Shown here piece after piece: positions 1 to 40,000 of a stretch of DNA of 40,000 bases. How positions within the stretch are numbered: the first letter of the stretch is position 1; each line of letters opens with the position of its first letter. Where the stretch lies: positions 2,148,000 through 2,187,999 of the forward strand of contig CAXXJJ010000001.1 in the NCBI GenBank assembly GCA_963667015.2, given 5' to 3'. The position numbers and the translations under genes were made by a program. The notes beneath the pieces were generated by a model. That model was given only the letters and a program-made list of their open reading frames with translations. It ran no database searches and had not been told where the DNA came from. The stretch comes from Desulfatiglandales bacterium. Lineage in GTDB: Bacteria > Desulfobacterota > DSM-4660 > Desulfatiglandales > HGW-15.

Positions 1-2
1 AG

Positions 3-602
3 CCTCCAAAAAATCCGGAGGAGTACATTGCTACAGTAAAATCACGTTTCGGTTCCTTTGCAGAAAGGCTCATAAAAGCCTATCCGCCGGGAGAAGGAAA
101 AATTGCCAAGAGTGCACGTGACCTTATGAGGGATGTAACCTTCGGATGGCATACGTGGGCATGGGCACGGCTCCAGTCTGAAACCGGAAAATCAAACGCC
201 TACTATTATTATTTTGATCAGCACCCGGAATATCCTGCGGGCTCTCCACAGTTTGGACAAGGATCTCCCCATGGCCAGGATGTAGCCTATGTGTTCCAGT
301 ATCTCGATAACCCGGGCGGACCACCCGGGCAGACCAGGACAGTGACAACGTCTGACAGGGATATCTCCGAGGCCATGGCCACATACTGGACCAATTTTGC
401 CAAATACGGAAATCCGAACGGTAAAGGGGTTCCTGAATGGCCGGCCTTCAGTGATGAAAATCCAGTGGTGATGTATTTCAGACAGACGCCTCACACAGGG
501 CCGGTACCCGATGCTGAATCATTAAAGGTGGTGGACACCTTTTTCGCATGGCGGAGAACTCCTGAAGGAGAGGCATGGGTGAAAATGAAGGACAAAAAAT
601 AA
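3..602 (+). CDS. carboxylesterase type B family protein, C-terminal part (5' end outside window)
   Basis: Frame 3 is open from base 3. The tail ...ATYWTNFAKYGNPNGKGVPEWPAF... is the conserved C-terminal block of type-B carboxylesterases / para-nitrobenzyl esterases. Confidence 0.8.
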   Translation, partial: PPKNPEEYIATVKSRFGSFAERLIKAYPPGEGKIAKSARDLMRDVTFGWHTWAWARLQSETGKSNAYYYYFDQHPEYPAGSPQFGQGSPHGQDVAYVFQYLDNPGGPPGQTRTVTTSDRDISEAMATYWTNFAKYGNPNGKGVPEWPAFSDENPVVMYFRQTPHTGPVPDAESLKVVDTFFAWRRTPEGEAWVKMKDKK

Positions 603-656
603 TTATTTCACCATTGTACCATCTCAATACAGTGATCGATTAAGAAATATAAAACA

Positions 657-703
657 GGCCCTGATCAAAAAAAAGTTTCTGATCAGGGCCTGTTTTGATT
701 TTT
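657..703. terminator. rho-independent terminator hairpin between convergent genes
   Basis: Perfect 11-bp stem ggccctgatca / tgatcagggcc (657-667 / 680-690). It is followed by tgttttgattttt on + and preceded by an A-rich run, so it could serve both convergent genes. Confidence 0.65.
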
Positions 704-751
704 ACACTGTATTAATCCCTATATTCAGGGATTATCTGTTCCGGATGAATT

Positions 752-1831
752 CTACCCTCCGAATTTAACCCTGGAAAGCCTGTACAGCTCTTCCCTGTAG
801 GCAGGTGTCAATGCAAATAACCCGTAATGACTCATATTTGCCGGTTTGTCGGGATTACAGAATTTATCTGCAAACTTTGCGGCCTCCGCCCTCTGCTGCT
901 CCTCGCTGGCATCAGGCGGGTATTGATCAGGAATAACCCCTATAATGATCTGATCACCGTATTTCTCATAAATCATATGCGTATCATTCATTGCCTGCGG
1001 GCCCCATATGTCCCAGCCCGCCTCAATGATGCAGGGGACCTGCATTTCAAGATGTCCGCAGCTGTGGAGGTCGGCTATTTTACCTCTTTCGTGTATATGG
1101 TCAGTCAACCTCCTCATGGAAGGCACTACCATTTCCATGGCAGTGTCCGGTGAGAAAAACGGCGCTCTTTGTGAACCCCAGTCATCATGAACTGTAAATC
1201 CGTCGGCATTATAGTGGTCGATGAATTTATCAACGATCTGAATATACAGGTCAGTCAGTTTCTCAAACAATGCCTTTACTGCAGTCTGCTGATCCTCATC
1301 TATTAGAGCCATCACCGCGTTGTCAAAATCCATAAAGGAGATCAGCCGCTCATAATAACCGTTCATAATCCAGGGCATGATTGCGGTGCCCTTGTTTAGA
1401 TATTCTTTATTTGCCCTGGCCGAACCTTCCCAGTCCCAGCTGTTGACATCAGGCCAGACGAGTTTTTCCTCCCATTCGTTTGCATCATTAAGAAAGGGTG
1501 TCCCGGGTTTGACCATGGAGCCCTGGGCAGCCTCGACGTATTGCCATTCGATGCCGAACATGTCTTTACCCCCGAAATTTTCACGGGGCAGGGGATTTGC
1601 CTCAATCATAAATGCCCGTGCCACATTGTCGGGGAATATGACAGGACAGAACATTGTCGACTCAACACTGGTGATCTGCCAGATCGGTTCTCTGTTTATA
1701 AATCCGATGTAGGCTTCTCTTGGTGTTACCGGAAAATCATATATCGGTGTATTGGGCATTCCAGGAAAAAAACCCGGTATTTCACCCACGACTTTTAGTT
1801 CTTCTTCTGAAAATGGAATCCTATGAGACAT
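752..1831 (-). CDS. uroporphyrinogen decarboxylase (URO-D) / MtaA-CmuA-like methyltransferase family protein
   Basis: 359-aa ORF with ...HDDWGSQ... and ...LHSCGH... blocks typical of the URO-D/MtaA fold (H-x-C metal site). Family assigned by motif recognition only. Confidence 0.6.
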   Translation of the reverse strand: MSHRIPFSEEELKVVGEIPGFFPGMPNTPIYDFPVTPREAYIGFINREPIWQITSVESTMFCPVIFPDNVARAFMIEANPLPRENFGGKDMFGIEWQYVEAAQGSMVKPGTPFLNDANEWEEKLVWPDVNSWDWEGSARANKEYLNKGTAIMPWIMNGYYERLISFMDFDNAVMALIDEDQQTAVKALFEKLTDLYIQIVDKFIDHYNADGFTVHDDWGSQRAPFFSPDTAMEMVVPSMRRLTDHIHERGKIADLHSCGHLEMQVPCIIEAGWDIWGPQAMNDTHMIYEKYGDQIIIGVIPDQYPPDASEEQQRAEAAKFADKFCNPDKPANMSHYGLFALTPAYREELYRLSRVKFGG

Positions 1832-1864
1832 TATTTCTTTCTCCTTATTGTAAATTATCCCTTG

Positions 1865-2056
1865 TTAATAAATACCATATTCTTTTATAAAATCAATCAT
1901 TGCCTTGAGATTCTCTGGTTCTACCTCATCTGTCGAACTCCTTGGGGCTAGAATATATCCGTCATCTTTTCCACACCAATCAATGATTTTTTTACAGTGT
2001 TCCCTGACACTCTGCAGCCCTTCCGGTGTGTCACAATTTTCATGCGACTTCGATAT
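1865..2056 (-). pseudogene. start-less C-terminal remnant of a second URO-D family gene
   Basis: 63 sense codons ...KDDGYILAPRSSTDEVEPENLKAMIDFIKEYGIY* resemble a URO-D family C-terminus. No start codon is present. The frame opens immediately after the stop of the upstream transporter and is the same frame. Confidence 0.4.
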
Positions 2057-3454
2057 TTAACTTAAACCCCTTTTATCGGCATTCGTTTTCATAATTTCAG
2101 ACAGCCTGTTATCAGATAAGGAGTAGAAAATCATTATTGCAAAGGCCAGAAAACCCGCCGTAGCCGGAAGATAACAGATAAGATTCATCAGGCTGTTTAT
2201 AACCTCATCGGTTGGTGCCGTGTTTGGAACAAATCCGATAAATCCCAGGCCTGCTGTGACTATTGTTCCGGCAAGTGCTATCGCAATCTTGATCGGCAGC
2301 GTGAACATGGACATTATAACTGCACTCGCATCTTTGCCTGATTTATAAAAACTGTACTCCGCAGCATCCATATACATTGCCTGTCGGACAGGCCCGTTGA
2401 CCCCCGCACCAAGCGTTGATACAACAATAATTACGATATAGGTATAGGCAGAATTCAAACCGAACATTCTAAGAACTATGAACCCTGCGGTTCCCCAGAT
2501 TGAGGCAAAAAGGTATGTATTTTTCTTGCCTAAAATACCAACTACCCTTGGCCCAATCAGCGTGCTTGCAAAGCTTGCAAGAGCAAATGAGAGTGAATAT
2601 GGCTTCATGTATTGTTCATTTTCTATTATATATTTGAAATAATACACTGCGACTGCCTGGAGGCTGAAGATACCCAGGTAGGATACAATATCCGCTGACA
2701 TTAAAATCCTCAGGTGTTTATTTCCGATGACCTGCTGCGCCATCTCCTTAAGAGACATTTTGTTTGTCAGATTTTTTGTTGGGTCATATTTGTCATAGTC
2801 TTTTATCTGGTAAAAAAGAAACCAGTAGCCCAATACCTGAATAACAGCCAGTATTCCCACAGTGTAGAAATATCCCCATGATTCGCTTTTCTTACTGAAG
2901 TGATAAAACATATTTAAAACAAGATAGCTGTAGATAATCTGGCTGGACATGCCATACTGAATATTCCTGGATGACATCCGCATCCTGTCTTTAACACTTT
3001 TCGCCACGACCGATATGAGACCAAGCTGGGCATTGTAGGCAAAATTAAGACTCACATGGGCTATCATATAGGCCAGACTGAGATAGACTATTTTTATTCC
3101 GTAGCTCAGGGGCAGATTTGTGAATGTAAGAGTAAAAAACACAGAGGTTGCCAGAGGAGGCAAAAGCAGCCATGACCGGTACTGTCCCCAGCGAAACTGG
3201 GTGTTCTGTATCAGGACACCTGAGACAGGGATTGAAAGGGCATCAACAATATGGGTTATAAATATGATAACAGGGATAATGGATAACTTTATCAGGGCCA
3301 CATCTGTTAAAAATATCGTATAATATTGAAGCGCGAGATTCATCATCAATGAGAAAGTCAGATGTGAAAAACCATAACTGTGGACAAGCACGCCGGAAAG
3401 TTTTTTTTCCAATTCTAATTCTCCTTTCGTTAGACTACTATTCCGAGCAGACAA
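2057..3454 (-). CDS. glycoside-pentoside-hexuronide (GPH)/MFS-type cation symporter
   Basis: 465-aa polytopic membrane protein with about 12 hydrophobic segments. The overall pattern resembles MelB/GPH-family sugar symporters. Confidence 0.6.
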   Translation of the reverse strand: MSARNSSLTKGELELEKKLSGVLVHSYGFSHLTFSLMMNLALQYYTIFLTDVALIKLSIIPVIIFITHIVDALSIPVSGVLIQNTQFRWGQYRSWLLLPPLATSVFFTLTFTNLPLSYGIKIVYLSLAYMIAHVSLNFAYNAQLGLISVVAKSVKDRMRMSSRNIQYGMSSQIIYSYLVLNMFYHFSKKSESWGYFYTVGILAVIQVLGYWFLFYQIKDYDKYDPTKNLTNKMSLKEMAQQVIGNKHLRILMSADIVSYLGIFSLQAVAVYYFKYIIENEQYMKPYSLSFALASFASTLIGPRVVGILGKKNTYLFASIWGTAGFIVLRMFGLNSAYTYIVIIVVSTLGAGVNGPVRQAMYMDAAEYSFYKSGKDASAVIMSMFTLPIKIAIALAGTIVTAGLGFIGFVPNTAPTDEVINSLMNLICYLPATAGFLAFAIMIFYSLSDNRLSEIMKTNADKRGLS

Positions 3455-5081
3455 AGCTGTCCGCGCTGTTTACATCACCATCTTTGTAGCGTGCAACAAG
3501 AGGGTAGGGGCAAAGGGGTCTTGTAACACCGGGATAAGCCCGGCCGGTTGCGATTATACGATCCGGCGCTGCTCCTTTTTCCACCCAGTCCATTATTGCA
3601 TCGAGCGTATTAAACTGGTCCGTGGACTTGCCTCCGCTGCAGTGGCACATTCCCGGGATAAAGAATAACCTTACAGAATCCCGTATTGACGGTCCGTTTA
3701 CTTCCACTACTTCATCGTACCATGCTGAAAGAACTCCCGAGGCCATTCCCTGATCGGAAAGGCCGTTATAAACAATCATTTTTCCGTGGTCTGCAAATGT
3801 CTGAAGAAATGTTGAATCAGCATCTGTATTGGCCGCCGTATGGCGTGTTTTTACAGCATCACGATCAAAATCAAACTCAAGGGGATCCAGATCAGGATCA
3901 GGAGGAGTTAACTGAAGATAACTCAGGTTGACCAGTCCCAGTGTAGCGTCGGCAGAATCCCATTTTCCGGTTCCTGAAGAACCGATATGCATGGCTCTCC
4001 ACTCCGATCCTGCAACACCGGTATCATAGGGAAAAGGGCCGTAGATCGATTTCCCATCACTTGTGTGCGGTCCCTTAAACATGTCCCGTAGCGCATCCAC
4101 CTGCTCCTTTGAAAGACAGGTTGCTGTTTTTTCGGATTTGCATGTGAGAATTCCGGGGTCAAAGTCGCAGCCCTGCCAGTCGTTGATAAAACCGTCAGCC
4201 AGTCCATCCAGTGCATCGCAGCGCTTAAGGAGAGTATCTGCTACAAGGTTTAAATCTTCATTGGAAAAGGCCTTTGAAATTATTGGGCGGCCGTTTTCAT
4301 CCTTTGGTGCAATCCTGGCGGCCACCTGAACGTTCCATATTTCGTCCATTGCGATCCCTGAAAATTTAATGGCAGGATCACCTGCAACGATGCCGTCAAA
4401 ATAAAGAGGAAAGCGCTGGGAGGCCATTAAAGCCTGACGCCCGCCGTTAGAGCAGCCGATAAAATATGAGTAGGCTGGTGCGGTTCCGTAATATTTTTCA
4501 ATCAGCTCCTTTGCCTTGAGTGTGACCTTATCCAGGGCATTATAACCGTAATCGATACGTGCCTGCTGGTCCAGTCCGAATGTGCCGTCGAGCATGCTGC
4601 TCCTGTGGCCTCCGTCCGTTGACACAACCGCAAATCCCTGTGCAAGTGCCGAGGGTCTGTCTGAACCCATCTGGCTTCCGATGGCAGAGGAGAGCATTCC
4701 ATCAAGTCCGGCGCCTCCCTGAAAAAAGAACCGGTTGTTCCAGTTTGCCGGCATGCGTAATTCAAAACCTATTCCAAACTTCTGACCCTTAGCGCCCGTC
4801 CGGGGATTGATCATTCCCTGTACCAGACAGTGCTCAGGCAGTATATTAGCTTTGCCTCCAGGACCCGGTGCCGGTCCCTCGGGAACGATCTCTGCCTTTT
4901 CGACCAGAAAGCTTCCGGTAGCAAGCTCAGTGATAGCAGAACAGCTCGATGAATTTGATTTATTATCTGCGCCAAAGGTTTTTTCCAAAGGAAATACAGT
5001 TAAAAGTATCAGGCAGGTTAATAAAAATCCTGCTGGAAGCCTGAAGGATAATTTCCTTTCAATAACCGGTTTATAAGACAT
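3438..5081 (-). CDS. tannase / feruloyl esterase family alpha/beta hydrolase, secreted
   Basis: N-terminal signal-like hydrophobic segment. Contains the GCSNGGRQAL nucleophile block plus a Cys-rich pattern characteristic of the tannase/feruloyl esterase family. Confidence 0.85.
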   Translation of the reverse strand: MSYKPVIERKLSFRLPAGFLLTCLILLTVFPLEKTFGADNKSNSSSCSAITELATGSFLVEKAEIVPEGPAPGPGGKANILPEHCLVQGMINPRTGAKGQKFGIGFELRMPANWNNRFFFQGGAGLDGMLSSAIGSQMGSDRPSALAQGFAVVSTDGGHRSSMLDGTFGLDQQARIDYGYNALDKVTLKAKELIEKYYGTAPAYSYFIGCSNGGRQALMASQRFPLYFDGIVAGDPAIKFSGIAMDEIWNVQVAARIAPKDENGRPIISKAFSNEDLNLVADTLLKRCDALDGLADGFINDWQGCDFDPGILTCKSEKTATCLSKEQVDALRDMFKGPHTSDGKSIYGPFPYDTGVAGSEWRAMHIGSSGTGKWDSADATLGLVNLSYLQLTPPDPDLDPLEFDFDRDAVKTRHTAANTDADSTFLQTFADHGKMIVYNGLSDQGMASGVLSAWYDEVVEVNGPSIRDSVRLFFIPGMCHCSGGKSTDQFNTLDAIMDWVEKGAAPDRIIATGRAYPGVTRPLCPYPLVARYKDGDVNSADSFVCSE

Positions 5082-5153
5082 AGAAACCCTCTCTTTATAT
5101 TTTTAAATCACTAATTTCCAAATTAAATTGGAAGAATCGTATAAAACTTTATT

Positions 5154-6605
5154 TTATGGTTTTTTAAAAATCCATCGCGACTTATAGCTGTCCGGATCAA
5201 ATCTGTCCAGAGTCGGAGTGCTTCTACCGACTGCAGTGAGAACAAGTTCTTCTTTTGAATCCGGGACAACCCTGGGTGTTATGCGGTATGTACCGTCAAT
5301 CAACTGGTCGATGCGCCAGAGTTGTTCGGGAGCACCTGTATATTCAGGCACGGTTATAACTTCTTTTTCTGCAGTGGCTGCAAGAGCCCTGTTTGTATCT
5401 TCGATAATTATCTTGAAATATGGTGATCCAAAATAACCGCCGGCATCCGGTACAGGTGTTATTGTCCATTTCTGGTGGGGCCTGAACATATAATCTCCGA
5501 TTCGAACATCTATATTCCCTTTTGGCCAGGTCTTTTCCACATCGGAAAGTTTCTGGGGCGTGACCGGAACAACGGGCTCTTCAGTATTGCGTCCAAAAAA
5601 ACGCATGCCGCCTGCCATCCTTACGAAATCCACAGCAAGTTCAAGAGCATATCCGCTACGTTCGGATTTTATCTCAAAAGTGCCTCCCTCAAAATTATCA
5701 CCTGCAACAGGCCATCCATCCTTCCAGAGAAGAGGTCGGATGCCCAGAACACTGTGACCACCCTGGATAAGGTCCGCCTCATAGTGGCATGAAAACTTTT
5801 GAAGACCGTTGCCCAGGTCTATCAGGCCAAAGTGGCCGGGCCCTACATAATGACCACTGGCTGCTACCACAAGCTTGCCGCCGCCTTTAAGCATGGGTAC
5901 CCCCATGTGATCCACGTATGGTCCGGTTACCTTTTTTGAACGGCCAACCCTGATGTTGTATGTGGAGTTGGCGCCGTCGCAGCAGGTGCCGTGAGTGGCA
6001 AGGAGATAATACCATCCGTCACGATACATCATGGCTGTTGCTTCGCAGTCAATTGCTACATTGATCGCCTTATTACCCGGCATACGTTTTCCGGTTTTAG
6101 GATCAAGTTCAATAATTCTTATAAAGCCGAAGTAGGTTCCATATGTCAGCCACAACCGACCATCAGTCGGATCCAGAAGGAACGCAGAATCAATTGCATC
6201 ACAGTCCTCAACCCCGTCCGACGATACAACTATGGTTTCATCCTGAAATCCAAAGTCAGGGGATTTTGGGTCAAGGGATTTTGTCCACATGACATAGACA
6301 TTGCTCGCATGTCCTCCTGATAGCCCTCCGCCGCCTTTGGCATATGTCATATAATAGCGGTCTTTTATTTTTATTACGTCCGGAGCGACACCGCCACCGG
6401 GGCGTTCAGCCCCCCGGTGCCATGTCCAGCCGTCTTCTGAGATCAAACCTCCTCCACCTGTACCAAAGGTATAGTACTTTCCATCGCATTTTGTGATGGT
6501 CGAGGGATCGTGAATATAAGGTTCTCCGACCTGGGCAGATACCCCGTCGGATATTATGAGAAAAAGCAGTAAAGAAAAAGCTGCTGATATAATACGTGAT
6601 TTCAT
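5154..6605 (-). CDS. glycoside hydrolase family 43 (arabinanase/arabinofuranosidase-like) with C-terminal ricin-type (QxW) domain
   Basis: Preferred start is ATG 6605, with GGAGG upstream and signal peptide MKSRIISAAFSLLLFLIISDGVSA. The track ORF start at 6698 would overlap the upstream gene. The core is HDPSTI...YYTFGTGGG (GH43 five-bladed propeller type). The tail has QLWRI, a ricin B-like motif. Confidence 0.8.
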   Translation of the reverse strand: MKSRIISAAFSLLLFLIISDGVSAQVGEPYIHDPSTITKCDGKYYTFGTGGGGLISEDGWTWHRGAERPGGGVAPDVIKIKDRYYMTYAKGGGGLSGGHASNVYVMWTKSLDPKSPDFGFQDETIVVSSDGVEDCDAIDSAFLLDPTDGRLWLTYGTYFGFIRIIELDPKTGKRMPGNKAINVAIDCEATAMMYRDGWYYLLATHGTCCDGANSTYNIRVGRSKKVTGPYVDHMGVPMLKGGGKLVVAASGHYVGPGHFGLIDLGNGLQKFSCHYEADLIQGGHSVLGIRPLLWKDGWPVAGDNFEGGTFEIKSERSGYALELAVDFVRMAGGMRFFGRNTEEPVVPVTPQKLSDVEKTWPKGNIDVRIGDYMFRPHQKWTITPVPDAGGYFGSPYFKIIIEDTNRALAATAEKEVITVPEYTGAPEQLWRIDQLIDGTYRITPRVVPDSKEELVLTAVGRSTPTLDRFDPDSYKSRWIFKKP

Positions 6606-6630
6606 AAGGCCTCCAGGAATAATTAATACC

Positions 6631-7353
6631 TCAAAAGCTGGTTGTGAGATCCCTGACAGGATCTCCGTTTTCATCGATAAATCGGACACAGAAATCACTC
6701 ATTCCAGGGCCGTTAATAACTGCCCCGCGAATGATATTTTTGCCCTTTTTAAGCGTGATGCGTCTGGAAACACTGTCGTCCATTACCATTCGCCTGTCAC
6801 CGAAAAGGCTGACAGCTTCTATTCCGTTAGACCACCACATGGATGCCGAATTGGAACCGACAGCCATCCTGACATCCTTCATTTCCCTGGGGCTGTTTAC
6901 CACGGTAACAGCCCAGAACAGGACCCCGTAATGCTGTTTGTCAAGACCGTAGGCAAAACGGAAAAGTTTGACATTGAAATTTGTGGAATCAAGCGCATGC
7001 CATCTGAGCTTTTGATCTCCGACAGTCACAGTGTCGCCGTCTTCTGGAATCACTGTAAACTGGTCCGGGAAATATTCGGTGTAAAGTGCCTCTCTTACGT
7101 AGCTGTCAGTAAACACAGTGTTGCTACGGTTAGGTTTATTGATCGGTTCCAGAAGAAACCAGCGCCGGATAAAACCATCACTGTCCGGCGCCTTTGGAGA
7201 AGCTGATGCCGGGGTGAAGTATGGCGCAATAGAACTGATATCACTACCCGTTGTTTTGTTTTCAGCATTAACATGCGCAACGGACCATACCAGGAAACCC
7301 GATATTACAAGGATGTTAAATATCAGTATGAAGGTATTGCGTAAGTTTTTCAT
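6631..7353 (-). CDS. secreted hypothetical protein
   Basis: 240-aa ORF with a clear signal peptide (…VWSVAHVNA/ENK), co-directional and tightly spaced with the GH43 gene. No family recognised. Confidence 0.6.
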   Translation of the reverse strand: MKNLRNTFILIFNILVISGFLVWSVAHVNAENKTTGSDISSIAPYFTPASASPKAPDSDGFIRRWFLLEPINKPNRSNTVFTDSYVREALYTEYFPDQFTVIPEDGDTVTVGDQKLRWHALDSTNFNVKLFRFAYGLDKQHYGVLFWAVTVVNSPREMKDVRMAVGSNSASMWWSNGIEAVSLFGDRRMVMDDSVSRRITLKKGKNIIRGAVINGPGMSDFCVRFIDENGDPVRDLTTSF

Positions 7354-7477
7354 ATTAAATCCTCACATAGGAATTAAAATTATGGATTATATCTTTTTCC
7401 AAGAATTAACTTATCCCCAGAATCATCAATCTCATAAAACAGCGGCTTTCGGGGGCCGTCGCCTTCCACATGGCGGA

Positions 7478-9061
7478 TTACCATGGTTTAAGTGCTGCGG
7501 CATTGGCTCCTGCGATGCGACCGGTTGCCAGGCATTCGGAATTATTCCCGCCGCCATTGTACATCCAGCCCCAGAATGATCCGAGTTCACCAGCACTGTA
7601 TAACCTTGGTATGGGACTATTAAATGGATCAACTATCTGACATGAGGCATTACGCCTTGGTCCACCCTGGGTATTATACATAACTGGATAGATTTTCAGT
7701 GCAATATAGGGCGGCTGATCTATTTTGGTCAGGTTCATCTCTGGCCTTCCAAAATCTGAATCAACACCTGCGTCACATGACTGATTGTATTTTGTTATTG
7801 TCTTTTCAAGGGCGTCCGTCGTAATATCGAGTTTTCCGGCCAGCTCCTGGATTGTTTCTCCCTTGATAATCCAGCCCTTTTCTATTTCAGCGCTGTTGTC
7901 ACTGCTCCATTTATAATTTGTATACCAGTTATACCAGCCGAATTTCATTCCTGCTGAAACAAGAGGACGTTTAAGGACTCTGGAGTCCAGGACTGCATAA
8001 CAGGGTATTCTTGTAAACTTCTGTGTGCCCAGCGTATCAAAGAAGATAAGGTGCTCCTTTTCTCCCAGTCCATGACGATTACCACCCGATTCATTCATAA
8101 AACGCCTTCCCTGCTGGTCTGTCAGGATGAAAGGCGCGGAATACAGAGAGACAGATATCGGCACCCTGCCCAGGTCGTCATCATCAACAAGAATGGCGCC
8201 TATTCCGGCCAGGGCGTTATTCATATGCCAGAGGTCTGCCCCGGCCTTCTGGGCCATTCTGATTCCGTCACCCGTATTATATGTGGTTCCGCGACCATAC
8301 ATGGGCCATCCTGGCAGGTGCTGCTGCTGGATATCATGGGCAAATTCAAAGCCGCCGCAGGCCAGAATAACACCCCGGCTGGCCTTGATGTTGATTATCT
8401 TTCCTTCGGATTCTGCTTTTATACCAATAATTTCACCCTCACAGTTGCGAATCAGATCCTTTGCCGGTGTCTGATACATAATCGGAATCTTTCGTTCATC
8501 CAACTGTGCACGAAGAGGATTATAGAGGGCAGCTCCAAAACCGCCGCTGGCATTGGACCAGGTCCGCACGCCTTCACCTCCCGGAAGTTCCGGATATTCA
8601 GGCTGGAACATGCCGAGGGATCTGGGTTCAACTCCCCATTTTTTGAGCCATTCGTTATTCTCAAACATTCCGCTGGCCAGTGCCTTGATACTTTCCTGAT
8701 CTGTCAGGCCGTAGCACAATGAAGTAATATATTTTATTCCTGTCTCCACATCTGTCGGCGTCCACCACATATTGCCGGACACCTTGCTGTTTCCTCCCTC
8801 ACGTTCCTTTGGCGCTTTTTCCAGGATAAGGACCTTTGCTCCGGCGTCATGTGCTGTCATTGCCGAGGCAATTCCTGCGAATCCTGTTCCGACAACCACA
8901 ACATCGGTTTCTTTGTCCCATTTTAAATCCGGTGATGTTTCCTTGCTTATGGAAGGTTCTGCGGTCAGTCCGACCATAGCTGCGGCGCCTATGCCGACCG
9001 AAGTTGTTTTTATAAAATCTCTTCTTGATAGGTTTTTCTTTTTACTGTCTGTACGCTTCAT
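7478..9061 (-). CDS. Tat-exported FAD-dependent oxidoreductase (fumarate reductase / 3-ketosteroid dehydrogenase flavoprotein-like, FAD_binding_2)
   Basis: Twin-arginine signal SRRDFIKTTSVGIGAAAM. Dinucleotide fold DVVVVGTGFAGIASA. C-terminal ...LYSAGE... block typical of this flavoprotein family. Confidence 0.85.
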   Translation of the reverse strand: MKRTDSKKKNLSRRDFIKTTSVGIGAAAMVGLTAEPSISKETSPDLKWDKETDVVVVGTGFAGIASAMTAHDAGAKVLILEKAPKEREGGNSKVSGNMWWTPTDVETGIKYITSLCYGLTDQESIKALASGMFENNEWLKKWGVEPRSLGMFQPEYPELPGGEGVRTWSNASGGFGAALYNPLRAQLDERKIPIMYQTPAKDLIRNCEGEIIGIKAESEGKIINIKASRGVILACGGFEFAHDIQQQHLPGWPMYGRGTTYNTGDGIRMAQKAGADLWHMNNALAGIGAILVDDDDLGRVPISVSLYSAPFILTDQQGRRFMNESGGNRHGLGEKEHLIFFDTLGTQKFTRIPCYAVLDSRVLKRPLVSAGMKFGWYNWYTNYKWSSDNSAEIEKGWIIKGETIQELAGKLDITTDALEKTITKYNQSCDAGVDSDFGRPEMNLTKIDQPPYIALKIYPVMYNTQGGPRRNASCQIVDPFNSPIPRLYSAGELGSFWGWMYNGGGNNSECLATGRIAGANAAALKPW

Positions 9062-9135
9062 TATTTATCTCCTTCTTTCTCTTTTCAAATAGTAAGCTGT
9101 TAACCTGGTAACAGGTAAACAATTAATATGGTTAT

Positions 9136-10461
9136 TTACTTCGAATTAACCTTCTGCATGATAAAAATTATCAATATAACCACCAGTGCAAGGATGGCAT
9201 TTGTGGTACAAATGGCATTCACGCTCCAGTTTTCTGCAAGCATCATACTTCCTACAACAGGCGCAAGTATTGATCCGGATCTGCCCACTCCGGTTGCCCA
9301 GCCAAGCCCTGTACCCCTGATATCCGCAGGATATGAAATAGCTGCAAGACCCATAAGGCCGGAGTTGCTGCCGATTACAAAAAATCCCATGACAGCGGAT
9401 ACAAACGCCACAATAATAAATGTGCTGGAAGCAAAATATCCAAAAATAAAAACACTCGCAAAGGCGAGGAAAAAACCGATTTTTAATATATTAAATTTGT
9501 CAAATTTATCCATCAGGATGCCGATTAATACTGTTGCTACAACTGCCCCCAAATTAACGCAGGCAAAGGCCAGACTGAATTCCTGGGGTGAAGCACCGCT
9601 GTTTCTCAGCAGGGTCGGTGTCCATGACAGGATCAGCCAGAGCAGATAGTAACTCAAGACAAAGGCTATCCATAACAATATGGTATTTGCTGCCCGTCCC
9701 TCTTTAAAAAGATGTTTAAAGGGAACTCCGGACAGCCTTATTTCGGACGAAACAAAATGAATATCTTTCATTGACCCATATGATGGTGCAATTTTCGAGA
9801 CAATTTTTCTTATACGTTCCTGATCCTTTTCTTTTCCTCTCTTGAGCAGAAATTCAAGAGGTTCAGGAAGTGAAATCAATGCAATAATCCCGATTATACA
9901 TGCTATTATACCTCCTGACATAAACACTGTTTGCCACCCGTATCTTGGAAGGAGGAAAGAAGAAAAGAGTCCGGCACATGTGGCGCCAAAAGCAACACCA
10001 GCGTACATTGTGGTGGCGAGTGTAGCACGTTTATTGGTTGGAGCATATTCTGAACCGAAGGCAAGTGCGTTTGGAACAGCCCCGCCAAGCCCGAGACCTG
10101 CTATAAAGCGGAGGATTATCAACTGTTCCTTGGTTTGGATAAATGCGATGGCTAAGGTAAAAATACCGAAAGTGAAGGCGGAAAACAGCAGCATCCTTTT
10201 TCTTCCAAAACGATCCGCCAGCATTCCCAGAACAAAGGCTCCTATAAGTGCTCCAACATTACCGAGGCTCATTGCCGGGCCGATGGCAGCAGGTGTTGTG
10301 TTTAAAAACTCGGCAATTTTAGGAGTTGACACACTTAAAAGCGACAAATCAAAACCATCGAAAAAGGCAAGGAAAAAGCATATTGTGCAGATCCATATTT
10401 GATATAATGTAAACCGTCCGGAATCCAGAACCTCTTTTACACTTACTGAATTGCTTGGCAT
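9136..10461 (-). CDS. MFS transporter, aromatic acid:H+ symporter-like
   Basis: 441 aa with 12 predicted TM segments. The MFS loop motif LADRFGRKRML and overall pattern resemble PcaK/benzoate-type transporters. Confidence 0.75.
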   Translation of the reverse strand: MPSNSVSVKEVLDSGRFTLYQIWICTICFFLAFFDGFDLSLLSVSTPKIAEFLNTTPAAIGPAMSLGNVGALIGAFVLGMLADRFGRKRMLLFSAFTFGIFTLAIAFIQTKEQLIILRFIAGLGLGGAVPNALAFGSEYAPTNKRATLATTMYAGVAFGATCAGLFSSFLLPRYGWQTVFMSGGIIACIIGIIALISLPEPLEFLLKRGKEKDQERIRKIVSKIAPSYGSMKDIHFVSSEIRLSGVPFKHLFKEGRAANTILLWIAFVLSYYLLWLILSWTPTLLRNSGASPQEFSLAFACVNLGAVVATVLIGILMDKFDKFNILKIGFFLAFASVFIFGYFASSTFIIVAFVSAVMGFFVIGSNSGLMGLAAISYPADIRGTGLGWATGVGRSGSILAPVVGSMMLAENWSVNAICTTNAILALVVILIIFIMQKVNSK

Positions 10462-10670
10462 TTTTTCTCCCTTTTGTTATTGTTTAAATAAAAAATTACT
10501 CTAATATTTTAATCTCATGCCTCTGGCATAGTTTAAACTGCCCACATAATATTCCTTTTCATCTGGAGTAGCTGTCCCTGTAGTACCTATAATGCCTGTC
10601 AATTATTCACTCCTGAAAGGATAGATCCAGGTGCCTTCAGGCGTGCCTGCTGGTTTTATAAAACGATATA

Positions 10671-11228
10671 TTATTTAACAAGGGGGCTTCCCAGGTTTTT
10701 CATGTCATCAACTCCGGGCCTATGCCCCAGGCCGATCGAATGATCAGGGCTCAGTTCCGTGCCTTCAAGAATCTCTTCTGCGACCTCCCGTGTGGGAGAA
10801 ATCAGAGGCAGGCAGTCACCACATCCATGCTGAAGGAAATATTTTTCCATGCTGCTCATTGTTTTGGGATAAGCAGAGCTGCTGAAAACCAGTTCATCTT
10901 CAGAAGTTTCTTCTGGTTCGATTGAAGGCGTATGAGTAAGGGCATTAATTACATCGCCAGAGTATTCGGTTATTTCTTTTAGTCGTTCTTCTCTTGGGGC
11001 AGGGGCCATGAAAGAACTTTCGCTAAACTCAACGTCTGGTAGCTGTTTTGTCAGGGTATCTTTAAGGATGGGCCAGAGTTTTTCGGTAACCCCCCAGACT
11101 CCCAATTTTAAAACACCAATTTTCTTTCCGTTTATATTGTCAAGCCTTGGAGAGGCTGGAATCCGGGGTGCTTTATCAATCCTGCCACTGGGTTTATGGA
11201 CGTTTAAATTGATATCATTTTCAGACAT
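10671..11228 (-). CDS. hypothetical protein (possibly the 5' part of a decayed longer gene)
   Basis: 185-aa ORF with no recognised family. The same frame continues past two TAA codons for another ~55 sense codons down to ~10501. Confidence 0.45.
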   Translation of the reverse strand: MSENDINLNVHKPSGRIDKAPRIPASPRLDNINGKKIGVLKLGVWGVTEKLWPILKDTLTKQLPDVEFSESSFMAPAPREERLKEITEYSGDVINALTHTPSIEPEETSEDELVFSSSAYPKTMSSMEKYFLQHGCGDCLPLISPTREVAEEILEGTELSPDHSIGLGHRPGVDDMKNLGSPLVK

Positions 11229-11661
11229 ATCATCCCTGTAATCGGAGTGGAATCAGCATCGAGCAAATGTGACAGGCTGATACTTATTTGGGTTCAAATA
11301 TCCTATCAGTCTATAGGGCTGTAACCCTTATGTTTCCAAGTTTTAATTGATAAAGTAATTGGTATTTTTCCGGATAGTATATAAGTATACAATAGATGTA
11401 AATACAAAAAAGTAATTCAGTAGAATTTTGCTGTTTGTCTCTTTTAAAGATAACATTTCAAATCTTACACAGTGATAATCCATAACATAACAGGGGGAGC
11501 TAATATGGAATTTATCAGCCAGCTTGTTCTCGGTATCAGGGTCATAGGAAGTATCTGCCTAGATTATGTTGATGATTAAATCAAATCCTACAATGCTGCT
11601 GGATCTGGATTGTGCTTAGATTGAAGAAGAAAATCGAGGTTTATACTTTTATTATTATCTG

Positions 11662-12837
11662 TTACGCGGGCGTGAAAAGATCATTAAGATATTTAAATGG
11701 GACAATTGAAACGTCCGTTCTTTTTTGTTTTTCAACACCCCCATACACAAGACCCGAGCCATTGTGAACTGATTCCGGAAATGTTTTTGTAAAATGATTC
11801 AGTCCTTTGAAGTATTCTCTTGTTATGGTCATACCAGCTTTAATCTCAATTGGAAAGATATCAGGTCCGTTTATCATTAATAGATCGACCTCGTTTCCCT
11901 TGCTGTCGCGATAAAAGTAGAGATTACTTTTTTTGCCTTGGTTAAATCGATACTTCAGGGTTTCTGAGATAACCATGTTTTCAAACAAATTCCCCCGCAA
12001 TGGGTCGCGGGCGATCTGTTTTTCGTTTTCGATATCGATTAAAAAAGCAGCCAGTCCCACATCATAAAAATAAAGCTTGGGCGATTTCACCAAACGTTTG
12101 GAAATGTTTTTGTGATAGGGCTGTAAAAGAAAAATTATATAGCTCGCTTCCATGATTGAAAGCCAGTTTCCGGCTGTTGTATGGGAAATACCAGCATCGT
12201 TTGCCAGGCTGCTGATATTCAATATCTGGCCAACTCGTCCGGCACATAATTTGATAAACCGATGAAAAAGATTCAGGTCTTTTATTGTGATCAGCTGCCT
12301 CAGATCCCTCTCCACATAAGTCTCAAAATAATCCCCGAGTACCTGCGTCGGATTTAGCTGTTTGTCCCAGATTCGTGGAAAAAATCCACTGTAAAGCAAA
12401 GTGTCGGTGTCGGGGAAAGAAAATGAGGATTGAATTTCTTCAATGGAAAAAGGTAGTAATTTTATCAGGGCAGTTCGACCGGCAAGTGACTGGTTAATTG
12501 CATTACTCACTTCAAATTGCTGACTGCCGGTCAGGATAAAAAGACCCTCTCGTTTATCCTCATCAACCATCGGCTGTATATAGGAGACAAGGTCGGGCGT
12601 TCTCTGAATCTCATCAAGGATTGCTCCATCCGGATATTGCGCTAAAAAACCTCTTGGATCGTCTATGGCAAATTGACGAATATCAGGAGATTCCAGGTTT
12701 GCATATGGCTTATGGGGAAATACCTTTCTGCAAAGAGTTGTTTTTCCACTCTGCCGGGGACCGGTGATAGTTATTACCGGATAACTTGACGCATGAGCCT
12801 TGAGGACAGTTTCTATGGTGCGATTTATTATAGCCAT
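11662..12837 (-). CDS. AAA+ ATPase with DUF4143-type C-terminal domain
   Basis: Walker A ITGPRQSGKTT, Walker B-like LDEIQ, and the C-terminal region typical of the widespread AAA_14/DUF4143 architecture. Confidence 0.85.
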   Translation of the reverse strand: MAIINRTIETVLKAHASSYPVITITGPRQSGKTTLCRKVFPHKPYANLESPDIRQFAIDDPRGFLAQYPDGAILDEIQRTPDLVSYIQPMVDEDKREGLFILTGSQQFEVSNAINQSLAGRTALIKLLPFSIEEIQSSFSFPDTDTLLYSGFFPRIWDKQLNPTQVLGDYFETYVERDLRQLITIKDLNLFHRFIKLCAGRVGQILNISSLANDAGISHTTAGNWLSIMEASYIIFLLQPYHKNISKRLVKSPKLYFYDVGLAAFLIDIENEKQIARDPLRGNLFENMVISETLKYRFNQGKKSNLYFYRDSKGNEVDLLMINGPDIFPIEIKAGMTITREYFKGLNHFTKTFPESVHNGSGLVYGGVEKQKRTDVSIVPFKYLNDLFTPA

Positions 12838-13296
12838 GAGAAAAGACTAATCGAAAAAGGTGTAATTTGCAAGTTCAATATTCAAATTGCACCTTTTATT
12901 AGGTTTAAAGGTGAACGGACTTCCGACCTCCGGTTTTGTATTTCCTTTCAACTTTGACCTTGAGCTTTCAGCTCTTTTTCCCCTTGCTTTTTCAATCCAT
13001 CAGTCTTAAATCTTTCACCCAATTAAATCCGCATGGCGGGTTGCGAAGCAACATTGGTGAATATTGAATCAAGATTTTGCTTCATCATGTATGGTATTTT
13101 TGCCGTCATTTTTACCCTGTTAAATCCTTGAGGATCTCAAGGAAAGATTTAGAAGCTCAAATCTTATTTAACAGGGCAAGGCTATTTTCGGGAATTGGGG
13201 AATCCAGTTGTTTTTAATTTGAACTTATTTGGGAACTGTCAAATGTCAAGGGCCGGTTTTTCCACGCGTCCCATTTACATTTCTGCAATACTGCTC

Positions 13297-13977
13297 TTAA
13301 TCGTTTTTATTGGACCATTCTCTGAACTTTTCCTTTTCATCTTCACTCATGTTGTTCCATTCCAGCCATTTCCTGAATTCTTCCTTTTCATCCTCGCTCA
13401 TACTATCCCATTCTTCTTTGAGCGCTGTATCTTCTTCCATGATTGGCGGGTTTTCCGGTTCTGTATAGCGCTCCGCTTCACTCATTTCAACAGAACGTGA
13501 TACTCTGATATCCTCGTCTTCATTGTCGGAATATTTTCCAACCTTTGCTATCCAGATATTCGGATTCTCAGCAAACTTCTTTGCTTCGTCCATATCATCA
13601 AGCTCGGGATGGGTTAATCTGTAAAGGCCACCCCTTTTCGCGTTGAACTTCAAGGTAATATTTTTGGACTTAATTTCTTCATGTTTTTTTATCTCATCAT
13701 ATGCCCAGTAAATACTGTAGCGAACAACAATTTCATGCTCGCCCGGAGCCACATGAATTTCCTCTATTGTGCTGAGTACATAATCAGCCAGAGACCCGAC
13801 ACGGCGGCCATCAACACTCTCAACCTCAATATCCGGGGGGACGCTTATGCGTGCCACCTCCGCGGGTGATACCCTTGATTCATCATAGATCTTGATGGGA
13901 GCGCGTTTCATGCAGGATGAAAGAGAAAAAAGTATTCCAATTGAAATCAAGACTGCAAATAATGATCTGTATTTCAT
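13297..13977 (-). CDS. lipoprotein, unknown function
   Basis: Preferred start ATG 13977 gives MKYRSLFAVLISIGILFSLSSC with a lipobox. The C-terminus carries a tandem peptide repeat W(D/N)xMSEDEKExFRxW. Confidence 0.65.
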   Translation of the reverse strand: MKYRSLFAVLISIGILFSLSSCMKRAPIKIYDESRVSPAEVARISVPPDIEVESVDGRRVGSLADYVLSTIEEIHVAPGEHEIVVRYSIYWAYDEIKKHEEIKSKNITLKFNAKRGGLYRLTHPELDDMDEAKKFAENPNIWIAKVGKYSDNEDEDIRVSRSVEMSEAERYTEPENPPIMEEDTALKEEWDSMSEDEKEEFRKWLEWNNMSEDEKEKFREWSNKND

Positions 13978-14601
13978 ATCGAGCCTCACTATTAAAACAT
14001 TGGGGAAAGTAATGTGATGAGCCTTCCGGCACCTTAGATAGTTACCATCCATAAACGGCTCTTTTTATGTAAGCGAATATAGGAAGATAAACTATGTATG
14101 TCAAGGCAATTATAGCCGTGTGTTTCAATGAAAAAGACCTGAATAATCCTTAAAATAAGTTCCATGTCTGCCCTACCCGGTGTCAGGAGATCATAATTTA
14201 AAATTGACTTATAAAAATTTATTTTGATACTTCTATATATTACTATATCCGATACTTATCTTAACTTATTTTATAGTTTCCAAACAACCGCCGGAGAAAA
14301 ATATGCAAGAAGAACGAACGGAATTAAGAGTATTAAACCCGAGGGGTGAAACCGGAGAAAATCCTGTAATACCCGCAATGTCCCTGCAGCCTGACCTTGT
14401 GCTTCCCACCCCGCCGGATGTTGAGAGGATCATCACACAGATAACCATGCAGGCATTATATGAGCTGAAGAACTCTTTGATAGATTTTTTAAAAAGGGGT
14501 AGGTAAGGGTATTGGTGCCTACGTGCAAATATAAGCAAGAGTCAAAGGCGGACTTGCCCCCTTTATATATAAAAACTTAAAAAAATAGGTGCAGATCAGA
14601 T

Positions 14602-15477
14602 ATGGAAAATAATACAGGAACAGTAAATTATTATAAAGCAGAGAAATTGTTTGACAGGGTATATCGAATCAGCAGTCTGGAAGGGACCTTTCTGTTCCTG
14701 TTTACTGGTGACAGGAAGGCATTGCTGCTGGATACAGGCTATGGTTTTAGCGACCTGAATGGCGCAGTACGCAAAATTACCGATCTGCCGCTTATTATAG
14801 TAAACAGTCATGGTCATCTGGATCATGTTTGCGGGAATTTTCAGTTTGATGAAGAGATCTATATTCATCCCAAAGATATGGAGATATGTAAATCACATAA
14901 TTCCACAGAGTCTCGGCAAAGGATTGTAAAAGGTGCTCGAAATCTGATGGACTTTACAAGTGGAGAGGTAAGAAATGCTCTGCCCGATGATTTCTCAGAG
15001 GATGCTTATATTCATCAGGGTTACGGCAATCTGGTTCCACTCGATGCAGGCCAGGTGTTTGATCTTGGAGAAGTGACAATAGCAGTACATGAACTGCCGG
15101 GTCATACTGGGGGAAGCGTTGGTCTGGAATACAGGGAAGAGGGTATATTATTCCCGACAGACGCCATAAACCCTCTGGTATTTTTGTTTCTGCCAGAGTC
15201 AACCGACCTGGCCACATACAAGGAAAGCCTGCAAAAAGCCGACAGCCTCGACATAAAACATGTAGTGTTTTCTCATAGTCCTCAGATTGCATCAAAATCG
15301 ATACTTAAGGATTTTATAGAATGTGCGGAACAGGTTGACTACGATCTTGGATTCCCTCTTGAGGGAGAAGGTTTTCGGAAATTTGAACCGAGAATCTGCC
15401 CGCGAAAGGGATTTGGTCCGGATGATACAATGAAACCGGGATTTGCGGCTGTAGTCATAGACCGATCAAGATGTTAG
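14602..15477 (+). CDS. MBL-fold metallo-hydrolase
   Basis: HGHLDH (HxHxDH) metal-binding motif plus later H and D ligands. 291 aa. Confidence 0.85.
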   Translation: MENNTGTVNYYKAEKLFDRVYRISSLEGTFLFLFTGDRKALLLDTGYGFSDLNGAVRKITDLPLIIVNSHGHLDHVCGNFQFDEEIYIHPKDMEICKSHNSTESRQRIVKGARNLMDFTSGEVRNALPDDFSEDAYIHQGYGNLVPLDAGQVFDLGEVTIAVHELPGHTGGSVGLEYREEGILFPTDAINPLVFLFLPESTDLATYKESLQKADSLDIKHVVFSHSPQIASKSILKDFIECAEQVDYDLGFPLEGEGFRKFEPRICPRKGFGPDDTMKPGFAAVVIDRSRC

Positions 15478-15531
15478 ATTCCTGAAAGGCCAGAGACAAT
15501 TGTTATAATTTGGGAGTGCCCAGAAATTAAT

Positions 15532-15560
15532 AAGGTCATCATTATTGATGGCCTTTTTTA
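15532..15560 (+). terminator. rho-independent terminator of the MBL-fold hydrolase gene
   Basis: 10-bp stem aaggtcatca / tgatggcctt (one G-U pair), loop ttat, followed by ttttttа-type T run (tttttta). Confidence 0.7.
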
Positions 15561-15636
15561 TGCGGATTGACACTAAATTGAAAATGGGCGATTATATACA
15601 ACTTATAATGAGTGAATAAAAAAAGGAGGTGAATGA

Positions 15637-15870
15637 ATGCCAAAATTGAAAGATGTTGATATTAATTATGAACAGATAAGAGATTTGGTATATCAATTGA
15701 CCTTTGAGAAAAAGATGTCCCTTATAAAAGAAATAGTCAGGGATAAGGATTATCAGAAAAATTTTTATAATTTTTCTGAGGATTTGAAAAAAAACACGAT
15801 ATACCCGACATGGATGAATCCGAACTGGATGCCCTGCTTCATGAATAGAGTCTGCGATCAATTCATCTGA
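15637..15870 (+). CDS. small antitoxin-like protein, probably frameshifted at an A8 run
   Basis: Lies directly upstream of a PIN gene. After the A run at 15787-15794 an alternative frame reads KKHDIPDMDESELDALLHE* (stop at 15846-15848), which looks more like a natural antitoxin C-terminus than the track reading. Confidence 0.45.
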   Translation: MPKLKDVDINYEQIRDLVYQLTFEKKMSLIKEIVRDKDYQKNFYNFSEDLKKNTIYPTWMNPNWMPCFMNRVCDQFI

Positions 15871-15893
15871 GCCTTTTCTGCGGAGACTTTTTC

Positions 15894-16301
15894 TTGATAC
15901 CTAAAATCGTTGTTGATACAAATATCTATATTTCAGCTATATTTTGGGGTGGAAAGCCTCGTCAAGTGATTGATTTGGGGCGTAGCTAAAAAGTGTTGAT
16001 CTATTCATCCTACCCCATTGTGGCTGAAATGGCCGGGAAGTTAAAGTCAAAATTTAACCTCACTGAAGAAGAAACCTCACAGATTATCTTTGACTTCTCA
16101 ACCTTTACCACACTGATTGAAACTCAGAACAGGATAAAGTTAATTGATGATGACCCGGATGATGATAAGTTCATTGAGTGTGCAGTATCATCAATGTCCA
16201 ATTTTATTGTATCCGGGGATAAACACCTGTTAAATTTAAAAGAATATAATGGAATAAGAATACTGAAAGCCTCAGAATTTCTATCATTCATTACAAAATA
16301 A
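15894..16301 (+). pseudogene. PIN-domain toxin gene with in-frame nonsense codon
   Basis: TTG 15894 opens MIPKIVVDTNIYISAIFWGGKPRQVIDLGRS, followed by TAA at 15987-15989. The same frame then continues KVLIYSSYPIV...DDPDDDKFIECA...IVSGDKHLL (PIN family signature). The first catalytic Asp lies upstream of the stop. Confidence 0.7.
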
Positions 16302-17144
16302 AACGCGGATATAAATAAATGGGTCATAAATGGGGTCAACCGTAGATGGTGTCATCCATTAAAGGGTAAGTCATCCATAGTTTTATAGATTCATTCAGTC
16401 CATGCTCCATATTTTGTTATGAGGAAAAAACATTTAACCTATTTAGCTATCCATTTGTAAACTTGAGTTGCAGAAGATATGTAAACAAATCGTGTAAACA
16501 AATCGGTCCTTGACTGTGAATGTTTAATATCAACTTCATGTCAATATCAAGGGCGGACCCCGTTGTGTTTATTAACCAGTGAAATTCATAATTATGACCG
16601 CAAAGCGGATTTACCCTGTTAAATTGCCCGGAGGGAATCTATATAGCAGGGTGAACCGGTAGTCTTAAGGCGCGGTAATGGGCGTTTTCAGCTTATATGC
16701 GGTGATGAAGTGTATGACAGTATGGGCGAATCCGCAGTGCTTCGTTTGAAAAATCTTCTTGCCAAACTGGATTCAATCAGGAGCAGCAGAGACCGGGGTT
16801 CAAAGGTGGCAGATGAATCTAATATGCTGTTCCATAAATTTATGGAACAGGTGGAAAATATCTTCAAAAACCTGCCCAAGTCATTGAAATGGCGATTATT
16901 TTACGAAAATGACCTTCAGATTTTAATGGACACCTCAGAGACGAGGAAATGCAGGCTAAAGTTTTTTAGTCTGAAGACTTTTAGGTTTTACTGCTTCTCC
17001 TTCAGTCTTCAGCCTGCTATGCTTCAGTCTGTTTAAAATGCAGACTGGAGAGATTTTCAGGGAAGACCGGCAAAAGAAGAGACATGGGAAAACTTCATTT
17101 TGATAGATGATTATCTGAGTGCTCTTAAAAAAGGGGGATGGAAG

Positions 17145-17273
17145 ATGACACATATGATACAGTCGCCCATGTCATCGGAGCGTTTCAATGCGGGAGTTGT
17201 ATCTGCCATGCAGAAAAAGGAAATACTGGGTGTTACGAGCAGGTATGTGTTAGTGGCTAAAAAGACAGACTGA
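17145..17273 (+). CDS. possible 42-aa small protein
   Basis: ATG preceded by AAGGGGGA at appropriate spacing. No family recognised. Could be a remnant. Confidence 0.25.
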   Translation: MTHMIQSPMSSERFNAGVVSAMQKKEILGVTSRYVLVAKKTD

Positions 17274-17342
17274 CCGATGCTAAATAATTTCAACCTTATA
17301 ACCTGACAACGTCCCCATTTAGTACATTATTATTCTTTATCA

Positions 17343-18194
17343 TCAGGCAGCCAGTGTTTCAATCAGCTTTAAACAGTTACCTTCTTTTAAATATGCTGCA
17401 TGTTCATTGACATTTTTAAACTGCCTTTGAGTAATTTCGGAACATTCGAACCTGTGGTCAGTTATTTTCAAAAATGCTGTTATGAGGTCATCAGCTTTAT
17501 TATTAAATGTTTTATCCTTCATGAGGTTAGCATGCGGCCGTTCCTGAAGAATTCTCAATCCGTTTATCCATATGGCGGTTCCAAGCGCTCCGCAGGCTCC
17601 GCCGCATAATCCTATACCGCCTGCCAGTCCGGAAGCCATGACCGCGTGCAGCTCAGAAACTCCCATCTGTCGGGCTAATAGAGATGTGCAGCTCAAGGGA
17701 AGCCCGGTTTTTTCAAATTGTGGTGTATCGGAAAAACTGTGCTCCACAACATGAAATGCATCCCGGATATATTTACACACCCTTAGCATGCAACGCAGTC
17801 CCCCGGCCTTTAGAATAAAATAAACAGCTATTTCCAGTGCCCCTGAATTTCTGTCAATTGAAGTAATATCAGCACAATTAATACTGTTATTCTGCCTGCG
17901 GAAAGTATTTACCAGGTTTTGCCCTGCGGCAATCGCCATGCTTTCGGCTTTCGAACCTGATCCATTCATTCGAAATGACCGGGCTCCGGCTGCCAGGACC
18001 GCTCCCCAGAGGGTTCCGCATTGATAACCATGATGCATGATGCCGCCGGCAAGCGGTACAACAGCCAGCTCTTCAAGCTCCAGCGGATGATCATAAACCC
18101 TGTTGAGACCTCTCAACAAAGCTCCTGATCAGGCAAATTTAAATAGATTGCCGGCTGCTTTTAAAGAAGAAGGTTTTCTTCCTGATTTATCCAT
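17343..18194 (-). CDS. C-GCAxxG-C-C family redox protein, predicted selenoprotein (in-frame TGA at 18131..18129)
   Basis: ATG 18194 with AGGGGA 8 nt upstream. 21 codons (MDKSGRKPSSLKAAGNLFKFA), then TGA, then the track ORF in the same frame. The TGA sits where the first conserved Cys of the family lies. Later motifs are GYQCGTLWGAVLAAG and GLCGGACGALGTA. Confidence 0.65.
18098..18121 (-). promoter_or_regulatory. SECIS-like hairpin downstream of the in-frame UGA
   Basis: Minus-sense CUUUGUUGAG-AGGU-CUCAACAGGG: a 10-bp stem (two G-U pairs) with a G-containing apical loop, starting 7 nt after the UGA. Confidence 0.5.
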
Positions 18195-18245
18195 GCTGAC
18201 TTTCCCCTGTATTACAGCGACTTGCTTATTTTATCGGGTATTCCT

Positions 18246-18294
18246 GAGAGTTGAGAGGGACGATGTGAGAGTTGAGAGTTGAGAGGGACGATGT
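18246..18294 (+). repeat. tandem REP-like repeats gagagttgagagggacgatgt
   Basis: The 21-mer occurs at 18246-18266 and again at 18267-18294 with an internal gagttga duplication. Its core gagggacgatgt recurs inverted at 19364-19375. Confidence 0.7.
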
Positions 18295-19375
18295 TTAATA
18301 TTTCAATAACCTATGATATAAGCTTGTAAGCGCCATCTTTTGCTATTCTTTCACCCCGCTCTACAGAAATACTAATGTTACCTTTACTTAACTCAAATTT
18401 CTTTGCCAATATTGTATGAGAGATACCCAACTCTCTGGAAGCCCAGTAACATAAAAGACTCCTTGCTTTCACTTTCCGGATTTGACTACCCTTAGAAAGA
18501 ACCTCATCCTTGTCCATATCCAATACTTCAGCAACTCTATCTGTTATCCGGTCCAGATCATACCCTTTTCGTTTTAGCATGTATTTTCTTTCATATTCTT
18601 CTTCAGACTGTGAGATTATTGAATCCACAAAATCAGAATCACCAAGAATCCTTTCATCCCCCATTATTTTTACACCGGACTTAAACACTTCTTTTGCTTC
18701 AGTCCATCCACCAAGGCTTCTTATCAGTCCTCCTCCTGTTAATTCAGGTTTACATCCTTCCTTAATTCCTTTTTTAATAAATGAGATATATTCTTTTTGG
18801 GCGGCCTTCTTGTTTTTATCAAAATATCCAAGGATATAGTTTGTATCCTGCCACTCATACTCACCTTTACTCATCATATTTTTATGACCGCAATATTTAT
18901 AGTTTTTTAATTCAGTAAAAGTGTTAACAATTCCTGCACGAATTGGGTTAAGGTGAATATACCTTACAAGTTCAAGGAGATATGTATCTTCCTGACATAT
19001 GATTGATTTATATCGATTCTGAAACAACTGCCCCTGTCGTTTGTGTCTACGGTTAAAAGAAATTACATATCCGGTGAGTAGTCTTCTCATTAATTTGGAG
19101 AGGGGTACATTTCCTGTTCGGAAAAGAAAATGGGCGTGATTGGACATAAAAGCCCATGCATAGCAGGTTATGTGCATTTGGGGACATAATTTTTCCAGTC
19201 GGTCAATAAAGTCATTACGGTCTTTATTGCTCCAAAATATCTTTTTACCTTCAATACCCCTGATCATTACATGATGCAATACTCCGGGGGCGTCTAGTCT
19301 TGCTGTTCTTGGCATCTAATGAAAATATTAAAATTTAAAGACGCTGTCAATTAAAATATTAAACATCGTCCCTCT
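18282..19375 (-). mobile_element. RAYT / IS200-like Y1 transposase element bounded by a 22-bp perfect inverted repeat
   Basis: agagggacgatgtttaatattt (18282-18303) is the exact reverse complement of aaatattaaacatcgtccctct (19354-19375). The two bracket the transposase ORF. Confidence 0.65.
18311..19315 (-). CDS. REP-associated tyrosine (Y1, IS200-like) transposase with C-terminal DnaA-C-like HTH
   Basis: VLHHVMIRG...AWAFMSNHAHFL (HUH-type HxH)...FQNRYKS...YIHLNP blocks of the Y1_Tnp/RAYT family. The C-terminal ...ARSLLCYWASRELGISHTILAKKF... is HTH-like. Confidence 0.85.
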   Translation of the reverse strand: MPRTARLDAPGVLHHVMIRGIEGKKIFWSNKDRNDFIDRLEKLCPQMHITCYAWAFMSNHAHFLFRTGNVPLSKLMRRLLTGYVISFNRRHKRQGQLFQNRYKSIICQEDTYLLELVRYIHLNPIRAGIVNTFTELKNYKYCGHKNMMSKGEYEWQDTNYILGYFDKNKKAAQKEYISFIKKGIKEGCKPELTGGGLIRSLGGWTEAKEVFKSGVKIMGDERILGDSDFVDSIISQSEEEYERKYMLKRKGYDLDRITDRVAEVLDMDKDEVLSKGSQIRKVKARSLLCYWASRELGISHTILAKKFELSKGNISISVERGERIAKDGAYKLIS

Positions 19376-19395
19376 TTATTTGCCATTTCCACATA

Positions 19396-19453
19396 CTTTT
19401 AAAGACCAATTTGGCAAGATAGTAAGCACGTCGTGTTGAATTTATTGTTATGA
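19396..19453 (-). other. truncated attC (distal end of cassette array)
   Basis: Matches only the right half (+ strand) of the long attC family seen at 39444-39571 (cttttaaagacc...gttgaatttattGTTATGA). The half carrying the YYAACG core is absent. Confidence 0.6.
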
Positions 19454-19457
19454 AAAA

Positions 19458-19724
19458 TTACTTGCCAGTTACCATATAGTAAATGAAGAATAAAACAAAA
19501 CCGATTAAAAATAATATAGAAGTTGTACCACACCATTTTTTGAATGGACCATTTTCTTTTAAAGTAAAATAATAATAGGTTGTTGTTATAGGTCCGAATA
19601 GTAAAATTAAAACACCTTTGATGATACTGCTTTTGAATCCATGAAACAAAGCTAACAATGCAGCGATTAACCATGCTGCACTGAATGCTGTAGCAACTAT
19701 TTTAATAATTTCCATATAAATCAC
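19458..19724 (-). CDS. cassette ORF: small membrane protein
   Basis: 88 aa with three hydrophobic helices. The alternative overlapping ORF 19399..19674 runs through the attC and is less likely. Confidence 0.5.
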   Translation of the reverse strand: MIYMEIIKIVATAFSAAWLIAALLALFHGFKSSIIKGVLILLFGPITTTYYYFTLKENGPFKKWCGTTSILFLIGFVLFFIYYMVTGK

Positions 19725-19746
19725 TATCTCCCTTTAATTCGATTTC

Positions 19747-19811
19747 ATAACGCGCTGCATAAGCGGTTTGGCAAGTTTTTCGCCAAATCCGACTTGATGC
19801 TGATGTTAGCG
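19747..19811 (-). other. attC site (short family A)
   Basis: ATAACG cgctgcataagcggtttggcaag/tttttcgccaaatccg... GTTAGCG. Imperfect palindrome. The right core overlaps the TAA stop of ORF 19806..20354. Confidence 0.75.
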
Positions 19812-20354
19812 ATTTATTGATTTTAGATAATTACATAAATTGTTTGCTGTAATTATATATTGTTCGGTACTTGTATTTGATATTTCTATTTCTGATGCAT
19901 GAACTGCGTCATTTCTAAGTGCACGAAGGTCATGCAATAAAACTGCTATGGGGCCACTTATGATTTCTGCTTTTCGAAACTGGTCTATAAACCTTTTTAT
20001 ATTTCCCTGCTTTATATCTTGTAGATTCATTCGTTTTGCGGCTTCTTTTAATTCATATTCCACTGAACGCCATGCTTCCATTATAGCCGCACGGGGTGAT
20101 ATATCTGCTATTTCCCTTAAAGCAGTAATAGGAACTATAGTGTGCTCGATAAGCTTTTCAGATTCTAAAGGCAAGATGGCTTCAGCGCGTTTTTCCAATT
20201 CTCCGAACTCTAAGTTTAAGTCCTTATATTGGAATTTTTTAATTTGGGGTAGTAATTTCCCTAAAGGTTTTCTCAGGATTATTACCGCAATTATTACAGT
20301 TAATGGCCACGCTAAGTTTCCTATAAGGCTAGATATAAATGTGAGCCAGTCCAT
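19806..20354 (-). CDS. cassette ORF: N-terminal TM helix + HEPN/DUF4145-like domain
   Basis: 182 aa. Hydrophobic N-terminus WPLTVIIAVIIL. C-terminal LRALRNDAVH fits the HEPN Rx4-6H motif. Confidence 0.65.
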   Translation of the reverse strand: MDWLTFISSLIGNLAWPLTVIIAVIILRKPLGKLLPQIKKFQYKDLNLEFGELEKRAEAILPLESEKLIEHTIVPITALREIADISPRAAIMEAWRSVEYELKEAAKRMNLQDIKQGNIKRFIDQFRKAEIISGPIAVLLHDLRALRNDAVHASEIEISNTSTEQYIITANNLCNYLKSINR

Positions 20355-20373
20355 ATTCCCTCTTCTATTTAAT

Positions 20374-20500
20374 CGCTAACGATTAACTAACGAGCACGCG
20401 GTGCGCACCACTATAATATATTTATAAGAATGAATGCCGATAACCTTTAATGGCTGATTCGGCGAGATAGTAGCGCGTCACGTTGAGTGCCATGTTAGCT
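20374..20500 (-). other. attC site (long family B relative)
   Basis: CTAACG attaactaacgagcacgcggtgcgcacc ... ggcgagatagtagcgcgtcacgttgagtgccat GTTAGCT. About 127 bp, with complementary arms. Confidence 0.7.
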
Positions 20501-21114
20501 CATATAACTTTTGATTTTATTATACCTTTGCTTTTCAAATATTTCCTCTCGAATCGCTTTAGCAACTGTGACAATGTTGATATATTTTTCGAATGGGCTA
20601 AAATCAATGGCGACTTTAGCTCTATAATTAAAGGTGGATCATTTTTGCCTTCAAATATTTTTATCAGATCTTCCATAGATGTTATGGATTCGATTAACTC
20701 GGCATCACTGTCTTTAAAATGTGCTAAACGATTACGCAATTCTATGGATCTCTTAATTTCTGGCAACAATTCTTGATACTTGGTTTTTAAAGTTTCAACA
20801 CTAAGACTGAAAATAAGCCTTAATTTATCTAAAAGAGAAGCTCGTTTTAAAAGCTCCCAGGTTATTTTCCCATACTCGTTATCATGGGATTCATTTTTGA
20901 CTACTTCTCTGAGAATACGATTGGTAAGTGCTTCAATATAGAAAATACCAAAAATGAAAATATTTATACCTGCTTTTAAATTTTCTGGAGACCTTGATAT
21001 TGAGCGACGTGCATTAGAAAATATCTGGCTATAAAAATTATCTAATCTCGCATTTTCAAATAGACTTGTGATTTGCCCATTTTCAAAACCCAGTTTTAAA
21101 GTTCCATCACGCAT
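20500..21114 (-). CDS. cassette ORF: HEPN-like protein
   Basis: 204 aa, all-helical character. IELRNRLAHF fits the Rx4-6H HEPN motif. Confidence 0.65.
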   Translation of the reverse strand: MRDGTLKLGFENGQITSLFENARLDNFYSQIFSNARRSISRSPENLKAGINIFIFGIFYIEALTNRILREVVKNESHDNEYGKITWELLKRASLLDKLRLIFSLSVETLKTKYQELLPEIKRSIELRNRLAHFKDSDAELIESITSMEDLIKIFEGKNDPPLIIELKSPLILAHSKNISTLSQLLKRFERKYLKSKGIIKSKVI

Positions 21115-21141
21115 AGTATACCTACTGATACCTTATAAAAG

Positions 21142-21275
21142 AGCTAACGAAAAGCATTACAGGCCGTGCGGTGCACACCAACTTACCTTTTTAAAGGTGC
21201 GATGATACTGAGTTGGCAGATAGTTTAAAAAAGGCGAAAAAAATAGCACGGTCCTTGTAGATGCAATGGTTGGCT
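21142..21275 (-). other. attC site (family B), belongs to ORF-less cassette copy A
   Basis: CTAACG aaaagcattacaggccgtgcggtgcacacc ... agcacggtccttgtagatgcaat GGTTGGC. Confidence 0.75.
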
Positions 21276-21540
21276 GCCGCCAACCTGTTTATTTTGTTTT
21301 TGACTGCTTACTTTCAATTACTGTTTTTTAAAGATTTGATGCTTTTTGAATACTATGTTTTTTGATTCTTCTTTTTATATTGTTCTGAATTATTTTTCAA
21401 AGGAATTTCCGGGGAATGGATTTCCTTTGTTTTTTGTTACCTTTTTATTTCCAGATCAATTCTCGCGCCCTTGAGTTACATGTTATTAATAACTGCCTTT
21501 CTACTGCCACGATATTTTGTTTTTATCATTTCCCAGCACG
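21276..21540 (-). repeat. ORF-less cassette body, copy A
   Basis: T-rich on +. No ORF of 60 aa or more on either strand. Near-identical to 24708-24979 and 35861-36124 for most of its length. Confidence 0.8.
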
Positions 21541-21668
21541 CCAACGTTTGCGATAAGGAGTTGGCGGGTTAATGGTGCCGATGGTCGATAAAGTATGAAG
21601 ACCATTGATGCTACTGAATTTCAATCGGCAAGAAAAACCAGCCAATCACCTTGATTGCAGGGTTAGAA
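21539..21668 (-). other. attC site (family E)
   Basis: CCAACG tttgcgataaggagttggcgggttaatggtgccgatggtcgataaagtatgaag... GGTTAGA. Same family as 38119-38240. Confidence 0.7.
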
Positions 21669-21714
21669 AGTTTTGGGTCTGTGTCTTGATAAAATATTAC
21701 CAAAACGCTTTTTA

Positions 21715-21945
21715 TTAATGTTTGTAGATAAAAAACATGAAAAACAAAATAAAGCTAATAAAAATTTCCATTAAACCAAAAATGATAAAGTTAATTCCGT
21801 GATTGCGATTTGTACCAGAAGTATGAATATGCCAAAATTGAAAACGCTCAGGCTCTTCTTTATACTTTTTCCATCCGGCACAAATTAAATATATGCCAGC
21901 TAAAAAACAAATTAAGACTATTGATATGAATAACACATATTTCAT
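21715..21945 (-). CDS. cassette ORF: small two-TM membrane protein
   Basis: 76 aa with hydrophobic N- and C-terminal helices. One ORF per cassette unit. Confidence 0.5.
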   Translation of the reverse strand: MKYVLFISIVLICFLAGIYLICAGWKKYKEEPERFQFWHIHTSGTNRNHGINFIIFGLMEIFISFILFFMFFIYKH

Positions 21946-21955
21946 ATTTGTGACT

Positions 21956-22022
21956 TTCTAACGCGCTGCATAAGCGGATTGGCAAGCTTTTCGCCAATTC
22001 CGACTTAATGCTGATGTTAGTG
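21956..22022 (-). other. attC site (family A)
   Basis: CTAACG cgctgcataagcggattggcaagcttttcgccaattccg... GTTAGTG. Near-identical to 19747-19811. Overlaps the TAA of ORF 22017..22604. Confidence 0.8.
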
Positions 22023-22604
22023 ATTAATAATTTCGATACATTCAAATGGATGAGTTATTGCAATTAGATGTCCACCATTTTTTATTTTATTACAATTACT
22101 AGGACAGAATATTACTCTGTCTTTTTCTCCATGCACTCTTTTTATAATAGATGAATCACCATTGAACCCTTGCCAATTTTTTATTGCATGACACATAGCT
22201 CTTATAAAATCGGTATCAGATAGACTGAACATCTCTAATACCTCATTATGATATTTGCCTGCAATGGCTTGAATAAGCTTTAATGGTGTTACATCACTAA
22301 GAGGGGTTAATAACCGGAGTAATGGATTTACCTCCGATTTTGAAATAGCACTACCGAATAAATACACTTTTTTTAATTTAAGTTTATTTGCTATTTCTAA
22401 CGCAACCATGCCTCCAAGTGAAGAACCAGCAATAACGTCAGTATGAGATATTAAATTTTCATTAATGACTTTTTCTGCAACTTCAGCAAGACTTTTTTCA
22501 CCCTGATACTTTGGCCAATCCAAATATTTCATATTTGGCAAATCAAGCCATGGACCAGAATACATATTTGAATTTGCACCCATTCCGGGAAGTGTATATA
22601 TCAT
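22017..22604 (-). CDS. cassette ORF: alpha/beta hydrolase
   Basis: 195 aa. Nucleophile elbow GSSLGGMVA (GxSxG) and a late His (GGHL). Confidence 0.7.
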   Translation of the reverse strand: MIYTLPGMGANSNMYSGPWLDLPNMKYLDWPKYQGEKSLAEVAEKVINENLISHTDVIAGSSLGGMVALEIANKLKLKKVYLFGSAISKSEVNPLLRLLTPLSDVTPLKLIQAIAGKYHNEVLEMFSLSDTDFIRAMCHAIKNWQGFNGDSSIIKRVHGEKDRVIFCPSNCNKIKNGGHLIAITHPFECIEIINH

Positions 22605-22614
22605 TGTCTTTGAT

Positions 22615-22699
22615 CACTAACGGCCAGCTTACCAGCCCCGCCGTGATTTCCGCAACTAGCAAGGAACCCTCCGGGGTCTGGTAGAGCGACATGTTAAGT
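22615..22699 (-). other. attC site (family C)
   Basis: CTAACG gccagcttaccagccccgccgtgatttcc...ggaaccctccggggtctggtagagcgacat GTTAAGT. Confidence 0.8.
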
Positions 22700-23101
22700 G
22701 TTTACTTGTGCACCATCCCACATTGATAATAATCGGTTTGATTCAGTTTTTGGCATTTTCCCTATTCCATGAAGATACCACACTATAAATGTACCGAATA
22801 ATTTAAGTGCATCCAATGCTGTACCATTTATAGAAATATTATTTTTTGCAGATATTTCATAACAAATATTTACTGGGTTGGCTCGTTCGTTTACTGGTTC
22901 ACGTGGAGCCTTTGAGTATATATTAAAAGGTAAATTTGCTCCATTTGCAGCATATAAAATTGGTCCGATTGATTCAATTTGCATGATTGATAGTTCAATG
23001 GATATATTAATTTCATCAATTGCAGTTGTGACAACATTCACGCCAGGTAACATTTTCAACACAGTACTTAATTCTTTAATTGTATTCTGTATATTATCCA
23101 T
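22694..23101 (-). CDS. cassette ORF: hypothetical protein
   Basis: 135 aa. Stop lies within the attC core. No family recognised. Confidence 0.55.
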   Translation of the reverse strand: MDNIQNTIKELSTVLKMLPGVNVVTTAIDEINISIELSIMQIESIGPILYAANGANLPFNIYSKAPREPVNERANPVNICYEISAKNNISINGTALDALKLFGTFIVWYLHGIGKMPKTESNRLLSMWDGAQVNT

Positions 23102-23120
23102 ATGGTAACTTTATTGGGAC

Positions 23121-23205
23121 ACTTAACGACTAGCTTACCAGCCCCGCCGTGATTTCAACAACAAGCAAGGAACCCTCCGGGGTCTGGTAGAGCGACAGGT
23201 TATGA
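23121..23205 (-). other. attC site (family C)
   Basis: TTAACG actagcttaccagccccgccgtgatttcaac...ggaaccctccggggtctggtagagcgacag GTTATGA. Nearly identical to 22615-22699. Confidence 0.8.
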
Positions 23206-23206
23206 C

Positions 23207-23518
23207 TTAATCATCTTTTGATTCATAGGTATATAATTCATCCCATATGATTCCATCACTATTACTTGCTTCTTTGGCTAAAGAATCATATTTACTTTGT
23301 TCCTCTTCGGTATCCCAAGGGACTTCATCATATTCAGATACAAATTCAACTCGAGTTATTTTGAAACCTTCTTCTTCAATTGCATTTTTTATTTTTGGGA
23401 TGGCTTCAAGTACACCTTCGGCCTTGAAGAATAAATATACGAAGCCCCCAATACAATTTTCATACGCTGGTGGATCTAAGATATCAAATTCAACACTTGT
23501 CCAGTATATATTACTCAT
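23207..23518 (-). CDS. cassette ORF: small acidic hypothetical protein
   Basis: 103 aa with no TM segment and an acidic C-terminal half. Confidence 0.55.
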   Translation of the reverse strand: MSNIYWTSVEFDILDPPAYENCIGGFVYLFFKAEGVLEAIPKIKNAIEEEGFKITRVEFVSEYDEVPWDTEEEQSKYDSLAKEASNSDGIIWDELYTYESKDD

Positions 23519-23527
23519 ACTTCCTCG

Positions 23528-23658
23528 TCATAACGTGTGCATTACAAGCCGGGCGGTGCAAACCAACTTACCATATTTAATATACAAAGATTTATAGTTG
23601 GTGGAGATTTTAAAAAAGCGTAAAAAAAGCCCGGTCTTAGTAAATGCAATGGTTCTGC
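23528..23658 (-). other. attC site (family B)
   Basis: ATAACG tgtgcattacaagccgggcggtgcaaaccaacttacc ... agcccggtcttagtaaatgcaat GGTTCTG. Confidence 0.75.
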
Positions 23659-23666
23659 ATCTCCTA

Positions 23667-24005
23667 TTATAATTTTCTTGAGTATATGTAACTTATAACT
23701 GCTGGCACCAAAACAATCATTGGTGCACATGCAACTAATATTATCCTGAGTTCATTGTTTTTCAAAGGTAGGAAAAATGTTATTACACCAAAAATAATAA
23801 GCGGAACGGACCATATGATAAGTTGTTTTCCGCCGTAGGCATTGATTTTATACCAATTCTCTTCCGACTCAAAAGATTTCTTAAATCGAATCCCAAATAT
23901 TTGATTCATTGAGATACTTTTCTGAACTAAAGGTATGCTAATAATAATCATTAAAATTCCAACGAAAATATTACTGATACCCAAAATGATATTAACCATA
24001 TCCAT
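23667..24005 (-). CDS. cassette ORF: SdpI/YhfL-family membrane protein
   Basis: 112 aa. The block NQIFGIRFKKSFESEENWYKIN between TM helices resembles the SdpI family GIRT...W motif. Confidence 0.6.
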   Translation of the reverse strand: MDMVNIILGISNIFVGILMIIISIPLVQKSISMNQIFGIRFKKSFESEENWYKINAYGGKQLIIWSVPLIIFGVITFFLPLKNNELRIILVACAPMIVLVPAVISYIYSRKL

Positions 24006-24019
24006 TGTCTATTCCTCCT

Positions 24020-24085
24020 GCAGAACGCCGAAAATAACCGGCCGGCGAGCTTTTCCGCCGGTCGGCGTTAATTTTATTGTTAAGC
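24020..24085 (-). other. attC site (short family D relative)
   Basis: AGAACG ccgaaaataaccggccggcgagcttttccgccggtcggcgttaattttatt GTTAAGC. Confidence 0.75.
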
Positions 24086-24568
24086 GATGTTGTTTTTAAA
24101 TTCTGTTTCTAAAGTTTTTATACGATCAATTAAATAAGTAAGTACAGTATTACAAAGGAGAAGCATTTTCTCAATTAATGCGTCGATATTGTCATACAAA
24201 TGAGATGATTTCTGGACAATTGGAAATATGTCTTGCTTTGTCCAATAATGCAGTCTTGGATTATATGCCGTTATATCACTATGTGCTATACGTTGATCAC
24301 GCTCAGCTATCAAGGCGTCATGATCAGTGTTCCCATTAGGGTAAATAGATTCTTTCTGCAAAGGCTTAAAATGTTTTTGATAAATCCCTCTGCTTCCAGT
24401 GAAAGGTCTAGCATATTCGATGATACAATATTTTACTAATACCGACTTTAACGTTCCGTCTTTTTCTGACTTGGCACGATCAAGTAAAGTGATAGCATTT
24501 GTAATATCTCCATGTGCTAGCCTCATGCTTACATATTCTTCTTCTATCTGTGATTCCATATTCTCCAT
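24080..24568 (-). CDS. cassette ORF: HEPN-like (AbiU2-like?) protein
   Basis: 162 aa, helical. ERDQRIAHSD fits an Rx4-6H motif. Confidence 0.55.
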   Translation of the reverse strand: MENMESQIEEEYVSMRLAHGDITNAITLLDRAKSEKDGTLKSVLVKYCIIEYARPFTGSRGIYQKHFKPLQKESIYPNGNTDHDALIAERDQRIAHSDITAYNPRLHYWTKQDIFPIVQKSSHLYDNIDALIEKMLLLCNTVLTYLIDRIKTLETEFKNNIA

Positions 24569-24574
24569 TTATGC

Positions 24575-24707
24575 GCTTAACGAAAAGCATTACAGGCAGT
24601 GCGGTGCACACCAACTTACAATGTTAAAGGTGCGTGGATACTGAATTGCCAGATAGTTTAAAAAAGGCGAAAAAATAGCACGGTCCTTGCAGATGCAATG
24701 GTTGGCT
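24575..24707 (-). other. attC site (family B), belongs to ORF-less cassette copy B
   Basis: TTAACG aaaagcattacaggcagtgcggtgcacacc ... agcacggtccttgcagatgcaat GGTTGGC. Confidence 0.75.
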
Positions 24708-24979
24708 GCCGCCAACCTGTTTAGTTTGTTTTTGACTGCTTACTTTCAATCACTGACTTTTAAAGACTTGATGCTTTTTGAAAACTATGTTTTTTGATTC
24801 TTCTTTTTATATTGTTCTGAATTATTTTTCAAAAAAATTTCCGGGGAATGGATTTCCTTTGTTTTTTGTTACCTTTTTATTTCCAGATCAAGATCAATTC
24901 TCGCGCCCTTGAGTTACATGTTATTGGCAACTTCATTTCCGCTTCCCCTGTAATTATTTTCTTCCTTCTTTCAAGCACG
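24708..24979 (-). repeat. ORF-less cassette body, copy B
   Basis: Aligns by eye with copies A and C. Has a 6-nt gatcaa duplication and GG>AA changes in the hairpin arm. Confidence 0.8.
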
Positions 24980-25035
24980 CCAACGCCCAGTTTAACCGGC
25001 GGGCGTAGCCCGTCCTGTTGAAACTGATGTTAGTG
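24978..25035 (-). other. attC site (very short, family D relative)
   Basis: CCAACG cccagtttaaccggcgggcgtagcccgtcctgttgaaactgat GTTAGTG. About 58 bp. Confidence 0.7.
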
Positions 25036-25383
25036 TGATTTTTCTATTGTATATTCGCTAACTTTGCCCTTTGTGTTGCGAACAACTATTTTGTCAGTGG
25101 ATTTGGATACAAGTGTTAGTTTCTCTGCTTGACCGATACAGAGAATTCCATCTACGATTTCCCAATATATGATATTCGATGTTGCCCAACCTTCCTTTTC
25201 TGAACTCCATGAAATGAGTACATCTCCTTCCATAAATTCATAGGAAGATTGTTTATCACCATCATCTTTACTCATGGTCAAGCCAATAACGTCTTCCGCC
25301 TTCCACTCTATTGATGTAGATTGCCTATTGGTGCAGCATGAAATTGATAGCGTTAAAAATAATGCTATTAATATACGAATCAA
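25030..25383 (-). CDS. cassette ORF: small lipoprotein
   Basis: MIRILIALFLTLSISCC lipobox-like signal. 117 aa. Confidence 0.6.
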   Translation of the reverse strand: MIRILIALFLTLSISCCTNRQSTSIEWKAEDVIGLTMSKDDGDKQSSYEFMEGDVLISWSSEKEGWATSNIIYWEIVDGILCIGQAEKLTLVSKSTDKIVVRNTKGKVSEYTIEKSH

Positions 25384-25409
25384 ATTATTACCTCGCTATG
25401 CCCCATAAA

Positions 25410-25475
25410 CACTAACGGGTTGATAACCAGCCTGGCGAGCTTTTTGCTAGGTCTGAGTTTATTAAATTGTTGTGC
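25410..25475 (-). other. attC site (short family D relative)
   Basis: CTAACG ggttgataaccagcctggcgagctttttgctaggtctgagtttattaaatt GTTGTGC. Confidence 0.7.
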
Positions 25476-25478
25476 TCT

Positions 25479-26105
25479 CTAGGACAGCCAAACAATGAGT
25501 CTACTAGTGCGAACCCATTTTCCTTTGTCCTTTTTAAGGAGCCAAAAAGTTCCTGACCCCCATTTACCATCTTGAGAATTTTCGATATATACGATTGCTG
25601 CGTTTTTATCAGTATCAAAGCCCACTCGTGACAAACGAAAGTATCCAAGTGCATTTGGGTAATGCTTATAAAAAGAATCCCACCACTTTGTGGGGGAAAA
25701 AGCTTCTTCCCGTTGTTTTTCAGAGATAAGGAAATGTTTGTCTGCAAATTTGAAATAATCGTTTAGAATATATTGATCCTTGTTTTCGCTCACCCAAGAT
25801 TTCAAGGCATATTCTGGAAAAGATGTATTTTCAACCTCGATCTTTTTAAGCAACTCTTCAATTGATATATCCATGTATTTAGGGCCTGAAATTGTTTCAT
25901 TGATAATAATAATTGTCTTAGGAAGAAGTTGTTTTTCTTTTTTATTTATCATGTCTATATAGCCTGGCTGGCTTAGGTATTCAAGCTCGATCACTGCTTT
26001 ATAAACCTGATACTCTAACGGATCTATCTCTTCAGCATTTGCAGAGCAATATGAAATTATCATTAATATGAAAAAAAGCCTGATATTAAAGCGATGTGAT
26101 TTCAT
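25479..26105 (-). CDS. cassette ORF: secreted hypothetical protein
   Basis: Preferred start ATG 26105 (GGGGGA upstream) gives the signal peptide MKSHRFNIRLFFILMIISYCSANA. The track start 26117 (TTG) is less likely. Confidence 0.6.
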   Translation of the reverse strand: MKSHRFNIRLFFILMIISYCSANAEEIDPLEYQVYKAVIELEYLSQPGYIDMINKKEKQLLPKTIIIINETISGPKYMDISIEELLKKIEVENTSFPEYALKSWVSENKDQYILNDYFKFADKHFLISEKQREEAFSPTKWWDSFYKHYPNALGYFRLSRVGFDTDKNAAIVYIENSQDGKWGSGTFWLLKKDKGKWVRTSRLIVWLS

Positions 26106-26124
26106 TTTATCCCCCAAGCACCGG

Positions 26125-28424
26125 GTAGGGCAAGGGCTTCTCAGCCCCTTTCCCCCCTAAGAAACGTACGTGATAGTTTCCCATCATACGGCTCAAGCAT
26201 TTCACAAGGACGATCTTCTGGAACGCCCCGACTACGTTTCCCACTAATTAGCGTATAAAATCGCACGATTGGCTTTTGCCGTCAAGGCTGGTAATAATCG
26301 CTTCTCCTTATCATGCCTGCGTTGCCAAAAGTAACCGGCGTACTTCTTAAGGTAAGGATTAGCGTCTGCCTTGATTTTAATATGCCTTTTAATGCCCAAA
26401 TGGCCTAAGCGTAAAACGCTGTAGACTTTCTTCCCCAGCGTAGTTTTACCTACTGCGGAAAATACCCATTTTTTACCATCTACCATCCAGTACTTCTTAA
26501 CAAGCCATTTCTTTGACTTTCTTGGATGGCGTTTTCTGAGCATTCTCCATAACTGGTCATAGACATAACCGTCAATACGATAAAATGATGCTCCGGCTAC
26601 TACATGACGATGGTAGTTGCCCCAACCTCGAAGTACAGAGTTCAGTTCCTTTATCATGGCAGGCATTGGTGCACTGACGTATTTGCGGATTATTCCGCCG
26701 AGGCGTTGTATCAATGATTCTACGCCCTCTTTTGAAGGCCTTATGTGCAATGTCTTGCCGTGTTTCCGGAATGTTTGTCCCAGAAACATAAAACTGTCCC
26801 GGATATGTGTGATGGCAGTCTTTTGCTCAGAGAGATTTAATCCTCTTTCTCTTAAGAATTCTACGACCGCCGGCTTTACCTGTTTTTCTAAAAGCCTTCT
26901 GGATTTCCCTGTGATGATAAAATCATCCGCATAACGAATAAAATTTACTCTGGATCTACGCGGGACTGATTTATGTACAGCTTCTTCCAGTCCGTCCAGA
27001 ACCATATTCATTAACGTAGGGCTTATAATACCTCCCTGTGGTGTTCCTCTTCGGGTTGGATATCTTATCCCTTTTTCCACAAATCCTGCCTTCAACCACT
27101 TGGCCAGTATTTCTTTATCCATTGGGATGTTTGCCAGCATCCACTCATGCGATATGTTGTCAAAACATCCTTCAATGTCGGCTTCAAGCACCCACGTTGC
27201 GGAGTTTGGCTTGTTTAAGGCATTGAATGCCGCTCCTACTGCATCGGCACAGCTCCGCCCCTCTCTAAATCCATATGAGTTGCGGTCAGCTAATGTTTCT
27301 GCTATAGGAGCTAAAGCAAGTTTGTACAATGCCTGCATTGCCCTGTCATACATTGTAGGTATACTTAAAGGACGTTTCTTTTTACTTCTCTTTTTAGAAA
27401 TATACGTCCTTCTAAGCGGTTGAGGTCTGTAACCTCTTTTGTGCAGGCTGTTAGCAGCCTGCCATTTGGTTTTGGCGCCTTTCCATAAGATGCCGTCAAT
27501 GCCGGGTGTTTTCTTACCCTTATTAGTAGTCACTCTTTTTACTGCCAGAAGCTTGGCAGCTCTTGAGCGTGTGAGCAGATATTGTAATGATTTAACCTTA
27601 TTCCATCTGCCTTCCTGCGTAGCCTTTGCGATACGCATCTGCAGCCGTCTAACCTTTTTCCGCTCTGCTGTCCAGTCCACGCTGTTCCAGCATGCGGAGT
27701 CTGACTTCTTATCTTGGCTTTTGAGTGCACCAGCCGAAGCTGTCTTTTGCTTTCTCATCTACAACGGTTCTCCAGATTATCTCGCAAGGAAACACCAGTC
27801 GGATGTCTGCCCCCATTTCGGTATTCCTTTGACTCCTTCTACCTTTTAGGACTGCCATGTTTCATGCAGTATCCTTCCCGCTACAGGAAGGCATTTGCTT
27901 GTTCCGACCTCTCATTGCCGACCCTCCATGGGCTTGCCTTATACGGTTAGCTTGCCATGCATTGCGTGACATGGCGGACTGCCGGCTTTTCCACGTTCCG
28001 CATAATCACCTTAAATGAATAACTTAGGTGGTACCTGTACGCCGATGGCTTGTGTTCCCGCATGGGCACGTTAGAAACCCATGACCACACCACATCTATC
28101 CGCCCAGAGGGATAGATCTTCGACCTTTATCCTGAAGTCAGGAAGTTAGCTCTCGTAGGTCTAGACTTTTATGACGACGCTTAAGGTCTTTGATTAATCT
28201 CACCATATTATCCAGCCCTCGCCCTTAACCCGGTAGAGCTCCGGGATGGGTTCGCCTGTCACCATTTGAACCCGTTTCGGTACTTTGTCCACGGGGCTTC
28301 ACACTCTGTCATACGCGCAACAGCAGCATGCCCGTGTAGGGGACTGGAGGGGACGCTCCAGGTGTTGCCATGTATGGTGTAACCTCATGGTCAACACATA
28401 TGATTATGCGACATCGTGTCGCAA
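26125..28424 (-). mobile_element. group II intron (sense to the cassettes), full length
   Basis: RT/maturase ORF in domain IV. Domain V gagccgtatgatgggaaactatcacgtacgtttc is the reverse complement of 26161-26194, followed by a domain VI-like stem ending ...ccctac. The 5' end abuts the attC core as CCGTTAT|TTGCGACACG. Boundaries +/-5 nt. Confidence 0.75.
26244..27758 (-). CDS. group II intron reverse transcriptase/maturase
   Basis: 504 aa. RT blocks ...LSIPTMYDRAMQ..., ...GTPQGGIISPTL..., FIRYADDFIITG (YADD), and maturase X-like ...LRGWGNYHRH.... No HNH endonuclease tail is evident. Confidence 0.9.
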   Translation of the reverse strand: MRKQKTASAGALKSQDKKSDSACWNSVDWTAERKKVRRLQMRIAKATQEGRWNKVKSLQYLLTRSRAAKLLAVKRVTTNKGKKTPGIDGILWKGAKTKWQAANSLHKRGYRPQPLRRTYISKKRSKKKRPLSIPTMYDRAMQALYKLALAPIAETLADRNSYGFREGRSCADAVGAAFNALNKPNSATWVLEADIEGCFDNISHEWMLANIPMDKEILAKWLKAGFVEKGIRYPTRRGTPQGGIISPTLMNMVLDGLEEAVHKSVPRRSRVNFIRYADDFIITGKSRRLLEKQVKPAVVEFLRERGLNLSEQKTAITHIRDSFMFLGQTFRKHGKTLHIRPSKEGVESLIQRLGGIIRKYVSAPMPAMIKELNSVLRGWGNYHRHVVAGASFYRIDGYVYDQLWRMLRKRHPRKSKKWLVKKYWMVDGKKWVFSAVGKTTLGKKVYSVLRLGHLGIKRHIKIKADANPYLKKYAGYFWQRRHDKEKRLLPALTAKANRAILYAN

Positions 28425-28553
28425 ATAACGGTGAAGTTAAGGAGCCTGGCGGTTTTATGGCAACTAGCCTCATGCTCCCAAGATACTTGTTAATATTGAT
28501 TTTGCTCCGCTTGGCGATATAGTAGCCAGGTCACCTTGAACTATTGGTTAAGT
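28425..28553 (-). other. attC site (family B relative) immediately upstream (cassette sense) of the sense intron
   Basis: ATAACG gtgaagttaaggagcctggcgg ... ggcgatatagtagccaggtcaccttgaactattg GTTAAGT. The arms ggagcctggc / gccaggtcacc are complementary. Confidence 0.7.
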
Positions 28554-28949
28554 GTTTTTAGATGTTGAATTTACCTCAAGAAGACCGAAACTATTACCGT
28601 CTTCACTTATTCCATGAGCTGTTACAGGAACATCCAAATAGGCAAAATATATTTTACCCAAGTTAGTTTTAGGATGCCTTACAAAAAGATGATAACTAGA
28701 ACCGTTTGGAATATATTTTTCAAGTTTTTCTAGCAGGCTCTCAACATTTATTGTTTTATTTTGTTTATTGGTATCATCATATAGGATGATATTTATTTCT
28801 TCTCCATCTTCATCAATTTCAAGATCCTTGATTGGTAGTTCCATAAAATCATCTTTTAATTTTGGATTTTCTCTAATTACAAAGACATTGTAATCTTTGA
28901 TACCATCTATATTCTTTCGAATCTCATTTATAAGATATGATATTTCCAT
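28548..28949 (-). CDS. cassette ORF: hypothetical protein
   Basis: 133 aa. The TAA stop is inside the attC core. No family recognised. Confidence 0.55.
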   Translation of the reverse strand: MEISYLINEIRKNIDGIKDYNVFVIRENPKLKDDFMELPIKDLEIDEDGEEINIILYDDTNKQNKTINVESLLEKLEKYIPNGSSYHLFVRHPKTNLGKIYFAYLDVPVTAHGISEDGNSFGLLEVNSTSKNT

Positions 28950-28959
28950 ATGTCTTTAC

Positions 28960-29047
28960 ACTTAACGTTTTGCTCACCAGCCCCGCCGCGATGCTATGCG
29001 AAAAATGAAAGAGACCCTCCGGGGTCTGGTGTAGCTGTTTGTTATGC
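28960..29047 (-). other. attC site (family C)
   Basis: TTAACG ttttgctcaccagccccgccgcgatgc...gagaccctccggggtctggtgtagctgttt GTTATGC. Confidence 0.8.
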
Positions 29048-29761
29048 CTTCAATCCATCGAGACATTGTTGATAATTCTGCATAGAAGTATGAAACCCGT
29101 CCCTGATATCCCGGTGTAAATCCCAAGGCCAGCCAACACCGGATAGAAAAGAGGTATCAACATCATGATCTAACCAGAGTGTCTTCTGGTCTTTCTCTTG
29201 CATTGTATGCCGCAAGTAATGCTTAATATTTTCTTCAAATGTTTTTGGCATTGACTCACCTTCTACAAGGTAGAATCGGGTTTTCAAGACCTCACGAATC
29301 TTGTCATGAATCGGATCAAAGTAATTTTCATGATAGTATCTTTCTATTATTTCTGATTTATCGGGTGTGACGCCTTTTTTCAACTCCATTTGAAGCTCGA
29401 ACGCTACGTATAGTATATGGTTTACCATGTTGTACAATGGTCCATAGAACTCTTCTATCTGTCGTTCGTAATGCTTCATTAACGCCTGAAGTTTCCGAGT
29501 ACGATCTTGTGCTGTCTGCTCCAGATGTACTTTAACCGATTCCAATTGTCTCAGGTATTGGGCTTTTTCCGATTCTATGGATTTTGTAAATTCTGCTTTT
29601 ATTTCCTCAATCTCCTTAAGGTGTTCAGTCTTTTCTCGTTCCATCAGTCGATTGGCCCAGATATTTCCCAGCCAATTTGATAGACCAAGAATTATTGCTC
29701 CTCCTCCGCCTAAAGATGCGAGCAAGGCAGCAACTACTGACCAAATTTCTCCAGTACTCAT
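29042..29761 (-). CDS. cassette ORF: N-terminally membrane-anchored coiled-coil protein
   Basis: 239 aa. TM segment WSVVAALLASLGGGGAIILGL, followed by a long heptad-like charged helix. Confidence 0.6.
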   Translation of the reverse strand: MSTGEIWSVVAALLASLGGGGAIILGLSNWLGNIWANRLMEREKTEHLKEIEEIKAEFTKSIESEKAQYLRQLESVKVHLEQTAQDRTRKLQALMKHYERQIEEFYGPLYNMVNHILYVAFELQMELKKGVTPDKSEIIERYYHENYFDPIHDKIREVLKTRFYLVEGESMPKTFEENIKHYLRHTMQEKDQKTLWLDHDVDTSFLSGVGWPWDLHRDIRDGFHTSMQNYQQCLDGLKA

Positions 29762-29776
29762 TGCGACCTCCTTTTG

Positions 29777-29841
29777 GCATAACGCCTTGCATAAGCGGTT
29801 TGGCGGCTTTTCGCCAAATCAGCTTGATGCAAATGTTATGC
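29777..29841 (-). other. attC site (family A)
   Basis: ATAACG ccttgcataagcggtttggcggcttttcgccaaatcagc... GTTATGC. Confidence 0.8.
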
Positions 29842-29846
29842 ATTTG

Positions 29847-30728
29847 TTACTTAAAAATAGCATATAGTATGATTACAATAATTAACACCCAAATTGCTGT
29901 AGCCAACCTGTTTAGTGGTTGCAAATACGACTGTAGTATCTTCAATAAATCTTGCTTTGATTTTTGTTCTGGTGTTAGTTCTTTTTTAAAAATATCTCCG
30001 TCCTCGACTTCTTCATAATTGTATTCGGAGTCTGTTTTTAGAAAATGTTGGCCAATTTTTGAAATTACATTTATCCATGAAAGGAAGCACGGTGTGGTTT
30101 CATTAATAATGAGGTCTCTAGGGTGATAATGTTCTCTGAGTGCATCATCCACTTCATATGTAAATGAAAGAAGTGAGGTACATATCTCGATAGAAGAGTT
30201 GGAATCAGCCCTAAGAGCTGAAATAAGAGATAACAATTGATCTCGTGGGATAGTTAATTCAAAATAAATTTCATCTTCTCCTGGTTTGAAGTTCATTCGG
30301 AATGCAGAACCGCGATAAAGACCTTTAGGCATTGTATTGGTTTCATCGGTGGGTGACCCAACTTTAATAGAAATGTTTGTGTCACCTGATGCATCCTCTA
30401 CAGAAAATATGTTTTCTTTTCCTTCGTCTTCAACTGCAAAATAGATATGATCTCGCATTTGGTTATCATCGACTATGCCTCTTATAGCAAGTTGCTCAGA
30501 GATATCTGCTTTTACTAGTTTTAGCGGTTTTTCGGATTTTTCATCCTCCCAGTCAATATCAGTTTCATGCACGTTACAACCAGTTACGATTTTTATATTT
30601 TTTAATGGTAGATTGATGTGGTTAATGTTCCTTCGCCATTCCAAAGGTCTGCTTCGATCTTCAGGTGGCCCGACTTCTTGAAAAACACCATCCGATACTT
30701 TCAGTAGTTTTCTATCTCTTAGTATCAA
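29847..30728 (-). CDS. cassette ORF: tail-anchored hypothetical protein
   Basis: 293 aa. TTG start with GGAGG 6 nt upstream. One C-terminal TM helix, LATAIWVLIIVIILYAIF. No family recognised. Confidence 0.6.
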   Translation of the reverse strand: MILRDRKLLKVSDGVFQEVGPPEDRSRPLEWRRNINHINLPLKNIKIVTGCNVHETDIDWEDEKSEKPLKLVKADISEQLAIRGIVDDNQMRDHIYFAVEDEGKENIFSVEDASGDTNISIKVGSPTDETNTMPKGLYRGSAFRMNFKPGEDEIYFELTIPRDQLLSLISALRADSNSSIEICTSLLSFTYEVDDALREHYHPRDLIINETTPCFLSWINVISKIGQHFLKTDSEYNYEEVEDGDIFKKELTPEQKSKQDLLKILQSYLQPLNRLATAIWVLIIVIILYAIFK

Positions 30729-30748
30729 AATGTGCCTCCATATTCATT

Positions 30749-30813
30749 GCATAACGGTGCCCTTAACATGCCGGGCGGCGTTTCATCGCCCGGTCATAGT
30801 TGAAGGGCGGGTT
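30749..30813 (-). other. attC site interrupted by two group II introns (remaining 6-7 nt at 35028-35034)
   Basis: ATAACG gtgcccttaacatgccgggcggcgtttcatcgcccggtcatagttgaagggcgGGTT | introns | ATGTCAT. Joining the flanks restores GGTTATG, the right-core form seen at other sites. Confidence 0.75.
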
Positions 30814-32922
30814 GTGTGCCGGGCTGGCCCGGCTGCTAAATGGTGATGCGGAGGTATTTTGACACAAATACACTGCAAAGTCCATATCCAGGCTGACGGA
30901 GCCGAAGGATAGTCGAGGGCAAGGGTACTGAAAGGAATATGTGCCTGAAGGAAGCCTAAGACAAAAGCGTGGGTTGACGTACAGGTATGCCCCGTACCTT
31001 AACTGGTAGAGGGCAGGCAGATTAGGCTGGGGGATGTCGGGACGAGTCCGCAACACAGGATAAAGTCCTATATCCGTTACATGGCTGAACCAAGTATATC
31101 TGACAATCGTGCGCTGAAAGTAGCCGAGGCTTACCCCGGGAGGTCCACTGCGTCTCAGAAGATCTATCGCTGTAAGCTACCGGAATATTGGGAAAACCGG
31201 TTAAAAAAAAATCCCGGCATCATTATGGCCGGGCGTCCCGGCAAATGATGAGCCTGTCCTGCAGGGCAGGGCAAACAAACAGAGGGCGCAGGCGGTAGAA
31301 ACCAATGAGTGACCAAACCGCAAGGGGAGACTATCGCGTAGTGGGAGTCAGCAGAGGGCATAATAGTTTCTGAGTACAGTCGGTACTAAGGAATAAGGCC
31401 CGAACGGTGCCACCTGTCGAATGGCAGGGGTAAATGAGAGAGGTTATTAGGAGACGAGTCTAATGAAATCATCGCGGCAGTGGAAACAACTTGAGTTGTA
31501 CTCGATAGATCCCGGCCCAAGGGCTAAAACGGATACGAGTTCCGAAGATTTTATTGCGTCGCGTCTATCCGAAAGCCCGACAGGTCAGATCCGGCTCATG
31601 GAGTCAATCTGTGAGCGGAGCAACATGAGACGCGCTATCAAGCGGGTCATCAAGAACAAGGGAGCCCCCGGTGTGGATGGTATGACCGTCAGCAAGATAG
31701 ACAGGTATTATCAAAGGCACCGGGACAAGATCGAAAAGGCCCTGCTGGAGGGAACGTATATGCCCATGCCGGTATTACAAAAGGAGATTGATAAACCGGA
31801 CGGCGGAACCCGCCTTCTCGGGATTCCTACTGTGCTGGACAGGGTGATTCAGCAGGCAGTGGCTCAGGTATTTACAAGTATCTGGGATTATACCTTTTCG
31901 GAGATGAGCTTTGGCTTCCGCCCAGAACGCTCTCAGCATGGTGCTGTTCGTCAGTACCGGGAGTATCTGAGGGCAGGGTATAAGTATGTGGTTGATATTG
32001 ATATATCCAAATTCTTTGACAGGGTAAACCATGACAGGCTAATGAGCCGTCTTGCTGCCAGGGTCAAGGATAAGAGGGTATTGAAACTAATCCGCAGGTT
32101 TCTGACATCCGGTGTAATGATCGGAGGTCTTGTAGAGCCAATGAGAGAGGGTACGCCCCAGGGCGGCCCACTTTCCCCCTTGCTCAGTAATATTGTTCTT
32201 GATGAACTGGATAAAGAGCTTGAAAAGCGTGGTCTTCGTTTTGTCCGGTATGCTGATGACTGTGTCATATTTGTCAAAAGCAAACCGGCAGCGAATCGAG
32301 TGATGAGTAGTATAACCCGGTTTATAGAAAAGAAGTTGAGATTAAAGGTGAACCGGGAAAAGAGCGCCATTAGCCTCCCATGGAAAAGTAAGTATCTGGG
32401 ATTCTGCGTAACAAACTCAAGCACGAATCCCAAGATACGTATTCATTGGAAGAGTATCAAGAGGTTTAAGGAGCGGGTAAAGGAAATTACAGCCCGCAAT
32501 AGAGGGCGCAGTATTGTGCAGGTGATCAAAGAGCTTAATGATTATATGAGAGGTTGGTGGAACTATTATGGTATTACCGAGTCCTACAACCGAATAAAGC
32601 TCTTGCCCAGTTGGATCAGGCGACGCCTTCGGGCTGTTATCTGGAAACACTGGAAGAACCGCAGAACCCGTGTAGGTGAACTCCTCAAAAGAGGAGTTAG
32701 AAAAGATGAAGCTGTTACTACAGGATGTGCCCGAAAGGGTCCATGGAGAATGAGCAGAGTTGAATGGGTTCAGTATGCACTACCTAATAAATACTTTTCA
32801 TCACTTGGGCTTGTGTTCCCCTGGAACTGATTTCTGCCTTGGATCAGCCGAACCGCGTTGTACGGACCCGTATGCTGCGTGGTGTGGGAGGGAGTAGTCG
32901 CGAGGCTACTTCCTATCCCGAT
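30814..32922 (+). mobile_element. group II intron, class C-like, copy 1 (antisense to cassettes)
   Basis: Starts GTGTGCC (GUGYG). Domain V-like helix at ~32851-32884 with CGC at the triad position. Domain VI gggagggagtag...ctacttcctAtccc has a bulged A 7 nt from the end ...cccgat. Confidence 0.8.
31463..32830 (+). CDS. group II intron reverse transcriptase/maturase (copy 1)
   Basis: 455 aa. ...LGIPTVLDRVIQQA..., GTPQGGPLSPLL, FVRYADDCVIF (YADD), and maturase block RGWWNYYG. No endonuclease domain. Confidence 0.9.
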   Translation: MKSSRQWKQLELYSIDPGPRAKTDTSSEDFIASRLSESPTGQIRLMESICERSNMRRAIKRVIKNKGAPGVDGMTVSKIDRYYQRHRDKIEKALLEGTYMPMPVLQKEIDKPDGGTRLLGIPTVLDRVIQQAVAQVFTSIWDYTFSEMSFGFRPERSQHGAVRQYREYLRAGYKYVVDIDISKFFDRVNHDRLMSRLAARVKDKRVLKLIRRFLTSGVMIGGLVEPMREGTPQGGPLSPLLSNIVLDELDKELEKRGLRFVRYADDCVIFVKSKPAANRVMSSITRFIEKKLRLKVNREKSAISLPWKSKYLGFCVTNSSTNPKIRIHWKSIKRFKERVKEITARNRGRSIVQVIKELNDYMRGWWNYYGITESYNRIKLLPSWIRRRLRAVIWKHWKNRRTRVGELLKRGVRKDEAVTTGCARKGPWRMSRVEWVQYALPNKYFSSLGLVFPWN

Positions 32923-35027
32923 GTGTGCCGGGCTGGTCCGGCTGCTAAATGGTGATGCGGAGGTATTTTGACACAAATACACTGCAAAGTCCATATCCAG
33001 GCTGACGGAGCCGAAGGATAGTCGAGGGCAAGGGTACTGAAAGGAATATGTGCCTGAAGGAAGCCTAAGACAAAAGCGTGGGTTGACGTACAGGTATGCC
33101 CCGTACCTTAACTGGTAGAGGGCAGGCAGATTAGGCTGGGGGATGTCGGGACGAGTCCGCAACACAGGATAAAGTCCTATATCCGTTACATGGCTGAACC
33201 AAGTATATCTGACAATCGTGCGCTGAAAGTAGCCGAGGCTTACCCCGGGAGGTCCATTGCGTCTCAGAAGATCTATCGCTGTAAGCTACCGGAATATCGG
33301 GAAAACCGGAAAAAAATCCCCGGCATCAAATGACCGGGCGTCCCGGCAAATGATGAGCCTGTCCTGCAGGGCAGGGTAAACAAACAGAGGGCGCAGGCGG
33401 TAGAAACCAATGAGTGATCAAACCGCAAGGGGAGACTATCGCGTAGTGGGAGTCAGCAGAGGGCATAATAGTTCCTGAGTACAGTCGGTACTAAGGAATA
33501 AGGCCCGAACGGTGCCACCTGTCGAATGGCAGGGGTAAATGAGAGAGGTTAATAGGAGACGAGTCTAATGAAATCATGGCGGCAGTGGAAACAACTTGAG
33601 TTGTACTCGATAGATCCCGGCCCAAGGGCTAAAACGGATACGAGTTCCGAAGATTTTATTGCGTCACGTTTATCCGAAAGCCCGACAGGTCAGATCCGGC
33701 TCATGGAGTCAATCTGTGAGCGGAACAACATGAGACGCGCTATCAGGCGGGTCATCAAGAACAAGGGAGCCCCCGGTGTGGACGGCATGACCGTCAGCAA
33801 GATAGTCAGGTATTATCAAAGGCACCGGGACAAGATCGAAAAGGCCCTGCTGGATGGAACATATATGCCCATGCCGGTGTTACAAAAGGAGATTGAAAAA
33901 CCGGACGGCGGAATCCGCCTTCTCGGGATTCCCACAGTACTGGACAGGGTGATTCAGCAGGCAGTGGCTCAGGTATTTACAAGTATCTGGGATTATACCT
34001 TTTCGGAGATGAGCTTTGGCTTCCGCCCAGAACGCTCCCAGCACGGTGCTGTTCGTCAGTACCGAGAGTATCTGAGGGCAGGGTATAAGTATGTGGTTGA
34101 TATTGATATATCCAAATTCTTTGACAGGGTAAATCATGACAGACTAATGAGTCGTCTTGCTACCCGGATAAAGGATAAGAGGGTATTGAAGCTCATCCGC
34201 AGGTTTCTGACATCCGGTGTAATGATTGGAGGTCTTGTAGAGCCAATGAGAGAGGGTACACCTCAAGGCGGCCCACTTTCCCCCTTGCTCAGTAATATTG
34301 TTCTTGATGAACTGGATAAAGAGCTTGAAAAGCGTGGTCTTCGTTTTGTCCGGTATGCTGATGACTGTGTCATATTTGTCAAAAGCAAACCGGCAGCGAA
34401 TCGAGTGATGAGTAGTATAACCCGGTTTATAGAAAAGAAGTTGAGATTAAAGGTGAACCGGGAAAAGAGCGCCATTAGCCTCCCATGGAAAAGTAAGTAT
34501 CTGGGATTCTGCGTAACAAACTCAAGCACGAATCCCAAGATACGTATTCATTGGAAGAGTATCAAGAGGTTTAAGGAGCGGGTAAAGGAAATTACAGCCC
34601 GCAATAGAGGGCGCAGTATTGTGCAGGTGATCAAAGAGCTTAATGATTATATGAGAGGTTGGTGGAACTATTATGGTATTACCGAGTCCTACAACCGAAT
34701 AAAGCTCTTGCCCAGTTGGATCAGGCGACGCCTTCGGGCTGTTATCTGGAAACACTGGAAGAACCGCAGAACCCGTGTAGGTGAACTCCTCAAAAGAGGA
34801 GTTAGAAAAGATGAAGCTGTTACTACCGGATGTGCCCGAAAGGGGCCATGGAGAATGAGCAGAGTTGAATGGGTTCAGTATGCACTACCTAATAAATACT
34901 TTTCATCACTTGGGCTTGTGTTCCCCTGGAACTGATTACTGCCTTGGATCAGCCGAACCGCGTTGTACGGACCCGTATGCTGCGTGGTGTGGGAGGGAGT
35001 AGTCGTGAGGCTACTTCCTATCCCGAT
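32923..35027 (+). mobile_element. group II intron, class C-like, copy 2, directly abutting copy 1
   Basis: GTGTGCC begins at the nucleotide after copy 1 ends (...cccgat|gtgtgcc). It has the same 3' end ...cccgat followed by atgtcat (the attC remainder). Confidence 0.8.
33568..34935 (+). CDS. group II intron reverse transcriptase/maturase (copy 2)
   Basis: 455 aa. Differs from copy 1 at about ten residues, all in the first ~205 aa. Confidence 0.9.
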   Translation: MKSWRQWKQLELYSIDPGPRAKTDTSSEDFIASRLSESPTGQIRLMESICERNNMRRAIRRVIKNKGAPGVDGMTVSKIVRYYQRHRDKIEKALLDGTYMPMPVLQKEIEKPDGGIRLLGIPTVLDRVIQQAVAQVFTSIWDYTFSEMSFGFRPERSQHGAVRQYREYLRAGYKYVVDIDISKFFDRVNHDRLMSRLATRIKDKRVLKLIRRFLTSGVMIGGLVEPMREGTPQGGPLSPLLSNIVLDELDKELEKRGLRFVRYADDCVIFVKSKPAANRVMSSITRFIEKKLRLKVNREKSAISLPWKSKYLGFCVTNSSTNPKIRIHWKSIKRFKERVKEITARNRGRSIVQVIKELNDYMRGWWNYYGITESYNRIKLLPSWIRRRLRAVIWKHWKNRRTRVGELLKRGVRKDEAVTTGCARKGPWRMSRVEWVQYALPNKYFSSLGLVFPWN

Positions 35028-35694
35028 ATGTCATGTCTTTGATTGTAATCATATTTCCATCATGGAATATTACAGTATCTCCAATATAGATAATCTCATT
35101 ATTATCATGAAATATTGCCGAACCATCTGTGATTGAAACGATATCATGCTCAATACCTTTGGAATATTCACTGACTTTTTCGATAAAAGATGTTTCCATA
35201 TTATTAAAGTGTGGTAAAAATTCATAATTGACAATGTTAAGGGCTTGATAATTAGAGTGATCACGTATGACTTGTTCAACTGTCTCTGTTACCAGGCGAA
35301 ATAATGAAACATTTTTTGTAAACTGCATCGATCCACCACTTGCACCCATTATCAAAAGGTCTTCAGCTATTAAATTGAGTAAACGTGACTCTAAACCAGT
35401 TTGAAGAATATTTTCCCTAAAACTTATTGGATTCCCACCTGTTAAATAAATGACATCATATTTATTAAGGTCATCTAATTGCCTTTCATCAAGATCTTCA
35501 TCAATGTCTATAAAATCCAGATTTGTAAAACCAAATGATTTAAAATGCCTTTTAGCTTTAGGAAAACGTTCATGCCCCTCTTTACTAAATGGAGGTATCC
35601 AGGCAATACGAGGATTTGTGCCTTTACTTCTGATGTGTTCTAAAATAATTTCATTTCTTGATAAAGGAAAGTCACTTGTAAGCAATAATTTCAC
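35011..35694 (-). CDS. cassette ORF: peptidase E (S51)-like / class I glutamine amidotransferase-like protein, C-terminus altered by intron insertion
   Basis: ...YDVIYLTGGNPISF... and ...IMGASGGSMQF... resemble S51 dipeptidase E blocks. The last 5 codons (YRDRK*) are read from intron sequence. Without the introns the ORF would end ...KDMT-TAA using the attC core. Confidence 0.65.
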   Translation of the reverse strand: MKLLLTSDFPLSRNEIILEHIRSKGTNPRIAWIPPFSKEGHERFPKAKRHFKSFGFTNLDFIDIDEDLDERQLDDLNKYDVIYLTGGNPISFRENILQTGLESRLLNLIAEDLLIMGASGGSMQFTKNVSLFRLVTETVEQVIRDHSNYQALNIVNYEFLPHFNNMETSFIEKVSEYSKGIEHDIVSITDGSAIFHDNNEIIYIGDTVIFHDGNMITIKDMTYRDRK

Positions 35695-35726
35695 AATTTA
35701 GCTCCAAGAATAGTTACCCTTCAATG

Positions 35727-35860
35727 ACATAACGAAAAGCATTACAGGCCGGGCGGTGCAAACCAACTTACCATGTTAAAGGTACGAGGATTCTGAGTTG
35801 GCAGATAGTTTAAAAAAGGCGAAAAAAATAGCACGGTCCTAGTAGATGCAATGGTTGGCT
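35727..35860 (-). other. attC site (family B), belongs to ORF-less cassette copy C
   Basis: ATAACG aaaagcattacaggccgggcggtgcaaacc ... agcacggtcctagtagatgcaat GGTTGGC. Confidence 0.75.
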
Positions 35861-36124
35861 GCCGCCAACCTGTTTAATTTGATTTTGACTTCTTACTTTC
35901 AATTACTGATTTTTAAAGATTTGATGCTTTTTGAATACTATGATTTTTGATTCTTCTTTTTATATTGTTCTGAATTATTTTTCAAAGGAATTTCCGGGGA
36001 ATGGATTTCCTTTGTTTTGTTACCTTTTTATTTCCAGAACATTTCTCGCGCCTTTGAGTTACTTGTTATTTGCAACTTCATTTCCGCTTCTCCTGTAATT
36101 ATTTTCTTTCTGCTTTCCAGCACG
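35861..36124 (-). repeat. ORF-less cassette body, copy C
   Basis: Aligns with copies A and B, with scattered substitutions and small indels (for example gttttttgtt > gttttgtt). Confidence 0.8.
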
Positions 36125-36254
36125 CCAACGCCCCAAATAACCAGACGGGCGGTTAATGATTATTGATACTTGCAAACATCAATTGCTTCTATGATGCACC
36201 CAACTGCGATCTGGCAAGAGAGTAGCCCGGTCTGAGTTGATTTGGATGTTAGCA
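36123..36254 (-). other. attC site (long family D)
   Basis: CCAACG ccccaaataaccagacgggcgg ... gcgatctggcaagagagtagcccggtctgagttgatttggat GTTAGCA. Confidence 0.75.
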
Positions 36255-36680
36255 GTCTCCAAGTTCCACTATGCCAGGACTAAAGCAACCTACCATGAAT
36301 CCCAAGTATGGATCATTGCCTTTTTCATTAATAACCCAATGCCAATCAACTATCTCGGTGTTTGTAGGGAAACTAAGTTGCACATTATTTTCGAAAGTTA
36401 AAATTAACGTTGAATCTTTTGATAGTGAGAGCTCATTTATTTTTTTCCTTAAGGTACAGCATGAAATAAATGATTTTGCCATATCAGTTTTATCGACAGC
36501 CTCTTCAGAAGGTTGGTATTCTGAGAGTACTTTATTATTTAGGAACTCTTCATCAGGTGAATTTACGTTTTGTGAAATTAACCAAAAGCCATCAAAGTAA
36601 TAATCGAATGTATCACCGATGCTGAATCGAGTATAGTAATTACCAATAAGTTTTTTCTTTAATATATCTATTTCGTTCAT
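36249..36680 (-). CDS. cassette ORF: hypothetical protein
   Basis: 143 aa. Stop lies in the attC core. No family recognised. Confidence 0.55.
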   Translation of the reverse strand: MNEIDILKKKLIGNYYTRFSIGDTFDYYFDGFWLISQNVNSPDEEFLNNKVLSEYQPSEEAVDKTDMAKSFISCCTLRKKINELSLSKDSTLILTFENNVQLSFPTNTEIVDWHWVINEKGNDPYLGFMVGCFSPGIVELGDC

Positions 36681-36694
36681 ATCATTTCATGCAC

Positions 36695-36826
36695 TGCTAA
36701 CGCCGAAATAACCAGCCGCGGCGGTTTATTGTTATAAATAGTTGCCAACCTCAATTGTTTCTATGTTGCTCTCAACTCCGATCTGGCAAGAGAGTAGCCC
36801 GGTCTGAGTTGATTTTGTGGTTGTGC
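36695..36826 (-). other. attC site (long family D)
   Basis: CTAACG ccgaaataaccagccgcggcgg ... ccgatctggcaagagagtagcccggtctgagttgattttgtg GTTGTGC. Confidence 0.8.
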
Positions 36827-37290
36827 TATTCTTTGTTTTCATTAACTTCAATTGTAACCCAGTTCGACTCTAAGCTACCATTAAATAAACCTTTATCTAA
36901 CCATGATCTATTTTTATATTTTGCTTTCACTCGATATTGCCCTGCTTTTAAACAATACATTGAAATTATATTATTATGCAGATAGTCTACACCAATATAC
37001 TCACCAGGGTCTAATGCGATAACATCTCTTTCAGTTAGACGACCTACAGTAACCATTGCACAGAGAGGAAATTCTATACCCTCTTTATTAACTACAATTA
37101 AATCAACTTCAGCCAATTCAATGGTAGTACCTAAAGAAAATCTTTTATTTACTAATACCCTTCCATAAGATTCATTTTTTAAAGATAATTTTAGATTATT
37201 ATTATGGTTTTCTAGCATAAGTTTAATTGGTTCTTCTGCAAATACACCATTAGATAGAAGCAAAATAAGAACAATAAAATATTTAATCAT
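36826..37290 (-). CDS. cassette ORF: secreted hypothetical protein
   Basis: Signal peptide MIKYFIVLILLLSNGVFA. 154 aa. Confidence 0.6.
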   Translation of the reverse strand: MIKYFIVLILLLSNGVFAEEPIKLMLENHNNNLKLSLKNESYGRVLVNKRFSLGTTIELAEVDLIVVNKEGIEFPLCAMVTVGRLTERDVIALDPGEYIGVDYLHNNIISMYCLKAGQYRVKAKYKNRSWLDKGLFNGSLESNWVTIEVNENKE

Positions 37291-37328
37291 TTAAGCCTCC
37301 AAATGGGACACAACTATCAATTCTTGAA

Positions 37329-37461
37329 GCACAACGACCGCCGATAACCTGCCGGGCGGTTTAGTATTATAGATATTTGCCAACCCCAATTGTTACAATA
37401 ATGAACTCAACTGCGATCTGGCAAGAGAGCAGCCCGGTCTGAGTTTATTGGTTTGTTAGCT
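37329..37461 (-). other. attC site (long family D)
   Basis: ACAACG accgccgataacctgccgggcgg ... gcgatctggcaagagagcagcccggtctgagtttattggttt GTTAGCT. Confidence 0.8.
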
Positions 37462-38103
37462 GAGTCTTTTGAGATTTATGTAACTTGTTTCAAATCCCGT
37501 ATCAAATTCTATTGCTGAGACAGAACCTACAGGTTTTTCAAATTCTAAAAATCTGCCACCATCAATAATAAACTGTGCCGCTTCATTCGGGTCCTGTGCA
37601 TTAAAGCCTATGCCACTAAAATCGGTTGATATTTTATTCGTTTCGTATGTTGATACAAACTTATATTCACCAGGGATTAAATTAAAAACTTCAACTTCAA
37701 TGCCATCAATTCGGATTATTCCTAAAGCAAGATTTTTTGATGTTTTACTAACAACGGCGGCTATTCTTGGTGTTGAATAATCGTCATGCTCGTAATCCAT
37801 GCCAAATAAAACAGAGGTTAGCGAGTCTCTAATAGACATGCCAGATTCTAATTTATCAAATATAGGATCGGTATGAGTTCCGTTTCCAACTACGGCGAAC
37901 TTTGAATTGTGACGCAGGCAATTGTAACTGATGTATGGACTTTTATAGATATCCGTTTCTGATCCCGGTGATGGTATAACAGCTAAAGCACCATTAATGT
38001 CTTTGATCACTCTGTTCGGAAAGGACCGAGATGATACACGATACATTAAACATAAACGATTTGAGGTTGTTAATCCAACAGATACAATTCTTCCTACGTA
38101 CAT
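37456..38103 (-). CDS. cassette ORF: IMP cyclohydrolase (archaeal PurO)-like protein
   Basis: N-terminus MYVGRIVSVG...YRVSSRSFPNR matches the signature opening of the PurO / IMP_cyclohyd family as I recall it. 215 aa is the right size. Confidence 0.65.
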   Translation of the reverse strand: MYVGRIVSVGLTTSNRLCLMYRVSSRSFPNRVIKDINGALAVIPSPGSETDIYKSPYISYNCLRHNSKFAVVGNGTHTDPIFDKLESGMSIRDSLTSVLFGMDYEHDDYSTPRIAAVVSKTSKNLALGIIRIDGIEVEVFNLIPGEYKFVSTYETNKISTDFSGIGFNAQDPNEAAQFIIDGGRFLEFEKPVGSVSAIEFDTGFETSYINLKRLS

Positions 38104-38118
38104 TTCATCTCCTCATAC

Positions 38119-38240
38119 AGCTAACGCACAGCATAAGGGGTAATGGTACCGATGGTTTATAAAGTATGAAGCCCATTGAAACCTCTGAACTCCAACCGGC
38201 AAGAAAAACCAGCAAATCCGGCTTGATGCAAATGTTAGAG
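38119..38240 (-). other. attC site (family E)
   Basis: CTAACG cacagcataaggggtaatggtaccgatggtttataaagtatgaag...ccggcaagaaaaaccagcaaatcc... GTTAGAG. Confidence 0.75.
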
Positions 38241-38246
38241 CTTTTT

Positions 38247-38756
38247 TTATTTCCATCGATAGGGAAAACCTAGCCCACCTATGTAATAATGTTCAGATAT
38301 TTGACTACCCTCTGAAACTGAATTATAAAACTTTTTTGAACAATTCAAAGTTACTATTTCAGATGTTTTATTATCCCGAACTTCTATGTGGTAGCTCCAG
38401 CGTCTCCCTTTGCTGATCCATTTACTTTCAATTGGACCTTCATATACTATTTCTTCTCCATTGCCTGTAAAAGCATTAATTGCCATTACGTATGGCCAAG
38501 TCATCAATAGAGTTAAAGCATAAAATAAAATGGCTACAAACCATGTAGTAACCTTTTTTTTGTTAACACTATATAAAAATTTGCGGTTTATCCATGTATA
38601 CCCGAAAATAATTACTGCAAGAGGCACAAATAAGATTCGTACAGAATAGTCAAATCCGCCATTAAAAATTGATTCAAGCCTCAACAATAAAAATAACGAA
38701 ATGCCGATGTATATAAAAAATAAAATGTTACCGTAACGATAAATTAAATCATTCAT
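38247..38756 (-). CDS. cassette ORF: membrane protein with soluble C-terminal domain
   Basis: 169 aa. Three or four hydrophobic helices followed by a ~70-aa hydrophilic tail. Confidence 0.55.
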   Translation of the reverse strand: MNDLIYRYGNILFFIYIGISLFLLLRLESIFNGGFDYSVRILFVPLAVIIFGYTWINRKFLYSVNKKKVTTWFVAILFYALTLLMTWPYVMAINAFTGNGEEIVYEGPIESKWISKGRRWSYHIEVRDNKTSEIVTLNCSKKFYNSVSEGSQISEHYYIGGLGFPYRWK

Positions 38757-38758
38757 AG

Positions 38759-38825
38759 CTCTAACGTACCGCTCACCAGAGAGGGCCGCTCTTTGGCCCG
38801 AATCTGGTGAAGCGGAAGGTTATGC
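38759..38825 (-). other. attC site (short family C relative)
   Basis: CTAACG taccgctcaccagagagggccgctctttggcccgaatctggtgaagcggaag GTTATGC. Confidence 0.75.
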
Positions 38826-39419
38826 TTGCCTTTGTTCATAGTTTTCTGGGAACATCGCTCTTTCAACCAATTCTATAAGTAAGTGAACCACTTTGATATG
38901 GAGTTCTTGGACACGATCTGCATACTCACCAGCTGGAGTGCATATTTCAATATCCGCAATTTCACCTAAAGGCGATCCGTTGCGCCCCGTGAGACCAATG
39001 ACTTTTATATCATTTTTCTTTGCATACTCAGCTGCTAAAATGACATTGCGGCTGGTTCCACTCGTGCTGATTGCTAAAAGGACATCCCCCTTCTTTGCAT
39101 GAGCTTCAAGATATCTTGAAAATATTTTGCTGTAGCCATAATCATTACCGACACAACTAATATGTCCTGAGTCACTTATAGCAGATGCAGGCAGTGCCTT
39201 TCGATCAAGCCTGTAACGCCCTGAAAGCTCTTCGGCAAAGTGTATTGCATCACACATAGATCCACCATTTCCACAGCTAAATGCTCGTCCTCCGTTAGAA
39301 AAACATTCTACAAGAGCCTTCCCTGCATTTGATACAGCCGAAATTGCCTTTTTATTTTTTAAGAATGAATCTAAGGCGGTCGCTGCATCACGAAGAGTTT
39401 TTTTGACTATATTTTCCAT
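38820..39419 (-). CDS. gmhA: cassette ORF: SIS-domain D-sedoheptulose-7-phosphate isomerase
   Basis: 199 aa. ...FSCGNGGSMCDAIHFAEEL..., ...LLAISTSGTSRNV... and ...QELHIKVVHLL... are the GmhA/phosphoheptose isomerase blocks. Confidence 0.85.
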   Translation of the reverse strand: MENIVKKTLRDAATALDSFLKNKKAISAVSNAGKALVECFSNGGRAFSCGNGGSMCDAIHFAEELSGRYRLDRKALPASAISDSGHISCVGNDYGYSKIFSRYLEAHAKKGDVLLAISTSGTSRNVILAAEYAKKNDIKVIGLTGRNGSPLGEIADIEICTPAGEYADRVQELHIKVVHLLIELVERAMFPENYEQRQA

Positions 39420-39443
39420 CGGTAACCTGTAAAAACATTAAGA

Positions 39444-39571
39444 GCATAACGCGCTGCATTACAGGCATGCGGTGCATACCTTTAAAGCTTATTAGTAGAA
39501 GTAATATCGCGAACCTTTAAAGACCGATTCGGCGATATAATAGCATGTCCTTGTAGATGCTGATGTTAGCA
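39444..39571 (-). other. attC site (family B)
   Basis: ATAACG cgctgcattacaggcatgcggtgcatacc ... cggcgatataatagcatgtccttgtagatgctgat GTTAGCA. Confidence 0.75.
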
Positions 39572-39838
39572 TTGTTTTTGTATCATATTTAATATTTTGT
39601 CAGTAGCTTCAGTCAGGTCCATATCATATAATTCTAAACAATCATCTTCGTCAATTATTATATTGAAAGCTTCCTCAATGTCATTAAATGGTGGCGTATC
39701 TTCAATGATGTCAGGAAGATTTGTTGTTGACCACATACATGCCATTTGCTTTGATTTTGGAGGGCTCTTATAACGCTTTTTATATTTCATAAATATTTGG
39801 GAAAGCTTTTCATAGATTTCATTTTTTGAAAAAGTCAT
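39566..39838 (-). CDS. cassette ORF: small acidic hypothetical protein
   Basis: 90 aa. Stop lies in the attC core. Confidence 0.5.
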   Translation of the reverse strand: MTFSKNEIYEKLSQIFMKYKKRYKSPPKSKQMACMWSTTNLPDIIEDTPPFNDIEEAFNIIIDEDDCLELYDMDLTEATDKILNMIQKQC

Positions 39839-39862
39839 ACCCTATTTTCTTTCTTATGGAGA

Positions 39863-39950
39863 TGCTAACGGCCAGCTCACAAGCCACGCCGAGATGCTCA
39901 GCAAAAATTGAAAGAAGCCCCTCGTGGTCTTGTGAAGCGACAGGTTAAAA
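39863..39950 (-). other. attC site (family C variant); a further cassette continues past the window end
   Basis: CTAACG gccagctcacaagccacgccgagatgc...gaagcccctcgtggtcttgtgaagcgacag GTTAAAA. Confidence 0.7.
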
Positions 39951-40000
39951 GCCGATTTTGCCTGCTATTTACCGACTTTGTATTTTTGATAACCAGTTAT

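Follow-up and report, generated by a model that had tools for sequence, protein, structure and literature searches.

The long arrays of sedentary integrons, like the attC clusters with no adjoining integron integrase that are known as CALIN, are made of co-oriented gene cassettes, mostly with a single ORF of unknown function each, and their attC sites carry canonical R and L boxes with extrahelical bases; in large sedentary integrons these sites form one homogeneous family (Cury et al. 2016, PMC4889954). Three further described systems are relevant here, namely ORF-less cassettes with promoter activity (Blanco et al. 2024, PMC11014356; Tansirichaiya et al. 2019, PMC6557892), the group IIC-attC introns of the S.ma.I2 lineage (Léon et al. 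2010, PMC3001079) and UHB.I2, a group IIB1 intron adjoining an attC site in a hypersaline metagenome (Sonbol and Siam 2021, PMC7923331). In the window, by which we mean the whole 40,000-nucleotide stretch analysed, we are highly confident that positions 19392-40000 (~20.6 kb or more) are a genuine integron gene-cassette array. It shares with sedentary arrays and CALIN the co-oriented, mostly single-ORF cassettes, the canonical attC anatomy, the length, the chromosome-looking setting and the lack of resistance genes, and it is probably seated in a chromosome of a sediment anaerobe related to Desulfobacterota. Such an array is an already well-known kind of element, and the added interest of this one lies in three group II introns placed precisely in attC cores and in conserved gene-less cassettes. 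It differs from sedentary arrays in that integrase, attI and Pc are not visible in the window, and in that its attC sites, instead of making up one family, sort into 11 clusters at 70% identity and into three length classes. We delimited 24 complete sites and one truncated site by eye (Table 1), which agrees with the 25 counted in the preliminary description, and the array is still running at base 40000.

The case for attC identity begins with two covariance models, R1, trained solely on nine class 1 integron attC sites, and R2, trained solely on 12 window sites. With R1, 12 window sites score at E<1 (E<0.002 for four), each over its full length, on the + strand and where it had been drawn by eye (19.7-40 kb), while nothing reaches E<1 in 1-19395 or on the minus strand; R1 is a narrow model and does not pick up the long sites of types C and D. 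R2 recovers 23 of the 24 complete sites, attC 20 (37329-37461) being recovered by neither model, and its sole match in the left half of the window is a partial one at E=7. R2 also recovers all 18 known attC sites, on the correct strand, in seven class 1 arrays on resistance plasmids, including the estX, arr-3 and dfrA5 sites that R1 missed or barely found, with almost no off-target matches in the 97 kb of that test set.

The structure of the sites points the same way. Every site comes after a minus-strand ORF and has the + strand as its bottom (recombinogenic) strand; the bounds given in the preliminary description, a YYAAC(G) start and a GTTRRRY-like core at the end, are present on the + strand throughout, and its size range of 58-135 bp is borne out by a measured 58-134 nt with 7-nt cores (50-126 nt from AAC to GTT). 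When the + strand is folded, the R and L boxes pair and the extrahelical bases have the arm and the position expected of canonical sites: on the 3' arm, 18/24 sites have an extra base at exactly 9 nt on the 5' side of GTT and five more have one at position 8, and in 16/24 sites a G occupies position 9. Of the internal extra bases, 66 lie on the 3' arm and 11 on the 5' arm, a pattern that the minus strand mirrors, and the known class 1 sites have the position 9 base in 8/11 cases and none on the top strand. In addition, the L-box stems covary, with 89.9% of cells pairing against 27-37% when partners are slid, both-side changes in 61 cells spread over 8 of 15 pairs, and a covariation score reached in 0/500 shuffles, all in alignments constrained to the structure of the model, a procedure biased towards pairing. 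GC content is 0.47 in the attC sites, 0.34 in the cassette bodies and 0.43 in the left flank, so that the bodies are indeed AT-rich and the palindromes GC-rich, as first described. Relatives add to the case, since attC sites of these families, the gene-less cassettes and the introns are found again in co-oriented attC arrays of five MAGs and several metagenome contigs.

Between the sites lie 21 cassette ORFs (19458..39838), all on the minus strand and one per ORF-bearing cassette. A Pfam scan placed 15 of the 21 proteins in no family, and the other matches (DUF4145, a weak alpha/beta hydrolase, SdpI, Peptidase_S51, IMP cyclohydrolase-like and SIS) are mutually unrelated, so the ORFs are as dissimilar as had been claimed; the cassette-array reading thus has the reciprocal models, the asymmetry of extrahelical bases, the compensatory L-box changes and the unrelated proteins all in agreement. 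The further claim that most ORFs stop within the right core holds by a slim majority, the TAA made by its GTTA ending 12/21 of them. One short ORF per unit is right for the ORF-bearing cassettes and wrong for three gene-less ones and a fourth that begins at 39951. We infer that each unit would be a mobile cassette, usually a promoterless minus-strand ORF followed by its attC, whose + strand as single-stranded DNA is predicted to fold into the canonical hairpin: an R box (AAC/GTT), an unpaired spacer, an L box whose extrahelical bases lie on the '' arm, and a terminal structure that varies. This hairpin would be the substrate of an integron integrase cutting at AA|C, the cassette could then be excised as a circle and reinserted at attI, and transcription might start at a Pc promoter past base 40000 or at promoters within the array.

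Table 1. Features of the cassette array and its distal end (window positions; R1 and R2, covariance models).
Feature	Position	Strand	Remarks
IS200-like element ending array	18263..19394	-	Y1 (HUH) transposase-like gene 18311-19315 between inverted repeats
Truncated attC	19392..19453	+	R''-proximal half only, GTTATGA end at 19447-19453; array's distal end
attC 1	19745..19811	+	TCATAAC...GTTAGCG; R2 23 bits
attC 2, long type	20374..20500	+	R1 13.2 bits; R2 match
attC 3, long type C	21142..21275	+	R2 26.7 bits; part of gene-less cassette copy 1
Gene-less body, family 1, copy 1	21276..21538	-	
attC 4	21539..21668	+	R2 18.7 bits
attC 5	21956..22022	+	R1 and R2 matches
attC 6	22615..22699	+	R1 22 bits, E=0.0011; R2 62 bits
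attC 7	23121..23205	+	R1 23.5 bits, E=0.0004; R2 match
attC 8, type C	23528..23658	+	R2 15.5 bits
attC 9	24020..24085	+	R1 match; R2 47 bits
attC 10, type C	24575..24707	+	R2 9.6 bits (weakest); part of gene-less cassette copy 2
Gene-less body, family 1, copy 2	24708..24977	-	
attC 11, shortest (50 nt AAC..GTT)	24978..25035	+	R1 match; R2 41.8 bits
attC 12	25410..25475	+	R2 20.6 bits
Intron A	26120..28424	-	2305 nt, 5'-UUGCG...GU-3'; Rfam RF02012 and RF00029
attC 13	28425..28553	+	R1 21.1 bits, E=0.0018; R2 match; R' core split by intron A, residual GC at 26118-26119
attC 14	28960..29047	+	R1 match; R2 54.7 bits
attC 15, best R1 match	29777..29841	+	R1 27.7 bits, E=2.9e-5
attC 16	30749..30813	+	R2 16 bits; R'' core GTT|ATGT split by introns B1/B2, remainder at 35028-35031
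Intron B1 (IIC-attC type)	30814..32922	+	2109 nt, 5'-GUGUG...AU-3'; Rfam RF02001
Intron B2, tandem copy of B1	32923..35027	+	2105 nt, 97.6% identical to B1
attC 17, type C	35727..35860	+	R2 14.5 bits; part of gene-less cassette copy 3
Gene-less body, family 1, copy 3	35861..36122	-	
attC 18	36123..36254	+	R2 32 bits
attC 19	36695..36826	+	R2 partial match, 19.9 bits
attC 20	37329..37461	+	No R1/R2 match; 80-94% identical to attC 18 and 19
attC 21	38119..38240	+	R1 match; R2 31.5 bits
attC 22	38759..38825	+	R1 match; R2 36.8 bits
attC 23	39444..39571	+	R2 26 bits
attC 24	39863..39950	+	R1 match; R2 54.4 bits
Second multi-copy gene-less family	39951..40000	-	Start cut by window end
Cassette ORFs 1-7	19458-19724, 19806-20354, 20500-21114, 21715-21945, 22017-22604, 22694-23101, 23207-23518	-	
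Cassette ORFs 8-14	23667-24005, 24080-24568, 25030-25383, 25479-26108, 28548-28949, 29042-29761, 29847-30728	-	
Cassette ORFs 15-21	35011-35694, 36249-36680, 36826-37290, 37456-38103, 38247-38756, 38820-39419, 39566-39838	-	

Of the region, 6.5 kb consists not of cassette ORFs but of three group II introns, which the earlier reading missed. B1 and B2 encode reverse transcriptases of 455 aa each (31463-32830 and 33568-34935), that of B1 being 48% identical to the enzyme of an intron in a class 1 integron attC (L011), with the same Rfam families matching both. Like the S.ma.I2 lineage (PMC3001079), the pair sits on the bottom strand directly after the hairpin, behind the GTT of the R'' core of attC 16 and opposite to the cassettes, with the same boundaries (5'-GUGYG...AY-3') and a reverse transcriptase that also lacks an endonuclease domain. 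The differences are that insertion is at TGTT|A, shifted by one base downstream from the TTGT|T consensus in the literature, which the L011 intron follows, that two full copies stand head to tail in one site, and that these introns live in uncultured sediment anaerobes and not in Proteobacteria carrying class 1 integrons. An IIC-attC-type lineage would have homed twice into the bottom strand of attC 16, giving the tandem pair.

Intron A is of a different lineage. Its 504-aa reverse transcriptase (26244-27758) has RVT_N, RVT_1 and GIIM domains and no endonuclease domain in Pfam and NCBIfam. The intron interrupts the R' core of attC 13 at GTTAT|GC, on the top strand and co-oriented with the cassettes, where it would have homed five bases into R'. 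It shares with UHB.I2 (PMC7923331) the unusual boundaries 5'-UUGCG...GU-3', the cassette orientation and the position directly at attC, a likeness at the level of described features. It differs from UHB.I2 in that its insertion point can be pinned at GTTRR| in the R' core: the junction GTTRR|UUGCG is the same in the window, L024, L032 and L033, in four different attC sites, at one of which a tandem intron pair is present.

Also missed before were the three copies of a conserved gene-less cassette, family 1, across which no ORF is conserved. Homologues with 68-88% identity occur at eight genome loci (L012, L015, L017, L018, L019, L020, L021 and L024), with others at 75-85% in L027-L031, and the attC 10 that belongs to copy 2 is 88.9% identical over 126 nt to an attC in L022. 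The second family, which starts at 39951, has 93-97% identity to units of ~240 bp that are repeated and flanked by attC in L021 (two copies), L023 and L024, with 95% identity to L028 and 98.6% to L032. Like the gene-less cassettes with promoter activity (PMC11014356, PMC6557892), those of family 1 measure ~400 bp with their attC, hold no conserved ORF and are scattered through a long array; they are set apart by conservation at 68-88% in many copies, in genomes assigned to different phyla, and by terminator-like hairpins on the antisense strand with no sigma-70 consensus.

The distal end of the array lies at ~19.4 kb, as previously described, where the truncated attC adjoins an IS200-like gene. 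Over 57-60 nt the remnant shares 82-88% identity with the 3' halves of attC sites ~126 nt long (L018, L020 and L021), and its left half is replaced by an inverted repeat of the IS200-like element (arms 18263-18307 and 19350-19394); this element, or a deletion adjoining it, would have halved the last attC. The gene matches Pfam Y1_Tnp and, at 61 bits and under the 80-bit cut-off, the NCBIfam REP-associated tyrosine transposase; in a CALIN described by Sonbol and Siam (PMC7923331), an IS200/605 element likewise directly follows the last attC. The left 19 kb hold ordinary metabolic and transport genes (tannase, GH43, MFS, FAD oxidoreductase) and no transfer or replication functions.

Where, then, is the integrase? 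The window contains no IntI1-like tyrosine recombinase by tblastn at E up to 10, as had been stated, and, because the cassettes read along the minus strand, an intI with its attI and Pc would, if present, be located past base 40000, so the orientation argument of the preliminary description is sound. Its prediction of an intI just beyond that base is what a CALIN reading disputes while accepting attC identity: the cluster would have become separated from its platform, or stayed behind when the platform was lost, and any mobilisation would be in trans, by an IntI elsewhere in the genome or community. To this we give a substantial chance, though somewhat short of even. It is favoured by the window's lack of an IntI-like sequence and by the same lack in 22 related loci (five MAGs and metagenome contigs, ~158 kb of related arrays), where the recombinases are Xer-like trios or IS91-linked genes, although these loci are 1-17 kb snippets with little chance of holding an intI end and the window itself stops inside the array. 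In one related MAG such arrays are spread over five contigs, and the arrays are rich in rearranging elements (introns, IS200-like and IS91-like elements, recombinase trios). Heterogeneous attC sites also fit, CALIN being intermediate in this between mobile and sedentary integrons, but more than 10 attC sites occur in just 6.6% of CALIN in complete genomes (PMC4889954), against at least 24 here.

The same heterogeneity tells against the term 'sedentary-type' used at first, which size and chromosomal-looking flank support, and it would suit a mobile integron, with the region as plasmid- or transposon-borne cargo. Cassettes common to other genomes at 85-99% identity and the abundance of mobile elements in and around the array are consistent with this, yet we consider it improbable, given a cassette number far beyond that of typical mobile integrons, the absence of resistance genes, the ordinary left flank and relatives on Mb-scale contigs. 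That the palindromes are generic REP/BIME-like or terminator-like hairpins downstream of convergently packed small genes is scarcely credible, for although they are GC-rich, imperfect and downstream of ORFs, have a REP-associated-transposase-like gene at their edge, and share with terminator hairpins the role of group IIC intron target (PMC3001079, PMC7923331), this is contradicted by the reciprocal model matches, the AAC/GTT cores, the strand-asymmetric extra bases at canonical distance, a size and variety in three classes far exceeding those of REPs, the co-orientation of all sites with the left 19 kb bare but for the partial R2 match, the confinement of relatives to co-oriented clusters, and the different sequence of the repeats around the transposase-like gene. 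For the integron array itself, the 4.9-kb gap made by the tandem introns exceeds the 4-kb clustering distance of IntegronFinder, so default settings would report it as two clusters.

From about 19.4 kb the window carries a genuine array of integron-type cassettes, 24 or more in number, with no platform in view, and recombination of these cassettes by an integrase is predicted from their sequence. We delimited 24 complete attC sites and one right-half remnant, which together account for the 25 sites counted in the preliminary description, and the coordinates and size range given there for the palindromes agree with ours. AAC and GTT are present in all 24 complete sites, with flanking bases that mostly follow the RYYYAAC/GTTRRRY consensus; on the + strand each imperfect palindrome is bounded by YYAAC(G) and GTTRRRY and lies on the low-coordinate side of a minus-strand ORF. 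Cores included, the sites measure 58-134 nt, within the roughly 55-140 nt expected of an attC palindrome, and their AAC..GTT spans (50-126 nt) fall into three length classes of 50-61, 77-80 and 114-126 nt. From about 19.4 kb onwards the long ORFs are nearly all on the minus strand, both in the ORF listing and by direct reading, and the bodies are indeed AT-rich and the palindromes GC-rich, as had been claimed (GC 0.34 versus 0.47, with 0.43 in the left 19 kb). ORF stops had been placed mostly inside the right core, and in 12 of 21 cassettes the stop is the TAA made by the core's GTTA. The idea of one short ORF per unit holds for these 21 cassettes and fails for three that are gene-less, all 24 units lying on one strand; these gene-less cassettes, three group II introns and the nature of the distal end had been overlooked. 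The attC sequences themselves are heterogeneous (mean pairwise identity 0.51; 11 clusters at 70%).

Coordinates of array features in the window and in related or reference loci
Feature	Coordinates	Strand	Remarks
Right-half attC remnant	19392-19453
Intron A	28424-26120	-	same orientation as cassettes; boundaries 5'-UUGCG...GU-3'
Intron A-lineage copy, L024 (related locus)	555-2845		GTTRR| in R' core
Intron A-lineage copy, L032 (related locus)	8890-11194		GTTRR| in R' core
Intron A-lineage copy, L033 (related locus)	1113-3417		GTTRR| in R' core
Intron B1	30814-32922	+	Rfam match; intact 455-aa RT
Intron B2	32923-35027	+	Rfam match; intact 455-aa RT
IIC-attC reference intron, L011 (class 1 integron plasmid)	3629-5650		TTGT|T in last attC
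Gene-less family 1 bodies	21276-21538; 24708-24977; 35861-36122		each with long type C attC
Second gene-less family, L021 (related locus)	2293-2525; 2655-2885		about 240 bp
Shared ORF cassette with attC	39454-39872		90 aa, no Pfam match
Its homologue, L025 (Desulfobacteraceae MAG)	1757-2185		87% nucleotide identity
Tyrosine recombinase, L021	6813-7691		292 aa, in an intI-like place
Recombinase trio, L027 (related locus)	415-3058		tandem, Xer-like
Recombinase with IS91-type transposase, L032	6693-8646		middle of related array
IS200-like element region	18245-19394		334-aa Y1 transposase; inverted-repeat flanks

Evidence for attC identity comes from folding. When the 5' arm of each site was aligned with the reverse complement of its 3' arm, an extra base appeared exactly 9 nt 5' of GTT on the + strand 3' arm in 18 of the 24 sites and at position 8 in five more, giving 23 of 24 in total; the position-9 base is G in 16 of the 24. 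On the + strand, 66 internal extra bases lie on the 3' arm and 11 on the 5' arm, the minus strand mirrors this, and 11 known class 1 attC have the same pattern. The folded bottom strands carry the R box, unpaired spacer, L box and '' arm extrahelical bases; the preliminary description had suggested looking for paired R/L boxes with extrahelical bases. This 3'-arm asymmetry is the bottom-strand signature of attC, and it agrees with the minus-strand position of the cassette ORFs. In addition, 89.9% of cells pair, compared with 27-37% when partners are slid, 61 cells have changed on both sides and none of 500 shuffles matches the observed score, all in a model-fitted alignment that leans toward the model structure. 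Dispersed palindromes of the REP/BIME kind, which are short (20-40 nt) and occur in both orientations, are a very unlikely explanation, since the sites here span 50-126 nt, are co-oriented and clustered, and are absent from 1-19395.

The same conclusion was reached with covariance models, which had also been proposed as a check and which we built ourselves from class 1 and window sites because Rfam has no attC family. An IntI1 query hit no fewer than 5000 plasmids with an identity of 99% or above, and from such class 1 arrays we read 11 known attC. MAFFT misaligned the 5' arms of the full set, and the class 1 model, R1, was therefore made from nine sites that aligned consistently, with R and L boxes paired as in textbooks. 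Run on the whole window with filters off, R1 gave 12 matches at E<1, including four at E<0.002, all 12 being full length, on the + strand and at the delimited coordinates, with none at E<1 in 1-19395 and none on the minus strand. R1 is a narrow model: of the held-out sites, arr-3 reaches no more than 18 bits, and estX and dfrA5 escape it; since true sites that were held out score so low, the 12-28 bits of the window matches are within the range of divergent genuine attC. The reciprocal model, R2, built solely from those 12 window matches, recovers 18 of 18 attC from seven class 1 arrays, always on the strand expected (estX at E=7e-4, arr-3 at E=0.003 and dfrA5 at E=0.05), has almost no off-target matches in 97 kb, and finds 23 of the 24 window sites, with one partial match at E=7 as its sole hit in the left half. 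These models superseded a crude AAC..GTT hairpin-energy scan, which at its first threshold was too strict (one site per strand) and when relaxed was too noisy for counting, since at -8 kcal/mol it called 15 'sites' in the left half.

Relatives of the array were sought with a pattern from the long type C attC that accompanies one gene-less cassette family. This pattern uncovered 15 stretches spread over five MAGs (one each of Desulfatiglandales, Desulfobacteraceae and Zixibacteria, and two labelled as delta-proteobacterial), and all 15 are co-oriented attC arrays. They have attC families in common with the window, along with gene-less cassettes, a single ORF cassette and introns of both lineages, and such shared features suggest, rather than prove, a Desulfobacterota-type host. 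The shared ORF cassette, found in the Desulfobacteraceae MAG, is sequence-level evidence of cassette movement between genomes. Exact 40-mers of the window had no match in the genome and metagenome collections that we scanned, and exact-protein look-up returned no match for the SIS cassette protein, a DUF4143 ATPase or the intron B2 RT.

What kind of array is this? The window had been described as lacking an integrase, and our own IntI search of it was indeed empty, as was that of 22 related loci, which are short snippets, the window itself ending inside the array. For a complete integron, an intI with the IntI-specific additional domain, next to attI and Pc and upstream of the first cassette, would be expected beyond base 40000, outside the window. 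The array may instead be a CALIN, defined as at least two attC with no integron integrase within 4 kb to either side: there are ample sites, the left side is clear and the right side lies beyond the window, but just 6.6% of CALINs have more than 10 attC (PMC4889954). It may also be a classic sedentary integron, as its 24 or more cassettes and chromosomal-looking flank would suggest, although the window attC are heterogeneous rather than highly similar.

Two recombinases in related loci were considered as candidate integrases and rejected. The L021 protein is XerC/XerD-like, scores 67 bits against the 265-bit cut-off of the integron-integrase model, and has a 33-residue gap exactly at the additional domain of IntI1. 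It is the first of three tandem Xer-like tyrosine recombinases in L027, which lie within a related cassette array or on its border, and we take the trio to resemble a 'recombinase in trio' element; a gene-less family 1 cassette lies on its far side. In the 251-aa L032 tyrosine recombinase, similarity to the IntI profiles is confined to their N-terminal half, and the gene adjoins an IS91-type (Y2) transposase. A far more speculative picture, to which we give little credence, is that the array belongs to a family of large attC clusters, scattered over numerous loci of uncultured Desulfobacterota-type and Zixibacteria genomes and without a linked canonical IntI. In this family the chief role of attC cores would be to receive two homing lineages of group II introns, each on its own strand, conserved gene-less cassettes would be regulatory or insulating modules, and cassettes would move through an integrase acting in trans or some other machinery, such as the formation of cassettes by introns or the Xer-like trios of related arrays.

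Whatever its platform, the array shows that both strands of attC cores can be precise homing sites, for two different group II intron lineages. Introns B1 and B2 lie head to tail, are 97.6% identical and both retain intact RT ORFs. They sit on the attC bottom strand, opposite to the cassettes and right after the hairpin, and interrupt the R'' core of attC 16 (GTT|ATGT), with the junction ...GGGCGGGTT|GUGUG. The published IIC-attC introns likewise insert in the attC bottom strand opposite to cassettes, with the target consensus TTGT|T (PMC3001079, PMC7923331); the point used by B1 and B2, TGTT|A, departs from this consensus by lying one base further into R''. Our reference, the IIC-attC intron of the Raoultella plasmid pWLK-NDM, belongs to a class 1 integron that also carries NUDIX and yjjG-like cassettes. 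Its RT is 48% identical to the B RT, and both match the same Rfam D1-D4 families, while the intron A RT is only 29% identical to that of B and 30% to that of the plasmid intron. As judged from sequence, B1 and B2 fit the IIC-attC lineage. Related copies in a Desulfatiglandales MAG (two in locus L012 and one in L016) follow the GTT of three other attC sites. One consequence of the insertion is that the ORF at 35011-35694 has lost its core TAA stop, and ends instead at a TAG five codons into the intron.

The hairpin and GTT target lie upstream of the insertion point and survive a first insertion, so that a second homing event would yield a tandem, and from this upstream target B1 was probably a later arrival than B2. 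Such upstream-target recognition makes a tandem pile-up possible for either intron lineage. The B tandem leaves 4.9 kb between neighbouring attC (30813-35731), and the default clustering distance of IntegronFinder is 4 kb (PMC4889954), so this array would come out as two clusters. Indeed, intron insertions in general can stretch attC spacing past that distance and turn one array into two calls.

Intron A belongs to a different kind. Its RT has RVT_N, RVT_1 and GIIM domains without an endonuclease domain, it matches Rfam RF02012 and RF00029, its domain V is 34 nt long, and once it is removed in silico the R' core is again perfect, GTTAT|GC. The same odd boundaries and cassette-like orientation, immediately after an attC, have been described for the group IIB1 intron UHB.I2 (PMC7923331), and intron A, directly at its attC, matches that description. 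The GTTRR|UUGCG junction recurs on the top strand at four different attC R' cores (the window, L024, L032 and L033), and these four independent junctions are, to our knowledge, the first fixed insertion point for the non-IIC lineage. In L033 the copy stands in tandem with a diverged second one. Database records of the intron A RT are confined to two contigs of 16-17 kb, arranged differently from the window; ENA sample ERZ21831079 contains an identical RT protein.

Gene-less family 1, with three copies in the window and more than 12 in arrays of other genomes, has long invariant stretches, and its homologues are 68-88% identical in eight fetched genome loci and 75-85% in five of five metagenome contigs. 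Among the copies there is no conserved ORF (a 31-36 aa sense-strand frame is intact in some and broken in others), no Rfam match, no sigma-70 consensus and no compensatory pair on either strand. There are two terminator-like hairpins on the + strand, which is antisense: one, GGTTGGCTGCCGCCAACC, at the junction with the attC, and another that is followed by a T-run. Gene-less cassettes of Vibrio and the oral metagenome have promoter activity, from promoters that are not predictable in silico (PMC11014356, PMC6557892), and by analogy family 1 may consist of promoter or regulatory cassettes. Multi-copy families shared across genomes are good candidates for the kind recently shown in Vibrio. Another gene-less family, likewise multi-copy and with several palindromes inside its units, begins at 39951, in the last 50 bases of the window.

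Among the 21 cassette proteins, 15 have no Pfam match and the others are mutually unrelated (DUF4145, a weak alpha/beta hydrolase, SdpI, Peptidase_S51, IMP cyclohydrolase-like and SIS); such mostly family-less content is typical for environmental cassettes. The array adds a well-documented long example, with content almost wholly of unknown function, from little-studied anaerobic lineages, and its particular value lies in the precise, strand-specific homing of introns into attC cores, where both lineages form tandems, in the conserved gene-less cassettes and in the 4.9-kb gap.

The left 19 kb holds ordinary genes, including a tannase, GH43, MFS transporters, an FAD oxidoreductase and a metallo-beta-lactamase-fold protein. 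Between this flank and the array, the last attC is halved at the point where an IS200-like (Y1 transposase) element begins with its inverted repeat; in a Halorhodospira CALIN an IS200/605 element likewise directly follows the last attC (PMC7923331). The transposase has a long C-terminal extension with no Pfam match, and the left end of the element carries two copies of a 22-nt direct repeat, TGAGAGTTGAGAGGGACGATGT.

What the first reader, a model, noticed from the sequence alone, without database searches (positions are those of the whole stretch)
21142..21546. ORF-less ~400-bp cassette present in three diverged copies across the array
- **Three copies.** The same unit occurs at 21142-21546, 24575-24985 and 35727-36130.
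- **Unit structure.** Each unit is a family-B attC plus a ~265-bp strongly T-rich (+ strand) body that ends at ...agcacgCCAACG, the core of the next attC.
- **Divergence.** The copies differ by scattered substitutions and small indels, so they are real paralogues. In copy A the last ~50 bp of the body is replaced by unrelated sequence.
- **No convincing coding signal.** No ORF of 60 aa or more exists on either strand. The only recurring reading frames are a 17-21 codon minus-strand peptide (B MKLPITCNSRARELILIWK, C MKLQITSNSKAREMFWK, with an AGGAG/GGGGA-like site upstream in B and C only) and an F-rich + strand frame that is broken in copy C.
- **Hairpin.** The body contains aaaggaatttcc-gggg-aatggatttccttt followed by gttttttgtt on the + strand, which is terminator-like and antisense to the cassettes. 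It is intact in copies A and C but has two arm mismatches in copy B.
- **Possible promoter.** In cassette sense there is a possible promoter, TTGAAA-N15-TATAAA, just after the hairpin.
- **Candidate roles.** Options are an internal promoter or insulator for a long array, a small RNA, a micro-peptide gene, or a non-autonomous mobile unit that recruits the integrase.
Basis: seen in the sequence. Interest (0 to 1): 0.7.

Follow-up and report, generated by a model that had tools for sequence, protein, structure and literature searches.

The report
Repeated gene-less integron cassette family
The three ~400-bp units are real copies of a non-coding ("gene-less") integron cassette that also occurs in other sediment bacteria; gene-less cassettes are a known kind, this family's job is still unproven, and its ends are shared with at least one protein-coding cassette.

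Summary
Three paralogous cassettes lie in a minus-strand integron array at 21148-21544, 24581-24983 and 35733-36128. They are 89-93% identical and have no ORF of 60 aa or more.

I found 9 more full copies and 4 partial ones in a Desulfobacteraceae MAG, two MAGs from one Danish sample and six metagenome contigs.

The conserved unit is the body, not the attC. Bodies are 73-97% identical, yet they sit on at least 4 unrelated attC types.

The body has four parts:
- a 5' leader;
- a central hairpin;
- an indel-prone zone;
- a ~100-bp 3' trailer that ends in an invariant palindrome, GGTTGGC-N4-GCCAACC, which contains the cassette's R'' box.

Coding is rejected: substitutions are flat across codon positions, start codons are lost, and there are nonsense and frameshift changes. 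A structured RNA is unsupported: no covariation and no Rfam hit. The proposed promoter is present in only 8 of 12 copies.

One metagenome cassette carries a 364-aa ORF between the same leader and trailer. That ORF's homologues lie outside integrons and lack these ends.

Best guess, at low confidence: a cis-acting non-coding cassette whose conserved features are terminator-like hairpins on the antisense strand. An inert or selfish cassette "shell" is nearly as likely.

The parts
21148..21544 (-). ORF-less cassette copy A (cut G|TT at both ends)
   Evidence: boundaries read from TAAC at 21145-21148 and CCAAC at 21541-21545
24581..24983 (-). ORF-less cassette copy B
35733..36128 (-). ORF-less cassette copy C
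21148..21275 (-). attC of copy A (family B). The + strand is the recombinogenic bottom strand, with bulged bases on its 3' arm
   Evidence: DNA fold; a fourth family-B attC at 23533-23655 sits on an ordinary ORF cassette
24581..24707 (-). attC of copy B
35733..35860 (-). attC of copy C
21268..21285 (.). R-box palindrome GGTTGGC-TGCC-GCCAACC, made of the R'' box plus its own complement. On + it is followed by TGTTTATTTTGTTTTT (terminator-like T1). The core GTTGGCTGCCGCCAAC is invariant in all 16 family instances
24700..24717 (.). R-box palindrome / T1 of copy B
35853..35870 (.). R-box palindrome / T1 of copy C
21276..21362 (-). 3' trailer module of copy A. Equivalents in B and C (nhmmer hits, which include the palindrome) are 24699-24794 and 35852-35947. 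Mean pairwise difference 0.096 across 12 copies. Also found behind ORFs in L028 and L030
21374..21400 (-). Promoter-like TTGAAA-N15-TATAAA. Present in 8 of 12 family members; lies in the indel-prone zone
21398..21438 (+). Central hairpin plus T-run (terminator-like T2 on the + strand; -12.7 kcal/mol as + RNA, -11.2 as cassette-sense RNA)
24830..24870 (+). Central hairpin plus T-run of copy B. GG>AA on + is CC>UU in cassette sense, which keeps two G.U pairs
35983..36021 (+). Central hairpin plus shorter T-run (TTTTGTT) of copy C
21453..21544 (-). 5' leader module of copy A. Equivalents in B and C are 24891-24983 and 36036-36128. Its first ~50 nt exist in two forms (alpha/beta, ~38% mean difference); the next ~75 nt are conserved (12% difference)
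24877..24978 (-). Judged not a gene

Best explanation
**What it is**
- It is a family of non-coding (gene-less) integron cassettes.
- In cassette (minus) sense each copy reads: R' core GTTGGCG, a ~95-nt leader, a central hairpin, an indel-prone zone, a ~100-nt A-rich trailer, an invariant palindrome GGTTGGC-GGCA-GCCAACC that contains the cassette's R'' box, and then a host-type attC.

**Shown**
- It moves as a cassette and has been kept in several copies per genome in at least three genomes.
- It does not encode a conserved peptide.

**Inferred: most likely mode of action**
- It acts in cis on transcription across the array, and it does so asymmetrically.
- Cassette-sense transcripts meet no terminator and read through.
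- On the T-rich antisense (bottom) strand there are two stem-loops, each followed by a U-rich run. These are the palindrome and the central hairpin.
- They would stop antisense transcripts, for example those from antisense promoters or from the bottom-strand group II introns in this array. That would shield upstream cassettes from transcriptional interference.
- A weak sense promoter (TTGAAA-N15-TATAAA) may add to this in two thirds of the copies.

**Inferred: effect on recombination**
- On the folded bottom strand the palindrome is predicted to out-compete the attC's own R-box pairing.
- That would lower excision and help the unit persist.
For: **Identity as a cassette**
- Boundaries, attC fold and array context are consistent with a cassette.

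**Family size**
- There are 12 full and 4 partial copies in other genomes and metagenomes.

**Body conserved, attC not**
- Bodies are 73-97% identical, while the attC centres are ~50% identical or less between attC types. This indicates constraint or repeated transfer of the body itself.

**Uneven divergence inside the element**

| Segment | Mean pairwise difference |
|---|---|
| Palindrome | 0.03 |
| Hairpin | 0.09 |
| Trailer | 0.10 |
| 5' variable part | 0.38 |
| Indel zone | 0.23 |

**Hairpins**
- T1 hairpin plus T-tail is found in 12 of 12 copies. T2 hairpin plus T-tail is found in 11 of 12.
- L013b replaces the hairpin sequence but still has a hairpin at the same place.
- No U-run follows either hairpin in cassette sense (sequence).

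**Composition**
- The extreme strand skew exceeds that of any of 19 cassette ORFs.

**R-box competition**
- Adding the trailer-end GCCAACC switches the bottom-strand MFE from R-box pairing to the local 7-bp hairpin.

**Literature**
- Gene-less cassettes commonly modulate array transcription, and antisense transcription silences upstream cassettes (PMC11014356).
- Bottom-strand group IIC-attC introns impede or redirect array transcription (PMC3001079).
Against: **No functional data**
- There are no expression data of any kind.

**The terminator look may be incidental**
- On a strand that is 47% T, a T-rich tail after any hairpin is expected about 30% of the time. By my own binomial estimate, both hairpins having one happens about 9% of the time from composition alone.
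- The palindrome's conservation could equally reflect recombination.
- Terminator-like sites in the array are only slightly above shuffled expectation (13 vs 8.8, 17 vs 10.9).

**Conservation is not explained**
- A ~100-nt trailer conserved at ~90% is more than a terminator needs.

**No supporting context**
- There is no consistent association with reverse-oriented neighbours. Only copy C lies near + strand genes, the introns at 30813-35030.

**Strand is undecided**
- Hairpin energies do not clearly favour one strand.
- Copy B's substitution keeps pairing only in cassette-sense RNA.
- The 22-nt insert forms a markedly more stable hairpin in cassette sense (-8.9 to -10.2 vs -4.4 to -4.7 kcal/mol).

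**Some trailers are not in ORF-less units**
- The trailer occurs behind real ORFs in L028 and L030.
Confidence: 0.33

Rival explanations
1. It is an inert or selfish cassette 'shell'. The unit would be the leftover 5' and 3' ends (former UTRs) of coding cassettes, or a hitch-hiking non-coding cassette. It would persist and multiply only because the integrase can move it and it costs little. Its conserved parts would serve its own recombination or retention (R' core, R'' palindrome) rather than the host.
For: - L028 carries a 364-aa ORF between the same leader and trailer.
- In L030 an ORF reads into the trailer.
- Of the four metagenome trailers whose upstream side is visible, two are ORF-bearing.
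- The trailer keeps a stop codon at one position (TAA in most copies, TGA in copy B) and a relic frame IVFKKHQIFK(S/N/K)Q*.
- The most conserved piece is the recombination-box palindrome.
- Copies are mosaics of alpha/beta ends with or without the 22-nt insert, as expected for recombining repeats.
Against: - The ORF-less form is the majority (12 full copies) and carries a hairpin core that L028 lacks.
- Paralogous lineages have co-existed in several genomes. For example L016 and L004 are 97% identical across genomes, while copies within a genome are 81-89% identical. This is hard to reconcile with bacterial deletion bias if the unit is useless.
- The AT skew is twice that of any coding cassette, so it is not simply decayed coding DNA.
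- Homologues of the L028 ORF lack these ends.
Confidence: 0.27
2. It is a sense-strand promoter cassette, like most gene-less cassettes of Vibrio superintegrons. The A/T-rich body would start transcription toward the downstream cassettes, which lie far from Pc.
For: - TTGAAA-N15-TATAAA matches 5 of 6 positions in each hexamer and is present in 8 of 12 copies just after the hairpin.
- 24 of 29 tested gene-less cassettes in Vibrio had sense promoter activity, and in-silico prediction was unreliable (PMC11014356).
- ORF-less cassettes from the oral metagenome also show promoter activity (PMC6557892).
Against: - The spacer is 15 nt.
- The motif is destroyed in L022b, L016 and L004 (22-nt insertion) and in L027 (deletion).
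- It lies in the least conserved, indel-prone zone.
- The consensus scan found no promoter-like site inside the body of any window copy. The only hit inside a cassette is a 9/12 site in the attC of copy A (21229>21202, minus strand), absent from B and C.
- No positionally conserved site of 9/12 or better exists in the family.
- The best-conserved module, the trailer, has no -10-like box in sense.
Confidence: 0.2
3. It is a gene for a small U-rich RNA on the bottom strand. Transcription would start after the palindrome, from a -35-like TTGACT, and end at the central hairpin plus U-run. This would give a ~100-nt RNA antisense to all family members and to trailer-bearing mRNAs.
For: - TTGACT, 5 of 6 matches to the -35 consensus, is in register in 9 of 12 copies (TTAACT in L022b, ATGACT in L013a and L026).
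- A canonical-looking intrinsic terminator lies ~130 nt downstream.
- The conserved 5' part, variable middle and terminator match the usual sRNA layout.
Against: - The -10 is poor (GAYTTT, GTTTTT or GGTTTT).
- There is no Rfam match.
- The body does not fold better than shuffles (z = +1.6 on the + strand, -0.3 on the minus strand).
- There is no covariation.
- In L028 the same trailer has no downstream terminator.
Confidence: 0.1
4. It is a small-protein gene. Either it encodes the 17-33-aa minus-strand peptide (…KLPITCNSRARELIWK), or it encodes the hydrophobic + strand peptide (LLAAANLFSLFLTAYFQLLTFKDLMLFEYYVF) as a type-I-toxin-like product.
For: - Both frames are open in most copies.
- SD-like sequences precede the ATG in copies B and C.
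- The + peptide looks like a single transmembrane helix.
Against: - Substitutions are flat across codon positions: 13/9/8 for the minus peptide, and 8/8/7 for the + peptide by my hand count on alignment A4.
- For the minus peptide I counted ~13 non-synonymous or nonsense changes against 5 synonymous, which is close to the neutral ratio.
- The ATG is missing in alpha-type copies and in L028; L020 has an in-frame stop; stop positions vary.
- The + ORF's start lies in the non-conserved attC, and the T1 hairpin lies inside it. L013b is frameshifted.
- The + strand trailer peptide has no homologue among 5.8 billion proteins, and the + strand ORFs have no Pfam hit.
Confidence: 0.03
5. It is an acceptor 'empty cassette' for making new cassettes. 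Genes would be captured between the conserved leader and the trailer-attC, so the ORF-less form would be the scaffold from which ORF-bearing cassettes such as L028 arise. Group II introns in attC sites might assist.
For: - The L028 ORF is flanked by the family's leader and trailer. Its only homologues (49-55% identity) sit in non-integron islands without those ends.
- In L030 a different ORF is joined to the trailer.
- In L029 a group II intron splits a hybrid attC right after a trailer.
- The same body sits on at least 4 attC types.
Against: - There are only two ORF-bearing examples, one of them on a 0.77x-coverage contig.
- The junctions show no recombination signature.
- The L028 leader is much more diverged (35 bits against 70-90), so the direction of the event is unknown.
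- Ordinary illegitimate recombination explains the same picture.
Confidence: 0.07

Closest known systems
Gene-less cassettes of Vibrionaceae sedentary chromosomal integrons (Blanco et al. 2024, NAR; PMC11014356)
   Same: Both are attC-bounded cassettes with no gene. Both are A/T-rich and sit deep in a long chromosomal array. Both are plausible cis-modulators of array transcription, on either strand.
   Different: - The hosts differ: Desulfobacteraceae-like bacteria and other sediment bacteria.
- This family has no conserved sigma-70-type promoter.
- Its conserved features are antisense-strand hairpins and an R-box palindrome.
- The same body is found on several unrelated attC types.
- Its ends are shared with ORF-bearing cassettes.
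- Activity was not tested here.
ORF-less gene cassettes from the oral metagenome with promoter activity (PMC6557892)
   Same: Both are short ORF-less cassettes recovered from metagenomic integrons.
   Different: There is no sequence relation. Promoter activity was shown experimentally there and only guessed here.
Rho-independent (intrinsic) terminators
   Same: Both have a G+C-containing stem-loop followed directly by a U/T-rich run. Here there are two in tandem on one strand.
   Different: - They lie antisense to all neighbouring genes.
- One of them is built from the attC R'' box and its complement.
- The T-run may simply reflect the strand's 47% T.
Group IIC / IIC-attC intron target sites (PMC3001079 and references therein)
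   Same: The elements carry hairpins of the kind these introns insert after. Introns are present in this array, and one lies next to a trailer in L029.
   Different: No family copy has an intron after either hairpin. The L029 intron lies in the attC, in cassette sense.
Type I toxin-antitoxin loci
   Same: There is a small hydrophobic ORF on one strand with possible antisense transcription, inside an integron array. Arrays are known to carry TA cassettes.
   Different: There is no codon-level conservation. The start codon lies in non-conserved attC sequence, and one copy is frameshifted.

Membership tests
Integron gene cassette | 5' junction at a core site G|TTRRRY and 3' end at its own attC R' (G|TT) | tested here: met
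   - The 5' core is GTTGGCG, which departs from RRRY at one position. The 3' R' is GTTAG, GTTAA or GTTAT.
- In circular form R' GTTGGC is complementary to R'' GCCAAC.
Integron gene cassette | attC is an imperfect inverted repeat that folds as a single strand, with bulged bases on the '' arm of the bottom strand | tested here: met
   The DNA fold of the + strand shows R-box and L-box stems with bulges on the 3' arm. The same attC family occurs on an ORF cassette at 23533-23655.
Integron gene cassette | Lies in an array of co-oriented cassettes next to an integron integrase | tested here: inconclusive
   - The array of minus-strand ORFs separated by attC families runs from ~15 to 40 kb.
- No integrase lies in the window; it is expected beyond 40000.
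- In L016 a tyrosine recombinase (PF00589) diverges from the array two cassettes away. IntI-specific features were not checked.
Gene-less promoter cassette (Vibrio type) | No protein-coding gene | tested here: met
   The longest ORF in the window copies is 57 aa. There is no codon-position bias, frames are broken, and there are no Pfam or protein-database hits.
Gene-less promoter cassette (Vibrio type) | [quoted passage not shown] | not testable with these tools
   Only motif evidence is available. TTGAAA-N15-TATAAA is in 8 of 12 copies, and no conserved match of 9/12 or better exists.
Intrinsic terminator | Stable stem-loop immediately followed by a U-rich tract on the transcribed strand | tested here: met
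   - T1: 7 bp (6 bp in seven of the twelve copies), 5 G-C pairs, tail TGTTTAGTTT; flagged in all three window copies.
- T2: -12.7 kcal/mol with tail TTTTTTGTT.
- This is met as a motif only. Function was not tested.
Structured non-coding RNA / known Rfam family | Match to a curated family, or covariation supporting a fold | tested here: not met
   - There is no Rfam hit in the element at gathering score or at E up to 10.
- RNAalifold gives a covariation term of +0.27, with 1 compensatory pair of 38.
- The whole-body fold is no better than shuffles.
Small protein / type I toxin gene | Conserved start, intact frame and excess of synonymous change | tested here: not met
CsrA/Rsm-sponge RNA | Enrichment of GGA motifs | tested here: not met
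   There are 4-6 GGA per copy against 3.8-5.8 in shuffles.
MITE / non-autonomous transposon | Terminal inverted repeats with target-site duplications, independent of attC | tested here: not met
   - This rests on reading the alignments; no dedicated inverted-repeat search was run.
- The only terminal symmetry is the R'/R'' pair GTTGGC...GCCAAC, which is integron recombination logic.
- Flanks are always cassette junctions, and no duplications were seen.

The most novel reading that the evidence does not exclude
The ORF-less unit is an 'empty cassette' scaffold. Foreign genes would be captured between its conserved leader and its trailer-attC, possibly with the help of attC-resident group II introns. 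Families like this one would then be intermediates in the unsolved problem of how integron cassettes are born. The R-box palindrome at the trailer end would be part of that mechanism.
Probability: 0.07. Interest if true: 0.85.

Novelty: new member of a known kind. Interest (0 to 1): 0.4.

Why it matters
Gene-less cassettes have so far been studied almost only in Vibrio, where they act as promoters. This family shows four things.

- Such cassettes also exist in multiple copies in integrons assigned to other bacterial groups (Desulfobacteraceae- and Zixibacteria-labelled genomes).
- One non-coding body can be conserved while its attC is exchanged for the host's own type.
- The ends of the body are modules that also flank protein-coding cassettes.
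- The body carries an R-box 'decoy' hairpin that is predicted to interfere with folding of its own attC.

If these features were shown to control antisense transcription, excision or gene capture, they would bear on two open questions. One is how long arrays are expressed and stabilised. The other is where cassettes come from. As it stands this is a well-described new family with no demonstrated function.

Tried and rejected
**Searches of other collections**
- BLASTN of the element against plasmids and phages found nothing.
- Viral contig scans with two trailer patterns gave only chance 20-mers.
- Sixteen of the 25 genome loci hit by the 19-mer TTCCGGGGAATGGATTTCC are unrelated chance or other contexts.

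**RNA family and structure**
- Rfam at gathering and at permissive thresholds gave only group II introns elsewhere in the window and a sub-threshold rli23 match outside the element.
- Whole-body RNA folds on both strands are not better than shuffles.
- RNAalifold found no covariation.

**Coding**
- Six-frame codon-position counts show no third-position excess in any frame.
- A protein search with the trailer-antisense peptide found no candidates.
- A protein search with the L030 lipoprotein-like ORF found no homologue, so it cannot show that the trailer is ex-coding.
- Pfam gave nothing meaningful on the spurious T-strand ORFs or on the L028 and L030 ORFs.

**Promoters and other motifs**
- A sigma-54 motif, phased A-tracts and inverted-repeat operators were inspected by eye and are not convincing.
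- A CsrA-sponge idea fails because GGA is not enriched.
- A sigma-70 scan mapped onto the alignment found no conserved strong site.

**Context**
- I looked for an association with particular neighbouring cassettes or with reverse-oriented genes and found none.
- Strand choice from hairpin energies is ambiguous.
Full report
**1.
- The three stretches align over ~400 bp with 89% mean column identity. nhmmer E-values are 1e-97 to 1e-101.
- Neighbouring ORFs are on the minus strand and are separated by several families of imperfect inverted repeats that begin TAAC and end GTTA. This is an integron cassette array read on the minus strand.
- Window positions 1-13 kb hold ordinary genes (MFS transporters, tannase, GH43). 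No integrase is in the window.
- Placing the crossover at G|TT gives cassettes 21148-21544, 24581-24983 and 35733-36128.
- Each has a 128-bp attC (21148-21275 in copy A). The + strand of this attC folds into the expected R and L stems, with bulged bases on the 3' arm, so + is the bottom strand.
- The same attC family closes an ordinary ORF cassette at 23533-23655.
- The longest ORF on either strand of the three units is 57 aa.

**2. The family exists elsewhere.**
- A genome-collection scan with a 19-mer from the hairpin returned 25 loci. Five of them carry true homologues:
  - one copy in a Desulfobacteraceae MAG (L020, 88-90% identical over the aligned stretch including the same attC; bodies 86-88%);
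  - three copies in an 'uncultured delta proteobacterium' MAG (L022 x2, L016);
  - three copies in a 'Zixibacteria' chromosome from the same sample (L013 x2, L004).
- A metagenome scan with the palindrome-trailer junction gave six more contigs (L026-L031).
- In total there are 12 full ORF-less copies and 4 partial or variant ones.
- In every locus the A-rich strand of the element matches the sense of the neighbouring cassette ORFs.
- In L016 the element is the third cassette from a divergent tyrosine recombinase.

**3. What is conserved is the body, not the attC.**
- Bodies are 73-97% identical between all copies. The attC centres are ~50% identical or less between attC types, and at least four attC types occur.
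- Within the two MAGs of sample MFD02416 the attCs are 94-98% identical although the bodies are only 81-89% identical.
- Homology always begins at (T/G)GTTGGCTGCCGCCAACC and ends at GCCAAC|G.
- Divergence inside the body is very uneven:

| Segment | Mean pairwise difference |
|---|---|
| Palindrome | 0.03 |
| Hairpin | 0.09 |
| Trailer | 0.10 |
| Conserved part of leader | 0.12 |
| Indel zone | 0.23 |
| 5' variable part | 0.38 |

- The 5' variable part exists in two forms, alpha and beta. These combine freely with the presence or absence of a 22-nt insertion, so the copies are mosaics.
- Copy A's 'unrelated' end resembles the alpha-like form by eye in the alignment; I did not measure this.

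**4. It is not coding.**
- The minus-strand micro-peptide has an ATG only in beta-type copies.
- Alpha-type copies and L028 have none. L020 has an in-frame TAA. The C-terminus ends at different stops.
- By my count there are ~13 non-synonymous or nonsense changes against 5 synonymous.
- Substitutions fall 13/9/8 on codon positions 1/2/3.
- The hydrophobic + strand frame through the trailer shows 8/8/7 by my hand count on alignment A4. Its start lies in non-conserved attC sequence, and it is frameshifted in L013b.
- The F-rich frame through the core is broken by 2-nt and 22-nt indels.
- No protein in a 5.8-billion-sequence collection resembles the trailer peptide. Pfam finds nothing in the + strand ORFs.

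**5. It is not a recognisable or covarying RNA.**
- Rfam finds nothing in the element.
- The body folds no better than shuffles on either strand.
- RNAalifold on 12 copies gives a covariation term of +0.27, with one compensatory pair of 38.
- Two local hairpins are nevertheless kept.
- The central hairpin is identical in 8 of 12 copies. In copy B two changes leave G.U pairs only in cassette-sense RNA. In L013b it is replaced by a different hairpin at the same position.
- Energies do not decide which strand matters: the sum over copies is -122 kcal/mol in sense against -135 in antisense.

**6. Promoters.**
- The consensus scan finds no promoter-like site in the body of any of the three copies. 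The one hit inside a cassette is a 9/12 site in copy A's attC (21229>21202, minus strand), which B and C lack.
- Mapping weaker matches onto the alignment shows none that is both strong and positionally conserved.
It is destroyed by the 22-nt insertion in three copies and by a deletion in L027, and it lies in the least conserved zone.
- Published work shows most gene-less cassettes in Vibrio do have sense promoter activity, and that in-silico prediction is unreliable (PMC11014356). This rival therefore cannot be dismissed.

**7. Strand-specific features that are conserved.**
- On the T-rich (+, bottom, antisense) strand there are two stem-loops, each followed by a T-rich run.
- T1 is the palindrome GGTTGGC-TGCC-GCCAACC followed by TGTTTAGTTTGTTTTT. 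It is flagged in all three window copies and present in all 16 instances.
- T2 is the central hairpin followed by TTTTTTGTT. It has -12.7 kcal/mol and is present in 11 of 12 copies.
- Neither hairpin is followed by a U-run in cassette sense.
- The body's AT skew (0.36-0.41) is twice the maximum of 19 cassette ORFs in the same array. The strand asymmetry is therefore a property of the element, not a relic of coding.
- Caveat: on a strand that is 47% T, T-rich tails are expected often. By my estimate both hairpins would have one about 9% of the time by chance. Terminator-like motifs in the array are only mildly above shuffled expectation.

**8. The palindrome.**
- It consists of the cassette's R'' box (AGCCAAC in sense) preceded by a copy of the cassette's own R' core (GTTGGCG).
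- Folding the bottom strand of copy A without the extra arm gives the normal 7-bp R box.
- Including the extra arm switches the minimum-energy structure to the local 7-bp hairpin, and the R box is lost.
- The inference is a built-in competitor of attC folding that could lower excision.
- I know of no description of such a feature, but I did not search the literature for it specifically.

**9. Relatives with genes.**
- In L028 a cassette begins with the family's leader (nhmmer E = 2e-9) and ends with its trailer (E = 2e-26) and a family-B attC. In place of the ~95-nt core it carries an RBS and a 364-aa ORF.
- That protein's only detectable homologues (49-55% identity) lie in non-integron islands, next to a phage-type integrase or AbiGi/HNH genes. 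They have no leader or trailer.
- In L030 (a 0.77x-coverage contig) a lipoprotein-like ORF reads through the 3' arm of the hairpin into the trailer. A terminal half-copy broken at the hairpin abuts a cobT-like gene. That ORF has no homologues.
- Leader and trailer therefore behave as cassette-end modules that can flank different contents. Of four metagenome trailers with a visible upstream side, two are ORF-bearing.
It does not make the ORF-less copies a decayed version of any identified gene.

**10. Verdict.**
- Identity is secure: a new family of gene-less integron cassettes. This is a known kind of element (PMC11014356, PMC6557892).
- Function is not established.
- I rank a cis-acting, strand-asymmetric role first, at about one third. 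This means antisense-strand termination or insulation, possibly with a weak sense promoter and an R-box decoy that favours retention.
- An inert or selfish cassette shell comes close behind, followed by a plain sense-promoter cassette and then a bottom-strand sRNA.
- A peptide gene is essentially excluded.
- The most novel surviving reading is an 'empty cassette' into which genes are captured. It rests on two examples and gets ~7%.

Noticed in passing
window 26120-28362 (-), 30813-32921 (+), 32922-~35030 (+): There are three group II introns inside the array. One lies in cassette sense (RT ORF 26244-27758). Two are near-identical tandem copies on the bottom strand (RT ORFs 31463-32830 and 33568-34935), and the first of these starts right after an attC (...GGGCGGGTT|GTGTGCC). 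The bottom-strand pair fits the known IIC-attC habit; the sense-strand one does not. Evidence: Rfam and Pfam hits.
   Followed up: partly
L029 1-1041: A family trailer is followed by an attC that is split by a ~800-nt ORF-less group II intron in cassette sense. The attC part 5' of the intron is of the L022 type and the part 3' of it is of the window's B type. This hybrid is what recombination between intron copies in different attCs would produce.
   Followed up: partly
L013, L016, L022, L004 (sample MFD02416): Two MAGs labelled with different phyla ('delta proteobacterium' and 'Zixibacteria') share one attC type (94-98% identical). They also share a 92-aa cassette ORF at 98% identity (L016 3514-3792 vs L013 6262-6540). 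This points to cassette exchange between co-resident organisms, or to a binning or labelling problem.
   Followed up: partly
L004 750-1817: In this copy the attC is replaced by short repeats (GAACCCTGGATTAGTACCGAGC...). Two IS200-like Y1 transposase ORFs follow. Homology to the family stops exactly at the palindrome.
   Followed up: partly
L026 3797-3850: The cassette's 5' junction abuts a perfect 15-bp inverted repeat (TTCTAGGAATCCTGT...ACAGGATTCCTAGAA) instead of an attC. This may be the attI side of an integron. The contig ends 40 nt later.
   Followed up: no
L030 190-445 and 840-1001: Two half-copies are both broken at the central hairpin. One is the last unit before a cobT-like gene and has a different 9-bp G+C hairpin in place of the normal one. 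The other is fused to a lipoprotein-like ORF. The hairpin seems to be a module boundary or breakpoint. Contig coverage is only 0.77x.
   Followed up: partly
L022b, L016, L004 (alignment A3 columns 197-218): A 22-nt insertion is shared by three copies. It forms its own hairpin (UCCGCC-UUU-GGUGGA) that is markedly more stable in cassette-sense RNA, because a G.U pair there becomes an A.C mismatch on the other strand (-8.9 to -10.2 vs -4.4 to -4.7 kcal/mol).
   Followed up: partly
window 23533-23655: A fourth family-B attC closes an ordinary ORF cassette (ORF 23667-24005). It has no trailer or palindrome, so the trailer is not a general part of this attC family.
   Followed up: yes
window 13315-13413: A tandem 51-bp direct repeat (79% identity) lies inside the DUF2057-like ORF 13297-14052, just outside the array.
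   Followed up: no

Follow-up and report, generated by a model that had tools for sequence, protein, structure and literature searches.

A sense-oriented group II intron with UUGCG...GGU ends inside an attC site of a Desulfatiglandales cassette array

[quoted passage not shown] The closest described relative of the element reported here fits neither rule: UHB.I2, a IIB1/CL1 intron from a Tanatar-5 soda-lake metagenome, was published with 5′-UUGCG..GU-3′ ends and in the sense orientation right after an attC (Sonbol and Siam 2021, Mob DNA 12:8, PMC7923331). A first-pass annotation of the present DNA took attC-targeting introns to be antisense, a picture that this published intron shows to be incomplete (PMC7923331). 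Two further pieces of background bear on the locus: the reverse transcriptase (RT) of Th.e.I3/T.el4h is of class CL1 (PMC8643678), and the first and penultimate nucleotides of a group II intron interact (PMC3669008, PMC4238363).

We analysed a 40,000-nt stretch of a Desulfatiglandales bacterium genome (the window), which carries on its minus strand an intact 2.3-kb group II intron that is predicted to self-splice (Table 1). The initial description of this element, with a 504-aa YADD RT without an endonuclease domain and a domain V with an AGC triad, is upheld by Rfam and by a domain search. On the minus strand, a domain I segment matches RF02012 (group-II-D1D4-7; 28362..28221, 74.9 bits, E 9.5e-14) and domains V and VI together match RF00029 (26196..26120, 53.1 bits, where the gathering score is 40). 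The presumed branch point is the bulged A of domain VI, which lies 7 nt from the 3′ end. When the intron was scanned for promoters and terminators, shuffled sequences gave as many sites, and an outward promoter therefore has nothing to recommend it.

The ends of the intron were set by comparing four genomic copies with unrelated flanks. Over the full 2305 nt, three of the copies have the same sequence and the remaining one departs from it by one nucleotide, so the element is not a chance match. Their junctions read caccGTTAT/../GCTTGG, cagcGTTAT/../GCACAA, caacGTTGG/../CGTGCT and tatcGTTAG/../CCAAAA; all four share exactly TTGCG...CCCGGT, while the preceding base is T, T, G, G and the following base is G, G, C, C, and both the upstream and the downstream flanks differ throughout. 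Near-identical copies with different flanks point to recent mobility. This search for further copies, which had been proposed as a check, fixes the 5′ end at UUGCG and bears out the 5′ junction as first drawn, caccGTTAT/TTGCGACACG. The 3′ end had been placed at 26125, which is 5 nt short: the sequence common to the copies stops at 26120, as does the alignment to RF00029 (...CCCUACCCGGU). The leader to the ATG is 14 nt rather than the 19 nt given earlier, and it does contain the GGGGGA ribosome-binding site (RBS). At both of its ends, UUGCG...GGU, the intron departs from the GUGYG/AY consensus. The genome also has a related copy, L005, that begins with GGGCG and may be degenerate.

Table 1. Features of the intron and its insertion site, in window coordinates.
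Feature	Coordinates	Strand	Basis or detail
Complete group II intron	26120..28424	minus	2305 nt, 5′ UUGCGACACG to CCCUACCCGGU 3′; genomic copies and Rfam
5′ end UUGCG, non-canonical	28420..28424	minus	copy comparison
Domain I segment	28221..28362	minus	Rfam group-II-D1D4-7
EBS1 5′-CUAACG-3′ in loop of hairpin CAUGGG...CCCAUG	28069..28074	minus	alignment of 20 introns
504-aa intron-encoded protein, located in domain IV, YADD	26244..27758	minus	RVT_N, RVT_1 and GIIM, no endonuclease domain
Domain V (GAGCCGUAUGAUGGGAAACUAUCACGUACGUUUC), AGC triad	26161..26194	minus	sequence and Rfam
Domain VI with bulged A at 26126	26123..26157	minus	RF00029 alignment and sequence
3′ end GGU, non-canonical	26120..26122	minus	copy comparison; covariation of penultimate G and U1
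133-aa ORF of the upstream cassette, without a Pfam match	28548..28949	minus	TAA stop inside attC R″ core
Split attC, 5′ part, top (cassette-sense) strand	28425..28553	minus	sequence, fold of rejoined site
3′ exon leader, 14 nt	26106..26119	minus	RBS GGGGGA at 26115..26110
Downstream cassette ORF from ATG at 26105	25479..26105	minus	N-terminus signal-peptide-like, no Pfam match
Unoccupied attC, R′ end caccGTTATGC identical to rejoined target	30749..30817	minus	empty-site comparator, same array

The site that the intron splits has the architecture of an attC. R″ is ACTTAAC (28553..28547), the L″ and L′ arms read AGTTcAAGG..CCTGGC and GCCAGG..CCTTAACT, and the first five bases of R′, GTTAT, lie at 28429..28425, with the GC at 26119..26118 in the 3′ exon completing the R′ core GTTAT^GC; the CGTTAT at 28430..28425 is both IBS1 and the end of the 5′ exon. 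When the two parts are rejoined, L″ and L′ form a stem with bulged bases. The rejoined 131-nt site folds no better than shuffles (z = -0.34); the attC call rests on architecture (R″ and R′ cores, an imperfect bulged L stem, and repeated sites on the same strand) and on family resemblance. The minus strand of the window holds at least 11 further attC hairpins, all of which carry CGTT[AG] and two of which end in GTTATGC, and the long attC family of the window site also occurs upstream of the copies L002, L003 and L017. The attCs of the array are diverse, and a fuzzy search with the 3′ arm of the window attC (up to 6 mismatches) returned the occupied site only. No intI lies beside the window array, the only IntI above the cut-off being on another contig (C4:2909271-2910209); the array is thus a CALIN-type cluster. 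A genome-wide scan for attC hairpins was crude (both strands, many singletons) and served solely to locate clusters.

All four copies are inserted after CGTTRN. Three of them lie in a clear attC, inside the R′ core and on the cassette-sense strand; the fourth, L004, has no convincing attC hairpin. Because the cassettes of the window lie on the minus strand, the minus-strand intron is sense-oriented, and its placement at an attC/cassette junction, co-oriented with the cassettes, stands as first described. The same array contains two class C introns of the IIC-attC kind (Rfam) on the plus strand, opposite in orientation to the present one.

The intron-encoded protein (IEP) sets this lineage apart from those class C introns. 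The RT ORF is open, with RVT_N, RVT_1 and GIIM all above their cut-offs, and the domain search found no HNH domain in its 504 aa. Its best PDB match is 6ME0_C (the T.el4h/Th.e.I3 CL1 RT; E 4e-159, 533 bits), with LtrA and GsI-IIC at about 140 bits, and it is 50% identical to the IEP of UHB.I2, which was placed in CL1 by that intron's authors. The intron is provisionally called CL1-type, an assignment drawn from its closest relative of solved structure and from the published class of an IEP only 50% identical. On the RT tree, a single clade (support 100/100) unites the RTs of about 500 aa whose introns sit in attC sites, and the window's own class C RT is a distant outgroup (branch length 4.5). 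Domain I matches RF02012 and not the class C model RF02001, and the orientation is sense; the distinct lineage proposed at first pass is thus borne out by both RNA and protein.

A check suggested in the first-pass annotation, the pairing of an EBS with the attC flank, yielded a match: CUAACG in the EBS1 loop complements an attC-derived IBS1, CGUUAG (CGTTAG in the DNA). At the four local sites the pairing is perfect in one, has one wobble in one and has one mismatch in two, the latter being the CGTTAT targets, which mismatch at position -1. In the 20-intron alignment, the homologous loop of each canonical relative complements that relative's own exon (GUUGUA/UACAAC, UCUCAG/CUGAGA and GCAUCG/CGAUGC). 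Among relatives, loops reading ..CUAACGUG go with insertion after GTTRN and loops reading ..UCUAACUG with insertion after GTTRRN, such that a 1-nt change of register, CUAACG versus UCUAAC, is matched by a 1-nt displacement of the insertion point. The complementarity to the relatives' own exons and this register shift indicate that the EBS1 loop is correctly identified. At EBS2-IBS2 the window intron forms 3-4 bp only, and inconsistently, at a position inferred from the relative L023 (GAAGUC/GAUUUC); in the complementarity test for this pairing even canonical relatives did not rise above shuffles. An AGUUA loop (~28022) was considered as EBS2 for the exon sequence TAACT and rejected, as it lies 3′ of EBS1 in a segment (CUAAGUYAUUC) conserved throughout the clade. 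Copies of the same intron differ at exon position +1 (G, G, C and C), and no EBS3 rule emerges.

The same target recurs well outside this genome. UUGCG introns of this lineage are common in metagenomes from sediments and saline settings, and 77 distinct metagenomic flanks share the CGTTR target (C at -6 in 61, G at -5 in 66, T at -4 in 75, T at -3 in 66 and A or G at -2 in 69). An inner-hairpin test for attC-like structure was passed by 57% of the flanks and by 3% of shuffled flanks; this simpler test replaced two earlier ones, too strict or with mis-set constraints, that mostly gave no call. The lineage is large, yet only one instance of it, UHB.I2, has been published.

Taken together, these observations make it very probable that the window intron is an intact, recently active, endonuclease-less CL1-type IIB intron that retrohomes into the R′ core of attC on the top strand. 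We propose that the spliced lariat RNP would reverse-splice into attC DNA, guided mainly by EBS1-IBS1, with EBS2 and EBS3 adding little; as the protein has no endonuclease, cDNA priming may depend on replication. Endonuclease-less introns such as RmInt1 have a strand bias opposite to the placement seen here, where GC skew puts the sense strand of the three informative copies on the C-rich (lagging) strand; this opposition counts against the proposal. The IntI crossover (G^TT) and the insertion site, on its 3′ side, are 4 nt apart, so the intron would be the first element of the downstream cassette. Insertion at this point would spare the stop codon upstream as well as the RBS and ATG downstream, and splicing could remove the intron from array transcripts, with a predicted junction of GTTAT-GCTTGGGGG.

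An alternative that we regard as unlikely is that the folded attC hairpin is what chiefly determines the target, in the way that terminator or attC stem-loops serve class C introns, and that the CGTTR pairing is minor. The idea of hairpin-led targeting was raised by Sonbol and Siam (PMC7923331), and the apparent loss of the EBS2 pairing, the missing endonuclease domain, which fits single-stranded targets, and the attC-like hairpin that ends just before the site in more than half of the metagenomic flanks all agree with it. However, the insertion point follows the register of EBS1 to the nucleotide, and copy L004 has a perfect IBS1 with no good hairpin. Moreover, the IBS1 bases on the top strand are part of the R″/R′ stem, so folding would be expected to compete with the pairing.

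The unusual ends could be taken as a sign of damage, and the first-pass annotation suggested that the copy might be impaired in splicing or its 5′ boundary misplaced, with a true GUGYG start elsewhere. Both ends are indeed off consensus, and the GGGCG start of L005 could be read in the same way; nevertheless, we consider decay or misplacement very improbable. The four copies agree exactly at both ends where their neighbouring bases vary, the RT ORF is open with all its domains in place, and UUGCG recurs in 77 independent contexts with the 3′ end changing in step. U1 occurs with GGU in 14 of 15 introns and G1 with GAY in all 17, the rule fits each of the 22 rows of the RT tree, and there are three coincident changes at each end. 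An independent-contrast test gave the same direction in three of three pairs (p = 0.25), too few for significance. On the RT tree, the boundary pair appears to have flipped at least three times, and U1 with the penultimate G may stand in for the G1/penultimate A contact of the second splicing step. The 77 contexts, the compensating GGU for GAY and the four near-identical, recently mobile copies together identify UUGCG, as far as sequence comparison can tell, as a normal, compensated trait of the lineage and not a defect.

That the copies instead spread with duplicated or IntI-moved cassettes, the attC adjacency merely reflecting cassette structure, is conceivable in that an intron 4 nt inside the downstream cassette could in principle be carried along with it by IntI, but we give this very little credence, as the downstream ORFs and upstream cassettes are unrelated among the four copies, the repeated unit stops at the intron ends without an attC or the crossover TT, and L004 lacks a clear attC around it.

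The textbook rule is half the picture, as a second intron lineage occupies the opposite strand of that recombination site. For the host, the insertion seems to do hardly any harm, with stop codon and RBS undisturbed, and the intron joins a mobile cassette. Minimal target recognition could be studied simply in an intron that relies mostly on a 5-6-nt EBS1, with possible practical use, and the exchange of U1 plus G for G1 plus A offers a natural experiment on the first-penultimate contact of the second splicing step. We lean, with reserve, towards a broader reading, in which U1 with a penultimate G would be a fully functional alternative to G1 with a penultimate A, exchanged at least three times within one clade of attC-homing, endonuclease-less CL1 introns; this clade would have largely given up EBS2/EBS3 recognition, would live on the CGTTR core of attC top strands and would ride inside cassettes. 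If this is true, integron arrays are a major, largely unrecognised habitat of group II introns outside class C.

Comparison with described systems places the window intron among partial likenesses. RmInt1 (class D, IIB3) likewise has no endonuclease domain and is an active intron with a non-consensus 3′ end, CC (PMC4238363), but it has another RT class, a different target (ISRm2011-2) and a canonical 5′ end. Th.e.I3/T.el4h and EcI5 (IIB1, CL1 RT; 6ME0, PMC8643678) carry the EBS1 hairpin at the same place in domain I; in contrast to the window intron, they recognise gene targets through full EBS1, EBS2, EBS2a and EBS3 pairing and have GUGYG..AY ends. The canonical relatives that were checked have IEPs of 546-665 aa, one with an HNH domain. 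The group IIC-attC introns (S.ma.I2 and relatives; PMC3001079) likewise home to attC with a short IBS1 and no endonuclease domain, but they combine a class C RNA (RF02001) with a class C RT, use the bottom strand in the antisense orientation and have canonical ends. UHB.I2 shares with the window intron its UUGCG...GU ends, an IEP of about 500 aa without an endonuclease, the cassette-sense orientation and a position at or in an attC, and the ..GAACG.. in its EBS1-type loop would suit CGTTC as a target. The window intron is thus a further member of the UUGCG attC-associated kind already published as UHB.I2. The two differ in that the IEP of UHB.I2, only half identical, falls outside the well-supported core clade of the RT tree to which the window intron belongs, and in that UHB.I2 is a single metagenomic copy, whereas the four copies in one genome described here define the ends of the element and its recent mobility.

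To define the intron's boundaries, we searched the source genome (7.19 Mb, four contigs) and found that it carries four copies, three of them identical across 2305 nt and the remaining one differing by one base, in domain VI. Upstream and downstream flanks of the four copies are unrelated to one another. Because the bases preceding TTGCG and those following CCCGGT both vary, the mobile unit is exactly 28424..26120 on the minus strand, from UUGCG to GGU. The 5′ junction placed by the first-pass annotation is thus correct, but its 3′ end fell 5 nt short of the end of the sequence shared by the four copies; the leader up to the ATG at 26105 is therefore 14 nt, and it does contain the proposed GGGGGA ribosome-binding site.

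Features of the intron, junctions of its four genomic copies and the neighbouring class C introns
Feature	Coordinates	Strand	Detail
Group II domain I segment	28362..28221	minus	Rfam RF02012, 74.9 bits
504-aa RT ORF, between the Rfam matches	27758..26244	minus	RVT_N + RVT_1 + GIIM
Domains V-VI	26196..26120	minus	Rfam RF00029, 53.1 bits
Rfam matches of the class C introns	30927-31130 and 33036-33239	plus	RF02001
Class C RT ORFs	31463..32830 and 33568..34935	plus	
Window copy, junctions			caccGTTAT / intron / GCTTGGGGG
Another copy, junctions			cagcGTTAT / intron / GCACAAAA
Another copy, junctions			caacGTTGG / intron / CGTGCTG
Another copy, junctions			tatcGTTAG / intron / CCAAAAG

The YADD motif and domain V previously described agree with the sequence, and the bulged A of domain VI (26126) has the normal spacing of 7 nt to the 3′ end. 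A domain search of the 504-aa reverse transcriptase (RT) found no HNH domain; its best solved-structure relative is the CL1 RT of Th.e.I3/T.el4h. A promoter scan of the intron did not indicate an outward promoter. One promoter-like match, TTGCCC-18-TAAAAT (minus strand, 26104-26133), crosses the intron/exon junction with its -10 overlapping the start codon; it is probably meaningless, as such matches are equally numerous in shuffles.

Examination of the insertion site shows an R″ element, ACTTAAC (28553..28547), overlapping the upstream ORF's stop codon, and an R′ element that reads GTTAT^GC once the exons are rejoined in sequence. In the fold of the rejoined site the L″/L′ arms pair, with bulged bases; the fold energy of this long attC is not significant (z = -0.34). 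We read the occupied site as an attC from its architecture and because attCs of the same family precede other copies of the intron, not from fold energy. At least 11 further attC-type hairpins occur on the minus strand from 39950 to 20385, all with CGTT[AG], and two end in GTTATGC, making them empty-site twins of the intron's target. The integrase IntI crosses over in attC at G^TT; the intron is inserted 4 nt 3′ of this point, which makes it the downstream cassette's first element. A single IntI in the source genome (C4:2909271-2910209) passes the curated cut-off, and it is not on the window's contig, which makes the array a CALIN-type cluster. A crude genome-wide hairpin scan showed a dense attC-like cluster beside intI (C4 2.911-2.943 Mb) and clusters without a nearby integrase at C1 0.149, 0.365, 0.51, 1.93 and 2.17-2.19 Mb and C4 3.10 and 3.59 Mb. 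Within 30749-35034, two tandem plus-strand class C introns directly follow the bottom strand of one attC (30817..30749, minus); the R′ end of that attC, caccGTTATGC, repeats the IIB intron's target in unoccupied form.

To understand how the target is recognized, we built an alignment of 20 related introns over domains I-III. In each relative, the counterpart of the hairpin loop at window positions 28080..28065 complements that intron's own 5′ exon (for example, GUUGUA/UACAAC, UCUCAG/CUGAGA and GCAUCG/CGAUGC), which identifies the loop as EBS1, the partner of exon element IBS1. In the window intron EBS1 (28074..28069) reads CUAACG, complementary to CGUUAG; the target sites in its own genome are CGUUAG, CGUUGG and, twice, CGUUAU. 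Relatives with loops ..CUAACGUG are inserted after GTTRN and those with loops ..UCUAACUG after GTTRRN, as in metagenomic locus L196, where GTTAGA matches perfectly. This 1-nt covariation of loop and insertion point is the strongest evidence that the site is set by pairing. Pairing by EBS2 amounts to 3-4 bp and is both weak and inconsistent, its complementarity statistic being uninformative, and exon base +1 differs among identical copies. The fourth copy (L004) has a perfect IBS1 and no convincing hairpin at its site.

On C1 the plus strand is rich in G beyond 0.3 Mb, and on C4 it is rich in C between 0.5 and 4.0 Mb. By this GC skew, the sense strand of all three informative copies and their cassette arrays is the C-rich strand, a placement that differs from the usual strand bias of endonuclease-less introns; the fourth copy sits at the skew minimum.

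A scan of metagenome contigs for the conserved 5′ 22-mer yielded at least 118 distinct intron flanks, at least 77 of them starting TTGCG. Among the 77 listed, the flank has C at -6 in 61, G at -5 in 66, T at -4 in 75, T at -3 in 66 and A or G at -2 in 69; 57% of the flanks listed passed an attC-like hairpin test, versus 3% of shuffled flanks. Six ORF-less derivatives of the UUGCG lineage, 769-890 nt long (L104, L117, L140, L148, L160 and L189), are among the matches listed and occupy attC R′ cores. GTGCG members are of two kinds, one in a conserved protein gene with longer intron-encoded proteins (IEPs) and one at attC sites with IEPs of ~500 aa. Ten loci with the same 22-mer and GUGCG..GAC ends (L100, L110, L115, L119, L134, L153, L183, L185, L203 and L209) share one conserved protein-gene position, the exon encoding ..RYVTEGTFDAYLW, and have IEPs of ~557 aa; one 603-aa IEP among the canonical relatives has an HNH domain. 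In the RT tree the ~500-aa attC-inserted proteins form one clade (support 100/100) that includes the window RT together with its 90% relative, encoded in a genome of the same genus. One further attC-inserted intron that lacks an endonuclease domain is present in the source genome (L005, C1:~367130-369431; 68% identity to the window intron), with a GGGCG start, a GAU end and an open 501-aa RT ORF. It is located after ..ttcGTTGGG, and its attC belongs to the same long family.

The first-pass annotation took UUGCG as a possible sign of impaired splicing or of a misplaced boundary. The ends instead appear compensated: among the matches listed, 14 of 15 UUGCG introns end in GGU, versus GAY in 17 of 17 GUGCG introns. 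In the attC clade the last base is U in both types, and the difference is limited to the first and penultimate bases, G1/A versus U1/G. The RT tree requires three changes at each end, coincident in 3/3 independent contrasts (p = 0.25, too few for a formal test). A contact between these two nucleotides is known to serve the second step of splicing (PMC3669008, PMC4238363). Because the ends covary and this contact is known, we infer that U1/G is a working substitute. Among the matches listed, U1 is combined with a GAU 3′ end once, in the ORF-less L189.

Full-text literature searches turned up no paper on UHB.I2, the published counterpart, apart from Sonbol and Siam 2021. The window intron does not belong to the class C attC introns, from which it differs in ribozyme family, RT, strand and orientation. 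The sense-strand attC intron is real and well defined, and the same kind has already been published once: UHB.I2, a IIB1 intron from a Tanatar-5 soda-lake metagenome, encodes a CL1 IEP that lacks an endonuclease domain, has 5′-UUGCG..GU-3′ ends and is located right after an attC in cassette orientation (PMC7923331). Its IEP is 50% identical to the window RT, and what our analysis adds to that case is a firm definition of boundaries and target, together with evidence for covariation of the non-canonical ends.

Follow-up and report, generated by a model that had tools for sequence, protein, structure and literature searches.

Two complete group II introns of class C (IIC) lie head to tail inside a single integron attC site in the window, that is, in the whole 40,000-nucleotide stretch of Desulfatiglandales DNA that was analyzed. 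The likely reading is that they form an apparently functional pair of the attC-targeting type, in which the second copy re-entered the site upstream of a resident one. The pair belongs to a known kind of element, and a mechanism that has already been described can explain how it was doubled.

Two introns in the attC site of a Peptidase_S51 cassette

Both introns lie on the + strand, begin with GTGTGCC, end with CCCGAT, and abut exactly, reading …CCCGAT/GTGTGCC… with zero spacer (Table 1). The spacerless tandem of 2109 and 2105 nt with GUGUG starts that was described in the initial annotation was confirmed directly from the sequence. The introns are inserted in a Peptidase_S51 cassette, on the bottom strand of its attC, and run antisense to the - strand cassettes; they are flanked by …GTTGAAGGGCGGGTT on the 5' side and ATGTCAT on the 3' side. 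An attC is present in every gap between the - strand open reading frames (ORFs) of the window. This survey rests on direct reading of the intergenic gaps; automatic scans for complementary R boxes or for a fully closed hairpin were over-strict and returned three sites each.

When the flanks are rejoined (30749-30813 plus 35028-35034), they fold as an attC bottom-strand hairpin of -22.4 kcal/mol (z, -5.3), with the same architecture as the neighboring attC sites, which fold at -21.4 and -21.6 kcal/mol. Joining GGTT to ATGT gives GTTATGT, and the neighboring attC sites read GTTATGC. The insertion thus lies inside one attC whose core is restored by joining the flanks, as had been proposed.

The TAA stop codon of the peptidase ORF straddled the insertion site. 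Where the uninterrupted site reads ACA TAA, the C terminus is now …KDMT-YRDRK*, with YRDRK derived from the intron, and excision of both introns in silico restores the original stop. The loss of this TAA and the gain of five codons (YRDRK), also part of the initial annotation, are seen in both the ORF and the sequence. Because 4.2 kb of antisense intron now interrupts the attC, excision of the peptidase cassette would be impaired, as would read-through to the downstream cassettes.

Table 1. Positions in the window of the tandem introns and of the attC site that they occupy
Feature	Position	Strand	Basis or remark
attC bottom strand, 5' portion (GCATAAC … GGGTT), Peptidase_S51 cassette; 5' exon	30749-30813	+	Inverted repeat
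IBS1 (GGUU)	30810-30813	+	End of 5' exon
Intron copy 1, complete group IIC, 2109 nt	30814-32922	+	GTGTG start, CCCGAT end; RF02001 at 30927-31130; RF01998-like at 31316-31400
EBS1 of copy 1 (AACA), in loop GCAACACA at 31050-31057	31052-31055	+	Loop homologous to EBS1 in Rfam IIC domain I model
EBS3 of copy 1 (U in motif GUA[U]AU)	31097	+	Homologous to O. iheyensis A223
RT/maturase ORF of copy 1, 455 aa, YADD, no En domain	31463-32830	+	Pfam RVT_1 (5e-42), GIIM (1e-19)
Domain V of copy 1, CGC triad at 32854-32856, U32859·U32876 mismatch in lower helix	32852-32883	+	Fold, RF00029-type alignment, covariation
Domain VI of copy 1, bulged branch-point A at 32915	32886-32919	+	Fold, covariation
Intron copy 2, complete group IIC, 2105 nt	32923-35027	+	RF02001 at 33036-33239; RF00029 at 34956-35027 (31.3 bits)
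EBS1 of copy 2	33161-33164	+	Equivalent of copy 1 AACA
EBS3 of copy 2 (U)	33206	+	Equivalent of copy 1 position
RT/maturase ORF of copy 2, 455 aa	33568-34935	+	RVT_1 and GIIM, YADD, no endonuclease domain
Domains V and VI of copy 2	34957-35024	+	DV at 34957-34988, CGC triad at 34959-34961; DVI at 34991-35024, branch-point A at 35020
3' exon ATGTCAT, remaining complement of attC R'' core; IBS3 = A at 35028	35028-35034	+	
Peptidase_S51 cassette ORF, end now intron-derived	35011-35694	-	ORF and direct sequence reading

Class C identity and exon recognition

On the evidence of their reverse transcriptases (RTs) and of their ribozymes, both copies are class C introns. Each 455-aa RT matches RVT_1 (residues 109 to 314) and GIIM (residues 332 to 404) in Pfam and nothing else, and both carry RYADDC; the endonuclease-less YADD RT/maturase that had been read in each copy is encoded by an intact ORF. 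The best solved relative is the RT of GsI-IIC, which aligns end to end with a bit score of 444, compared with 360 and 290 for the E.r. and R.i. IIC RTs, 145 for LtrA (IIA), and 135 for TeI4h (CL). The nearest relatives, with 86% amino acid identity, are found in MAGs of Desulfatiglandales and other Desulfobacterota.

In an NJ tree, whose taxa include enterobacterial plasmid matches that are ordinary class C introns outside integrons (H16, H21, and H36), the window RTs and the two non-C RTs fell on opposite sides of a split with 100% bootstrap support; this phylogeny upholds the class C assignment first made from sequence features. The window RTs belong to a distinct 17-member clade, again with 100% bootstrap support. 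A grouping of this clade with Kl.pn.I3, the sole reference IIC-attC RT in the tree, received less than 35% bootstrap support; the RT distance of the clade was 0.83 to Kl.pn.I3 versus 0.75 to GsI-IIC.

The Rfam domain I model, RF02001, matched both copies above its gathering score. RF00029, covering domains V and VI (DV and DVI), matched copy 2 alone and below gathering (cut-off, 40 bits), and the RF01998 match in the window was also below gathering. The same trio of models matches the reference class C introns, including Kl.pn.I3, at higher scores (about 135 bits for reference IIC introns versus 52 bits for the window introns). The DV of each copy combines a CGC triad with an upper helix of 3 bp, and DVI has a bulged A 7 nt before the 3' end. 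The triad and the bulged A, noted already in the initial annotation, were confirmed by folding and by covariation, with 96.7% of cells paired and compensatory changes in 12 pairs (seven pairs in DVI). A foldable DV/DVI core is present, and 0 of 500 shuffles were as good. The lower helix of DV contains a U·U mismatch in both copies where most relatives have A-U or U-A.

Exon recognition in class C introns depends on a short EBS1-IBS1 pairing and a single EBS3-IBS3 pair, with no EBS2. In the window family, EBS1 is invariably AACA, which can pair with the UGUU of the family flank. To place EBS3, we used what we take to be the sequence of the Oceanobacillus iheyensis (O. iheyensis) intron, checked against published residue numbers only. 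In that intron, A223 is EBS3 (PMC3669008). EBS1 AACA and EBS3 U match the family target, …UGUU/A. Relatives in Desulfobacterota MAGs are likewise found in attC sites: all 25 independent, nontandem 5' flanks end in GTT, mostly within attC-like inverted repeats, and the +1 position of the 3' flanks is A in 22 of 29 cases, C in 3, and G in 4. One relative (L022) is a natural single insertion with G at IBS3 and U at EBS3. EBS3 and IBS3 covary: the window family combines U at EBS3 with A at IBS3, L001 has C and G at these two positions, and both Kl.pn.I3 and O. iheyensis have A and U; Kl.pn.I3 has ACAA at the EBS1 loop and the flank UUGU. At the window site IBS1 is GGUU, which forms three pairs and a G·A mismatch with EBS1, and at least nine perfect TGTT/A attC ends elsewhere in the window are empty, so pairing strength alone does not explain the re-use of this site.

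Order of insertion and alternative origins

The two copies are 97.6% identical, with 47 substitutions and 4 gap columns (51 differing positions). They had been called diverged; they do differ, but mildly, by only 2.4% and in a manner that points to purifying selection. The ORFs differ by 24 synonymous and 10 nonsynonymous changes (about 2.4 synonymous per nonsynonymous), the signature of purifying selection on both copies as judged from these counts. Together with the many copies at equivalent sites in relatives, these intact ORFs are indirect evidence for self-splicing and retromobility. Derived states among the differences are divided 25/20 between the copies. In a comparison aimed at separate sublineages behind RT1 and RT2, both sets of states at the nine residues that differ between them occur in metagenome relatives, from which the two RTs are equidistant, so this comparison favors neither a common nor a separate ancestry. 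About 560 nt in the 3' third are without any difference between copy 1 and copy 2, and copy 1 and L002 differ at 82 positions over the same segment. We infer that two slightly different copies inserted separately and that their 3' thirds were homogenized afterwards by exchange between them.

In the favored account, a ribonucleoprotein (RNP) would recognize the single-stranded attC hairpin and reverse-splice into DNA, and the endonuclease-less RT would copy the intron. The first insertion would keep the hairpin and IBS1 and swap the A of IBS3 for the first G of the intron. The occupied site would still be a target, because the hairpin and IBS1 are intact and EBS3 U could wobble-pair with the first G of the resident intron. 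What is now copy 1, a slightly different intron, would then insert upstream of the resident, now copy 2, creating CCCGAT/GTGTG, and subsequent exchange would produce the homogenized 3' third. Upstream re-insertion via an EBS3(U)-IBS3(G) wobble was demonstrated experimentally in 2025 for the IIB1 intron EcKTE56.groEL (PMC12584367), and the window shows both U at EBS3 and an intron 3' end directly before the 5' G.

The exact head-to-tail junction recurs in 77 metagenome contigs, as well as in L017 and a Bacillaceae isolate contig (L030), so the description of the tandem as unusual in the initial annotation was overstated. Neighboring copies in the tandem contigs are often diverged or ORF-less (diverged in 14 of 36 comparable contigs), and EBS3 is U in all 13 upstream copies with a recognizable EBS1/EBS3 motif. 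A U·G wobble is not strictly required, because one metagenome array (L085) contains a copy whose EBS3 position is G and which lies upstream of another copy. Many of the 77 contigs are anchored in unique flanks, and some carry terminal overlaps typical of circularized repeat assemblies.

Copy 2 probably arrived first. For EBS3 states, flank matches, and neighbor identity in tandem contigs, both orders predict nearly the same patterns, so only the contrast between the strict IBS1 (GTT in 25/25) and the loose IBS3 (22 A, 3 C, and 4 G) is informative, and it suggests that the newcomer entered upstream. The initial annotation had the reverse order, with copy 1 resident and copy 2 entering at its 3' junction. 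On that order, DVI plus CCCGAT would stand in for the 5' exon, and IBS3 would be the native A. We consider this unlikely, although it has features in its favor: IIC introns need an upstream hairpin, and the stable DVI hairpin ends 3 nt before the junction; the A at IBS3 is a perfect partner for EBS3 U; and the G at EBS3 in the L085 array is no bar to sitting upstream of another copy. The exon-binding sites expected in the initial annotation were indeed located and pair with GGUU and A, but of the four positions of CGAU at the end of copy 1, EBS1 AACA would pair with just two. The mismatch falls at position -2, which is T in all 25 independent 5' flanks, and GAT, never seen among those flanks, occurs at tandem junctions only. 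As DNA, moreover, the fold of the DVI region is weak (-10.3 kcal/mol; z, -1.4) next to that of the attC (-22.4 kcal/mol), and the documented experimental route places the newcomer upstream (PMC12584367). Insertion of copy 1 upstream of copy 2 fits these observations better.

An origin other than retrohoming, either tandem duplication by slippage or unequal exchange followed by divergence or an assembly artifact that stacked strain variants, appears improbable. The near identity of the 3' third would agree with it, as would the terminal overlaps of the circularized-repeat type in some junction contigs. However, the junction matches the intron termini to the base, with flanking microhomology of 1 nt only, and 51 differences with an excess of synonymous changes are not neutral in-place decay. 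An assembled junction k-mer must also be in the reads, and the junction occurs in 77 independent contigs, many with unique flanks or diverged neighbors. Least probable of all is that both copies are decaying, immobile relics with no ongoing mechanism, a reading that draws on the DV mismatch, the empty perfect targets nearby, and the low Rfam score. It is opposed by two intact ORFs under apparent purifying selection and by the preservation, in both copies, of EBS1 and EBS3, of the CGC triad in DV, and of the branch-point A in DVI. The DV variant, being common to both, must also have allowed at least two insertions. A link to circularly permuted group II introns was considered as well; PMC8637638 gives no support for a tandem origin.

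Relation to known introns and wider implications

To our knowledge, IIC-attC introns are the sole retroelements that home specifically into integron recombination sites, and they have been proposed to influence cassette expression and even cassette genesis. Their target consensus is reportedly TTGT/T. The group includes S.ma.I2, E.c.I7, Kl.pn.I1/I3, G.s.I1, and N.e.I1, described by Léon, Quiroga, Centrón, and Roy between 2008 and 2010, and its RTs were monophyletic with 100% bootstrap support in Léon et al. 2010 (PMC3001079). The S.ma.I2-type behavior ascribed to the window introns at the outset is borne out by their position in the attC bottom strand, antisense to the cassettes (PMC3001079). 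The window pair has further features in common with IIC-attC introns: the RT is of class C and lacks an endonuclease domain, the ribozyme is of the IIC type, and the insertion point, within the complement of the R'' core, separates the cassette gene from its attC.

As the reference IIC-attC intron we used Kl.pn.I3 in the blaIMP-4 attC, read from plasmid record NZ_KX711879. The window family inserts at GTT/A and Kl.pn.I3 at GT/T, which is the same box with a shift of 1 nt, and the shift in register is accounted for by matching changes in EBS1 (AACA versus ACAA) and EBS3 (U versus A). The window ribozyme departs from the IIC-attC introns in that domain I carries an additional hairpin of 29 nt, the DII region is longer, and the Rfam scores are much lower; in the window, moreover, one site holds two copies. 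A search of the - strand over the 5' 650 nt of the intron gave no sigma-70-like outward promoter; a -35-like TTGCCC box is present without a -10 at 16 to 18 nt, whereas Kl.pn.I3 has the outward promoter TTGCCA-N17-TTTAAT. An outward promoter (P1out/P2out) in DI/DII is conserved in the IIC-attC lineage but is not strictly defining for it, because two published members have none predicted.

EcKTE56.groEL resembles the window pair in having two head-to-tail copies per homing site, a 3' end abutting the 5' G, and U at EBS3; because that U can wobble-pair with the G, its homing site stays open to insertion once occupied (PMC12584367). It differs in being a IIB1 intron that recognizes the groEL stop codon through EBS1/2/3 and is known from Escherichia coli assays, whereas the window introns are IIC, use an attC hairpin plus 3 to 4 nt, are known from natural sequence, and have copies that are 2.4% diverged. 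The O. iheyensis IIC ribozyme shares with the window introns the CGC triad, the 3-bp DV upper helix, the homologous EBS1 loop, and EBS3 at the position of A223. Unlike the window introns, however, O. iheyensis and GsI-IIC target sites after transcription terminators rather than attC and have A, not U, at EBS3, and the O. iheyensis intron has no ORF. In Methanosarcina acetivorans, repeated site-specific homing has produced clusters of several introns in noncoding DNA; these clusters serve as a perpetual homing site and are remodeled by recombination between copies (reviewed in PMC4424553). They are nested twintrons, in contrast to the strictly head-to-tail window introns with zero-length exons between them.

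A broader proposal, which we advance tentatively and would place somewhat short of an even chance, is that every insertion of an attC-type IIC intron, and probably of any IIC intron, renews the homing site by keeping the hairpin and IBS1 and offering the first G of the intron as IBS3, so that occupied sites are preferred and mixed arrays accumulate. If this is true, arrays would mix full-length, ORF-less, and diverged lineages that exchange sequence, and the 77 contigs, the Bacillaceae contig, and a weak site filled twice beside at least nine empty perfect ones would be traces of a widespread natural behavior. Regeneration of the homing site has so far been shown only in a laboratory assay of one IIB1 intron.

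The general picture of group II introns is unchanged by this locus. A separate intron clade, in chromosomal integrons of the Desulfobacterota type, would join the introns that home to attC, with its register 1 nt off, and head-to-tail re-insertion, demonstrated in the laboratory for IIB1, appears to be natural and recurrent in IIC introns. For the integron, such a pair means one disabled attC, a cassette protein with an added tail, and cassettes kept apart by 4.2 kb of structured, antisense DNA; intron pairs also break short-read assemblies.

Tandem introns within an attC of the cassette array

Direct reading of 30400-35400 and alignment of both units bore out the coordinates that the initial annotation had given for two head-to-tail group II introns, together with its claim that they adjoin without a spacer. 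Copies 1 and 2 share 97.6% identity, with 47 substitutions plus 4 gap columns. To judge by the sequence, the tandem is real, because of these 51 differing positions, a junction lying exactly at the intron termini, and an identical junction elsewhere. Both RT ORFs are, as proposed, endonuclease-less with a YADD motif, each carrying the Pfam domains RVT_1 and GIIM and no endonuclease domain.

Coordinates of features in the window (a slash in a sequence marks the insertion point)
Feature	Position	Strand	Details
Copy 1	30814-32922	+	2109 nt; 5' end GTGTGCC, 3' end CCCGAT
Copy 2	32923-35027	+	2105 nt; 5' end GTGTGCC, 3' end CCCGAT
RT ORF of copy 1	31463-32830	+	Intact, 455 aa
RT ORF of copy 2	33568-34935	+	Intact, 455 aa
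EBS1 loop	31050-31057		GCAACACA
Assigned EBS3	31097 (copy 1), 33206 (copy 2)		U of GUA[U]AU
DV of copy 1	32852-32883	+	CGC at triad position; upper helix 3 bp; loop 4 nt
U·U mismatch, DV lower helix	U32859·U32876 (copy 1), 34964/34981 (copy 2)
DVI of copy 1	32886-32919	+	GCGA loop; bulged A 32915, then 7 nt
Terminator-like hairpin and T-run	33338-33319	-	Copy 2 only; cassette strand
Flanks of interrupted attC	30749-30813, 35028-35034		Joined: GCATAAC…GGGTT/ATGT
Peptidase_S51 ORF	35011-35694	-	Followed by the interrupted attC
Neighbouring attC	29772-29848		-21.4 kcal/mol
Neighbouring attC	38756-38830		-21.6 kcal/mol
Empty TGTT/A attC ends	Near 19800, 20495, 22693, 24080, 29043, 29838, 37455, 38240, 39565
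Third group II intron	26120-28422	-	Start TTGCGAC
RT ORF of third intron	26244-27758	-	RVT_N domain; no En domain
Rfam matches of third intron	28221-28362, 26120-26196		RF02012, RF00029
attC R' core at third intron	28423-28429		GTTATTT
IS200-like transposase ORF	18311-19315	-	Pfam Y1_Tnp, 334 aa
~400-nt repeat, first parts	21138-21433, 24570-24865, 35723-36018
~400-nt repeat, second parts	21450-21559, 24888-24997, 36033-36142

RF02001 (group II domain I) matches both copies above the gathering score; relaxing the Rfam thresholds adds RF01998 for each copy and RF00029 (DV/DVI) for copy 2. Folding and Rfam alignment recovered the annotated CGC triad in DV and the bulged A 7 nt from the 3' end, and the DV of copy 1 shares its architecture (CGC triad, 3-bp upper helix, 4-nt loop) with that of the Oceanobacillus iheyensis IIC intron. 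The DV/DVI fold is backed by covariation across 18 family sequences: 96.7% of cells are paired and 12 pairs show compensatory changes, with 0 of 500 shuffles as good and slid controls at 44-57%. The lower helix of DV holds a U·U mismatch adjoined by a U·G wobble in both copies, at positions that are A-U or U-A and C-G in most relatives; the mismatch is presumably compatible with mobility, since it is common to both copies.

The integron-type cassette array spans ~19.7 kb to the window end and consists of short - strand ORFs with an imperfect inverted repeat, …YTAAC…GTTAKGC, after each; the left 17 kb of the window hold ordinary metabolic and transport genes. No integrase was found within the 40-kb window, and from the orientation of the cassettes it would lie beyond the 40 kb. 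Lying on the + strand, the bottom strand relative to the cassettes, the introns are antisense to them as annotated. Joining the flanks restores an attC, also as had been claimed, which as single-stranded DNA folds into a bulged hairpin (-22.4 kcal/mol, z -5.3) indistinguishable from neighbouring attC sites. Read on the - strand, the site would be …ATG ACA TAA without the introns and is …ATG ACA TAT CGG GAT AGG AAG TAG with them, in agreement with the annotated loss of the TAA stop and YRDRK tail.

The peptidase would thus be five residues longer. A distance of 4.2 kb parts the R'' half of its attC from the rest, which should hinder IntI-mediated excision of the cassette, and any transcript that continues from the peptidase cassette into those beyond it would have to traverse 4.2 kb of antisense intron; S.ma.I2 is known to block read-through from Pc (PMC3001079). 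The terminator-like hairpin of copy 2, whose equivalent region in copy 1 differs by indels, could halt transcripts in the cassette direction.

Class assignment and target recognition

With bit scores of 444 to GsI-IIC and 360/290 to the Eubacterium/Roseburia IIC RTs, the window RTs are far closer to class C among solved structures than to LtrA (IIA; only 145 bits) or TeI4h (CL; only 135 bits). The class C placement was upheld in a neighbour-joining tree of 39 RTs (413 columns, 200 bootstraps), in which all class C-like RTs split from the two non-C RTs of the set at 100% bootstrap. A clade of 17 members with 100% bootstrap takes in both window RTs; its introns come from metagenome-assembled genomes (MAGs) of Desulfobacterota type, Desulfatiglandales among them. 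Class C introns used as references, among them Kl.pn.I3 with 134 bits for RF02001, match RF02001, RF01998 and RF00029 above gathering. The window family scores lower, with RF02001 at 52-66 bits, RF01998 marginal (window 28-32, the related intron L002 36) and RF00029 below threshold, and in its ribozyme domain I contains an additional 29-nt hairpin and the DII region is longer. In the same tree the Kl.pn.I3 RT joins the window clade without support (bootstrap <35%) and is more distant than GsI-IIC. The window introns appear to be a new clade or a variant of the known attC-targeting IIC introns.

We extracted all intron ends from related loci. Independent non-tandem 5' flanks end in GTT in 25/25 cases, mostly as TGTT, and the first base of the 3' flank is A in 22, C in 3 and G in 4 of 29. 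The 5' flanks are attC-like, e.g., cTAACgccttgcataagcggtttg…caaatcggcttgatgcaaatGTT/ATAAG, and in the reconstructed empty sites the complement of the R'' core reads GTTA(T/G)…. A search for EBS1 and EBS3, as the initial annotation had advised, located an AACA and a U complementary to the family flank UGUU/A. The EBS1 loop is invariant in the family and lies in the EBS1 hairpin of the IIC model, its AACA pairing with UGUU. The EBS3 is assigned to a U that aligns with A223 of the O. iheyensis intron, in a sequence that agrees with the published numbering of C358-G359-C360 and A287. A223 is the published EBS3 and pairs with U+1 (PMC3669008). Covariation of EBS3/IBS3 across introns supports the assignment, the pair being U/A in most family members, C/G in the related locus L001, and A/U in both Kl.pn.I3 and O. 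iheyensis.

IIC-attC introns were described by Léon et al. as a class C lineage inserting into the attC bottom strand, opposite to cassette transcription, and S.ma.I2 lies between aadB and its attC (PMC3001079). The IIC-attC intron taken for comparison was Kl.pn.I3, which plasmid NZ_KX711879 carries in its blaIMP-4 cassette. It has the orientation of the window introns and likewise lies in the R'' box. In contrast, its cut, …TTTGT/T…, lies 1 nt upstream of their GTT/A; with EBS1 ACAA and EBS3 A rather than AACA and U, this one-nt target shift is encoded in the ribozyme. Kl.pn.I3 also has the published P1out TTGCCA-N17-TTTAAT, whereas the window introns keep a -35-like TTGCCC box only, and a promoter scan of the - strand of their DI/DII found no outward promoter. 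Judged by these motifs, the window element would work like an IIC-attC intron.

Formation and history of the tandem

The second copy probably inserted upstream of the resident one. The first insertion would leave the attC hairpin and IBS1 (GGUU) intact and alter IBS3 alone, where A gives way to the G that opens the intron; the EBS3 U of a newcomer could wobble-pair with this G, so that the newcomer would enter upstream. This order is favoured because the hairpin and IBS1 survive, because IBS1 is strict (GTT in all 25 flanks) and IBS3 loose (7/29 3' flanks without an initial A), and because an EBS3 U can wobble with G, as in L022, a single insertion found in nature whose IBS3 is G and whose EBS3 is U. 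Exactly that route was also demonstrated for the IIB1 intron EcKTE56.groEL, which forms tandem copies at the groEL stop codon via EBS3(U)-IBS3(G) wobble with the resident's first G (PMC12584367). By analogy, the window double insertion would be an instance of this recently demonstrated re-insertion mechanism. In the metagenome array L085, a copy whose EBS3 position holds G lies upstream of a further copy; the U·G wobble is thus helpful, not obligatory.

The initial annotation had copy 2 inserting into the 3' end of a resident copy 1, with DVI and CCCGAT as 5' exon. Either order yields an identical final sequence, but this one is probably reversed: it needs CGAU as IBS1, which forms 2/4 pairs with EBS1 and has a mismatch at -2, and a far less stable DNA hairpin (-10.3 kcal/mol, z -1.4).

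The differences between the copies favour two separate insertions over duplication followed by decay. Between the RT ORFs there are 24 synonymous and 10 non-synonymous differences, with 9 amino-acid changes, and derived states are divided 25/20 between the copies, which argues for two lineages diverged under selection for RT function. The differences cluster in 31148-32161 (4.1%), the 5' 334 nt and 3' 761 nt (32162-32922) differing by only 0.3-0.5%. One 560-nt stretch of these 3' 761 nt has zero differences; it is not simply conserved, since 82 positions differ from the nearest outgroup, L002. This mosaic probably arose because the two neighbours exchanged sequence (gene conversion) or because the donor was recombinant.

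Perfect TGTT/A ends stand empty at at least nine attC sites of the array, while the weaker GGTT/A site has two introns; pairing strength alone is therefore no explanation. Local re-insertion may account for the double use of the weak site, as may chance or the acquisition of an already formed pair.

Other tandems and other elements of the array

The 21-mer junction CTATCCCGAT/GTGTGCCGGGC is present in 77 public metagenome contigs, many anchored in unique flank on one side, and the re-insertion mechanism appears common in metagenomes. Among 36 comparable junction contigs, neighbouring copies are identical in 8 and clearly diverged in 14, and 14 have another element type or a fragment; partners include ORF-less derivatives (L112, L125, L128, L135) and a relic (L101). 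The 2252-nt MAG contig L017 has …CCCGAT/GTGTGCC… inside and its first 127 nt repeated at its end. On an isolate contig of Fredinandcohnia quinoae (Bacillaceae; L030, 403x coverage), positions 1-3804 hold two 1900-nt class C units that are 99.8% identical and joined head-to-tail, CTACTCGAT/GTGCGCC; tandem IIC copies are thus not confined to attC-targeting lineages. A Shewanella putrefaciens intron with a "second group II intron" as 5' exon has been listed (Table 3, PMC3001079); the literature searched, of which coverage was incomplete, yielded no account of natural head-to-tail IIC-attC pairs.

Some arrays (L125, L128, L135, L112, L150) combine ORF-less mini-introns of ~650-990 nt with full-length copies, and L150 holds a twintron in which an intron of another structural type (RF02005) is inserted ~100 nt into a IIC intron. 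The 6.48-Mb Desulfatiglandales MAG contig CAXXPR010000002.1 (L002-L008, L014) carries at least 12 near-identical related introns, singly in successive attC sites, three of them at L002 within 8 kb of cassette array; no tandem copies occur within the fetched flanks of these loci.

A third group II intron in the window array belongs to another class and runs in the direction of the cassettes. The closest match to its RT is TeI4h, of the chloroplast-like class (533 bits), and the intron starts directly after an attC R' core, with TTGCGAC and not GTGCGAC. There are few reports of CL-class introns in integrons (PMC7923331, PMC9229058). An IS200-like Y1 transposase ORF marks the left edge of the array; an IS200/605 element adjoining an attC cluster has also been reported (PMC7923331). 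Finally, the array has three occurrences, 75-95% identical, of a ~400-nt stretch that lacks a long ORF; each adjoins an attC-like repeat, and they may be repeated ORF-less cassettes.
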